Below, piece after piece: positions 1 through 64,000 of a DNA stretch of 64,000 nt. Source of the stretch: Parasitella parasitica NRRL 2501. Lineage: Eukaryota; Fungi; Mucoromycota. Location: contig MU619303.1 of NCBI GenBank assembly GCA_025201805.1, positions 107,565 to 171,564 of the forward strand. Direction: 5' to 3'. The notes under the pieces are model-generated. The model saw only the letters and a list, made by a program, of their open reading frames with translations. It had not been told where the DNA came from and did not search any database. The first letter of the stretch is position 1; each line of letters starts with the position of its first letter. Made by a program: the position numbers and the translations under genes.

Positions 1-1
1 T

Positions 2-2854
2 CTGGTGTGTGGTCCTACTGGCAGCGGAAAATCCAGTTTCCTCAATGCACTGCTGGGCGAAATGGACATCATCTCAGGCCGCATCTATTTGCCGTCCAAG
101 ACTGTGCTTGCTTGTAAAAACGTGTCCAACATTGACCCTGCGTTTAATGACCTCTGTCTTGATAAAGTAGCCTACGTAGCCCAGCAACCCTTCCTGCAAC
201 ATGCTTCCATTCGTGACAACATATTGTTTGGCCTGCCCTTTGACGCTGCCCGTTATAAAAAAACGCTGTATCAGTGTGCCTTGGTCAAAGATCTAATGAT
301 TTTGCCTGATGGCGACCGCACTGAGATTGGCGAAAAAGGCATCTCGCTTTCTGGAGGACAAAAGCAAAGAGTGTCATTAGCCCGTGCTGTCTACTCCAAT
401 GCTAAAACTGTGCTTTTGGACGACTGTCTCAGCGCTGTCGATGCTCATACATCCAAACACATTTACCGAAAATGCTTTATGGGCGATCTTTTGATGGGCC
501 GTACTGTCATTCTGGTAACTCACCAAGTCAGACTTTGCTTGCCTGGCGCTAGTTTTTTTGTCAAGATTGACAATGGTAACGTGTTGGGTTGCGATACCGT
601 CGAAAACTTGAAAACAAGCGGCGAATTGCAAAGGCTTTTGGGCGCTCAAAAGCAAGAGGAAGAGGAGGAAACTGAAGACCTCGTAGACACTGATAATGCG
701 GATGCTGACGTCGATCTTGACAATAAGACTGAAGCTGCAAAGCTTGTACAAGCAGAAACCTCTGAAAAGGGTCAAGTAAAACTCAAGGTGTACGTCAAAT
801 ATTTGGCTGCGTGTGGCGGCTGGACGTTCTGGATTGCATTGCTATGCTCTTACGTGCTTGCTAGGCTCTTGACATTTGGCGAAAACTGGTGGTTACGAAT
901 CTGGGCTGCATCATACAGCAACGAACATGCACCTGGCAGTGCCAACCTCTCAACCCTGGCTGTAACAACTGATTCCTATCCCCAATATCTTTTCTTAAAC
1001 AGCAAATCTCCAGTGATCCCAGGCGTGTTTGATACCCTGGGTGCTGCTGTCCAGAAGCAAAACATATTCAGAGCTTGGGTATTTGAAGAGAATGCGCCAG
1101 TCAACGTTGATTACTACATTGGCATTTACATTGCCATATGTACCACCTATATTCTGTTTGATGCATGTAGAAATATACTGATTTACTGGGGCTCCATTCG
1201 TGGTGCACGCACGCTCTTTGATTCCTTGCTTAACCGCATTATTCATGCTCCAATGCGCTTCTTTGACACGACTCCAGTTGGTCGTATTCTAAACAGATTC
1301 GGCAAAGACATATCTACCATCGATATGCAAATTGCTCGCTCTGCTAGCTTCTTGATTGAATGCGTCACCGGTGTTATCGCTTCAACTGTTGTCATTTCCA
1401 TCATCACTCCTCAATTCTTAATTGTTGCTATCGGCATCAGCTGTCTGTACTTTGTCATCGGCTTGTTCTATCTTCGTATTTCTCGAGAACTGAAGCGTCT
1501 CAATTCGGTCAGTCGATCCCCCATCTACTCTCATTTCACGGAATCACTGATTGGCGTAACTACTATCAGAGCATACGGCGTCGAAGAGCAGTTTATGCGC
1601 ACTGTGTATGAAAAGATTGACGCATTTGTAGCACCCTTCTACTATCTCTGGATGAGTAACCGCTGGCTGTATTGCCGTATTGAATTCACAGGAAACTTTG
1701 TCACATTCTTTACGGGCATCTTTTTGATTCTGAACATTGATCATATCGATGCTGGCATGGCTGGCATTGCCTTGTTTTATGCTCGTAGCTTTTTGGACAA
1801 CATTTACTGGTTTATCCGTCAGTACACTAATGTAGAAATGAATCTTAATTCAGTTGAACGCGTGCAAGAATACCTTGAGCTGGATCAAGAACCACCCGCT
1901 ACTATTGATGGCCATAAACCCCCTGCTGCATGGCCCACAACAGCCGCTATTGAGGTCAAAGATTTGGTCATTCGCTACGCTCCGGAACTCGATCCTGTTC
2001 TTCATGGCATCTCCTTCTCTACCCGACCCCATGAAAAAATAGGCATTGTTGGTCGCACAGGCTCTGGTAAGAGCACCATGGCTTTGAGTTTCTTCCGTTT
2101 CTTGGAGGCAAGCAAGGGCTCAATTTTTATTGATGGCATTGATATCTCTACTATTGGTATCCAGGATTTGCGCTCACAAATTACTATCATTCCTCAAGAT
2201 GCAGTCTTGTTTTCTGGCACTATCCGTTCCAACATTGACCCTTTCGAGGAGCACTCAGACGAGGCTGTATGGGAATCACTAGAACGTGCCCATCTTTCCA
2301 AAGTATCAGACCGGCTCAACAAGTTGCACAGCTCAGGCACTAGTACGCCTCGCAGTGCAGCAAGCACACAAGCTATGGATAATGAGCAACACATCTCGGT
2401 CATTACAAGCCTAAATCAACAGGTCAGCGATGGCGGCAATAACTTTTCTCAAGGGCAGCGTCAGTTGCTGTGCTTGGCTAGAGCACTGCTCAAGAAGAGC
2501 AAATTGATTATTATGGATGAAGCAACTGCAAGCGTGGATTTCGACACTGATACCAAGATTCAAGCAACCATCCGCGAAGAGTTTACCAATTCGACACTGC
2601 TGTGTATTGCCCACCGTCTTCGCACGGTCATTGATTATGACCGAATCTTGGTGCTGGACCAAGGACGTGTGGCAGAATACGATGCTCCCTACAACTTGCT
2701 TGTTCAAGACTCTGGCGTTGGTATATTCAAATCCATGTGTGAAAAGTCGGGAGAGCTGGAGGTGCTGCTCAGGATGGCTACAGAGTCCCACTTGAGCAGA
2801 GAGCATGGTCAAGCGCTAGACAACAGACCTGATAACCATGCAGCCGTTTACTAG
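2..2854 (+). CDS. ABCC/MRP-type ABC transporter (YBT1/BPT1-like), 5'-truncated by window edge
   Basis: NBD1 Walker A GPTGSGKS, signature LSGGQKQR, Walker B VLLDD; TMD2 with FFDTTPVGRILNRF; NBD2 GRTGSGKST, FSQGQRQ, IIMDEATAS; uninterrupted ORF to TAG 2854. Confidence 0.95.
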   Translation: MVCGPTGSGKSSFLNALLGEMDIISGRIYLPSKTVLACKNVSNIDPAFNDLCLDKVAYVAQQPFLQHASIRDNILFGLPFDAARYKKTLYQCALVKDLMILPDGDRTEIGEKGISLSGGQKQRVSLARAVYSNAKTVLLDDCLSAVDAHTSKHIYRKCFMGDLLMGRTVILVTHQVRLCLPGASFFVKIDNGNVLGCDTVENLKTSGELQRLLGAQKQEEEEETEDLVDTDNADADVDLDNKTEAAKLVQAETSEKGQVKLKVYVKYLAACGGWTFWIALLCSYVLARLLTFGENWWLRIWAASYSNEHAPGSANLSTLAVTTDSYPQYLFLNSKSPVIPGVFDTLGAAVQKQNIFRAWVFEENAPVNVDYYIGIYIAICTTYILFDACRNILIYWGSIRGARTLFDSLLNRIIHAPMRFFDTTPVGRILNRFGKDISTIDMQIARSASFLIECVTGVIASTVVISIITPQFLIVAIGISCLYFVIGLFYLRISRELKRLNSVSRSPIYSHFTESLIGVTTIRAYGVEEQFMRTVYEKIDAFVAPFYYLWMSNRWLYCRIEFTGNFVTFFTGIFLILNIDHIDAGMAGIALFYARSFLDNIYWFIRQYTNVEMNLNSVERVQEYLELDQEPPATIDGHKPPAAWPTTAAIEVKDLVIRYAPELDPVLHGISFSTRPHEKIGIVGRTGSGKSTMALSFFRFLEASKGSIFIDGIDISTIGIQDLRSQITIIPQDAVLFSGTIRSNIDPFEEHSDEAVWESLERAHLSKVSDRLNKLHSSGTSTPRSAASTQAMDNEQHISVITSLNQQVSDGGNNFSQGQRQLLCLARALLKKSKLIIMDEATASVDFDTDTKIQATIREEFTNSTLLCIAHRLRTVIDYDRILVLDQGRVAEYDAPYNLLVQDSGVGIFKSMCEKSGELEVLLRMATESHLSREHGQALDNRPDNHAAVY

Positions 2855-3252
2855 AGGCTATTTTTCCCAAATGCATTTTTATTTACGCAAATCTATACCA
2901 TTTCAATAAACATTTTTTGACTTGAGAGATGTCTGCCGAATGTGTGTTCATTAAGCAATGTCTGCGCTGTACCAGTGTATACAATGCGCTACGTATCGTA
3001 TAAACTATCCAGCAGATGGCTATGCGCTGGATCTTTTGAAACAGACCTTGATTACATTCAGCCACATTGAAATTACATTTTTGGATAGCCTAGATACCGT
3101 AGTACAAGTACAGTACCTTAAACACGCTACACTGATGAGCCTCATTCGAGTCACAGAAGCCAATAAGGCTACCCGTTTTAATTAGATATATGGTTGCATT
3201 TGGCTATTTTTAGTCTGCCTCTTCTTTTCTTTTCTTCATCTTTTTGTTCAAA

Positions 3253-6200
3253 ATGGGGTTCAGGAAGCTAACCGAGCAAGAAGATATCACCAATCAGTAT
3301 GCGAATGATTTAGAAGAAGCAGTGCCCCTAACCAACACCAAATCAACGAGCGAAAAACCACAGCAAAGCATCATTGATGATGTGCCTGCTCATCTGGAGC
3401 CGTATCTTCAAACACAAGCGACCTTTGGATTGACCGACGACCAAGTGCACGAGAGAATGCAAAGATTTGGCAGAAATGAATTGGCGGAAAAGAAGCGAAA
3501 CAAGCTGCTGCATTTCCTGTCATTTTGTAAGTATATCTCTTGCCGCTGATTTACTCCCTTCCCCCTGAGAATTGCTAAATTTCATCTCACATAGTTACCG
3601 GCGCTATTTCATATCTTATGATATTGTCACTGGTGCTGACGGCTGTAACAGCAGATTGGCTTGACTTTGGCATAATCGCTGGCATGTTGATCATTAATGC
3701 TGTCATTGGCTACGTCGAAGAAGCTCGAGCAGAATCATCCATCGAATCATTGAAAAACAGCCTCGCTCTGCACAGCAAATGCTGGAGGAACGGCCGATTA
3801 ATTGAAGTAAACTCGGCAGACATTGTTGTGGGCGACATCATTGTATTACGACTAGGTGATATAGTCCCTGCAGATGCTCGATTACTCGGTATTGGAGCAT
3901 CTGGTGAAGCCATAGAAACAGACATCCAGATTGATCAAAGCTCATTGACAGGCGAATCACTGCCGTCAAAAAAGAAGCCTGGAAACATTGTGTTTTCTTC
4001 GTGCGTTGTAAAGCAAGGTCAGCAGCAAGCCATTGTCGTCCGCACTGGGCCCGATACTTTTATTGGGAAAACCGCTAGCCTAATCTCTGTCACTACGGGA
4101 TCAGGAAGATTTCAAAAAGTTATCAACTATATTGGCAACTTTCTCATCATCATTTCTGTGTTGCTTGTGCTTATCATTTTTATTCACGAACTGGTGGAAG
4201 AAAAGGTCGCCACTGGTACTGTCACACAGAGCCAAGTACTGTCCGCATTGAATCAGATGGTTGTGCTGACAATTGCAGCGTAAGTTTATCGAAGAATATA
4301 CACGCAATATCCATGGCTTAAAACTTTATCTTAGTATTCCCGTTGGATTACCCACTGTCATGTCTGTTACTATGGCCATTGGTGCCAAACAGCTGGCAAA
4401 GAAACAAGTGATTGTGAAGAGGCTCACTGCTGTTGAAGAGTTTGCATCAGTGTCAATATTGTGCAGTGATAAAACAGGTACACTCACCAAAAATGAACTG
4501 ACATTTGACGAACCCTACTTGGCTGGATCCTACGACAAGAACGACATTTTATTGTATTCTTATTTGGCTTCAGAAGTTGCAACAGACGACCCCATCGAAT
4601 ATGCTGTGCGCACAGCAGCCGAAAAAAACCACCCACAAGTGAATAACGACGGCAGCCATTCTGTACAAGGCTACAAGATTGTATCTTTCAAGCCCTTTAA
4701 TCCCTCAGACAAAACCGCAGAAGCAACTGTACAGGAACTGGCAACCGAAACGAATTTTCGTGTAGCCAAGGGTGCGCCTCAAGTCATTTTAAGCCTAGTC
4801 GGCGGTCATAAGCAGGCCGAGGATACTATCGAAGCTTTTGCTGCCCGCGGTCTTCGTTCTTTGGGTGTAGCAAGAACTGTGAAAGGCTTGAATCAATGGG
4901 AGTTGGTAGGTTTACTCAGTTTGATTGATCCTCCCAGAGAAGACTCTGCAGAGACATTGGCTGAATGTAACCAATATGGTATCAGTGTCAAGATGATCAC
5001 AGGCGATCAAGGCGTTATAGCAAAAGAAGTCGCCGGAAGATTAGGCATGGGAAAGAATATCCTAGATGTCGATGAGCTTGTGGACCCCAATAAATCAGAG
5101 CAGGAGCTTTCCGATGCTGTTTTGTTTTCTGATGGCTTCTCCCGCGTGGTTCCAGGTAATTGCTACAGAATACGCTGCAATAAGTAGTACTGACCATTGT
5201 ATATACATATCAGAGCACAAGTACAAAGTCGTCGAGCTTTTGCAAGAAAGAGGTTACTTTGTGGCAATGACTGGCGATGGTGTCAATGATGCACCAGCGT
5301 TGAAAAAGGCCAATGTCGGCATTGCCGTCGCAGGGTCTACAGACGCCGCTCGTTCAGCAGCAGACATTGTTTTGCTTGCACCAGGTTTGTCTGCCATCAT
5401 CGACGGTATCAAGGTGTCCCGGATCATTTTCCAACGACTCCAGTCCTATGCTTTGTACCGTATCACTTCGACTATTCACTTTTTGATTTTCTTCTTTGTC
5501 ATCACGTTGGCTGAGGATTGGAAAATGCCACCGGTTTTCCTTATTTTGATTTCTCTGTTGAACGATGCAGCAACTCTCATCATGGCTGTGGATAGTGTGA
5601 GCATTTCCCACTCACCAAACATGTGGCGTCTTCGTCTTTTGCTTGTTCTTTCTTGTGTCCTCGCAGTCGCTTTGGCCGGATGCTCTTTTGCACACTTTTA
5701 CATCTTCCGAGATGTGCTGCACGTTAGCCCTGGAGAACTATCCTCTATCATGTACCTTCATATTTCATCTGGTAAAGTACCGTGTTGTTATAAATCTGAA
5801 CCATAAAACTAACATTACATATATATATAAACAGCCCCTCATTTCGTTATTTTCTCAACTCGCACCAACTCATTCTGGTGGACCAGTATGCCTTCGCTTG
5901 TATTCACTGCTATCGTACTGGGGACGCAAGTCATTGCGTTAGTTTTGTCAGTTTACGGCGCCTTTGGAGCGGATCCCAACATTGGCAGTATCGGATGGGC
6001 TCGCGGCATGATCATCATTGCTATTTCGCTCGCTACTTTCTTCGTCGTTGATGTGATCAAGGTGGTTACGATCGTTGTTTGGGATAAGTTTGCCAACAAA
6101 TCCAGAAATGAATTTACAGCCGTACCTGCATTTGCGAAAACCAAAAAAGGTGCTGCTTCAAGTAAAGCTGCTAAATTCATTCAAAAGCAACACCAACAGC

Positions 6201-6268
6201 CGCCATCTCGTTTTGGATACGACAGGGCCCAAAGACGTGAATCTGATGGCTCTGTAAAGTCCTACTAA
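3253..6268 (+). CDS. PMA1: Plasma-membrane H+-ATPase (P-type IIIA); exons 3253-3526, 3595-4279, 4335-5155, 5214-5771, 5835-6268
   Basis: LTGES, IPVGLP, CSDKTGTLT phosphorylation motif, KGAPQ, DPPR, MITGD, TGDGVNDAPALKKA, TM6 LLND; four GT-AG introns join the frames. Confidence 0.92.
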
Positions 6269-6868
6269 GAGCTGATGCTATTCATATTGTATATATATAT
6301 ATTATTTAATTTTCACCCCTTTTTGTGATTTTACAAATATCACAGACATATCCTATTTTCAGTAAAGGTTTCTTTTTCAAAGCTCCCAAAAATGCCTCAA
6401 CCACACTTCAATTGCGCATGTTGTACGATAGTTAATATTCGAACGCAAAACGATGAGCGTTGTTTTGACAACCAAAGCTGAAAACTTGGAGCTTTATACT
6501 GCCCTGCTCGTATTTATTATATCAAGCAATCGAAATATACAGAGCTTAATTTTCTTTTTCTTTTCAGTTATTATGGACGGTATTTATCTTGCCTATCAAT
6601 TAATAAAGACATTTCCTTCCTCACTGCAGATCACTGCTTTTTGGCACAGCGTATGCCGTACATCAACTAATTGCGCTGTAAATTTAATCTCAGCAGTGTG
6701 TTGCCATTTGGCCCAACACAGATCCAGGAAATTATCGCGTAATTCATTGCTAGATTTCTCTAAAAAACATTAGGCATATCGGATATGTATATTAGGTATT
6801 TTACAACAATAAATAAATTCTGCATCCAACCATATAAATTACATTAATATACAAATAACTTTTTGTAT

Positions 6869-7170
6869 TACCAACTTTCAAATATTCAAAAACCACCTTT
6901 TTTGATAGTTTTTGGCTAAAAGTGGCTTTATTTTGAGCACGTCTTGCCCTATAAACCCAACCAATGGATTCATCACATAATTACCTACACGTCCATATTT
7001 TTTGCACAACTGTAGTTCAACTATTTCTGCCAAAAATCAAAACCTTGTCGAGACCAAATTGAGTCAACGATTTTTCGTCCCTAGCTTTATGCAGCAAAAA
7101 TGGAACCTTCAAAAGGGTATTAACCCAATTCCCTTTTCCCCCATTATCACACTCAAAAATGCTTATTTTT
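6869..7170. repeat. Diverged direct repeat, copy A (~300 bp)
   Basis: Collinear with 8335-8610, e.g. ttttgcacaactgtagttcaactatttct vs ttttgcacaactgtagcgcaactatttct; tttttcgtccctagctttatg vs tttttcgtccttaggtttatg. Confidence 0.8.
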
Positions 7171-8334
7171 TCATGAAACCAAAACCATTTAATAGCTATT
7201 TAGTATCTCTACATTTTCGTTGCAAAAATATATATTTTATATACCCTTTATTGCTTTGAAAGTTATGAAAATAAATCGAGCTTCTGCCAAAAAATTACAA
7301 AAAGATTTTTTTTTCTCTGTAACCGTCTGAAACTTGCACATCTAGTAAAGAATTGCATAACAAACATAATTTAATAATTGCTCAAGTCAAAGTGTATTAA
7401 TAGTTTGCTGAGATGTAGGCCCACAAAGTTTAGTGTAAAAAGAGTAAACTGCTCCTAGTTCATTTGAATCAGCCCTTGGTAAGCTTAAGTTATATACCAG
7501 TAGACGTGTAAAAATATGCTTTATATCTTTACTTAGGAAGTCGGATATAATTTACTTGCAAAATTTGAGACTTGTTATAGGGCCATATGCTATAAAATCC
7601 ACAAAATCTTGTTCTGGCATTATCTCGACAACAAAGATAGATATCCAGAATCTAAAAACATAGTGATGTACAGCTATCATATTTGTATTAGGGTATATAC
7701 TTGGCTTGGACCGCAAATTCGTACCTAGAAATGACCCTGAAGGTTGACCCAAAGTTGAAAACTGAAAACCCAACAAGAGGTTTGGGGTCCAAACACTGCA
7801 AAATCTGAAAAATGGTCAGAGGTGCTTGAGGCTCGGATATGTTTTAGAATGGTGTAAAAGAACAATATTTTGGCTAAAGGTTATATCTCTATCGCTTAGT
7901 AGTTTGCAAAGATATTAGAGATTGCAAATTATGCCTTTAAGCGGGGGGAAAAGGTGCTGATCATTGATCAAGAGGCCTTTATTTTAACCAAAACATGAAG
8001 CTACATAAAATCAGCTTTTGAGACCAAATTATACTATGTCTCAGCTAGCGATTCATATTGAGACAGCTCCAAGTTACCTATTACGATTATGCTTTGCTCC
8101 TCAATTGAAAATAGATGGTGCATTACTGAAGGCCTAATATATGCAGTGCGTAAATTCAATCCCAGCAGTATGTTGCCATTCAATTTCAAATCATGCATCA
8201 AATCTTTGTTGCTAAATATCCCAACAAAGTATTAGCTATATCTGATATGAGCATTAGTTGTTGTTTGTCAAAAATCAAGATATGTACCGAACCATATAGA
8301 TTATAGCAATATTGATATATATATATATTCATAC

Positions 8335-8610
8335 TACCGATTTTCAAACCTTGAAACAATAACTTTTCGATATTTTCAAGCAAAAGCATTTCCATTATAA
8401 GCAGATGCAGACAAATAAACTCGACCAATTGATTCACTACAACAATACCTCCACTTGCATGTATTTTGCACAACTGTAGCGCAACTATTTCTCGACCGAA
8501 ACTAATCTGCAATTTTTCGTCCTTAGGTTTATGGGTTCAAAATGCAGCCTTTCAATAAAATAGAAATCAATCTCGTTTTTCTCCAATCCCTCACTCATCA
8601 ATGCATATTT
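8335..8610. repeat. Diverged direct repeat, copy B
   Basis: See copy A; same orientation, ~1.47 kb downstream, lacks a ~20 bp block present in A. Confidence 0.8.
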
Positions 8611-9101
8611 CGCTTGGATCATGTCATTTTGTTCATACATCAAAGTATGAAAAAAGTATAGAATTCCTGCAAGATTTTACTCAATTACCAAACTGGTCTT
8701 CATGGGCATATTTATTATCAAGTAGTTCTATTTTCCATTTTTGTTAAAATATCAATGTACCCTTAAGCGACAAGTTTATTTTTAACAAGCTTCCGAATAA
8801 ATTTAACATTAAACTTATCAGTTGATCAAGATAGATTGGCCTAGTTTGATTTATTTTCACTTGTCCCAGTATCCGATCTGTTAATCCATTTCTCCGACCG
8901 GAAATGTTGCGGGAGGGCAGCAATTCAACAGCACAATCCGTAAAAAAGGATCCAGATTAGCCACATGTGTAGATTCCTTCTTCATTGTTATTATTAAAGT
9001 AAGTACCCAAATACTTGAAAATCAACTAGATAGACCTGTTTGCACGGATGATGATGTTGAAGGATGGATTACTAATGGATGGATGATTTTATCATTTTAG
9101 T

Positions 9102-9983
9102 ATGGCCGACTCAGCTTCTGCCGGTGCTTCTCGTGGTAAGCCCATCATAGCAAAATGTTTGACAGGATGTTCATATTAGTCAATGTAGGACGTGGATTTG
9201 GTCGCGGACGTGGTCAACGTAAGTGAGCAATAATAGAGAAATGTACAAAGTGGAAATACTGATGTAGCAATTCATTATAAAGGTGGTGCCCGTCGTGGTA
9301 GACGTGGTGAGGAAAAGAACGAATGGGTTCCCGTTACCAAGCTTGGCCGTCTTGTCAAGGCCAACAAGATCAAGTCTATCGAGGAAATCTACCTCTTCTC
9401 TCTCCCCATCAAGGAGTATCAAATCGTTGATTACTTCCTTCCCAAGCTCACTGACCAAGTCATGAAGATCATGCCTGTTCAAAAGCAAACCACTGCTGGT
9501 CAACGTACTCGTTTCAAGGCATTCGTTATCATTGGTGACGAGAATGGTCATGTTGGCTTGGGTGTCAAGTGTGCCAAGGAAGTCGCCACTGCTATCCGTG
9601 GTGGTATCATCCTTGCCAAGCTTGCCATTATTCCCGTTCGTCGTGGTTATTGGGGTTCCAACCTTGGTGAGCCTCACACTGTCCCTTGCAAGGTCTCTGG
9701 TCGTTGTGGTTCCGTTATGGCCCGTTTAGTCCCTGCACCCCGTGGTACTGGTATCGTTGCCTCTCCCACTGCCAAGCGTGTCCTTCAGTTGGCTGGTGTC
9801 ACCGATTGTTATACTACTTCTCGTGGTTCTACCCGTACTCTCGGTAACTTTGTCAAGGCTACCTTTGCTGCCATTGGTAACACTTACGGTTTCTTGACAC
9901 CCGACCTTTGGGAAGAATCTGAATTTGTTAAGGGTCCTTTCCAAGAGTTCTCTGACTTCCTTGCTCAAAAGCAAAGAAAGTAA
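9102..9983 (+). CDS. RPS2: 40S ribosomal protein uS5 (S2); exons 9102-9135, 9189-9218, 9283-9983; probable 5'-UTR intron 8999-9100
   Basis: N-terminal RG repeats, [47 protein letters not shown]; strong codon bias. Confidence 0.97.
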
Positions 9984-11523
9984 ACTTTTACTGCCTTCAG
10001 GTCTTTGGGATAAAAAATGGTATATGCTTTAAATAAATTTACTCTTTTTTTGATAATACCTATATTGGTTTTCTGGTAAATGAAGATTGAGCAAGCTGGG
10101 ATAGCAGCAGAGAGTAAAATTAGAATCGTTATGCGTTGATTTGGTGTCAAGAGCTGTCAACAGGTGACAGCCGAACATGCAGTTTACTGCTATCATTCTA
10201 TTCAAGGTGGCTCAATTATACGAAATTAATTTGTTAATGATAAACAAACATTTGATTTGAAAACCATTATTCTCACTTGATTAGGGTTGCTATGTCTTTT
10301 TCTCAGTGCTTTCATATACAAATGAAATGAATACCATTGAAAGTAACAGCCACAAAACCTAGGAAAACGAGCAGTTTATTTCTTTGCGATACTATTGTTC
10401 TACATAGATCTAGTAGTTGAGTATTACTATTTGTACCGTCCTAGGATTATTGTTTAAAGTTATAGAATGAAAGTATGGGGAGATAACCAATATGGCATAA
10501 AATAATAAATATAGTTTTTGAATTTAATCAACTGGGATTTGTTATATTTTTATGCAAAGCGTTTTGACCTTATTATGTGATTTGCTCTACTACTCCCATA
10601 AAAAGCTATTCTGACAGAAAGTGTATGGTTGGGAGGGTACATACCTAGTTGATTCGTCCACGCATGATCTCGATAAAAATGTTATTTATAATGGCAAATT
10701 TTGAGGTTGTAGTGTAGCATTTAGCTCATAATTCCACAATGATAAATCGATGTAAAGTTTACATTGCTGGCTATTGTAATATCTTTTAACAAACTCAGAG
10801 CATTATATGACCAGTCGAATATCATGCAAAACCCACAAAGCTGGAGAAGATTTATTAGAAGCATTTGCCTCTCAAGAATGAAGCAAAACGTTATAAGGAT
10901 CCTGAATCACAACACAAACTGAAGAACTAATGTCAGAATGCAATTTTAATTACACATCATTTGTTTTTGTTGTATTAAAGAAAAGAAAAAGCAATTTATT
11001 AAATCTATTGCACTTTTCTTGGTTCCCAAAGCAACATTAGACTTTGGTACTAACAGGATCAACCGCGAGAAGGCGAAAGTACCTTTAATCCCAAAAAAAA
11101 CAATGATTGTAGACTATAGCCCCCCAATCGAGCCCATCTAGGCGTTGTTAGAGTTCGGGATTGTCTCGCAAGTGATGTTCAAGCTAAGGGCGTTCTCACA
11201 ACCGTTAAATAGAAGGTCACCTTTGCTAATCTTGAAATTCTCCCAACAAAAAATATTATTGTGAGGGAAGCGCCCCTCCAGAGTGTAAGTTAGAAGAATA
11301 GAATTAAAAAAATTCAACTATTCAACATTAAGGCGAAAAAGAAGAAGAAATAGAAGATTTTATAAATGTAACATCGGCTGGTAATGATTGCCCTACCTTG
11401 GGACTTCATAACAACTTTAACCCATGTTTTATTTTGTAGCGACCCATTTATTTTGAGGGAGTTCATGCTTCATTTGGAGTCCTTGTAAAAAATTATCACA
11501 TTCACAAAAGTAATTAGTCTTAA

Positions 11524-12537
11524 ATGTTTCACTTTACAATGAAGATGAAAGCGCAGCCAGGGATCGGGATGAAGAAGACGACGATCCATATACAATATGA
11601 AGCCCTTACTTCGCCGGATCATCAACAGTTGCTTAAAATATCGAGTGGTGTGAACGTCATTGCCCCAGCAAGGACCGCTCAGAGTTGCGTAAAGAGAATG
11701 AGAGAAGATTCAGAATAGGACATATACGAAAAGCTTACTACCAACAAGGTGAACTGCCCCGCATCTCAGCTGCAAGAAGAGCGCACAACCTTTGTGATCA
11801 GCTTTTTCGATGAGCAGCCCCAAGCGACTGGAGAAGACGCCACGGAGAGTCACAGTTTTCAAAGGCTTTACCTTGAAAAGCTCGCGAGTTGGCACGTTTA
11901 TCAAGAATGACTGCAGTTTGACAGTAAAGCCATCCTGTTACCAGAAACTCTAAAATTGCGCTCATCAAAAGAAAGGAGAGGATTGAGAGTGGCTCAAATA
12001 GACATGGGCCATATGAGTCGCTATATATTTATCGACGAATCTGCATTTGATATCAATATGATACTAGCAACAGCAAGATCAGCCAAGGCACTACTAATCT
12101 CATATCGTTCGAAGAGCACTTCCCCGCTTCAGGTGTGGTAAACATTGAGATCAGATTGCTTGACTCAAAACTAAAGAGGATTAAAGTCGATGGATCTCGT
12201 AAAAGAAAAGAGCTTTTGCCAAAGAGACTTGCGCCTAAATGCACTGCCACAGGCCACTAAATACTCTTCCTGCAGAAGACAAATGAACTTTATGGACCAA
12301 TTTCTCGAGATGAAGGGATTCTATATAGCTAAGAGCAATGAGCTTATCCATTTGGCTGATGAAATCGAAGAAATAGCGTCGAAAAGAGGATACAGAAGCA
12401 TTTACCTTCCACCTTATCCCCCCCCCGAACTTAATCCATGGCAAGAAAGAACTAAGTTTAACGGCAGTGATGATATAAAAATGAGAATAGCCGAGGCTTC
12501 AAACGAGATTAAATCCGTCTACACTCACAAAATGTAG
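11524..12537 (+). mobile_element. Decayed Tc1/mariner (IS630-like DDE) transposase remnant
   Basis: Frameshifted fragments with YIFIDESAFDINM (first catalytic D) and RGYRSIYLPPYPPPELNP (YLPPYSPELNP motif). Confidence 0.85.
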
Positions 12538-12973
12538 TCAAAATCATGTCAACATGTTCTTTATTATATCATATAAATTTGGCTTTTTTTTTTTTTGACT
12601 CTTTTTTTTGGCTTTTGACTTTTGCTTGTTAATTGTAAGCGCAATTTGGCTCTAGAGGTGCTGTAATCGCATAATACAACAATACAAAAACCTGCGTTGG
12701 ATATTGTTTGAGGGTTCATAAGAAAAACTTGATAAAGAAAGTGATTTGTTTATTTTCTTGAACTTTAATACCATCCCGCTTGTTAAAAAAAAGGGGGGAT
12801 AAGTATGTAATTGGGAATTAAGGCGAAACAAGGGGAGTGGAGAAGATTTACATGTATATTAGGAGATAAGAAGAAAGAAAGAGGGATGAGCCTGCTCATA
12901 TAAGAATTTTTCAAATGGAATAAAGTTTCTTTGGCATGATTGAAAGAGGTATTGTTGGTAAATGTTTGAATTT

Positions 12974-14247
12974 CTAATTGAGCATACACCCATATTCTTC
13001 CCGCAGATTATAAAAATGGAAAGATCCAATGTAATGAAACTATATTATACAACGAATGAGTTAGAAATAGGTAATTCAATGGGATATCAGATTAACTTAC
13101 AAAAATTCCTAAACAAACAAATATATGCCATATGGCATGACTTGTCATACCTGCAGCATCAAATTTACCAGGAAAGAACTTTTCAGGGAAGCGCTTGCCA
13201 TAAACAATGACACCACAAACGTACATGAGAGCGCCTAACAAAGCAGGCCTGAGGAAAGTTCCTGTTGCTATGGTACCCTTGACTGTAGTTAAATGTAGGA
13301 GGGGGACAACGCTGGAAAATGCCATAGCAACGAAAAGTCCGATACGAAGGGGTCTGTATCTTTTGGTGTCAAAAAATCTGAAAAAGGGCAAAATTACACC
13401 AATGCTCCCAATTAAGCAGCTAAACAGCATGTAGCGGGTGCGAGGGATAGGGTCACAGTAGAATCCAAAATGCACAACCATGGAGATAGAAGCAGTGATT
13501 AAAAATGTGATGCCAATGTAATCCAATGTAGCAGTAAAGCTTTTGATATGGTGAGCAGAGTGGCAAACAAAAGTGTGGTAAATGGATGAACATAAAAGAC
13601 AGGTTAATGAGGCTAAACAAAAAGCAGTGAACATGACTAAATCTTGATTAGAAGCGTCAGGGAACTTTCTCTGTAAAATATATTTAGTCTTTATCCATGC
13701 GAGTCTTCACTATTGTGTACAAGCATACCTGAAATACATTGACTGAGAGGTACAGAAAGAAAAAGAATCCTAGTAAATGGCTCCAAATATTCATAGTTTC
13801 GTTGTGTAGAGTAAACAAAGATCGAAGGCAGTCTTTGCTGTTGCGATAGAACCGATAACCCGATAAAACATATTGATTTTCTTGCCGATCCTTGGGCAAC
13901 TCCTCAATAAGTAATAAACGTTTTGAGCCGAGCATCAAGGCCTTGGCGGTCTCCCAGGTTTCATGAATTTGGCCATCCATATACTCCAAAAAGGAAGGGT
14001 CATCGTATTCTTCCTTTGTCTTTAATTTGTTATTCACAGTTGCCAAAATCTGAGCTGCTAAAGAAGATCCTGGAACAACAGATGTCGAAAATGAGCGTCC
14101 ACGGGCGTAAGGAACAGTTAAGTTCTCCTTTGCTGAAGAAGCAGAAATGACATGAGATTGAGAATATCGACGCAAATGAAGATTGCTTTGATCTGATAAT
14201 AGATCATCGCCTAAAAGAGGTTGCTCTGCAATCTGTGGTGGTGCCAT
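12974..14247 (-). CDS. PAQR / hemolysin-III family membrane protein (IZH/adiponectin-receptor-like); exons 14247-13729, 13670-13101, 13039-12974
   Basis: ENQYVLSGYR, HNETMNIWSH, SSIYHTF, LDYIGI, RFPEKFFPGKFD, SHAIWHIFV and terminal FHY. Confidence 0.93.
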
Positions 14248-16343
14248 TCTGTTGTCAATGTACTGTGTATATAGTTTTCGGGTAGAACTTGTTGGATTGA
14301 TGACCTATTCAAATCTACAGAAAATATATATATACACTTGGGAAAAAAAAAGGAAGAAGATACTAGTGAAACAGAAAGAGATGAAAGAAAGATGCTGAGA
14401 TTTAGTAGTTCGTTTATATACTAACAGAGACTAGGAGAAAGATAACCAGTGAGGTACCTTCTTTCAGTAGATTCCCCCAAACGGTGTTGATCGCTGGCCA
14501 ATCGGATACTGACGCAGAACTGGTAAGGTACCACTCTTTTTGCTGTTTATCTCCCTAATTTGGTTGAAATCTCATCACTTCAAGGTCTGATTTCTTGTTC
14601 CTGAAATAAGCAATAAATCAAAAATGAAGCTGAGAGTTTAGAAAATTGTCTTCATATGCTTACAGCAATTGACCAGAACGATGTCTACATATTAAAAAAT
14701 TACCTATTATGGTCTTTCAATAATCTGGTTTTGTAAAATTAAGTAGTTTTTCGACTTTTATTAGCTTAAACTATGCAATTTAGTGGTTAACATTACGAGA
14801 TTGTATATTAATGTCAAATCAACTCGCATTGTCTAGTAATTCAAATTCTGTTGAACGAATCGATATTAATTTTACATTCTGCAAGACCTTTTATGTATTT
14901 CTGAACAGCTTTTGTGAACTCGACACAGTTTAAAAAAATTCGCCAAAATTAATTCGAAAACTGTTATTTGTTTCGCACTAAAGCTAATCAAACATATCTA
15001 TGATTTCACATATTACAGAATAAAGTAATCTACATTTGGTACTTTACTATACTTCTGGATATCTTTAAAAATTAGCAATCTGTGTACATTTTACGTTTAC
15101 TCCTTTGCGACCAACACTCCTTCTTTCCCCTTTTATGTATTGCTCACCGAAAGAATACATAAAGAATATGAGCAAAAAGGTTTGGGTCAAATATAACAAA
15201 GTTACCTTGTAAAGATAAGAATGATTTTAATACATACAACGCACGTTTGATCGAAGGCAACTCTCTTATCTTCAAAATATGTTACATATTTCGTGAGGCT
15301 TTGTTTTTACCGTACTGTTTTAGCACCGATACATTTGATTCAGCTGTTCCAAGGCATTGAACATCTGATTTCCTTTCAAATTAGCGTGGTAAAATATTAA
15401 TGGCGAGCATATCCTCAAACAAGGGAAATTGAATGAAAAATCTTTGGCGCTTTATTTGAGTGATTTTTAAAAGGAATTATAAAAGTATAGAATATCTATT
15501 TCTCTGCTGATACTCGCTTTCGCCTGCCATTAAGTGGTCGTTAATCCAATATCCTGATGTCCCCACTTTGCCTAAATTGTAAAATCCGTCAATAGTCGAA
15601 GAAAAAGGTTGAAATTAGGGCACTATTATGGTGTGAGAGAAGCGCAGAAATAAAGAGAATGGCAAGACTAGCAGGTATGCTCACACATGTTTGATCTTGC
15701 TTGATCCGTCCCTCGAAACCGTTCACACCCAACCCTTCAGCATTCTTGGTGAGCTCGTACAGAGGGAGTGAAAGAGCTGTGTCTGCTCAAACTATTACCA
15801 AATATAAACGTAAGGTGGGTTGGCTGGGTGAATGGAACCATTGTAAACATTGCCGAAATTAGAACATAATACATACTCTGAAGATTATAAGGCAAGTGCC
15901 TGGCACCAGCTATATCATATGTAAACTTCCTATCATCCCTGTAATTGCTTCCACAATACACAAGGCCGGAGCCGCTATTGCTTGTGTCAAAATTTATGCT
16001 ATTAGAATCAAGAAAGCTTCTAGTTTTTAAAAGTTTCTTCATTTCTTAACATGAAGAAAAAAGCCTACACATTGATGTTGGCGTTATTTCATAAACACTT
16101 CAAGAGAAAAAATATTTGGAGATACTATTATGCAGTAAATATTAATTTATATATGCTATTTCTTGTTCTCAAAGTTTATTATGATGTATATTGATATATG
16201 CAACTTGCAATATTGATTGTTTTTAACCTTTTTTTTTTTCAAAAAAAATGATGATTAATTGCGGTTCTTGAGCAGTCTATTCCATTTTCCTCTTCTTCTT
16301 TCTCTCTTTTTGTCTATATTTTAAATTGAGGTTTCGTACGAAG

Positions 16344-17196
16344 ATGATAACTCCAACAACCTCTTTCTCTTCATCATTAAATGCTACGGCAACAGCATCC
16401 AAGGCAACGACAGCAGATAATTTAACTCCGATTGAAGGGTAAACCCACATACATCAGGTCCACATGATATAGAAAATTAACATATCTATGTGTAGTGTTG
16501 TATTAAAGGTGGGAATTATTGGAGATGCACAGATTGGAAAGACCAGCTTGATGATAAAATATGCAGAAGGCGTGTATGAAACAGAGTACATTCAAACACT
16601 AGGTGTTAATTTCATGGAAAAAACGATCTCAATCCGCGATTCTGAATTCACATTCTGTATATGGGACCTGGGAGGTAGACTATATTACCCAAAAGCACGT
16701 TACCAGTGTGCAAGAGTAAATTAACATGCGTTGTAAATAGGTGAAAAGGAGTTTACTAGCATGTTGCCACTTGTGTGTAGTGATGCAGTCGCTATTTTAT
16801 TTACATTTGATCTATCAAGAAAGTCTACCTTAAATAGCTTAAAGGAGTGGTATAGGCAAGCCAGAGGGTTGAATAAGGTTACTAGTTATATTGTGTATTC
16901 TATTTTATAATTTACTGATAGTATTTTACTTTGAATAGAGTGCAGTGCCTTTGTTGGTGGGTACAAAATACGACGAGTTTATCAATTTATCTGATGCTGA
17001 TCAAGAAGAAATCACGACACAAGCAAGAAAATACTCAAAAGCCATGAAAGCTCCACTTGTTTTTTGCTCAACTGCTGAATCAATCAATGTACAGAAGATA
17101 TACAAGCTTGTATTAGCAAAGGTGTTTGATTTAAAGTGTACATTACCAGAAATTTCTGATGTTGGAGCTCCCATTCTTGAATACAAGCATTGCTAA
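16344..17196 (+). CDS. SPG1: Septation/mitotic-exit small GTPase Spg1/Tem1 (4 exons)
   Basis: GDAQIGKTSLMIKY, YIQTLGVNFMEKTI, IWDLGG, MLPLVCSDAVAILFTFDLSRKSTLNS, VGTKYD, C-terminal GAPILEY without CAAX. Confidence 0.9.
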
Positions 17197-17369
17197 TTGA
17201 ATTATTTTTATTTTTAAACCATTTCAATAAAACAATAACAATGTCTATGGGATATTAATAGAAAAATTAAAGCAGTATTATTATTAAGTGGCATGTCTAT
17301 ATAATCTATTTTTTCATAATAATGAAAAAGGGGGGGGGGGGTTTGGAGGGTGTCTTTTATACGAGAGAA

Positions 17370-17383
17370 GCGAAACCAGCCGC
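17370..17383 (-). promoter_or_regulatory. 3'-UTR hairpin with CUGGUU loop (SRE-like), paralog 1
   Basis: Minus strand GCGG-CTGGTT-TCGC, 24 nt after the stop; equivalent element in the other two paralogs. Confidence 0.55.
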
Positions 17384-17407
17384 ATAAATGTGTTAATAAT
17401 GTAAACT

Positions 17408-17800
17408 TTAAATAGACCATGAAATAGGAATACGACCATCATTTAGTTTAGCAATCTTTTGAAATGCGGCTCTGCTCATATCAACGTCTCCCCTTTTACA
17501 GCCAGGGCATGTATCAACAATCTTTAAGGTGACAGAACCATGTTCACTTTTGACATTAATAGATTTACCACAATATGAGCTTTTCGGGCCAGATCCCATC
17601 CATTCAATAGAAATCGCAGCCACAAGATCATCGTTAGAGTAATCCCCTCCACATGAGCTTCCTCCAACTGTGTAAAATGTACCATCTCCAGTCAACGAAT
17701 CGCGGATATGAAGACGGTTTTTGATGGGAGCAGCTTGCACCGACACGGATAATGTTGAGGCAAAAAATATAAGACTAATAGCTGATAATAAAAATTGCAT
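17408..17800 (-). CDS. Secreted loosenin/expansin-like RlpA double-psi beta-barrel protein (paralog 1)
   Basis: Signal peptide; GDGTFY..G.SCG, CGKSI, IVDTCPGC..GDVDMS..AF, GRIPISW. Confidence 0.9.
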   Translation of the reverse strand: MQFLLSAISLIFFASTLSVSVQAAPIKNRLHIRDSLTGDGTFYTVGGSSCGGDYSNDDLVAAISIEWMGSGPKSSYCGKSINVKSEHGSVTLKIVDTCPGCKRGDVDMSRAAFQKIAKLNDGRIPISWSI

Positions 17801-19439
17801 TGTTGATAGAAGAAGAAAGAGAGAATGTCAGTGATAGCTTATTTTTTTTAGGCAAAATAGGAAAAAAAAAGAGGGAAATAATTCAAGAAAGAGTTCGAAG
17901 ATGTCAAAGTACATGTTGTATTTATATATCTCATCGTGTACCCTTGAAAAAGGTAATAATCTAGCAGCACCAGTGAAAGCAGCAGCATCAACGACAGCTG
18001 TGTTATGTACTAAGGGGGTTTGAAGGGGTTCTGGAACTGGTTCCAACAGTTTTAAATCGATATAAATCTACCATAACAGTACTATAAATATAACGAAACG
18101 GAGGTGTCAATAGTAAATTGTACAATGTATCGATATTCGGGTTTTCTTTGCAAAAGTGTTATTTAGGAAGAAGAAGAGTAATAATTTTTTGTTAGTAAAA
18201 TATACATGTAATGCTTGTTGGCTTACAATAAAGTTTCAGCTTCAGGGACAATGATACTCTACCCACAAATAAAGATAACATCAAGTGATGTTTCCACCTC
18301 AATACCATTTGCATATATAAAAAGCTTTTGTCTACTACGGTATTACCTTGTACCTTACTATCATTATTATTTGGTGTTATGAATATTTAGTGTCATGAGG
18401 AATTAATGTTAATACGTTACACTGGATTATAAATCCGAGAGCGTTTTCGTTACTTTGATAAGTAATGCGAAAACAAACATAGATGTACAATCTCCACTTT
18501 TTTGTTTCTCTTTTTGATTATTCGCGCAATTGTATGGAAGAAAACTGAAATGCTTCGAATTTCATTGTTCATAAGTCTCTTTCGAAGACATATATTATTA
18601 AAACTATGAAAGGTATCTATCAAATAAACATCGCCCCTCTCTTTTTCACTTTCACAAAGTATTGCTGAAGCATGTTTGTGTGTGATTGGCTGTGTCAAAC
18701 TGTAGTATTCCAAGCATGTATTTTCTTGAACTTCTTTTATTAACATGATCATGTCATCCAAACCTATGTAACTGTTCATTTCAAAAAGAGCCAAAATATC
18801 ATGATTTTCTAGATAAGCAGGTACTGTTTATGATGGTTTAATTAGCAAATGAGCCTATAAATATGTCAGGCGAGAGACACTTGCAATAAATGTTTGTGAT
18901 TTTTTTTTTTCATTCTTTTCTTATGAGGCCCCTTATAAATATTAGAATCATTAAATAAAATACCAGAAATATCTATCTTTTTCTTATCGATTATAACAAT
19001 ATGCAGCAATCAAGTGTTGATAGTAATGCAGTAGTAAATACCTACATTGTAGTTGAATAACCATAAACTCAGTTTGTTTGTCGCCATCCCAACCTATTGT
19101 CACTCATGCTCATGTGATAATGGTACATGAACAGTATTTGGTTTTGTCAATGGATATTTTACATAAATAATCAACATCAGATAACTTTTTGTACAAATCA
19201 ACATCGATAATCACGTTTATTGCATTACTATATCAAGACCTTTTTTTAATTACATAAGTTTCAATACTGTTATGCTATTTCCTTCTGACGCATTCAATTG
19301 CTTATTTGGCATATGCAATGATACCGTTTCTTAAAGTAGACTCCTTCAAATGAACTTCAAGGGCATACAATCAGCGATTTCCTGGAGTTCTAAAAAATGG
19401 CAAAACGTAAAAGTTTCTTTTTCAGAAAGCTAAATAAGT

Positions 19440-19955
19440 ACAGATTTTCTTTACGAGGATGGGAAGGAGAGAATTGATGCGATGGAATTAGAAGAGGCTA
19501 ACTTACATCACCTTGGAAACATTAACCCGCAAGACTTTATTACGAAAAACAGAGCTCAGAGTGAATCTCGGTTGATAAAGCTTCAATGTTACTTGCGAAA
19601 AAAAAAACTGTATAATTGAATAAAGCTCTTCAATGCTATCAAGATTGGAATATTTTGGCAAAAGCAAACGAACATAGTTAATAGGCTTGATAATAGTTTG
19701 AGATTCAGCTGATCAATTTTTATGATGATACCGTAATACTCATGCTAGAAGATTGGTGTCAGAAACTTTATGAAAGAAGGATGCAGCCTTTTATTTTTTT
19801 AAAAAAAAACTCACCCTTCACCTGAAAGCAGAAAATCATCAATCGAAAGTTATATAGATCGTATAGCATGGATTGAGAAGTGGAATAAGACAGATATGAA
19901 CCATCTCGAAAACTGGGGTTTTATGGCTCAATCGGGTTTCGACTTCAATACGACA
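19440..19955 (+). mobile_element. Second decayed Tc1/mariner transposase remnant
   Basis: 19860-19950 translates RIAWIEKWNKTDMNHLENWGFMAQSGFDFN, a degenerate form of the W..KW..TDMDF..NCVFIDESGF motif; FLYEDGKG near 19445; many stops and frameshifts. Confidence 0.65.
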
Positions 19956-20279
19956 TCTCCTTGAAGATGATCTATTAGCGATCAAACCCTCCATTACCAA
20001 GTTGTCCTAGTAAATCGTCTTAATTTCAAATCTTCCAACAGACGGAACCTTGGTCATCTTACGATCAAGCACAATTCCACAACAGCGTTAAACGAAATTG
20101 GCACTGTTTATAGTTATAAATAACACAATAAAGTATTCACGTGTCAATTTTTTCATATAAAACAATCGTTTTGTATTTTTCCTTTTGCTCTCCCTCTCTT
20201 TTACCACTATTTTAACATTTTTTATATGCTCATCAATTACTTTTAAAAGTTATTGCGACAACAAGGGACATTCAATTCA

Positions 20280-21271
20280 ATGGTAGACTTTACAAAGGAA
20301 TTTTATGATTTTGATCCATTGCCTCGAACAAGTTGGAAGCCTTCTTCTTCATATGATTCTTGTATAACCGACGAAGGCTATCATACAGATGAAAAACCGC
20401 ATCAGCAAAACAAACATGATAACGAAATACCCATTCTGAAAAGTAATCGCACGATGTATGTACTGTAATCCAAACCAATATAGACAAAAAATCTTGAACT
20501 AACTGCCAAATAATATACAGTCAGATATCGTACACACCACTGACATATACCCTTACAATATTCATAATCCTACTATCTATCCATACAATTTCAAAACAAC
20601 CGTTTCCATGGGCACATACATTTCCACCTGTCTTTGTCTTGTTTCATCTATTTTTTCATGTCGCACACTTGATGGCACATCTGCTCAATTGGCTGCAACT
20701 CGAACGCCGTTGTGTTGTGTATGGCACATGGCTGTATTGGACTGGTTGGCTACTTGGCATATTGCTATTTTCTGAACGTCTAGCTGTTCATGTCGCTCAT
20801 AATGCCTCAACTTCCATCCTATTCTGGCTCTTGATGCTTGAAAGAAGAAACGCCTGGGGTATCATTGTTTGGGAATTTGTTAGTAGATTAGATCAAAATC
20901 TGAACTCCTGGTCATCGTCGTCGTCCTCTGGGCCAGGAAACTTAAAGACATCAAGGCCTCTCAAACTATGGGAATTGGGAAGTTTTCGGCTCTTAGTTTT
21001 TCGTGTCTGGTGCTTGCTAGGAACAGGGAGCTTCTGGGGCCTACTGTACATCGGTCTAGCCAAATCAGATGGCTATGCTTTTAAATATTTGTTGCAAATT
21101 CATCACATTATGAAATTGTTGCTGGTCAGCACAATGGGTGGATTCATGATGATTATATTTTGGAGCTTTTGGACCTTTCAATACAAAGGTGTATTGTGGC
21201 AAAAAGAGTCAAGAAAAGGCATCATTGTTTGGTACAGCGATGGTGTAGCTCATGCTGCCGAGGTCGTGTAA
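20280..21271 (+). CDS. Uncharacterised multi-pass membrane protein; exons 20280-20455, 20521-21271
   Basis: GT-AG intron joins the 20253 and 20639 ORFs in frame; several Trp-rich hydrophobic segments; family not recognised. Confidence 0.7.
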
Positions 21272-21725
21272 TTCTACATTGTAAATAAACAAATGCCCTA
21301 TTCTGATTTTCTCAAGTTAAATTGTACCTACAAAGTGTCTTCTTACCAAGCGACATTACCGATTGCAATTTCATGCATTTCATGACAACCACGAATTCAG
21401 TGGCATCCAATAAAAATATTAGGGATTTCGCAGCTGCTTGAAGGGGCATTAGATGATATACAGATGTAGCATACATCAGCAAACTGAACAAATGTCCTGA
21501 TCATGTGCAAAAATATAATGTAATAAATCAAATGTCAAAACATGACGAAAATCAGTACATCCAAATATGAAATGAAGCAATATGAAGCGGATGATGTGAA
21601 TTGGGGTATCATTTAGTCATCAATAAAATGATCCTACTCTTTATGTATAAGAAAAAAAAAATTAAAAAAAAAAAAATTAAAAAAAAAAAGAGAACTGTAC
21701 AAAATGTAATAGAATAAAAACCGGA

Positions 21726-24700
21726 TCAAATCTTTCCTTTATCGACATAATCCTTGAATTGGAATGAGGTGTCTGTGCTCAAGAATTCATGAGCCAATAA
21801 ATCAACGGCAGTTGGTCTCTTTAGAGGGTCGCTATAAATGAGTGCTGTTAGCCCGTAAATAGCAGATGCAAAAAAGCCCAGCTTACATTATAAAGCACTG
21901 CCTCAAAAAATCTTTTGCACAGTCAGATATATTTTCGGGTATAGTGGGTGTATTTAATCTTCCAAGCTACTCCAGATAATGAATTTATAAATACAGGATC
22001 CAACTCCAAACAATTAAACTTACATTGTACAATGCGGCAATCTGGTTCAAAGCGATCCAAGGTCGTTGCCCTGTTAGCATTTCTATCACAGTGCAACCCA
22101 AGCTCCAAATATCGACCTTGGCGCTATAAGGTTCGTTTTTAACCACTTCAGGGGCCATCCAGTAGATGGAACCGCGAAGCGACATTCTAGAATTTTGATC
22201 GTATACTTCATCGTAATCATTCTTTTTGGATAGACCAAAATCTGAGATCTTGCATATACCATCAACTTCTACTAGAATGTTGGCAGCTTTGATATCCTAG
22301 ATACGAAGACGGTAAGTTGCGCATATACACAATGGGCTGTTACAATCCAAAATTTACTCTATGTAAGATATGCTTTGAGTGAAGATAGGCTAGACCACAA
22401 CAGATTTGTCTTGTAAAGTATTTAGTGAGGGCTTCATCAAATGCACCATGCAATGCCAGTCGACTTGCCACGCTGCCACCGGATACATAATCCAAAAAGA
22501 TGTTGATAACGCCTTCTGTATTATCCTGTCCATAGCCAAGATATTGTACAATGTTCTCATGGTCTAGATCTCTCAAGGTCATGATCTCCTGGTAAAGAGC
22601 TTCAACCATGTCGTGCTGGTCCTCATTGAGCAAATCGGACGCAGTTTTAGGGATTTCAACCTGCTTGACAGCAATAACTTCCCCACTACCAACGTTGAAA
22701 GCCAAGTACACTCGACCAAATGAGCCTTTGCCAATCAATTTACCTCGAATCCATTGCATTGTATCGTCATTCTCGCCGCTAGTACCATGCGAGAGACGCA
22801 TTTGTTTGCTGACCGACGGCAAGCGCGCCATCACGTTCTGGCTACGAGCCTTGAGTTCTACCACACGCTGGCCCCATAGCTTGGTGCTCTTTCGACGCAC
22901 CATTTTGTTGTTTGTGTATCTTCGGCTAGCTTCACGTGCAACCAGTCGAACAGATTTAGTATGACGTTTGGTAGGCTCCACTATAACTTCTTTGTCTAGA
23001 TCTTTGCTATCAAAATACTGTTCCATGTGCTGGAATACGACTTCTGCAGGAGGCCTTTCTCCCCAAAAAACTGCTCCACTAGATTTTTTAAGGGGTGGAG
23101 TAGGCATTGGTTTCTTAGCGGCGGATTTCTGAGATGGATTGATCTGCATTTGATCTAGATCATTGGATATGTCATTTGTGGTATTAGGCATAGCAGCCCA
23201 TAGTTGCTGCTGCTGTGATTGGGATTGAGGCTGCTGTGTAGGGGGTACAGCCCACAAGTTGGCGCACAAGCTGCCTTTGTTTTCAAGCATCTTGTCCATG
23301 TCCGGCTCTGATCGACGCCACGATGTTTGTGGGGATGGTACAATGAGTGGATCACTGCCTGTCCTACATTTTGCAATTTGAGGTGGATCACACAACTGGA
23401 TGCCAACATGCTGTGGTTGCTGTGTGTGTTGAGGTTGTGGTCTCCTCGCTGCTTTTCGGCATAGAGGCTTAAACGTTGGCGAGCTCTTATTCCCTGTGCG
23501 GGTGGGGCTAGTTCATGCACATTAGTACTTACGGAACGGCCATCAAGGCTCGAAGCTTACCTTTGATTTTGCAGAATATCAGCAGTTGGTGATTTGCCCA
23601 ACTCTGGTGTGGATAGGGTAAATGTATAATCGTTGAAGAGCGGGTGATGAGCAATTACAGGTTTTACTAGTATTCGCTGAGATGCCGAGCGATCGGCAGT
23701 GGAGCATAGATACATGATTTCTTGGGGGTCCATTGGCGTGTCTAAATATGATAAAAAGGAGATATTTTAGTGTTTGTTTTGGTCAAAATATGAATGATAA
23801 GATTTACCTGGATCAGAACCATTTTCATGGAAATATTGATACAGATCACAATCACCGCCAAATTGCATACGTCTCAGGATGTGCTGTTTGATGGCCACCG
23901 GGTCTCTCATATTGGTCACATTGAGACTGTACCAAGTGTCCTTGTCTGCCGTAATCTGAATTCTTTGCTCCGCTGGTCTCTTTGATAGCGAAGGCTGCTG
24001 ATGTTCGTAGGAGTGCGACGATGGCGACAGTCTTTTGGTATTTAGCGAGGGCGATGAGGAATGCCAGTTTGCATAAGAGGCCCAAAACTTTGAAATTTTG
24101 TCTGGGGTGGATGATACACGTGCTGGTATCACTGGAGAGGTTCGCCTGGTTCGGTCGTCGTCGCCCGATTCATGCCGTCTATAACGCGGACCTGAAGCTG
24201 CTGAGTTTTGCTGTTGCTGCTGCTGTTGTTGTTGTTGTTGTTGTTGTTGTTGGGTATTAAAATGGAAAGGGTGCACAACAGTTGTCGTTTGCATTTGATT
24301 TAACGGAGCATGTGATCTGAAAGTATTTTTTATTTTGTAGAAAGCTGCTTTTGGCGAGTAAGAGGATCTTGTCGGTGAGGTGTTGCTGTACTTTTTCGAA
24401 AACGGTGCGATCAAATGGTCAGAAGACGGCGATGCTGAAGGCGAAGGTGATGAGGATCCAGCGGAATAGTGGGGTAAATAGCCAATGCCACTGTCTCTCG
24501 CAGTGGTATGATCAGCAACTGTGCTTTGCGGACTGATTGAGGGAATAATTTTAGATGCGGCTCCTCTTTTCCCGTTCTCCCCTAATCTCGTATATTCATG
24601 TAAATTTGTATTAATTGAAATCTATATGATAAGGTTAATATAGGCATTTAGGAGTATTTCGTATTTGTTTAGATTGCCTTGCTTGGTGTGCTCGGTGCAG

Positions 24701-25116
24701 GCTTCTGCTGCTGCCCAGGTGATGTAGGAACTAATGATCTGATCTCGCTCAAAAGTCTCCGTCTTTCATAGTAGGTTGTCATGGTTCTAAGCTGCTCTTT
24801 TAGTGAATAAATTCATGCTAGTTATTTTTGCGACATATAATTTAATACCTGGGTAAATACTCGACCAATTCAGCCAGGGTAATTTGAAAGAATCGTTCTC
24901 GACAAATGCCATGCTCTACATATGAGTGAATGTTGGTTAAAACGAAATTTGCTTTGGCATGCATTGTGTATTACTTTCAAACGTAGAAGCAAACTGGCCC
25001 CAACCCTTCTCTTCCAGCCATCGTGTCACTGTTTCTTGATTCCATGCATCGACTGCCGAGTCTCCTAAAAGTATCCGGATGTCGTTTTTCGTTGGTGGGT
25101 CCAATTGTTTAACCAT
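21726..25116 (-). CDS. BCK1: MAP kinase kinase kinase, Bck1/Mkh1-like (cell-wall integrity), multi-exon, with N-terminal SAM-like domain
   Basis: WIRGKLIGKGSFGRVY, AVKQVE, LRDLDHENIVQYLG, HRDIKAANIL, ISDFGLSK, GSIYWMAPE; Bck1-type RPPAEVVFQHMEQYF and RRKSTKLWG; N-terminal WNQETVTRWLEEKGW. Confidence 0.88.
24210..24252. repeat. CAA/CAG trinucleotide tract (poly-Gln in MAPKKK)
   Basis: (ttg)n/(ctg)n run on + strand; QQQQQQQQQQQQQQ in 23767..24414 ORF. Confidence 0.9.
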
Positions 25117-25451
25117 CGAAATTGGTTGATTTGTGTCAACAAAAAGTAGATGATTTGTCTGGTGTATTTAACAGTAGTGCACAGTAGAAACAAAAGTGGG
25201 TTTAAACAGTTTATACAGCAGTAGATAATAATCAGCTAAAGAAGATGATGAAAAAGAGAGAAGAAAGGGTGAGCAGGTGAGAGTGGACGAGTGAGAGTGA
25301 GAGAGAAAAAGAGTGAAAAAGAAGGGGACAAGGGATGAAATTTAGGGAGAGTAGAGAAACACCCAGTTTTTTATTTGAAAATTAGTGAGTGTAACGTTTT
25401 TGGTTATGTAATCGTTTCAAGTAATGTGCTAACGTTTGGATCCAATAGACA

Positions 25452-26294
25452 TTATGAAATAATACCATCCTTCATCATTGCATCAATCAATTCTTGCAAT
25501 GGCTGGATTTCCTTTTTCTCTAATAGATCAAATTCTTTGGCAAACGATATAAAATGTGCAAATAATGAATTCAAGTGAGGCTCTTCGGATAGAGATAAAA
25601 TCTTATCATAATGGTGGTGGTATATATGTGCAAATAATCGAAACAGTTGTCCAAAAATACGTCGAATAAGCTGTGGAAATTCTCTTGGAAATTCTCGGCC
25701 TACTTTTGTAGGGAATAACGTCTCATCGCCCATCATATTTTGTATACTAGACGCCATGTAGTCAATATACTGTGGTGCTGATAGCCTGATCTTTTTATTC
25801 GAAGCATCCACCCAAGTATACTCAATCCTAAAGTACATCATGATCATTATCCATGTTTACTCGCTAAACACAGTACCTAGTTACCCTGGTCCAGCAGACA
25901 TGGCAGGACACATGTGTGGCGTACAGAAATCAGTGATTGACCCATAAAACATGTTGATATGATTGAAAAATTCAAAAGCTAAAATTCGAAATATCGTCAG
26001 TACGAGTTCATTTATATAAATCCCATAAGAAAACCAACTGTTAAACGCAAGCCATTCATCCACATCGATGTACTTTGGTAATTCAGTGATTGTCTTAAAG
26101 CTGCCTTTGACCAGCATGTGTGTTACATATGGATTGGTTAGAAATAACGGCTTTGTATGATGTGGGAAGCTGGTTGACCCTTTTATTTTGGATAATTTAT
26201 TCTTTTTTCCACCTAAACTGTGTATTCACGATACTATTTAAGAAAAACAATTACAACGCTATGGTTAAGTTTACCTGAAATTTAAAAAACTCAT
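25452..26294 (-). CDS. MOB2: Mob2-type NDR-kinase activator (4 exons)
   Basis: LVKGSFKTITELPKYIDVDEWLA, CPAMSAG, APQYID, FPTK, LFRLFAHIYHHH, HLNSLFAHF. Confidence 0.9.
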
Positions 26295-27689
26295 TTATTT
26301 CTTGTTGTTTTCTCGTGCTACAAATAGGGGTATATGAAGAAAAAAAAAAAAAAAAAAGAAAGTGTGATTCACCACCATTTCAGCTCGTTTCTATCCATTT
26401 ACCCCACAAAACTCAGCTTATAGTGACCATGTGGTACCTCAATGCACTAGTATAGTGTCTCCAACTGATATATGTAAATTGATATTGGAATGAAGCTTTA
26501 CAAAAATGTTTATTAATAAATTAATAATTCATAAATATTGTTGTTAAGTAACAACAAATGTCCAGGTCTAAGTATTGTAAATCGTTTACTTACCTCAAGG
26601 GTTTAAGGTTTTCGATACATTTATATAGAAATAAAAAGACTGATTTCAGAGACGAACGCAGTAAATTGCCATCATTTTGTACATAGTCAATCATCCAAGT
26701 AATGAAAAATATGTCAGGTATGCCATTACACTGTATTAACTGCAATGAATCTAGATTTAAGATACAGGAAAAGTAAAAGTTTAATGAAAACCAAGTGGGT
26801 TTCCAACTACTGAACTTTAATCCCACATTAAAGCCGTTAGAAACATTCTATAATGTAAAGAAACTAATTATTTACAAGGCAAGTCTTGCGTGCTTTTACA
26901 TATAGGAAAAATAAAAGGTTTGGACCGAGATAAGTGATTTCGATAAAAAGTATTTGAATAGTCATTTTAATCTATATAGTTTAACGAAGAAGAGAAAATC
27001 AGCATCGTTTTTAATTTATAATAAGCTCGATGCAAATGACATTTGCTCCATCCGATTACATTGACATCCACCAAAAACTTTGAAATTAAACCTGGATTTA
27101 TATAATATCTAAATAAAAATAAGGAACCACGATGATTTTTGTGTTTACTTTTAGGATACTGGTTCAATTGTTTAGTAACATTAAATCTGATATATTTATT
27201 ATAAACAATTTTTTCAAAATAATCAAAAATAAGGGTGATGCGGTATACCCTGTTTTATACAAATAAAGGCTAAATATGCCATACGTGTAAAATAGTTATA
27301 CTTGCACTAACTATATTATTCATTGCTGGTAACTCTTTACAAGAAACAAGTTACAAGTAATAATTGAGCCTCTTGTAAATTTCTAGGCTGTTCAAAGATT
27401 ACATCAAGATCAGATCGCAGTATTTAGGTGAGACATACTGTCCACATCTACTCTTGACAGTAAAATATAAGAATAGATCTGTTCTGAGATATAATGTAGT
27501 TTAATGATGTTTGGCACTTTATCTTGTTGAACATCAGATGAAATGTGAATAAACATTTGATTAAGACATATCTCACGTCAATAAAAGTCTTTATTTTTGT
27601 GTCTGGTTCTGATATTCAAAGAAGGCCTTTTTTCACTTTTAAATACCATTTACACGACAATTTATTATGTCCTTCACACTGGTACGACA

Positions 27690-28813
27690 GAGTTGACTTG
27701 GACTACCTGGCAATAACATTGGCTTCCGTGTTTTCACTGATATCTATAAAGTTATCACATAATATCACAAATTTATATATCAGAATTGCAAGTAATCGCT
27801 GATAGGCTACTATAAAGAGCAACATAAACACTGTCTTATGCCCCATAAAACCTGGCATGATCATTGCTATCTGAGCATAACTTGATTTCCACTGGGCAAT
27901 GTCTCTATCAAACGTTTCTCAGTTTTCTGGATCGGGTTTAAAATTAAATCACGTGTTTTTTGTATTCGTGTGTGAAGGCATTGTTGGAATAATACCAGAA
28001 ACTGTAATGGGTAATTTAACATTGCTGGATATCATCGATTTTGAGTGCAGTAGGAATTCATCTGAGAATTTAAATACCGTATGATTAGATACTTTATTAT
28101 GCTTGTGATGATTAAGAAACTTACATTTGAACCCGAAGCTAGAAAGTCTGCTAAGACCAGCTTAGAGACGACGAGATATGAAGATGGTCTATGAATAGAA
28201 AGACTCTGATGGTAGATTTTACAAAAACTGTTGCTCTATCGACAAAGCTGGATTACATATAAATTTGAGAAATCTTTGGGCTAGAACAGATACTGGAAAA
28301 CGCCCGTTATAGTGAAGGCAACTAAAATAAAGACTCCTTCTAATGTAATTATTAGAGCTATACATGCATCTAGTGTTATTCGTGTAGTGGTAAAGAAACC
28401 ACCCCAAAAAAAATTAGTTGAGTGAAAAAGGCATCCACACAAGCAAGAAATGAAAAGTAGCAAAGGGCAAAAAACATACTATAAATTAGTTTATTATAGA
28501 AAAACCAGCTGCAGAGTACCTTGATAATAACACCGAGAGCAATGCGCAAGATAGTTTAGAATTGAAATCAAAAGGTACAACAACTGCCTACTCTATCAAG
28601 TCTATGAATATCATGAGAATCAATAAAGATCTAAAAAAGAGTTTTTTTCGTAATGTATTCAAAAATCATACGTCCTGGCTGTAAGCTGATGTATCTGCCT
28701 CGATATTCCCCTAAATTAAACCTACTTGAATAGTTTTGACAATCTGAAAAGGAACACAAACTATTGACTAAAGAAAACATGTTTGGTAGAATTGTTATGG
28801 CATGTAGTGCCAT
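27690..28813 (-). pseudogene. Possible decayed membrane-protein gene
   Basis: Hydrophobic reading-frame fragments separated by GT..AG-like gaps, with in-frame stops (e.g. SLLILMIFIDLIE*AVVVPF); family not recognised. Confidence 0.3.
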
Positions 28814-29006
28814 ACCTGCTAAATTTATATGCTACTTTTCTCAGAGTGATGACAAAACATGCTGTTCTCACTTTTATATAAAGATCAATAAACTTTTCAT
28901 AGCTTCTTCTCATTGAAAATAAGACACTAAAGTACGAGCTGTATTCATAAACATCTTTTTTTATTATTTACAACATTCAAAAATGTTGTGTCTATCAGAG
29001 GAATAG

Positions 29007-31251
29007 TTACAATTTGGCTTCAGATTCGATTTCGGTATTCATTAAATCTCTCAAATCGTTAGCAGCATCCTCAAGACACTGCTTGAAATGGTGAGTACCA
29101 TTGATATATTTAGTGCCATGAACTTCAAGGTCCTTGACACTAGCGACGTTGAATTGAAGAGCGTTGCCCTTGATCATGTAAGCACAACCGAAACCGTCAT
29201 TAACAACTTGACCCCAACCGTATCCATCGAAATGCTCAGAGGATAATTGAGAGGTTGAAAGATACCAGTGGGAAGAGTAGGCATTGACGGGTTGAGTAAA
29301 AAGCTCAGGCTTGTCTTCGCCTGGTTGAATGCAGTTCTTTAAACCAAAGAGATGACGATCAACGCCATGACCATTGACGGCATCAGCCATGTAGGCACCC
29401 TGTGTTTTGAGAGCAGCGCGGAAAGCAGCAATCTTGGATTGGTTGTCTAGACGAGGATCCTCCATTGCCTTTACAAATGCAACTGATTCTGTGGTGACGG
29501 AACGAGCAGTTTCGGTACGACCACGTTGAAACTTTCGGGTCTGGGCGGATTCATAGGTGGGGCGGGATGTGCCAAACATCTTGTAGTAGGCGAGTTGGAT
29601 GACCATTTGAGTGAAACCATCAGGAGAGCACTTGAACTTTTTGATCAAGTTCTTGCCATAGGATTGGTATGACAAGACAGTGAGATCGTGCTTGTTAATG
29701 AGCTCATCAAAATTGGATTCGGCAGATTGAATATCCTTGGAGATGGCATCATTCACGTGGAACTTAAGTTCTTGAGGGTTGGGGAGATCAGAACGAACCT
29801 CGACACCACCATGATTAATCTTATCTCTGTTTAAACTGAAATGGACAAAACTGTGAGAATTTCGGCTGAGATTTGCGTTTATATAATTTATGCTTACCCA
29901 TCACATACGTATTCATTCAAACGGCAAGTAGCTGTGCCATCCATACAAGAGTGCTAAATGAAATGCGGATGAGTAAAAAATTCACTGTCGCTAGTTAACC
30001 AACTAACCTCGCCCATAAAGCCTGCTTTGCCGTTCTCATATACAATGAATTGCAAAGGCTTATCAAAGAAACGATTGCGGCCGTCACCATGCCAGCATGC
30101 ACGAGACCCTTCGTCTCTAGTAACAGGCTTCTGATCGTCAAGACAAATGACAAAGTCGGATGATTCTACCTTTTCCAAATAAGCAGCATTTTCCGAATTG
30201 GCGGCAACCAAACGTTCTCTGTACTATGTAGAATTGTTTTAACTTTTATGTTCCCATGAACCCCCCCCCCCATTTGTGGGAGCCACTCAATTTACCTCTG
30301 TCCACTTATCGCGGTTGTCCGAAGTCAATACACCAATAGGAAGGCCCTTTGAAGACCCTGCTTGATCAATGATTCGTTGAAATTGATGTTGAAGCTCAGT
30401 GGTGGATAGTTGCTTGCCATTATGAATAGTATCGACAATGTAAAATTTGTTTTTGCGAAGTACTACCACGTGGTTATTCTTGACAGGGTCAAAAATGGCC
30501 TCATAATCAGAGGGCTTCTTGGGCATACGACAGTTGTTAAACATGTATTTGTATGAGTCCATGCACATGGGCTCTCCCTTGGCCATTTCAATAGAAAGGG
30601 TTTTACTACAAAAGGAAGTTTCATTAGACACATTTGCGCTGCATGTCGTGCTGCTTTTATAATCACTTACTCGACAACCTGCTTTTTGAATTCAAGGGCT
30701 GCGGTTGTAATGGCAGCAGCACGTTGAGCAGGAGATTTGCGCAACTTGTCGTCCTTGTACAAGAAGAAATAGCTGACATAAATGACGACTGGATCCCGAT
30801 AACCCATATAAGCTTGGTCCAACCACCAATCTTCCATCCAGTTGACAATCTTAGGGTCATTGAAACGAGCTGTTAGGCGTTCCTGCAACTTCTGACCAAG
30901 ACCACCAGGCGCTTCGAAATCTTTGACGGCTTGCTCGGTCTTTGTGTATTCGGCATCGTTTAAAAGAGGGCGAACAGATTGAAGGTACTTTTGCAACGTG
31001 GCTCCCAAAGCAGGAACAGGCAATTTCGGTAGGTTATTTTGATACTTGAGCATGGGGCCAGCAGCTTTAGGATCGACAGGCGTCTTGGGTGCAGGCTTGG
31101 TAGACGATGCCATGGCACGGCGGGGAAGGGCATTTCTCTATTGATAAAATGCTTCGTTATGCTTTTGTTTTCTCGGGAAATCTATCAATGAACTTACGGC
31201 AGTTAATGTAAAGCGAGGAGATGCTCGAGCAGCATTCTTGAGGAAAGACAT
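29007..31251 (-). CDS. CAT2: Carnitine O-acetyltransferase with mitochondrial presequence and peroxisomal PTS1 (AKL), multi-exon
   Basis: LPKLPVP, NWMEDWW, NRFFDKPLQF, EHSCMDG, SPDGFTQMVIQLAYY, TYESAQTRKF..GRTE, GVDRHL, LSTSQ; exon 1 (31251-31198) MSFLKNAARASPRFTLTA; C-terminus EAKL*. Confidence 0.95.
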
Positions 31252-31421
31252 TTTTGTATAATCTAAACACGAGTTAAACAAGAACAAAAGGGAGAAGAAG
31301 ATGCAACTGAAAATTTAGCATCTAAATTTAAGGGAAAAAATACAGACTGGAACTTTAAAGTTTGCTGGACAATAGATCTGTGTCAGCAGAATTGCAAGTC
31401 TAGCGTGTTACACGAGGCAGA

Positions 31422-31427
31422 CCCCAC
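31422..31427 (-). promoter_or_regulatory. Possible CreA/Mig1 box upstream of CAT2
   Basis: GTGGGG on minus strand fits SYGGRG, ~170 bp upstream of ATG. Confidence 0.3.
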
Positions 31428-31571
31428 ACACTATAACACATTTGTGCAACTTTCCTTGACTGGGTGAACTCTTAAACATTATGGTAAATTTTCTCTTTAT
31501 TAAAATTACACTTAAATGTTGCCCAAAACAATTTTATCTACCTGTACACCCATCATTTTCTCTTTTTTTAT

Positions 31572-32690
31572 TTAAAATGCCATATTCATTGCTCTCATTG
31601 AGTACTCAACGCCCAAGAATGTGGCAGCATTGGCAGGGAAAGCTCTCAACATAGCAGGGCCAAGACCCTTGAACAAGGCAGCAGGGCCGTCAGTCTTAAT
31701 TGTCTTTTTAAGACAATCGCCTAAACCACTATATGTACCAGCAGGAGCAGATTGCAAACGAGATTTAAGCACATCGGGAGGAATAGCGATGGTCCACATA
31801 GCAACGCCAGCCATACCTAGTTCAATAATCAATATTTCAGCCTATTTTAGCTTTAGAATGGCAAAACTTACCGCCAGCAAACAAGACAGCACCGAAGCTC
31901 AGATCTTCAGGGCGGGCGCCTTCAGGAGTAAGACCCTTCTTGATTAATTCGTAGGCAACAAAGTAGGCAGCAGAACCGGGTGAATCACGCAACAATGTAG
32001 CACCAGTGCCTCTCCAGATGGAGCGAACACCACCTTCCTTGTACAATTGACGAACAACATCCAAAGGTCCCTTGTACTTTTGCTCACCGCCTTGACCTTG
32101 GATTTGCATCAAGACCTTGACACGCTCGGAGGGTGCCATGAATAAAGTGGTAGGAATAGCAGAAAAGGCACCAGCAAAGGTAATCTCGGCCAAACTGAGT
32201 TGTTTGCTGGTATTTTCTTTATCAGTTCTTAATCCATACACAATCTTCTTGCCTAAATCGTAAGACTATACTCATTGAGATTCAGTATTCTGCTGCCCCT
32301 TTCTTGATCGATATCTATACGTACCCAGAAACTAACTGCGAAAATCGGTGTGATGCTGGCTAATGGGGTAGCCATGCCACGATATAACCCGAAAATGCCA
32401 TCTTTCTTTACAATTTGCTTGAAACAATCAGCAGTGCTCTTGTAAACGCCTTCGCTGGTCTGAAGACGGACCTTGACCAAATCAAAAGGTTGGCTAGTAT
32501 GGAATCATTAACTTTGCCTCCTCTTTTTTNNNNNNNNNNNNNNNNNNNNNNNNNNNNNNNNNNNNNNNNNNNNNCCAACCAGGACAGATGCCATACCACC
32601 GAAACCACCAGAAAGGAAGGACTTGACAGATGAGATGGTATCGTTCTTCACCTCAATTGTAACGGGCTCAATTTGTTCAGCAGTAGCCAT
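31572..32690 (-). CDS. CRC1: Mitochondrial carnitine/acylcarnitine carrier (SLC25A20-like), 4 exons; N gap lies in intron 1
   Basis: KSFLSGGFGG, carrier signatures PFDLVKVRLQ / PSERVKVLMQ / PPDVLKSRLQ, RDSPGSAAYF, RAFPANAATF. Confidence 0.93.
32530..32574. other. Assembly gap (also 39510-39519, 44056-44065, 61323-61392)
   Basis: N runs, three of the four next to homopolymers. Confidence 1.
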
Positions 32691-32802
32691 TTTTTTATGT
32701 GTAAAATAACGAAGTTGAAAAAGATGGAAAAGAGAGATAAAAAGGAAACTCGTGTTATTTAAGGCCTCTTTCTCTTTCTTAGGTATATGTATACACGACC
32801 TT

Positions 32803-32814
32803 AAATTTGCGGGG
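32803..32814 (+). promoter_or_regulatory. CreA/Mig1-like GC box upstream of CRC1
   Basis: AAATTTGCGGGG matches WWWWWNSYGGGG, ~115 bp upstream of the CRC1 ATG. Confidence 0.4.
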
Positions 32815-34245
32815 TAATTTCCGGTTGTTCAATTGGATCTTTTGTGTGCAAGATGATGTTTACAATTCATATGAAGATAGCTGGGTTGCATATATCCCAC
32901 TGTCATCACAATTCATTGGGTGGCTTGCTTTGTTCTTATTTTCCCATCACTCTGTAACTGATAAGAAAAGCGGCTATTTAGTCATCTCGTTTTGGATAAG
33001 ATGTAGCGAGCGCTAAATTGGTTTGTTTCTTCACTGTAATCTCTTGCCCTTGCATGACGATTATACCATTGCACGCATAAGTAAGCGATTCTGAATAATT
33101 TATCCATTTCCATTAAGTATCCAGTGTTGCTTTTTCAAGATTCAATAGACCAACTGAATCTATCAGCTTTATGAGGATTATCGACTAAATTAGCAGCATG
33201 TGGCTATTGGGATCCATCTCAAACGACACATAGTCTCCAATTTGTAGTAATAAACACTATGCCTATAGGGATTTCGGGCGTCATTTGATAACAATGGAGC
33301 AGTGAATGGCATTACAATGCCAAAACAGTTGATTAGGTACAAAGTTTTTATGTCAATGAATCTTCAAGTTATTTTTTTTTCTAGCAAGTTGCAATTACAG
33401 GTGGCTTTGGTAATTGTATTAATTGAAGTATCTATCTACTACTACATAAGTGCTGTATTAGCTCATCTATTTGATATTCGTTCCTGCTTTGAATGTATAG
33501 CAGATTATGAACAACTGCGTTGCTAAATTCAGGGGTACAGCGGAACTACAGTGCTAATCATTATGAAACACGCTTTTCAAAGTGAAGCTGCATTAATCAA
33601 TATAAAATCATAAACTTCAAGTCTACCGTAAATCGTTAGGTTTGAAAGCTCAATTGCGAGAGAAATATACGTGCGCAAAGGCAATTTTCATACAAAGTTG
33701 AAGCATTAATTTACCAAATACTAGTTAAAAAGCAAATTCTTTGAACATTTACACTGTTTTACTGATCAAGTCTATGCATAGCTCTTGTGGACTACACCTT
33801 TGTCACACATCAGCGCCAGTATTCGCCAAAACGCGACATGGGCGTAAGCTTCAACCGTGTTGTTTGTTAACTGCAAAATTATCAGCAAATGAGATTTGTG
33901 TATTTGGCAGTAGTTCATGCAAGTACTGTTACTTGACATATTTGATTGCTGAAAACTGCTGGAAAGCAAGACACTTCTAATAAATTTGTACATTGTATGA
34001 AATATCATGTATATTAATCGACAATGCAAGTTTATAATTTGGTTGATTTGTGTATTCCTTGATTCCTCCAGAGAGCTGTAAAAGTCACATGAACACAGAT
34101 CAAGATTGGGTTTTGTTGCAGTTGTTAATTGTCATGACTGAACCAAATGCAAGTTTTGACTTTATTAGACAATTGTTGTCGCATTTTTTACCTTTCCTTT
34201 CTTTCCCTTTTTCTTTTCATACAAACAGCCAAAAATAACGCAGCT

Positions 34246-36502
34246 ATGGAAAACCGAGGTGGTAGGGTCGCAAAGTGGACTTGTGTTAGGATTATCCTGT
34301 AACGTTTACAATAGATTTCTATAACAACAACCGAAGACTGAGAGGCCAGCAGCCAACGGTTTCAAGAGCTGATATGGCCTCTTCTTGGAGATCGCAAAGA
34401 GATCAGATTTTAGATAACCCTACCAAGAAAAGACGAAATCTTGGCGACAAGCCTCATGATGGCCCTGAAAGACTCAACTGTAAGTGCAGCCCTACATGTA
34501 TATGATGGATTATGCCTTAATTATGAAAACAAGGCGTGTATAACACTACAATTCAGCGAGATAACAGAGTCTCTTTATGGTGTGGTGATGTCCAGAGACA
34601 CCATGTCAGAGCTCAACCTACTTCTGCATTTACAGTGTTCAGCGATTCGCAATCGAATCAGTCTTCACCAGCACAACAAACAGGTTTGTATCCTATATAA
34701 TGACTTGATTAGATACAAACTTAACTTTTCTATCTCGTAGTCGGTAGTAGCTTGAATGCAAGCAATCCTTCAGTTGTATTGTTATCACCTCTGCAGCAAT
34801 CCATGAACATGCCTACTTTGGTCAACTCTATACCGCCCTTGACGTTTACTTCAGCTCTTTTAAGATCCCCAGAAATGGCGCTACAGCGTCTACCTGAATC
34901 TCAGTTTGGCTTCAGTCAAATCCCTAGCTTCAATCAACCACCCAACGTATCTGAAAACTTGACTAATTGTTCTCCGCCGTTTTCGCCATGGTCTAATAAC
35001 GCTAATATGTTACAACTCCGAGATGCGAATCAGCGAACTCTGTTTAACAGTAGCATGGCAATAAGCAAGCACAATGAAGTTGCTAACAAGCCTGAAGATA
35101 TTTGCAATCTCAACGCACCAAATAAACAAGCAACACCTACATGGTCAGAGATTGCAGCCGGAGATCCTGAAGCCTATAATCGTCGTCTTAGCACTGTTCC
35201 TCACTCTGGCATTGCCAGTTCTTCCAAAGCAAAGGAAGCAATTTTTTCCAAGGTGGAGCAAGAAAGCTCGGCTTCAGGAAACATGATGGATGTTGATATG
35301 CAAGACGTCGCTTCTACATTTTCAACCGCCATGATGGCTCCTCCCATCCGTGGATCGAGGTACATCACTGATTCATTGGCTTTCATCTCTTCTGGTGTCA
35401 GTAACGATCAAAATATATCTGTCGATCGACCTTACACAGTTCTCAAGGTTAAAAACGTACATGGTCTTTAGCGCTTTCTTTTTTGTTTTTGTTTTTGTTT
35501 TTTCATTTTTAATGAAAGAAGTACTAAATTATACTTATATTCAGATATCCTGGAATGTCAGCGAATCTGACGTTTCGGATGCACTTTCTCGATACAAAGC
35601 CTTTAGATTGCCAGATGTTAAAAAGCTTCCGCAATGCATCCATGCAAGTAGTCTGGTGTCCGATAATTGTCGCTTATTGCTAACATTTTGATTTTGACTT
35701 AGATACTCATGGATGTAAAAAGTGGAAAAACTTTGAACACTGCCTATGTAGAATTGGAGATGAGCGCCTTGTCTGACAATCAGATCAATTCTGTTATCCG
35801 TACTATCAATATACCGCAAGCCCAAGGGCGTCATATTAGTATTTGTCGTAGTTCTTACGATGAACTTTGCAATGAACTATTTTCCAACTGGAGGGGACAA
35901 TTCAAAAATGGCATTGCACATCCTTATACTGACTCCAGAGACTCTTCAACTGCGCAGAAATCACAATATTACATTAGTCAAAAAGATTTGCAACGCTTAT
36001 TGAATGTCTGTCGATTCTTCAAGGTACACAAGGTTACGAAATAGTGTATTTGAAAGCTGAACGTATTCTGCTTTTTCGTTTAGACTTACTATAATCGAAA
36101 ATGTGCTGAAAGACCCTTTGAATATTTGATCACAATCATTATGAACATGCCCTGGAAACAGCCGCATGCTGTTACAACAGCTCAACGTGATATTATTTAC
36201 GAGTGCTACAAACTAGCAACCGGTAAACCCTTTCAATGTATGCATATTTGGGCAACAACGCTAAAGTAACCCACATTTATTCTATAGAGGCTCTCTTCAA
36301 GCATGTCAATCGCACATATCATTCATTTGACGATGAATTGCTACCTAGAATGGTTCGTGCAGCGATTATCTGTGATGGCTTCACTGTCAAACAAAAGAAA
36401 GTTGTACTTTCCAATGCAAAAATGGCATGTCCAAAGGATTTAGAATCTTTCGTGCAAGAGCCCGCTCTCAATGCATCAGGTTTTACTACTTTTCTTCGTT
36501 GA
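34246..36502 (+). CDS. Fungal RRM-like RNA-binding protein with long S/N/P-rich N-terminus, ~8 exons
   Basis: YTVLKVKNISWNVSESDV...CIHILMDVKSGKTLNTAYVEL (RRM-like), ERPFEYLITIIMNMPW; exons joined by GT-AG introns and one GC-AG intron (35644-35702). Confidence 0.75.
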
Positions 36503-37890
36503 GCAAAAAATATCAAGAGGGCTTTTCAATCATAATATCTAGTCCTTCAGACATATTGGTTTTTTCACAGCCTTTTCACAAAAAAAAAAAAAAGCTATCC
36601 AGTCTCTTTTTCATAGGAAAATTTATGCATTAAATAAAAATTCATATTCGTAATGGCAGTTGCTTGGTTTCTTTTTGTTCAAAAATTTAAAGAAACACCA
36701 AAATCATTACAAAAGAATGCTGTGTATTAAGCATTGTGGCATATGTATAGAAGTTTCCACCCTATAATAAAATGCCAAGATACTTTAAACAGCAGTGATC
36801 GAGTGAATTTTGAATTGAGTTTGGGCTTCAAAGTTTTACCGCATCCCCCTTGTACCAGTGGTCATCATTTACTATAATAAATACAGCAGAAGATGGAAGT
36901 GAATGATTATCAATATATAGCATTTCATACTAAAATTTATACATCACAACATTCCATATTCTTTCCTGAAAAGTACAAACTTCTAGCACTAAAGAAATGA
37001 TTGAAGTTCATCATACACAATGAAATGTGAAAATGAACTACACGATTGCTATACAAGCCAACATAAAGACCATACACCCTACGGTGTAACTAATGACAAG
37101 TTTATCGCAAGTGATTAGCATTTGAAATCTTAGACATTATAAAGGCAGCAATTGTTAATTAATTAATTAATCAGTAATGGGAACAGTTTGAAGAGAAAGT
37201 TGGCAAAATTACGATGCGTTTTAAAAGTGATAAGCAAATGATTTGGAATACGCTCCTCGTTCCATGTGGTGAACAATAAATAGTTAGTTCAGAAACAGAT
37301 GGAACACGAGCTCTTTTATTTTATTCTCACAGGCAGTAATCAAAGTTAATGATCAAGATATTTGTGTTTCATGCGAAATGGAGCATCTTAATTATTGGTA
37401 ACATAATGCAAGCACAAGATCGTTGACATCATAAAATAGGGGAACATCTAATGTATGCATGGCTGTGAATAATGCGTATATTTATTGACATATGTGAACA
37501 TATTGTGTGGGATCTTTTTCAAACATAAAAATAAGTACACAGAGCATTAGTCTGAAGAGAAGAGAAGAATATCAATAACGATTACATGTCTGTGTCCTCC
37601 TAAATTTACCATGCACCAACAGACGTACATAGTAATTTTACCAAAATAGGACTTGGACGCATCAACATACATACAAAACAAGTTATATGTTTTTCCTGCG
37701 GATGTAAATCATCGTTTGAAAAAAAAAAGGATCGTTGAAATAAAGAGATACGGGAAAGAGAATGTACATAAAAGAGAAATTATTGAGAAAAGAAAGAATG
37801 TATATGTATATATGTATAATAATGTATGTATAAAATGAATAAATAAATTGGTATTTGGGAGAGAGGGAGGTATCCATAGTTACAGATGTA

Positions 37891-38892
37891 TTATTTAGTG
37901 GATAAACCAGCCAGTTGTATCTCCAATTCATATATACGCTGCTTGTGATTGGTTACTTCTTGTTGCAAGATACGAATGTGATCGACTGATTTTCGCAAGA
38001 TGGCACCTTTATTAGGTTTATTGTTATTGTTACCATTCAAGCCAGTCAATTCGTCAAGCATCACTTTGGGTAACATGGTACCTAACTCTTGAATCCTTTC
38101 GTTGATATTTTCTCGTCTACGGCGTTCAACTATTTTATGTGAGATAATGGGTTAGTTTTTAATTCGTTGATTTGGAATACATATGCAACATACCTGCATT
38201 GTGAGACTCTCTTCTACGTCGTTTCTTTTCAGAAAGGCGTTGCTGACTATATAAATGTAATGATCAGCGACCAAAAAGTAAAATGAATACAAAATATCTT
38301 ACTTGATTTGAACTGATTCGTATTCTTCAAAACTACGAGAGCCTGTAGCACTTAAACTGTTAGCATCCATAGGCTGATGGTGGAAAGCTGCTAATCCGCT
38401 CATGTAACCCATGAAGCTATAACCTGCATTGGCAGGTGCTGAGAACGGTTGATGCTGATCAAAAGACAAAGACTGTCTATTTGTGTTGGGGATAATAGGA
38501 GAGCCCATGCTGATACTATTGTGTCTTGGATGATTATATAGGTAAGAAGATGGCAACGAGTTATTTGAGAATATATCCAAAGAAGATGAGTAATCAGAGG
38601 GCGAGTCTTCTTCTGTATTTTCAGGTTGATTGAAAAAACCTAGATTCTGTTGGTTACGATATTGATCAGGAACATTCAAGCCAGTCGACAATGACTCCAT
38701 ATCATCAAAATCAGGCAGAGGTGGTGAATTCGACAATGGGGATAAAAAAGGCTGGGTAAAACAGTCTGAGAAGTCATCCATGAACATGCCCGATTCCGTA
38801 TGTTGAGAAGCCAATAAATGGTATTCCGTTGGGTTTTTCAACTTGAAAGGTGATGTGCTATCTGTCATATTGGGTTGAATATTATTTTGCAT
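37891..38892 (-). CDS. bHLH-zipper transcription factor (Rtg3/MiT-TFE-like), 3 exons
   Basis: KRRRRESHNAVERRRRENINERIQELGTMLP...KPNKGAILRKSVDHIR followed by heptad zipper. Confidence 0.9.
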
Positions 38893-40292
38893 TTAATAAG
38901 AAAGTTTGTGAAGAAAAAGAAAATGAAGGTTAAATATAAAGGTAAAACGCTCATGTATTTATACCTTTTTCTGTGCAATTCCTGGAAAAGTAATCTCCAA
39001 AAAAGCGGGAATTCGAGCCAATCAAGCCATTGGAAAATGGAATCAGAAGAAAAACGAACATATGATGAATCAAATGAACTTCGAACGCGGGTCAGAGTAC
39101 CTCTTTTTCCCTCTTTTTTTTCTCTTTCAACGTGAGTAATAATTTGAATGTTAATATTTAGTTGTGTGCTAATTCTGTTTCTGCTTGTCTCTCCCTTCTA
39201 TTCTTTTTTTAAAAAATCACAATCAATATATTTTGTCGTGATGGTGGTCTGTGCATTGTCGTCTGTGATCGAATTTTTCAGATCTTACTATAATATGACC
39301 ATACGACAGGTATGGTAGCATGTTCAATACATTCTGTATATGTACGATATACATACATAAATATACAAGATATATCACAAAATGTTATTGGTTAGTCTCA
39401 TATTGTAATGTTATATTTTTACTCCTTGTTTAAATATACTATTTTTGCCATTTTGATCCGAGATGACGACGCAGCGAGATTTGGCAATAACATAATACCA
39501 AATCAGATGNNNNNNNNNNAAAAAAAAAAAAAAAAAAAACCGCCCTCCCCATTGCTATGCACAACTCCTAAGTGTGTAGTAGATATGAAATGCAGAGAAG
39601 CGCACCATCGTAATAAAGCAAGCAAGCTAAAATTCAAATTTCTTTATTAAATTTAGAAGTATTGATTTGTTGTTGGGGAAAAGGTACAGGTACTACATGC
39701 ACACAGAAAAGCCGCTTTAAAATAAATCAAAAATAGTTGCATTGATTACAACGTATCATCGTACTTGTTTCCAATGCATTTAAAATGGCATATCGAAATA
39801 ATTCTTGAGTCCTTATCAGTTATAGAAATGAAAAGCAGATGATATCCATGTCAATAATGCGTATGAGCAGAATATTACCGCAATCTAAGCAATTTTCAGA
39901 TTTTCTCGATACGATTTTATCAGGCCATGTATTATAGCTTTTTTGTTTTTAAGCTTTGACGCGGCAACATGGTACTTATCCTGAATGCATAGTTGAATTC
40001 GGGGCATACCGTAAGTAAAATATACACAAATTCAGTCGATACTTCAAAACTTGATCGTTCCTATTAAGATAGGTCTAAAACGATTGATTGATTCAGCTAT
40101 ACTTCACACCTTCTCGAAACTTGGTAAAGTAATTTCTATCAAACTTTGTAATGGGTTATTGCGCAATTGAAATAAACAGGTTTGAATTCAAACATTGGGG
40201 CTGCAGGTGATTATGTGAATCTATAATCAGAATTCATTTATTTACGTAATGGAAACAAAAACAAAACAAAAACAAAACAAAAAGGTCCACGT

Positions 40293-41107
40293 TTAATATG
40301 GTTTATACCGTTTTTGACTTTTACATGCATTGTCTGAAGACGTATTATTCACAGTGTGAAGTTTCGGTGGCGCTGATGATGAAGGTGATAGTGATGCAGC
40401 CGGTTGTTTGAGTGAATTCAGTTTCTTTTCAATAGCTTTTATTCTTGCATCCATACTAAGTATTAATGAAGAGTTAAATTACTTATCATCAAGCAGTGAC
40501 AAAACAAATATACCTCGAATTCTTTAATCGTTGTCCTTTTAACAATGATAGCGTGGTTGGCTTATTATGCGATGCTTGACCTCGTTTTTTTGCTTCATCT
40601 TGCTCGGGTGTCTGCGATTTGTTTTCTTTAGTACGCATAATCTGATAGCTGTGAGAATATTTACCATATGAGCAAATGATACCACCAGAGATTTCCCTTT
40701 AATAGTTTTACCATGTAGCTGACTTATTGCTTCCAATGCTTGCTAATTACATGAGGTTTAAATCAATAAAATGCGTAGTGCTATACAAAAGAAATATATA
40801 CCTCTTTTGTCTCAAATTCCAAGAAACAATAGCCTCTTGGTTGCCCTTTCTTTTCTCCACTCCAGTGCATCATTACTTCAATAAATGTAATTTTACCAAA
40901 TGGTTTAAATAGTTGCATAATGGCGTATCTAACTTGTTAGTTACTTTTAAGAAAATAAATTGTAAAAATAGATTACTCTACTTACTCATTGATATCTTTA
41001 TCTAAATTACCAATGTACAATCTCTGATAGATCTTATGTTAATAATGTAATATTGGTTTAAACAACTTGATCCCAACCTTTGTATTTGCGCTTTTCGTCG
41101 CATTCAT
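40293..41107 (-). CDS. Single-RRM protein, RBM18-like, multi-exon
   Basis: RLYIGNLD (RNP2), GQPRGYCFLEF (RNP1), LHGKTIKGKSLVVSFAH, C-terminal RYKPY*. Confidence 0.8.
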
Positions 41108-42052
41108 ACTGAAATTTGATACTGGGTAAAAAAAACGGATCGATTACTCCTTTGAAGCCCAAACATGAACACACCAGTTGGACTGCATTATTTTGCTGGA
41201 CCCAAACTCAACTATAACCAATTTAGTTGCTACTGTACCTACCAACGTCGTTTCCATGGTCCAGCTGTCAAAATATTTTGGTTGCTATGATACCCAATAC
41301 AATTTCAAGAGTGACGATAGATTCTATGTTGGACAGTACAGATCCAAGAAAAAATACCTACTTGTTGTGTGTTGGCGTGTGCCACACTTGCTAACTGACG
41401 AGCTTATACATTTTATATGAGTATAATGAACATAGAGAATAAAGCACAATTCATGGCTCTGGGCCCTTGTTTTTTCAAATCAATCATCACCTATTGTACA
41501 CTAGACTAAAAGTGATTGATTATTTCCAAACATAACCTCAAATAGTAGAACAGTTGAATGGATATGAAATTGCATTCGCCAATAAGATGTTAAACTATGA
41601 GGACCTAGACTACACCTCATTTATGACATGATGGTCTTTATTGACTCAGATGAATAATTAGATACGGGAGAGAAAAATCGGCGAATTTGCTAATTAATGA
41701 ATTACACCATATGGCTATATATTATCATTATCTATAAACTTGAAAAACAAATAGAAAGTCAATAGATACATACTCACGCTATAAATTAAACAAATTAAGA
41801 AAACCAAAGAACGAGGAGATAAAGTAATAATAATATAGACAAAAGGTTTAGATCTCTGTGTTGTTCTCGAACCAGGCTGCTAATTTTGGTCCACCGCTTT
41901 TGGCAGACGTTCATGGATAGACATTGGTATAATCACATTTAATGGGTTCCGCATCAATTATCACGCAAGTATAAATAGAAGTATCGACGTTTGAGTCTTT
42001 TTGATACAACATTCAACCAACCTTCAACTTCTTCTTTATATATATAAAAAAA

Positions 42053-42063
42053 ACGCTGGTCGT
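42053..42063 (+). promoter_or_regulatory. 5'-UTR mini-hairpin with CUGGU loop (SRE-like), paralog 2
   Basis: ACG-CTGGT-CGT, 3-bp stem; counterpart at 43090-43100. Confidence 0.35.
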
Positions 42064-42100
42064 ACTTATTACATACAGAAACACAGAACATACTTTAAAA

Positions 42101-42487
42101 ATGAAGACATCTATCACTGCTACTCTTATTACTTTGGTTGCTACATTTTTCATGGCAGTTCAAGCTGCTCCTGCTAAACTTGAAGCTCGTGACTCCATGT
42201 CTGGTGATGCCACTTATTATTCTGTCGGGTTAGGATCTTGCGGCGATACTAACTCTGATTCAGAGCTCGTAGCAGCTCTTTCTGAGGAATTGATGGGGAC
42301 TGGTGCTGATGGATCTTACTGTGGTAAATCTATTACTCTAAAGGGCGAAAATGGAAAATCAGTTTCTGTCAAAGTTGTGGATTCATGCCCTGGCTGTGGT
42401 AAGGGTGATGTTGATCTTAGCCCTACCGCCTTCAAAAAACTTGGTTCTTTGGACGCTGGTGTCATTCCCATTACTTGGTCGCTTTAA
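42101..42487 (+). CDS. Secreted loosenin/expansin-like DPBB protein (paralog 2)
   Basis: Signal peptide; GDATYYSVGLGSCG, CGKSI, VVDSCPGC..GDVDLSPTAF, GVIPITW. Confidence 0.92.
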   Translation: MKTSITATLITLVATFFMAVQAAPAKLEARDSMSGDATYYSVGLGSCGDTNSDSELVAALSEELMGTGADGSYCGKSITLKGENGKSVSVKVVDSCPGCGKGDVDLSPTAFKKLGSLDAGVIPITWSL

Positions 42488-42510
42488 ATTTTTTTAGATC
42501 TATTCGTTTT

Positions 42511-42525
42511 TGCGACTGGTTCGCA
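42511..42525 (+). promoter_or_regulatory. 3'-UTR hairpin with CUGGU loop (SRE-like), paralog 2
   Basis: TGCGA-CTGGT-TCGCA, perfect 5-bp stem, 23 nt after the stop. Confidence 0.6.
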
Positions 42526-43089
42526 GCTATTCGTCTTTTTATCATTTAGATGAACAATAAAACCCTTGGCTTTTTTCGCACATTATTTCTTGCGCAGTGA
42601 AGTTTATCTAACATCTTTATCTATAAACACACAAACGGTTAAGGCTATGCGCTCTAGTTCCGCGAAATTCTTTCTTGTACTTTCAAGTTTGACAACTGAA
42701 CATTGAATACAAGCTTGTCATTTCTAGGATAAGGAAATGATTATGATGAGCCTTAAGTCCGAAACAAAGTTTAGAGGCACTGTATGGACCTTTTAATTTC
42801 TTTAAATAGAGGAAGATCCCAGGTTAGAATGATTCAATCTACAGCTGTGCTTTTTGACTCTGTCGTGGTTTATTGGAACAGCTCCTTTTGGACAATATGT
42901 ATTGCCAACACACAGTGTGCGCCAGATTCTCGAACAAAATAACTATATAGAAATACTACATTTTTCTCTACTTTAAATCCATTACGAGGGTCAATTAAAC
43001 TTACCAGCAGGTCTCAGTTTCTTCCCAGATGTAGTTTCATTGTAAAGTATAAATACCAAACCCTTTATCGCTTTCCTTGCTTAAAACAA

Positions 43090-43100
43090 ACGCAGGTCGT
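43090..43100 (+). promoter_or_regulatory. 5'-UTR mini-hairpin with CAGGU loop (SRE-like), paralog 3
   Basis: ACG-CAGGT-CGT; differs from paralog 2 only at the free N of CNGG. Confidence 0.35.
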
Positions 43101-43129
43101 CGCCTTATAAACATCGATTATATATAACC

Positions 43130-43510
43130 ATGCAAGCTTTTTTCTCTACTATTTTTTGCGTCATGCTTGTGCTACTCGTTGCTGGTCAAGCCGCCCCTGT
43201 TTCCAGTATTCAGGCTCGTAATTCCATGTCCGGCGATGCTACCTATTATGATGTCGGTTTGGGTTCTTGTGGCGATACAAGTTCTGATAATGAGATGATT
43301 GCTGCACTCTCAAGCTCTCTCATGAGTGGTTCTAATAGTGATTTGTGCGGAAAATCTATCACTGTTAAGCATTCCTCTGGATCTGTCACTCTCAAGATTG
43401 TTGATTCGTGCCCTGGATGTTCCGAAGGAGATGTCGATATGAGTAAAACTGCTTTTAAGAAGCTCGGAAAGCTCGGTCAAGGCCGTATCCCTATTTCTTG
43501 GTTTCTTTGA
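43130..43510 (+). CDS. Secreted loosenin/expansin-like DPBB protein (paralog 3, tandem with paralog 2)
   Basis: Signal peptide; GDATYYDVGLGSCG, CGKSI, IVDSCPGC..GDVDMS..AF, GRIPISW. Confidence 0.92.
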   Translation: MQAFFSTIFCVMLVLLVAGQAAPVSSIQARNSMSGDATYYDVGLGSCGDTSSDNEMIAALSSSLMSGSNSDLCGKSITVKHSSGSVTLKIVDSCPGCSEGDVDMSKTAFKKLGKLGQGRIPISWFL

Positions 43511-43543
43511 ATATTACATATTCTGGCTATACTTCTCTTTCTA

Positions 43544-43561
43544 TAGCGACTGGTTTTGCTA
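43544..43561 (+). promoter_or_regulatory. 3'-UTR hairpin with CUGGUU loop (SRE-like), paralog 3
   Basis: TAGCGA-CTGGTT-TTGCTA, 6-bp stem with one G-U, 33 nt after the stop. Confidence 0.6.
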
Positions 43562-44599
43562 GACTGTATACACATATGTTCACGTACAAAAATACTCTTT
43601 GGTTCTTTCATAAATAACTCTGCTCACTTGATGTGATCGAAATTTTCTATACTGTGTATAGTAATAATAAATTAACTGAATCTTTTGGTTGAAGTATTCT
43701 TAATTTTGTTTCCGTATCATCGAGAACACGTTCCCCAAGAGAAATCAAGTAATGCACAATTAGCCCTGACCATGCCCGTTCCAAACAAGCTTAAAACGGG
43801 CTTTATTCGGCTTTGCGTCAAAACGCATATACGTTTATATGTGTATCTTATGTAAAAATCACGCTTTTCTGCTATAAACTTTGTATATATCGATTTTTTC
43901 ATCGATATAAGCGCTTGTATGAAATTTCAGAAGATTTATGAAGTTTTCTATATATATTTTTGTTAAAAAAAATACGTTCAAAGTGTACAACGACTTGAGA
44001 ATATCATATTTATAGACATCTGGTACAAGATTATATGCATAAGAATATTACTTTTNNNNNNNNNNAAAAAAAAAAAAAAAAAAAAAATGTATATATTTTA
44101 CTAAAGAATTTTTCTGTTCTTTGCACCAGCGAAAACAGAATCTTTCGTTGACAAGCCTTTTTATTTTGGTATTGCATTTTTGAGAATAGCATCGTAGCTG
44201 GATATATATATTGTATATCAAGCGTTTTAACTTGTAATGGAGATTTTCTCATTTTTTAGACAGCCCAAAATTTGCCGCGAAAACTATACATTTAGCCCAA
44301 GTCGTAAGTCAATAACCTCGATGTGTTTGTAATGACCCTCCCTAGTCCTCCTGGGAACTCTTTCAGTCAAATAAATAGCTTCAAACCATCATTTAGCAAT
44401 CATGCATTGATTATTTTGGAGGTAGGAGAGAAGCCAAAACTTGATGGAAAGTAAACATAAACTCTAGTAATGTTATATGCTTTTTTAAAAAGAGATACTC
44501 TGTAGTAGGCATGTATGCTTGAACAAATAAAAACGTAAATGATTTATTTACAATGTAGCCAATAAACTGGAAAACATATGCATATCTACATGACAGCGA

Positions 44600-47040
44600 T
44601 CAATGCCACAGTAATTTCTGCGGGTTATTTTGTTGCTCAATGTTTGTGCAAACTCTCCTCTCTACATTTTCGCTGTTCAGCAATTGGGTTACCTCCAATT
44701 CAGCTTTAGTAACACTAAGTGCTGTCTCTAATTGTGAATTGATGTTGTTTTGCTGACTCAGTTGTTCTTCTAATGCCAAGATACGCTGATCTTTTATATA
44801 CGATGCTCTGGTCATCTCTGAAAGCTGTCTGCGCAGCTCTTGGATCTCCTGTTGCTGATTACCCACCATCAATAGGCCGCTGGTACTATTGTTTTTGGAT
44901 GCAATACTATGACTGCCGCTGCTATTTCGTTCACTGTAAGGAGGAGATGGGAGGCCGTTATGACTAGATTCTTCCAATTGCTGCTGCTGCTGCTGCTGCT
45001 GCTGCAAAAGAGCCGCGACTGTAACAGGATCATTTGTGTCGATTGATGAAGAAGTTAAAATCAATCTTGTCAAGTGATCAATTCGTTCCTTCATGGTTTT
45101 GCGTACATTTCTCATTTGTCTCATCTGCTCATCATGATCTCTACGTTCGGCAATGATTGCGGATTCTTTTTCCTTCTTTAACATTTCGGCATCAGTTTGT
45201 AATTTACTCTTGAGCTCGACAATCTCGTTGCGGTACTTTTGAATTAGGGCTTTATCATCCATGACTTCGTCGTTTTTGGCATGTGTAGTAATACGCTTGA
45301 CGCGGGAGGCGAATTTGAGCGTATTGAGTGATTCTTCCATAATGCTTGGACTAATAGTACATACGACAGCTACTTTGGCTAGTCCTGAAAGTGCAGTTTG
45401 GAGAATGCGGGTAAGTTTGGAATCTCGGTAGGGTATATGACTTGAACTTTTGCCAATGTTGGGATCTGTTAGTTTGGATATGACTGTGCCCAGAGTGAGT
45501 AGACTTTTGTTGATATAGGAACCCTCTTTACGACGATCTTGATTTGTTGCTGCCTTTTCTGAGCCAGCTAAATCAATAAGATTCTATGCAATAGTATACG
45601 TATTAGCTTGCTTTTATGCCGTTGATGGAGGGAATTTCGAATAGGTAATGATACTCACCAGCTGCGATATTCTTACAGTTTCTTTTGATTTTGCACCATG
45701 CATTCCATAACCCGTTGTTGTTAAAGTTCTTCTATGAAGCCCTACAGATGTGCTGGTGCTGCTTCTTTCTCTACTCTCAATTACCATTTGAAATAGTGTA
45801 TGACTACGACTACTATGCAAATTATAATCTGTTGAGCTAACGTGTCTATTTGCTGTAAATAAAACAAACTGTTAGTCAATGCATTTGGTGAGGTTATATA
45901 CTCAAAGCTAACCTTCTCCTCGTCGAATGATTTGCAATACATCTTCTGGACATGTTACAACTTCTTCTGTAAGAGGTGTAACATAAACACCCCGAATTTT
46001 ATCCTGCTGGATTTTCAAGTTGTTGTTTGAGGGGTTGAGTAAATCCTTGATTGTTTCATTGTAAATTTCGAGATATGACACTCTCAGTAAGAATTCCCTT
46101 GTAATGGCCTACATAAAGCATGAGGTAAAGCAACGGGGGTGGGAGGGTTTGTGAGTAAACACAAACCTTTTTAATGAAATCAAACACATTATCAACCGAG
46201 CGAGGTATGACACCTGGTTCCGCCTCATTGCCTAAATGGAAAATGCTTACTGTTTATGTTTATTTCAATTTCATTTCAATGTGCTTCTTACCCATCTAAA
46301 ATAGTATAAATAGTTGTAAAAACAGTGGTAACTGGTGAGTAGTCCATTTTGGTTTGTGGGCTGAAAGTCTTACCATTGTCTACATGTATAAGCAAAAATG
46401 TCAATACTAACCATGTAAGGTTCATATGATGAGTTTACATCACTTACAAAAGTTTTTCCACTTGCAGTTTGTCCATATGCGAAGACAGTGGCTGCATGAA
46501 AAGATGTTTGAAATTAATATGCATAAGATTGTGATGTTTTATGTGATTAATACCATTATATCCTTCCATGGCTTGACTATGGTTGTGTTGATTTGTTTAT
46601 ATCAGAGATTTTCTTCTGTATGAAACAATAAACAACTTACTTTATAAGATTACCGATACTTTTCGAATACAAAATCTGATTATCACTTCCATACAATACA
46701 TGGTCTACACAGCGCCGCATTTCATATCAGTATCAATGCAGCAGTAAAAGCAAGCTATTATTACAATACCGAAATGGAATTCATGCTGCTTTTTCAGCCG
46801 TTGATCCTTCGAAATTACTTTTGAGTGCTGTATGTCCCAACAGGAAGCGTGCTCGTTCTTGTTTGGCGGTCTGCATCGCACTATTACTTGTACATTTTCT
46901 CCAGTTTTCTTGCTTGATGATGCTTTGAAAGGTGCCATAGTGCTCGAAGATGAAGCTGCTGTAGAGCTAGAACAAGTGGATAATGTTCTCTGGCGATCAA
47001 ATGGCTTTGGAAAGGGCTGTGATGATGGACTATGATGCAT
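44600..47040 (-). CDS. Kinesin-7 (Kip2/KipA/CENP-E-like) motor, many exons including 23-, 6- and 4-nt micro-exons
   Basis: NVQVIVRCRP, FAYGQTASGKTFTMMG, SYLEIYNE, HSSRSH, LIDLAGSE, HIPYRDSKLTRILQ, TLKFASR, DKALIQKYR, RIDHLTRLILTS. Confidence 0.92.
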
Positions 47041-47499
47041 GTGTTTATTTGTTCCGGGATGTTAATACACAAATATATGTCTGAACGGATCGGTAATTAG
47101 CAATTGCTATTGCTAGAGCCTAAGGTATAAAAAGGGGGAGGGGGATAAAAGAAGGAAGAGGGTTGGAAAGAGAGAATGTGTTGGATAGAAATATTTATGT
47201 ACGCCTCGAAATTGTTACATAGAAAGTAACCTGATCAAGAATTACCTTTTTTTTTTTTCTTCTTTTTGTTTGTGCTTATTATTGAATCCATCAAACATTA
47301 AAATTTTAAATATAACTTGAAATGTCAACACAACATCTTTATTTAGAGTGCTTTTTATTGTTAAAACAATGGTAGAATCGATGGATCATGGCCATATAGA
47401 TCATTGCTTGCTTGACTCAAGCCAGTCACGACGTAAAGAGGAGAACCCATTTTACAGTTTGAAAAAATCCTTCGTCTTTCTATAGAATATAAAAAAGGC

Positions 47500-48256
47500 A
47501 TGGCAAAGAAAGCAGAGTCAGTAACTCCTGGACAGCGTCTTGGATATGCCGCTGATTATCAACAAGGTGCTGGCACATACGAGAAAGATGGCTTACTGTA
47601 TGCTAGTGTTGTTGGACAAAGGTACATTGACCCTGCCAAAGATGATCAAGTAAGTTGTGATTTAAGCATTTAAATGAGTATAAGCAATTAACCAGCTTGT
47701 AATTGCAGTTACCAATCATGAGAGTGTCACGAGAGAAAGAGCAATCTGCAGTACCTGAAGTCGGCAGTGTGGTAAGAACATTGTTGTTGAAGATTTTGAT
47801 GTTGGGGATATTCAGGCTTATCATTTGATAGATTACCGGCAAGGTTATTCGTGTGGCACCACATCAAGCAGTAATTGCCATTATGGTGGTGGGTGATATT
47901 CCTTGTAAAGAAGACTTTATGGGTGTTATTCGGTAAAAAAAAGGAAAAAACCAGAATTAGATCAATAGACTGATCAACTCATCCATATTTCAAATAGCAC
48001 TCAAGATGTTCGTGCAGCAGAAAAAGATAAAGTGAAAATTTACAACTCATTTAGACCAGGCGATATCATTAAAGCAGAGGTAATTTCACTAGGCGATGCG
48101 AGATCATATATTCTGTCAACGGCAAAGAATGAACTGGGTGTCATATTTGCAACCAGCGTTGCCGGTGCTACCATGGTGCCGATCTCCTGGCAGGAAATGC
48201 AATGCCCAAAAACCAAGGCTATTGAATTACGCAAATGTGCTAAACCAGATGTATAA
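47500..48256 (+). CDS. CSL4: Exosome cap subunit Csl4 (4 exons)
   Basis: VTPGQRLG, GAGTYE, VPEVGSV, FRPGDIIKAEVISLGD, LSTAKNELGV, MQCPKT...RKCAKP. Confidence 0.93.
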
Positions 48257-48550
48257 AATAAAGTGTAATCCGAAATCAAAGTTGACATATATCATGTGTT
48301 TATACTAGAAAAGCTTGATTTGCATCCTATGGCCTGTGTATAATATCAGACGAATATATTAAAAATAGAGCCCATCAACACCACAATATTCCAACGTTGC
48401 TCATGATATTTGACCTTTAAAGGGTTTGATTTGATTTAAATATAGATTTTGACATGCCAAAGTATGCTTTATTCGTAATGATCGGCCATCGTAAGTTGAA
48501 GAGCATTATTTCCATCCGCTCATGAGATTGAAAACAAGCAATGTCTTTTG

Positions 48551-49816
48551 TTATAACAGTGTAATTGGTTGTCTTATATTTACAGGTACATCATTTTCGG
48601 GATATTTCCACTCGGGGTGATTGTATAATGCTTCTGTATCAACACGCTCCCACTTTGGTGAATCTAAAAGGAAAAAGAAAGAAGAAAAAAAAACATCAGA
48701 ACATGCATCTACACAATCAAAAGGGTTTGTTTGTACCTATTGTTGATGGATGATGTAATTTGTTTTGCAAATCCAGCTGCATCAGTGTTGATCTACAAGC
48801 AACATCTCTATGTGTTTGCAATTTGAAGAACTCTCTTGGCGGTATTGTACAATCGTGTCCATTAAAGTAAGCAAGATAGGTCAATGCTGCCTGATCTTGT
48901 CTATGATTTTTTCTGCTGGATCCAGGAGGGGCAATGCAGTTCTTTTGAAGTCCACATTCAAACCAAGGAATAATCAGTGTGTTCACTATTGTGCTGTTAT
49001 CCGTATCGAAGCCCACAGCAGCGCCGTTGCAGTTGGATTTGTAGCGGTATTTTTTGTAATCGGCACCAAAGAATTTAAACATGCCACGGTGCGTCCAGGT
49101 GCCCATGCCAAACGCACTTTTAGGGGACCAAAATCCATGATAGTCGTACCTTATGGTATTTGCAATGTTTAAAATAAATTCCTTTGTTACTTGGTTGCCG
49201 GCGTCAAGCCATACAAGTACGCCACCATATCGAACTCTCGCATCATTGACAATACCGGTCTTCCAGCCATACTGACCGGCGTCGATTGCAACATCCCAGA
49301 AGCGAGGATAACGTTCGTGGTCGAATGTGATCAAATCATCTATTAGGTTGTGCTCCTGGAGCTGATTTAGGATGGGTAACTGCGTTCTGTTCATTCCGAT
49401 ATTATAGACTGCGATTCTGGGAAATTGATCAGGCTCTAAATCTGGGCGTAATTCGTGCAATGAGTAGAGAAAGTTTTCCAACGAGCACAAGTGATTTGCG
49501 CTTGATCCAGTTACTATAGTGAAAGGAAACACAGTTCTCTTTGTGGGGATTTGTTGCTCGCTGTTTGCTGCTAGAGTGGTGGTCGATGAAGGGTCGAGAT
49601 TCAAAGCTGATGAATCTAAATTAAAAGTGGTACAAAATTAAGTGTTTAATTGCCCCTTCTCTTGCTCCTCCGTCCTAATATATTATATGTACCATAATAT
49701 CGATGCTGGTAGGTTCTGTATATCGAGACGGTTAGTAATCCCATCAGACATGCAAGCACACATAGGAACACAGTAATTATTCTTGATCGAGGTATAAGAG
49801 AGGATGCAGACGTCAT
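48551..49816 (-). CDS. Type II membrane protein, DUF1647-like / glycosyltransferase-like; exons 49816-49693, 49615-48737, 48663-48551
   Basis: N-terminal TM anchor; IVTGSSANH, AVYNIGM, YGWKTGIV, LVWLDAG, CIAPPGS...NHRQDQAALT. Confidence 0.7.
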
Positions 49817-50298
49817 TTTTATGTAAAGAAAAGCCTATAAAAGAAGGAAGGAATATATTACATAAACAGGGAAAAGAGAAAAGAGAAAAGAGAAAAAAAA
49901 AGGATGAAGAAAGATAAAGAAATGAAATAAATAGAAAAATGAATATAAATACATGAGAGATGAAATAAAGGAGGCTAAAAAGATGACAACTCCTGATGCA
50001 GTGCGTCCGGTCTCAATTGGTGGATTTCAATCCCAAAGAGTTCCTGAAATCCTTCAATCAACATTTAATTTTGACATTAAAAGAATGAACGTTAGCAATA
50101 TGCTTTAATAGAAAATGGTCAATAAAAAACTGCCACCAAAGATGACGAAAAAACCATGCATTTCTCTACTTGGCACAGAAGGAAGAAAAAATTATAACAA
50201 CCATGTAAATAATCCTTTGTTTAACTAGCAATGCTTTAGTACCCATGTTAACAATCGTGAGCGCTGCATCTATGCTCACACTCCAAGTGAAGTATACG

Positions 50299-50370
<72 letters not shown>
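50299..50370. repeat. 72-nt poly(A) run
   Basis: Directly visible homopolymer; length may be an assembly artefact. Confidence 0.9.
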
Positions 50371-50372
<2 letters not shown>

Positions 50373-50735
50373 TGTCAATACTCATATACTTGTTGATTGC
50401 TTTAATAACACTCATGCATTAATGTCCACATTCCGAATCACATCATTAACGCAATAGAAAGATATATTACAATGGTGCACATATTAGCTGCTTAAACATC
50501 ACAGTTTTTTAAAAGGGTATTGAAGGCTGTAATATCGCATATAGTCCATGCACATGGTTTACAAGAAAGGGTAATAGCCAGCAAATGTCGTTTGAATTAA
50601 CAGCATGTGACATTGACTTTTTTTCAGTCATTTACATACAGTGCTGGTATTGTGATTTCCGCCGCTTAAACGCTTTGTTCCACATAAAACACACAGACAT
50701 CATCTCTTTTCCTCTCTTTATACAATATCAGCAAA

Positions 50736-52001
50736 ATGGAAGCCACACAGGAATTTCCTCAAGGCTTCTTTTTCATTAGATGTAAAAGCCAAGCCTTCGC
50801 AGTCGATGTGAACGGTGGTAGTATGACGGTAAGGGAGAGCATGTATGAATGTGTTGAGATATCACTGAGAATTTTATCATTTTGATAGAATGATGCGACC
50901 ATCATTATATGGCCCCAAGTAAGTCGATACTCGAGCCTGTGTATAGGTGCACTCACTAAAATCACTTTAGAAACTGGTGGATAGTATTAATCAAGTAAGT
51001 AATGAGATATTGTCGTTTGCATAAATTGCTCAGTAGCCCGTACGCGCGCTTTAGCTGTGGATGCATGAGGAAGGCTTTTTGATCAACAAGAAATCAGGAC
51101 TAGGTAGATGAAGAGCACACGTAAAGCACACATTCACTAACGGCTTTGTTGAGCAGTTCTGGATATTCGAGGTGGAAGTATGTACTGCTAGTTAGTATGA
51201 CAAAGAGACATGACTGACAACATTTTCTAAAGATATTGAGCGTGACAAGGTCATCATTCAATATGCTCGCAAGCCTGGATTGGCACACAATCAGAGATGG
51301 GCATATCAAGATGGGTTTATATTTCCAAAGTCTGCACCGCATTTGGTGCTAGACATCCGAGTAAGATGCCAAACAAAACGCAAACTTTCTCCTACGTCTA
51401 ATCCACATTACAGAATGCAGAATTCAAAAACGGCAATACAGTCTATCTGAATACGAAAAACCTTCATTCAAAAACGCAGCAATGGCTTATTCAGCCGTTT
51501 GAAAACGAGAAATCTGTCAATGAGCTAGCTCTACTTCGGCCGTCACCACGTTAGTACTGCAATTTCTGGACACAGCATGACTTATTCTAAAGCGTAAATA
51601 GTTCAACGTACCTCAACGTTTCCAAGACAAGAGGAGCTGTACGATTGCTATCGTATGGTTTATCTGAAGCCTGATCAAACAGCTACTGTCACTCCAGAGC
51701 AGTTGGCAGGCGCTGCTGCTTTCAAAGCCATGAAGGATTACATTGTACAGTACGAGAATACACATCAGGATCCCATTGTTGCCGACAATCAGTCTAGACC
51801 AGCTTTACTTGATCTAGTCAAAAGAGAGGTATGTACATACTCCAAGCATATAGTTACTCAGCTAATAATACACACACGTACTATAACCAGGTCATCCAAG
51901 CATTAAATTCGCAACATGTTGAACGCAACTTACAAGAATTGGTTCAGTCATCGATTTCTGTATCTGAAGCTTATTTTAGTCGCGAGTATAGTGTCAATTG
52001 A
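50736..52001 (+). CDS. Ricin-B (R-type, CBM13-like) lectin with C-terminal helical extension; 9 short exons, no signal peptide
   Basis: Spliced protein MEATQEFPQGFFFIR..AVDVNGGS..IIIWPQK..NQLW...LVLDIRGG..IIQYARK..NQRW...LVLDIR..TQQW (three QxW repeats); all introns GT-AG; largely missed by the ORF track. Confidence 0.88.
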
Positions 52002-52174
52002 TTAAATAAAACGACGTTAGTTTATTTTGATTAAAGAAAGGAGTGCATGTTTGTTGTACATTTGGGGAGATAAGAACAAGGCATTTGGAGTATATTAAAG
52101 GAGATCCATTACATTGCACATATGCAATCATTGCAGGCGGACAGGCAGAAGACAGACAAGCAGCCAGCAACAAC

Positions 52175-53287
52175 TCAAATTGCCGCTTTTCTCAGCTCAA
52201 TCTCCCAATCCTCCATGCCTTCATAGTTGTCTTGTTGGTCTGTTTTCGTGCGATCAATAGGAGAAGGATCTGCTGATGCTGACACAGCTATGTCCTGTTT
52301 ATTGATGTTCTCCTTGACTCCAACTGTTTGTGTGATCTCTTCATTTGCATCCCCCTTTTCTTTCTCTTCATCTTTGAAATCAAATAAAACGTTTTGATCC
52401 GTAGATTTGACGGGTTCAGTAGGAGGATTACTCAAAACGGCTTGTTTAGCTAACGTAACCCTATAAAAGTAGTTTTTCCAAAAAGTGGGCTCGCTGACTC
52501 TACATTACCATGCAATAACAATTAACAAGTATATCCATACAAGCTAGGCGGCAACTTACTGCTGTGGTACTAGTAAAAATCTCAAATGCGATAGATTTTT
52601 GTCTTGTTTTAAGGCTGCTTGGGCACTTTGGCTGTAAGCGTTCAAGTCAAACTGAAAGCTGGTATCTTCTGGTGGGGAAATCAAGAAGTTTCTTTCATCC
52701 TGTAATTAATTGTGTGAGTTTGTGATTAATGCTCGCCTAATAGCATTTCATCTGTAAATGTACATGCCTTGGAAATATCCAAAATAGCCAGCTTCATGCT
52801 AGCTTCATAGCCATGATATCCCTCCCATGGAGCAACATGTTCTACTTGTTACCTACATGATGAGTATCATATATGAATCACCTGGAATGATTGAAACAAA
52901 TACCTGCACCTCGAGATCCATGAGCAACCCCATTTTTTACGTCTGATCTTTTACCCTGGACAAACAATGCTCTTTCTGACTCCAAATCGCCTTGCAGAGT
53001 AGCTATTTGATTTGGAATCTCGCGAGCACGCTGTTGGAGCTCATTGAAACGTTTATTCAGCTCAGGAATCCCTTTTGTCTGAATAGTCTGTGAAAATGAA
53101 GTTACGCTGGAGGTGACGCTAGAGAAAAAAGACCCTCTAAAGAAACTAGAGGATGTAGCGGGTGTAGTAGGCGTTGTAGATAGGGTGCTACTACTTTGAG
53201 TGTTTTCTGAAGGTTTGATGCTGAGCATAAGATCATTTATGGAGCGATTGGCCTGTACGTACCTTTTTCAGCGTTATTATTAGGCAT
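52175..53287 (-). CDS. BSD-domain protein (SYAP1-like), multi-exon
   Basis: APWEGY, DERNFLISPP..FQFD, DKNLSHLRFLLVP..VSEPTFWKNYFYRV, C-terminal DWEIEL. Confidence 0.85.
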
Positions 53288-53787
53288 TATTCAATGGAGA
53301 GTTAAAGAGGGCGCTCCCCTAGTATATCAAGTGGCACATAATATGGCTCGGTAGCAAATTAGAATTGAAGATCAGATTTATCTTGGCTATATTGTTTTAA
53401 GCGATCCTTCAACAATCCGCTGGTAATATGAATAGCAGTTGGCCACTAGCCAAAATGCACATGCCAAATAAGCAAAATTTGGTAAATCTACATTAATGCT
53501 AACTCAGTGAGGCGAATCAAGATGCTCATAACAATATACGGTTGTGCCTTGATTTCTTGAGCGCGTAACAAAGTAATTTACAAGGGCAATGCTGCAACTG
53601 GTCAGAGATAACGCTACCAGCATAGTCTATTCATGCCTACTGTGCAAGCGTATTTACATAAGCTTCGTACTTGCATTAGCATAGCTCAAATGGTTCATGT
53701 TCATCTAAAACGTCACAATTTTCATGTCAAAAGGGCGTAAAAAGACCTTTTACCTTCTGTGTCTGCGGTATAACTATATCTTTCACA

Positions 53788-55440
53788 ATGGGTCAATGGG
53801 TAAGTTTGTCATTATACAGGAAAAAATGCTCATTTGTACCAACCACTCGTAGAAATTTGTTTTACCACCTACACCTAGTCAGTATTCAGCAAAGAGAAAA
53901 CGCAGCCTTTCAATAGAAGATCCTCAAAGTAAAAAGAAGAATCATTACAGCTTGAGTCCAGCACTAGATAACACCAAACCAGATTATCTTTGGGTAGACC
54001 ACTATGCACCAAAAACAGTGGTAAGTACGCTATCAGTACATCGAGGTCAATACTAAGATTTCATTTTACAATGATAGGAAGATGTCTGTGTTCGAGGCGA
54101 TAAAGTTAAAGAATTACGGACCGCAATTGAACACTCGTCCATTGGAAGCAGGCAAGGACATACAAAGATACTATTGCTGACAGGCCAATCTGGCATTGGT
54201 AAGAGTACGCTTGCACGGCTGCTGTGCAAGTCGATGGATTATGACATAGTAGAATGGACAAACCCTGTCAACGACTACGACTCAACAGAAACGCATGTGC
54301 ACACAATGACGCTCTTCAGCCAATTTCTATCTTCGGCCATATTGAAAGGATCTCAACAACAAATTATATTTTTAGACGACATGCCTGATATAACAACCGA
54401 GGGGATCAAGCAACAACTACATTCCCTTCTGAAAAATATTGTATATTCTTCTGCAAAGTTCTTGCTGATTATAATCGTTACAGACGCCTGGATGGAGTCT
54501 TCGTCCTCTTCGTTCACTAATTATGACAGCAAGCTGAATAGACACATTGATATATTGCCTACAGAGTTGAATTCAGATTTACGAGTCAGACAGATCAAGT
54601 AAGTTTCTGGATGTGCAGCCGCTTAAACAGACCTACTACTAAGCCAGACTGTGCAGATTTAATCCAGTTACAAGAGCAAACATGACAAAGGCATTGAAAT
54701 CCATTCTGGCTCAAGAGGGTGTCACCGTACAAAAAGAAACTTTCGACGAATCAATAGAAAAGAGTGATGGCGACCTTCGAGCAGCCATCAACAATATGCA
54801 GTTTAGCTCTCTCCATACATTGATATCCAAAAACAAGCTGCCAGCCAAAAAGAATTCGACAGAAAAAGCGCGGTTTGACGACAAATTGGGCCCATTGACC
54901 TTGTTCCATGCTCTGGGAAAGGTTCTCTATGCGAAAAGAAACCCCAACGGCACATACGAATCCGAGCCAGAACACATTTTAGCGAAATTGCCTGTGGACA
55001 ATGACATGTTCATCTCATATCTGCACCAAAACTATTCTGAATTCTTTGACGATATGGATTCCTGTACGAGGCTGTTGGAATATATGAGCGATGCGGACAC
55101 AATACGCTCACAGCTTGACTGGCAGGACACCCATGCGAGCATCTATCGTGGTTTAGTGAGTATCAGGGGCGTTATGATCAACCCGCCTCGAAAGAGCATC
55201 ACATACAGAAAGCAGCCGTTTGAAAAGCCCAGGTTTTATCAAGCACAGCTGGAAACAAGGCAGCATAAGCTTGAAAAAACCTATAGTGAATTCATGGCAT
55301 CTGTGCACTGCAGAGCTGAGGCTTTCCGATCGGAAGAGCAGATGGAATACCAAGAGGACCCTGTGGAAGATTTCAGTGAGGATGAATTTGATGATATTTA
55401 TGGCGATGATGATGAGTTGGCTGCCTTCATGGATTACTAA
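53788..55440 (+). CDS. RAD17: Checkpoint clamp loader Rad17 (budding-yeast Rad24), 4 exons
   Basis: LWVDHYAPK, LLTGQSGIGKS, IVEWTNP, FLDDMP, KFNPV, SDGDLRAAINNMQF, LTLFHALGKVLYAKR, YLHQNY. Confidence 0.9.
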
Positions 55441-55530
55441 ATATCTTTTATTTGCTATATTGAATGTTTTATTTTGCGATTATGCGTGTATATTTTGTAT
55501 ATCTATAAATTATAGAAGTACATAGCTTTT

Positions 55531-55920
55531 CTAAAACTTTGCGTTGACGCCGGTATCCTTTAAAATCTGTTGTAATTTGCCAGAATCATAAGCAGACTTG
55601 AGGGCATCAGAACCACCAATATGCTGTTGATTGATGAAAATATTGGGCACAGTCTTTTGTTTTGTCAACTCTGCTAGTGCCTTTTGAATGGCTTCTCCAT
55701 CTTTATGATCGTTCAATTCTAAGGCTTGGTAATCTACGTGGATATCGTCAAATAAATCTTTGGCTCCAATACAATATGGGCAGTAAGATTTGCTGAAAAT
55801 CTATTCATGTCTAATTAGCTTTCGATTTGTTGGTTGTTTAAAGAGAAATATTACCATGACTTTATTGTCTGCAATAGCCTTCTTGACAAGATCTCTAATC
55901 CCTTGAGTGACGATTGACAT
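55531..55920 (-). CDS. Dithiol glutaredoxin (CPYC), 2 exons
   Basis: IFSKSYCPYC, QKTVPNIFINQQHIGGSD; ends NAKF*. Confidence 0.93.
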
Positions 55921-56168
55921 GTTTCTACGGTATAAGCAAACCAAGTTGAAAGAGAAAAAATGTTGCTTGAGCAAGTTTTTATACGAAAGCTTGATAGGTT
56001 TTCTCTCGGACCGGGATTATTAATCGATTGCTTTTTGAAAAGATTCCAACTAATCATCTCTTTCTTGTATCAACTGGTTTACGATTACTCATACTAATAT
56101 CACATTCGCAAGTAAATGGTTCTATCTGATGCAAGCTTATCAAGCCTCGATTTCACAATCATGTAACC

Positions 56169-58880
56169 GATGTCCGCACTTAAAAGTGTTAATAGTCTAG
56201 ACAAATGTTGTGTATAGAAAAATCATCTTATTTTATATATACGAGTATATATATCCAGTTTTAATTGTATATCTATTTCGTATATTAAAACAATTTTTAC
56301 AATTGTTCACTGCTTATAGTATATTTAATCATAAGTACTTATCTTCTGGTTGTGTCTGCTAATGCTACTCCGTCATCTGCTCAAAGCTTGAGTGCTTCGT
56401 TATTCCCTGATCCTTTGGAGGATTTTGATTTGGAACCCTTGAATGATGTTTTGGTTATTGCGCCTGGTGGTGGTGTTGATGTCCCTGGTGGGGACAAATA
56501 GATAGTCCTGGTCGTAATACTGATCTGAGCGCTGAGGTGAATTCGGGTCATGACAATACGGCTATGTCTTTGCTGGGTGACAAGGATAATGTGATGTCCT
56601 GGTCCAACGAGCAAGATCTTGATTGTATGAGTTACAATGAGTTTGATGAAGAAGAGGCTGTGGATGAAAAAGGGATTCGAGTGGATAAATCCAAGTGCAC
56701 AAATGTGGCAAATTGGCCTATTCCGAAAACAAAGAAGCAGATCCAGCATTTCTTGGGTTTGGTCAATTACTTGCGTACACATAAATATATTGAGTTACGA
56801 CGCCGCTCATGGATTTGATAAAGATAGCAAAGTGTTGGACAGAGATTCATACAGAGTGGTTGAGGCAATTAAGAAATTTTACAAGCGGATTGACTATTGA
56901 ATTATCCTGATTTTGCCAAAGAATTTGTCATTGCCTGTGATGAGAGTTTATATGGAGTTGCCGCTGTCATTTATCAGGAAGATGATGGAGGACGCCATAA
57001 GCATGAGGGTTTATCTCAAGTACATTGAGTCTGGCTCAGTGAAGATGGTCAACAACAAAGAGAGAACTGTACGCGATTATGTTGGCATTGTAAAATTTTA
57101 AAACGTATGCATATGGACGCTCGTTTCGCATCTTGACAGATCATCGAGCTTTAGTGTATTTACATTTTCAGAAGATGGTAAACCCAATGATGGCAGGATG
57201 GATCGAGACACTGTTAGATTTCAATTTTTAAGTGGTTCGTCTTCCGGGAGCGATGAATACCTTCCAGATCTGTTGAGCCGTTTGTACCCTTCCATTGAGA
57301 TTAAAAATACGTAAGTACTGTTAGAAGAAGGTGAGATAACAAGCAAGTTGCGGTCCAAGAAGAGTTTTGTGCGCCGTAAAGATGGAAAGATGGTGAGAAA
57401 GATAAAGTATAGTCATGACAGGTCTTTGAATATTTTTGCGACCCAAGTGGTGGAGAACAAGAAAGAGAGTCTGGACTACATGACCACTCCTGACAAGGAT
57501 AGAGATAGCATTTGCAAGAAATTCATCAATTCGAGCATTTCGGGGCACAAGCAATTGTAAAAGAAGTTCAATCTCAAGGATCGCATTGGGCAAATGGGTA
57601 TGAAGAAGCTAAGAAGTTATTAAGTAACTGTCCTGAATGTCAAAAGCACAATATCAGCAAGCGTGGTTAGCATCCCTTGAAGAACGTAGCTTCATTGCAA
57701 CCTATGTCACATTGTTCTGTTGATTTGGCGCACCCTTTGACGCCAACCTTGATTAGATATGTATACGTGATGGTAATTACTGATATTTGTACCAAGTATA
57801 TTATTGTGTGTCCATTGAAAACGAAGGAGTCTACTAGTGTGGCTCGTAAATTGATTAAGGTGTTTGGTGATTATTCTTTTCCAATCGTGCTTCAAAGCGA
57901 CCACGGCTCAGAATTCGAGAATGCGTTACTACAATCAATCTCTGAAAATCTAGGGATTCAGCGAAATTATTCGACACCGTATGCACCAAGAGGGAACGGT
58001 ATTGCCGAAGCAAGTGTGAAAATCACAATTTATACATTGCCGAAGATGTGCAAGTCCAATGCGAGAGAAGGGAGCGCTTACTTGCCCTTAGTACACCTAT
58101 CAGTTAATCGATACGTGAAGAGTAAGTCGCTGACTTCGCTGTTTTCTTTAATGTTTGCGCGCCGGATAACACTTCCAGACGATTATGCGAATAAAGACAA
58201 ATATCCGATTCCCAAATATATCATGTCCGTTGAGAAGTTAGACGAGAGAATCGACTACATGCACAATTTTGTGCTCCCAGCTATCAACGAGCGAGAAAAG
58301 AAGATCAATGAGACTATGCGCAAGCGGTTTGACAATAATCACATGATAGTCGATATTCCAGTGGGAGCTCATGTTATATGGTGAAAGTGAGTCAAAGACT
58401 TAGTAAGTTGAGTCCAATTTATGATGGCCCATATATAGTCATTCGTCGCAATCAAGGTGAGTCATATGAACTCAAAGACGAGATGAGTGAGATTTTGCAT
58501 CACAATTATGCGCTATCAGAACTTAAGGTGGTGAATGTGGATGAGAATGCTATTGACGATGAGTATTTTGAGATCGAAGCTATTAGGGATCATCGTGGAA
58601 GAGCAGCTAATCGTAGGTATTTGATCAAGTGGAAATGTTATGGCGAGCGAATGTTTCCTTGGATTACTGCAGACAATGTTTCAGATCCACTTAACCTGCA
58701 GCAATATTGGAAAAAGCATGTTCAATTCAGAAACAAGAAGAGGAGCGTACTTTAAAGCGAGCGTCTACAACTCTGCCTCGTATGTTCAAGAAACGAAGAC
58801 TCATTCAAAGTATATCAAAGGAGGCAGCAGCCTCAACGTCGAGGATAGAATAGAGGGAGGGATTCCCCTGGTGTGGCATG
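56169..58880 (+). mobile_element. Decayed Ty3/gypsy chromovirus retrotransposon (RT/RNase H, integrase, chromodomain) with possible 5' LTR remnant
   Basis: WPIPKTKKQIQHFLGLVNY, FVIACD, FRILTDHRAL, CPECQKHN, SVDLA...QSDHGSEFEN...STPYAPRGNGIAE, GPY, chromodomain FEIEAIRDHRG...YLIKWKCY; multiple stops and frameshifts; purine-rich tract ~58841-58862. Confidence 0.92.
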
Positions 58881-58990
58881 TGTCGAGAAGTGGGTATTCT
58901 TATTTGTTTACCGGTTTGTAGCTACGTGATCTGGTTCTGTCTTTTTTCCTTATTGGGTTTTGGCATGTTCAAGCTTTTTAAGGGTTTTAA

Positions 58991-59057
58991 TAATAATTTG
59001 AGTCTCGCTAATGACTTTTCATCCATCTTCCATCCATCTTCCATCCATCTTTCATCC
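58991..59057. repeat. TAATAATTTGA...(CATCCATCTTY)n motif, copy 1
   Basis: 11-bp unit repeated ~3x; homologous to 61869-61921. Confidence 0.75.
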
Positions 59058-59518
59058 TCTGGCCCTATTACACCCATATTTGAAGCTCAGAATTAAATTT
59101 CTAATGAGGAGAATCACTTTTTCGAGGTATACTCGCCATTAGACATCTCCTGGGGCATTTGAATTACTTTGTATCAAAATCCTTGAAGAAATTGAGAAAT
59201 TTTCAACAAATCCCCTCCCCCTTTTGCATGATTTACGAAAAGCAAGCCCATTTTTTTTCGCTGATTGAAACGTTAGCATTATGAATAAAGCTCCAATTTG
59301 CATCAAAATAAACGGTTACTAGATTTTATTGCAGTTTAATAGCTTTGAATCCATTCTGAAGTGATCAAAATATCTCGATTTCAAAAGCTTTGTCATGATC
59401 TGCTTTGATCTTCTTTGCTCTACCACCAGCCAAAATTTGAGCCTTTCATTTCATGTATGTTCAAGAAAGTGAAATAACTGCTCAATACAACATAATTATT
59501 ATCAAGTTTATTCAAATA

Positions 59519-60860
59519 TTATTTGTTGGCACAAAATTTTCTAGAAGAAGCACCAGGACAATCTTGTTTTCTACAATTTTGGCAGGTTCTTCTTGCTTTA
59601 ATATAGCTGTCAGTTGAGCCAGATGGACTTGGTTGCATATTTTGAGCTGTAAGTGATGGCATATGTTGAGGTTGTGACATATAGGTGAATTTTGGCATAG
59701 ATTAAGGCGTAGGGTGAAAGGAAGGTGACACAGATTGAGGCATAGAGTTAAAGGAGGGCGGCATAAGATAAGCAGGGTACATAGATTGATAATTTTGTGG
59801 CATTTCTTACAAGTATGTTTGAAGGCGAAAAAGAGGGAGGAATGGCATTAGTTGATGATTGTATTCGAGGCAGAGAAAGCTCTGGTTTTTTATTACTGTT
59901 TGAGGGTTCCCCAGAAGAAAAGAAGGACTGTTGGTACTTGGAAATTGCAAGTGGTCGTTTGCTGGCAAAATGTCGTTGGTATGCTTTCGCTTTCTATACT
60001 GTTTTTGTTTAAGATCTCATCAACAGTTTTGACCTTTTCTTCGTTGACTTGAAGAGAGTTGTAGTACTTGCTCTTATCTTTTGTCTTCTCGAAGTACTGT
60101 TTCAAGCTTTCTGCAGTCTTGTAGAAAATGTTTTTACAGAGGATATTATCGCTCAATTCTTTTGACCATGCAGCAGAAAGCTTCTGCCAGTAGTCTGATT
60201 GATTGATGCCAGAAGCTAAAGAGACTGTAAGCCTAAGCTTATGGTAAAGTCTTACCTCTTTATCAGTATGCACCGGCGTAATCGCATGCTTTGTATCTTG
60301 CATATACAAAACATAATTGTACTGCATGTTCCCAAATATTGAATGAATCTTTGGCTTAATGAATATTGATGGATTGCCACAAAGACCCAATTTTTCTTTT
60401 GTTGTGAAATACTTTTGAGAATTCTGGTATTCCCTCTCATGCTTCTTCATGTTGTAGATATTTAGCAATGATGTGACAGCTTGCTAATACCAATTGCACC
60501 TCATAAAGTTTATGGCTTGTTGAATCCATGGAAAAAAGCGGCCTTTGTAAGCAACACCATGCCTGTTTTTTGATCTGAAGTATATCATTTTCTGTCCTTG
60601 GCTCAGGAACATTTGCTTGTAGGCTATTGACAGCTGTACTATCCTGTGCACTACTTTGAAAAGAATTGCTACTGCTATCAATGGATTCTACAAAATTACT
60701 ACTGCTTAAGGATGGTAATTTTCGTGACATAAATTCTAAAATCGATTTGTTGGGCTTAATGGCATTGGTGCCACTACTTGATTCACTCTGATCTGCCATA
60801 ATGTAGGTTAGGAGATCATGATAGTGTACTTCAATTGAAGATTGGAGATTGTCCAATGAT
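59519..60860 (-). mobile_element. Decayed repeat-associated ORF with C-terminal CxxC-C-C zinc finger (probable DNA-transposon remnant)
   Basis: Frameshifted fragments TKHAITPVHT..E..LY and IFYKTAESLKQYF, Pro-rich linker, then RRTCQNCRKQDCPGASSRKFCANK*; lies among other TEs. Confidence 0.6.
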
Positions 60861-61307
60861 GTGTTGTTATACTGGTCGAAACAGGAGAATAAAGTCTTTG
60901 TTTCAAATCAGGAAGGTTATCTGTAACACAGATCTGTATGATTGACAAACAATAAGGTACTGTCAGATCAAAGATCAATAACCTTGTAGTATAATAATAC
61001 ATCGTACCCTGTTAAGGATATGATGTTGCTTGCAAATTATTCTTATCGATTAGTATCGACTAGTATTTTAAATAAGTCACCAAAAATTTATGTTGTTGTA
61101 AAAAGTATAAATTGATCTGCCATAATTATAGACAGAAGATCATGACAATGTACTTCAATTGAAGATTGAAGATTGTCCAATGATGTGATGTGATACGCTT
61201 GTGTAAATTGGAGAATAAAGTCTCTGTTTCAAATCAAGAAGGTTATACCTGTAAATAACACAGATCTGAGCACCAGGATAAAGGTTAAGGCTCTGTCAGA
61301 TCAAAGA
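60789..61307. repeat. Local direct duplication (~190 bp): 60789-60975 and 61113-61307
   Basis: tgatctgccataat...tgtacttcaattgaagattg...ggagaataaagtct.tgtttcaaatca.gaaggttat...ctgtcagatcaaaga present in both copies. Confidence 0.9.
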
Positions 61308-61868
61308 CGTGTAGCCCTTGCTNNNNNNNNNNNNNNNNNNNNNNNNNNNNNNNNNNNNNNNNNNNNNNNNNNNNNNNNNNNNNNNNNNNNNNTTTTCGTA
61401 TCTCGTTAACCTTTGGTTTTTTTATTATCTTTTTGATCCAACATAAATAGCAGATGCAAAGTTGAATCTTTAATAAAGTAATCTCAAGTTTTCGTATCTC
61501 GTTAATTCAAGGTTTTATATTATACTTTTCTTATTTCGGTCTTGCAGATCTCAACACACTCTGTCTATTTTTTTAGACATAATATTTGGTCATTTAGGAT
61601 AATTAGAAATGATAAAAAAGTAAAAAAGACAAATTTTGATCCTCGAAAATCAATCTGTGTTATGTAAAAGGGCATCCCTTTGAAAAGACTACCATAAGTA
61701 GCTTGTAGAATCGTGCTTCGTTTTGCAATTTGATTTATTTCAGTAACCAAAATTCCAAGTGTACCAATTAAGACTAAGCCTGGAGATTCAATATTTTTCG
61801 GAATACGCTTCGCAAGTTAAATGTTTAGCAATTTCATTGGCCACTCTAACTCCACATACTTGTTTTGA

Positions 61869-61921
61869 TAATAATTTGAATTCCGCTGATCGCCTTTCAT
61901 CCATCTTTCATCCATCTTTCC
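61869..61921. repeat. TAATAATTTGA...(CATCCATCTTT)n motif, copy 2
   Basis: taataatttgaattccgctgatcgcctttcatccatctttcatccatctttc vs 58991 copy. Confidence 0.75.
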
Positions 61922-62155
61922 AATTTTACTTGACCCTTGCTCAAATTGATATAAAAGAACCGGCAAAAGAAAAAACCCCGTTTATCTAGTCATGAAAATT
62001 TCAAGGAATCTAGCAATATGCATGTTTTTTTATGTGGACTATACGGAAGAAAATGTTAAAAAATATACAAGTAGACTTAAAAGATCTTGGTGACGTTGAA
62101 ATTTGCTACAACATGGAACCAAATCAACCCATCTTGGTCTCAATGGAGCGAATCC

Positions 62156-63400
62156 TTAATGATCCTGAAAGTTATCATTTATTATTCTGATAACTACTAA
62201 TTTATTTAGATCTTTGAATACAATATTTTCTATTCTCAAATTTTTGCAATGAACTATCTCATCTTTAACTAATCTCTCAGTGTCGAAAATAAACACCTCA
62301 TTGCATTGGGCAAAGGTTTCCACCGCAATCTTTTTTAAAGAGGGATTTGCCTCAACCAAGCTAACGATATCTTCACATCTTGTTGTTATACCTGAGAGTT
62401 ATATGAATAACGATTATTTCCAAAGACAATTAAATAAAGAGACTACAAGCGATTATATCACGGAGAACGTAGGGTCTTTATTAAAGATTGAAAAGGAAGC
62501 CAGGATTGCTCTGGTTCTGGTTTCTAAAAGTCTTTATACAATTGCATTTGAATGTCAGTGTCAATATTGGAATTGAGATGAGATTCAACCTTCAATTAAT
62601 AGGCGAAAACCGACAATACCAGCAAAGTCAATGGTGACCAAGCAAACATCATGCTGAACAGATTTGAGGTAGACAAGCAAGTCTTTCGTGTTGCCATCAA
62701 CACTAAGCACGTTCACAATATCTTTTGAGTTACCTTGTAAATCACGCGATACGAGCGGCGAGGAGGCTAAGCTACAAGGTGAAACGAATATCTTTGTTGC
62801 AAAAGATCGTTCTTTTAAATTTAACACCATGCATTTCAAGAGTCTTGTCCTAAAAGTAACTTCTTCATTTGTTGGCGATTTTCGGGCATAGCCTACAATT
62901 TCATATCTATTTTTTTCAAGGTTTTTCAATGATTCTTGGTACTTTGGCAAGTAAGAGCAAATGGAGTTGATAAGGTCATCTACAATTAAATACGTTAGAG
63001 ATTCTTTTAATAATTCTGCGTGATGTGTCAATTTCCTAACCGGAACATAAACTCAATCTTGAACACCATTCAGGAATTTGGAGTCAGCTATAATTAATAA
63101 GTTTTATAAGAAGAGATGATTATTTGTTATAGATCAGTATAAACTGATCATCTCATAAAAAGAATCTCCGTAAATATTATGAATATGAACTTCAAATTAC
63201 CCCAGAATATTCCACAAAGATCACAATCATCAAGACCAGCAGGCTAGCATGGATTTAAGAAGACGTAATCCAAAATGAAGAACAAATAGATGCAACTCCA
63301 ACACTCTTTGAATCCGCCATTGGTTATCTCTTTATCAATCCTTGCTGCCAAGATTCCTGGATGAATAATCCAATATAATTTAGGTTCATATCCATAATCA
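62156..63400 (-). pseudogene. Decayed repeat-family gene with serine-recombinase-like IVGYARKS motif
   Basis: 62585..63031 ORF YEIVGYARKSP...KIFVS...RD...CLVTIDFAG; broken in-frame pieces upstream (63100-63400) and downstream (62156-62359). Confidence 0.6.
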
Positions 63401-63448
63401 TTTACTTTTGGAAAACTAGTATAAAAAGATAGCTTTTAAATGACATTT

Positions 63449-63632
63449 TGATGATCTTCATCTAAAAAATAAATAACAGTTTTAAAAATAAAGTATTTTT
63501 TATATATTTTTACTAGTAATTTCACATTATCTTTATTATTTAGAATACAAGATAATCCACACTGAGAAAAGGAAAGAGATGAAGAACATCATAGATTATT
63601 TATATTTTCTGGAAACATGAGTGCGGACATCA
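63449..63632 (-). mobile_element. Possible LTR remnant
   Basis: Bounded by TGATG...CATCA; minus-strand start TGATGTCCGCACT shares 12 nt with 56169-56180 upstream of the gypsy remnant; no TSD seen. Confidence 0.4.
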
Positions 63633-64000
63633 TGCTCGCGACATTAGCATGGGAAAAATTGCTTAGTAATTATTACGTGACGAAGGATTAGTAATCTTAA
63701 TGACTAATCCTTATCATGGTGGGACACGGAGTTAGGTGCCGACAGACTATAAATAGGTTTACGGGTAAACCTATACTACAGATGTTTTAGACTTGACGTG
63801 TAGAGTTATTTGTGTTATGTCAAAAGTCTGATAAAATAAATCTGCCAAAGAATTACACCTTTATTCATAATACATCGAGAGATGTATTATATACACATTC
63901 ATTACACTAGGGTTCTACTGTCTAGCTGCATAATGTAAATCATGACTACCCATGATTTACTGTAAGACCCTGGGACTGATCTGAGATCCTGATGTGAGAC
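63633..64000. other. Hairpin-dense structured segment (candidate intron/ncRNA or organellar insertion), runs off window end
   Basis: Four perfect 10-bp inverted repeats (63683-63712, 63753-63774, 63867-63890 with GAGA tetraloop, 63935-63960) plus an imperfect stem at 63785-63836. Confidence 0.6.

Follow-up and report, generated by a model that had tools for sequence, protein, structure and literature searches.

The closest described counterparts of the hairpins reported here are the Smaug recognition elements (SREs) of yeast Vts1p, Drosophila Smaug and mammalian SAMD4, whose consensus is a CNGGN0-3 loop at the tip of a stem (PMC4053848). Within the loop only the third-position G (G3) and an intraloop pair are read by the Vts1 SAM domain (PMC5785220), and a G ahead of the loop, the sequence CUGG and loops of five nucleotides are preferred by Vts1 and Smaug (PMC4053848; PMC3045596). 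A synthetic uUUGACa loop is cited as a ligand of the Vts1 SAM domain (PMC2275152). Characterised Vts1 and Smaug proteins are mostly repressors (PMC9893680). In the literature found, work on Vts1 of filamentous fungi mostly treats it as a target of signalling or phosphorylation (Magnaporthe, Cryptococcus). CCR4-NOT and Eap1 are the deadenylation and decapping partners of Vts1, metazoan ZCCHC14-TENT4 stabilises RNA via CNGGN loops, and ZCCHC14 also reads HBV PRE stem-loop alpha in human cells. Among ascomycete regulators, Ssd1 reads linear motifs. Post-transcriptional control of wall-remodelling mRNAs by an RNA-binding repressor is a feature that Ssd1/GUL-1 and Mrn1 share with the system proposed below (PMC10512220, PMC8079021), although these are different proteins reading linear motifs and the Mucorales elements are SAM-type hairpins.

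The window, a 64,000-nucleotide stretch of Parasitella parasitica NRRL 2501 DNA, contains three intronless loosenin-like genes: gene 1 at 17408..17800 on the minus strand (130 aa), and genes 2 and 3 on the plus strand at 42101..42487 (128 aa) and 43130..43510 (126 aa). Each product scored above the Pfam cut-off for a single DPBB_1 domain and for no other family, and a hydrophobic N-terminus and a D-V-D-x-S motif with its conserved Asp could be read from all three. A PDB search with a Mucorales loosenin matched expansin domain 1 (top match 9ce9, E 2e-21). With one DPBB, no CBM63 and a putative secretion signal, the three proteins fit the loosenin or single-domain expansin-related class, and they share the hydrophobic N-terminus, single DPBB_1 and conserved Asp motif with the loosenins Bjerkandera LOOS1 and Phanerochaete LOOLs. 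The Phanerochaete proteins loosen or bind cellulose or chitin non-lytically (PMC9888185); such activity is putative in the Mucorales proteins. Two assembly gaps (32530-32574 and 39510-39519) lie outside every gene and element, and the hairpin claim is independent of continuity across both; M. plumbeus, Mycotypha and Benjaminiella share the HLH-RRM-loosenin gene order that spans the second gap. A scan for sigma-70 promoters and terminators, which is unsuited to eukaryotic DNA, found nothing, and an Rfam scan of the window matched zero families.

A CNGG hairpin was observed in the 3' UTR of each gene, with the sequences and at the positions originally predicted: 17370..17383 on the minus strand for gene 1 (4-bp stem including one G-U pair, loop CUGGUU, the weakest of the three), 42511..42525 on the plus strand for gene 2 (5-6 bp, loop CUGGU) and 43544..43561 on the plus strand for gene 3 (6 bp, loop CUGGUU). 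The hairpins begin 24, 23 and 33 nt past the stop codons of genes 1, 2 and 3, agreeing with the proposed 23-33 nt, and the UTRs around them are otherwise as unalignable as had been claimed (global identity 0.52-0.55; shuffles mean 0.50, maximum 0.57). Invariance of CUGGU held within the window; between species, the second and fifth loop positions differ, as expected from the CNGGN consensus. When each window UTR was dinucleotide-shuffled, a comparable hairpin arose in 0-3% of the shuffles, and hairpin density over the window was ~0.03 per 120 nt; the three genes are related and so are not independent draws. A fourth P. parasitica loosenin paralog, elsewhere in the genome, also carries a CNGG hairpin. 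Each window hairpin is weak (-2.1 to -4.9 kcal/mol). In genes 2 and 3 a pairing other than the CNGG hairpin gives the lowest-energy fold of the surrounding sequence, and minimum-energy folding alone did not single the hairpins out, folding z-scores against shuffles being non-significant. RNA-like contigs from a sequencing run (X1) whose RNA nature is a guess span 42164-42564 and 43186-43579, connecting the coding regions of genes 2 and 3 with their 3' CNGG hairpins, and intergenic cover is absent.

Across Mucorales, a 3' CNGG hairpin with a stem of at least 4 bp was present in 11 of 15 loosenin genes against 0.13 expected from shuffles, with the proviso that such counts cover related sequences and overstate independence. 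The antisense strand gave 0, and adjacent genes 1/40. When 64 loop classes were ranked, CNGG came first (11 vs 0.17) and UNGA second (9 vs 0.95), and as read from the sequences both classes fit the Vts1 rule of G3 plus pairing between loop bases 1 and 4. The 3' CNGG hairpins have loops of 5-7 nt and stems with G-U intermediates, an outer pair that varies between U-A, A-U and C-G, and, in Benjaminiella and Rhizopus, matched A/U insertions on both arms. Against shuffles, covariation of this stem was only borderline (28/500). A covariance model run on the P. parasitica genome placed the four loosenin sites at ranks 1, 2, 3 and 5. Sporodiniella has only a weak candidate with an 8-nt loop, and an apparent loop swap between Benjaminiella b and Parasitella gene 3 is only suggestive because the protein tree did not decide whether the two are orthologs. 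It is extremely improbable that the motifs lack function and are ancestral leftovers or products of chance: the elements are retained in genera ranging from Mucor to Absidia, yet their flanks have fallen to shuffle-level identity; M. plumbeus b has a decayed form of the ancestral GCGA hairpin and, close by, a CUGGU loop on a stem made entirely of A/U pairs; and distant paralogs are enriched too (4/10 vs 0.69, P 0.003). Common gene ancestry, the shortness of the motifs and the non-significant z-scores would fit such an origin.

Two further hairpins, absent from the original prediction, were found in the follow-up. One is a leader hairpin of the form ACG-CNGGN-CGU, located at 42053..42063 in gene 2 (ACG-CUGGU-CGU, with a G:C closing pair) and 43090..43100 in gene 3 (ACG-CAGGU-CGU), both on the plus strand, downstream of TATA-like boxes at 41970 and 43048, respectively, and upstream of the ATG. 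In the gene 3 copy, the loop with its closing pair, G-CAGGU-C, is identical to that of HBV PRE stem-loop alpha (gCAGGUc), which differs in being viral and long-stemmed and in that its human readers, SAMD4 among them, have other outcomes. The leader hairpin was observed in 12 of the 15 Mucorales loosenin genes (0.08 expected from shuffles), with controls at 0 on the antisense strand and 0/40 in adjacent genes. Over 14 sequences the loop C, G and G and the two innermost pairs are invariant and loop positions 2 and 5 vary; no covariation was detected in this stem, whose invariance makes it uninformative. Both window copies have stems of only 3 bp, under the canonical 4 bp, and folding predicts them to be unfolded or mis-paired; leader copies with stems of at least 4 bp occur in 7/15 of the genes.

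The other addition is a non-canonical UNGA-loop hairpin downstream of gene 3 (43624..43636, plus strand; UCAC-UUGAU-GUGA), a conserved, covarying and putative mRNA element. A 3' UNGAU hairpin was observed in 8 of the 15 genes, spread over Mucoraceae, Choanephoraceae and Cunninghamellaceae with the natural loops UUGAU and UAGAU, and the antisense strand of the loosenin genes held 0. Its stem covariation score of 0.60 was reached by 0/500 shuffles, in an alignment where a Benjaminiella b hairpin from another UTR position accounts for three of the five double-change pairs. A genome pattern search returned 17 UNGA matches versus 6 for the control pattern. The UNGA hairpin resembles the synthetic uUUGACa pentaloop (PMC2275152) in its U1-A4 intraloop pair, G3 and five-nucleotide loop, and differs in being natural and conserved with stem covariation, and in that Vts1 binding is here predicted. 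The gene 3 RNA-like contig ends at 43579, short of this hairpin. The mRNA strand of these loosenin genes carries one to three stem-loops, namely 5' CNGGN, proximal 3' CNGGN1-3 and distal 3' UNGAU.

These elements could instead be palindromic DNA sites for dimeric transcription factors, a possibility most plausible for the 5' element, where primary sequence is kept with no covariation, and for the distal element (CAC-N5-GTG), which lies 10-15 nt past AATAAA in M. plumbeus a and Gilbertella and may sit at or past the poly(A) site there. We regard this as very unlikely, since the elements always occupy the mRNA strand (antisense 0), the 5' element lies downstream of the TATA-like box in every gene having both, and one RNA-binding rule covers both loop classes; G-U wobble changes, matched arm insertions and 5-7-nt loops also fit a DNA site badly.

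The Vts1 ortholog was identified, as four P. parasitica loci that combine PF25479 with a SAM_2 domain, with the genes read exon by exon. A PDB search with one of the four SAM domains matched yeast Vts1 (E 8e-15). Equivalents of R464, K467, Y468, G497, R500 and K501 are retained in all four paralogs, as are the motifs RLHKY and GARRK, and L496 has its equivalent in three, the remaining one showing a conservative L-to-I change. Vts1 autoregulation was rejected, as the four loci hold few hairpins in no consistent pattern. Compared with SREs, the Mucorales elements are alike in having a short stem, a CNGGN0-3 loop that favours U as its second base and, in the leader copies, a closing pair of G:C; as with SREs, an mRNA can bear more than one site, and a cognate SAM protein is encoded in the genome. 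They differ in their early-diverging fungal lineage, in the many 3-bp leader stems, in the third site with a UNGAU loop, and in placement, their positions being conserved within both UTRs of a single gene family and the SREs of yeast being enriched in coding sequence (PMC2573929).

Multi-genus conservation, confinement to the sense strand, compensating stem changes, the RNA-like contigs over genes 2 and 3 and the four Vts1 paralogs all support the original reading as Smaug/Vts1 elements, and the case is stronger than first held because the two further hairpins on the same mRNAs obey the same rule; binding and the direction of regulation are the parts that we infer. Binding of the hairpins by a Vts1-family protein is predicted with high confidence. 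Given such binding, repression or decay would be a reasonably probable outcome by analogy with known members, and the prediction as a whole, that these are Smaug/Vts1 recognition elements that repress or destabilise loosenin-like mRNAs in Mucorales, is likely. By analogy with yeast and fly, the SAM domain of Vts1 would dock on G3 of a loop whose first and fourth bases form a C-G or U-A pair, and the bound protein would bring in factors for deadenylation and decapping; at a leader site it could also impede ribosome scanning. The mRNA would probably be short-lived or translationally gated, so that the wall-loosening protein would be made only when and where needed.

The conservation evidence is shared by an alternative in which Vts1 or another SAM protein reads functional RNA elements and the outcome is stabilisation of the mRNA or its localisation, to hyphal tips for instance. 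The multiple sites on an mRNA and the presence of four Vts1 paralogs allow other outcomes, and the RNA-like run covers both tandem genes. Known Vts1 and Smaug proteins, however, chiefly repress (PMC9893680), and the SAM proteins nearest the RNA-binding type here bear the Vts1 N-terminal family, and we consider this alternative improbable. An expanded Mucorales Vts1 code, in which the four paralogs differ in CNGG/UNGA or leader/3' preference and jointly gate the translation of loosenin mRNAs or position these mRNAs where the wall is growing, with UNGA loops as in vivo sites, is a speculative extension and unlikely.

The proposed regulon of cell-wall-loosening proteins is supported for the loosenin/DPBB family only. 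At 23 chitin deacetylase loci, tried as co-targets, there was no clear signal: CNGG hairpins numbered 5 sense versus 1 antisense, mostly poor, and UNGA hairpins 6 versus 8. The exact, stem-specific patterns were not enriched genome-wide over reversed controls (7 vs 5, 4 vs 3, 11 vs 21 and 29 vs 29), and the non-loosenin genome matches inspected fell in coding, antisense or unassigned DNA. Pan-fungal conservation was not supported (5/23 non-Mucorales DPBB genes vs 3.96 expected, 5 antisense); unlike the Mucorales genes, the homologs sampled from Dikarya and other non-Mucorales fungi showed no clear hairpin enrichment.

A literature search combining Vts1 with loosenin, expansin, Mucor and related terms, in which subscription journals were poorly covered, found no description of such hairpins and no Vts1 mRNA targets in Mucorales, which points to loosenin mRNAs as the first predicted Vts1 targets for this group within the literature searched. 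There, the UNGA loop form is described only for a synthetic RNA. If true, a natural conserved UNGA loop would mean that the relaxed specificity seen in vitro for the Vts1 SAM domain also operates in vivo, and searches for SREs in all eukaryotes would widen accordingly; if the expanded code also holds, scans for CNGG only miss UNGA Vts1 sites that would mark further targets. The loosenins offer a concrete, conserved family of candidate Vts1 targets in fungi for which genetic tools exist (Mucor), and the elements hint that loosenins need tight post-transcriptional control, which would make sense if the fungus's own wall were what they act on.

Genes 1, 2 and 3 are intronless DPBB_1 reading frames located at 17408-17800 on the minus strand and at 42101-42487 and 43130-43510 on the plus strand. 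Each product (126-130 amino acids) combines a hydrophobic N-terminus with a single DPBB_1 domain, the nearest solved structures are those of single-domain DPBB proteins and of expansin domain 1, and 'loosenin-like' appears a fair name at the level of sequence. A total of 22 matches to a loosenin-like protein were found across the Parasitella genome. The contig is 171,564 bases long, with the window ending at contig position 171,564, and both assembly gaps (at 32530 and 39510) fall outside every gene and element. The order HLH-RRM-loosenin, which spans the gap at 39510, is common to Mucor plumbeus, Mycotypha and Benjaminiella, and continuity across the gap at 32530 is not needed for the hairpin claim. 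The neighbourhood of gene 1 (13095-21268) contains a convergent Ras/Rab-family gene, an HlyIII gene and a membrane-protein gene; these neighbours also adjoin loosenins of Rhizopus, Halteromyces and Sporodiniella, of which gene 1 is probably the positional ortholog.

The original prediction placed a CNGGN-loop hairpin, of the type known as a Smaug recognition element (SRE), just past each stop codon, and all three were found with exactly the position and sequence claimed (17370-17383, minus strand; 42511-42525 and 43544-43561, plus strand). The surrounding UTRs, described as unalignable, aligned no better than shuffles (identity 0.52-0.55 versus a shuffle mean of 0.50). Because the single hairpins are weak (-2.1 to -4.9 kcal/mol) and the local minimum-energy fold in genes 2 and 3 is another pairing, the case rests on conservation and not on energy. 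The intraloop pair would add stability beyond the folding program's model. A fourth close Parasitella paralog (contig C224) carries the same hairpin. Homologous loci were compared from M. plumbeus, a Mucor-like Logan assembly, Mycotypha, Benjaminiella, Gilbertella, Rhizopus, Sporodiniella, Halteromyces and Absidia. A CNGG hairpin stood in the first 120 nt after the stop in 11 of 15 Mucorales loosenin genes versus 0.13 expected from dinucleotide shuffles; the antisense strand had none and neighbouring genes 1 of 40. That the elements are DNA palindromes, the second-ranked rival explanation, is to be weighed against this antisense count.

Substitutions in the 3' stem retain pairing: there are G-U intermediates, and one outer pair occurs as U-A, A-U or C-G. 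The Gilbertella stem has A-U in place of G-C, and those of Benjaminiella and Rhizopus have A/U runs inserted simultaneously in both arms. The covariation score itself was borderline, being reached in 28 of 500 shuffles of six in-register copies. Neutral relics rank last among the rivals; the M. plumbeus b copy has a decayed version of the usual hairpin and, near its stop, a stem made up entirely of A/U and bearing a CUGGU loop. A covariance model trained on six copies, among them three of the four Parasitella loosenin sites (gene 2 left out), ranked these four sites 1, 2, 3 and 5 genome-wide. Six further matches (E 0.8-10) are candidates for other targets (C104:61924-61945, C20:61119-61140, C3:37985-38006, C10:33899-33920, C174:32517-32538 and C54:138935-138957).

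A second hairpin, ACG-CNGGN-CGU, was observed between the TATA-like box and the ATG of gene 2 (42053-42063) and gene 3 (43090-43100). Twelve of the 15 genes have it versus 0.08 expected, with none antisense and none in 40 neighbours, and it is retained in Halteromyces and Absidia, both without the 3' CNGG hairpin; two distant Parasitella paralogs also carry it. Gene 1 lacks it, though the Rhizopus and Halteromyces genes retain it. U, A and C occur at loop position 2 and all four bases at position 5, with the C, G, G and two inner pairs invariant; judged by sequence, this variation is the SRE pattern, including the G:C closing pair favoured by Vts1 (PMC3045596; PMC4053848). Covariation was looked for in the leader stem and none was seen, and the window copies have stems of only 3 bp. 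The pattern matches 11 sites across the genome, of which four are loosenin leaders and the other seven lie in coding, antisense or unassigned DNA. By eye, the leader of the C81 paralog (L138) combines a CUGGU loop and two inner pairs with a 2-nt bulge and then a six-pair stem.

When all 64 loop classes were counted in the 3' 200 nt, CNGG ranked first (11 versus 0.17) and UNGA next (9 versus 0.95). Downstream of gene 3 the UNGA hairpin is UCAC-UUGAU-GUGA (43624-43636), and U(U/A)GAU-loop hairpins were counted in 8 of the 15 genes and in none of 40 neighbours. Their arms change together (UCAC/GUGA, CCAC/GUGG, CGC/GUG, UCGC/GCGA), with a covariation score of 0.60 reached in 0 of 500 shuffles, a generous figure since one of the eight rows, from another UTR position, accounts for three of the five pairs that change on both sides; two such pairs remain when it is dropped. 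Gene 3, M. plumbeus b, Absidia and Halteromyces have this hairpin upstream of the first AATAAA; Gilbertella and M. plumbeus a have it closely downstream of one. Two genes that are orthologous by position only share an A/U stem of similar kind some 10 nt past the stop, with the loop CUGGU in M. plumbeus b and UUGAU in Benjaminiella b. Since G3 is the only loop base that the Vts1 SAM domain reads, given an intraloop pair (PMC5785220), and since the domain forms a stable complex with a synthetic uUUGACa loop (PMC2275152), the two loop classes are compatible with a single reader. Genome-wide, the UNGAU pattern matched 17 times versus 6 for a reversed control. About 490 nt 5' of gene 1, a palindrome-like sequence (18277-18292, minus strand) has the core CACTTGATGT, as in the UNGA element, in a different pairing register.

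For transcription of genes 2 and 3, the source is a single public run that is presumably RNA and whose contigs carry neither strand nor transcript ends. Both genes were covered and the DNA between them was empty. One unbroken contig per gene (42164-42564 and 43186-43579) joins coding sequence to the 3' CNGG hairpin; the gene 3 contig stops short of the UNGA hairpin. Another contig (41666-42099) reaches about 300 nt 5' of gene 2's TATA-like box, and could reflect either initiation further upstream or expression of the divergent RRM gene.

Enrichment was weaker in ten more distant Parasitella DPBB paralogs (4 versus 0.69 expected, P 0.003) and was not found in Mucorales neighbour genes (3 versus 3.46) or in 23 non-Mucorales DPBB genes (5 versus 3.96, antisense 5). 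Chitin deacetylase loci gave no clear hairpin signal, and stem-specific CNGG patterns were not enriched genome-wide. A wider Vts1 regulon beyond loosenins is neither shown nor excluded. In an intron-containing fungal DPBB clade (metagenome contigs L083, L088, L091, L119), CNGG hairpins are conserved at two places, about 30 nt and about 170 nt past the stop, with an additional UUGAC hairpin in L083; it may be an independent case, though non-Mucorales genes taken together show no enrichment. A single instance was seen in a Trichoderma atroviride expansin-like gene (L127:10379-10460; 7-bp stem, CUGGA loop, 55 nt past the stop). In a hairpin-rich stretch near the window end, a CGGG loop sits on a perfectly paired 9-bp stem (63753-63774).

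Loosenin genes carry conserved Vts1-type stem-loops specific to the mRNA strand. The presumed reader was identified at four loci (contigs C74, C121, C41 and C57; L034-L042), read one exon at a time with exons unjoined, each with PF25479 followed, 1.1-1.7 kb downstream and in the same orientation, by a SAM domain. Budding yeast has one Vts1. Two of the loci (L038, L042) adjoin apparently identical downstream sequence on the opposite strand, hinting at a segmental duplication. The one SAM exon searched best matched yeast Vts1 structures (E 8e-15); equivalents of R464, K467, Y468, G497, R500 and K501 are retained at all four loci, and that of L496 is Ile at one. These proteins should in principle be capable of reading the stem-loops.

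We infer that Vts1 binds the loosenin hairpins, several weak sites on one mRNA possibly acting additively, and that deadenylation, decapping and translational block would follow by analogy with yeast Vts1 and Smaug. Both recruit further factors for such repression. These outcomes are described for the yeast protein and Smaug (PMC9893680). The first-ranked rival keeps the same reader and differs in outcome, which would be localisation or stabilisation. The SRE itself belongs to a known class of elements. According to the searchable literature, what is new is the lineage and target family, the pairing of a leader site with a 3' site, and the natural occurrence of a conserved UNGA loop. Phanerochaete loosenins bind chitin and alter mycelial growth (PMC9888185), and by analogy the purpose of repression may be to limit a protein with these abilities.
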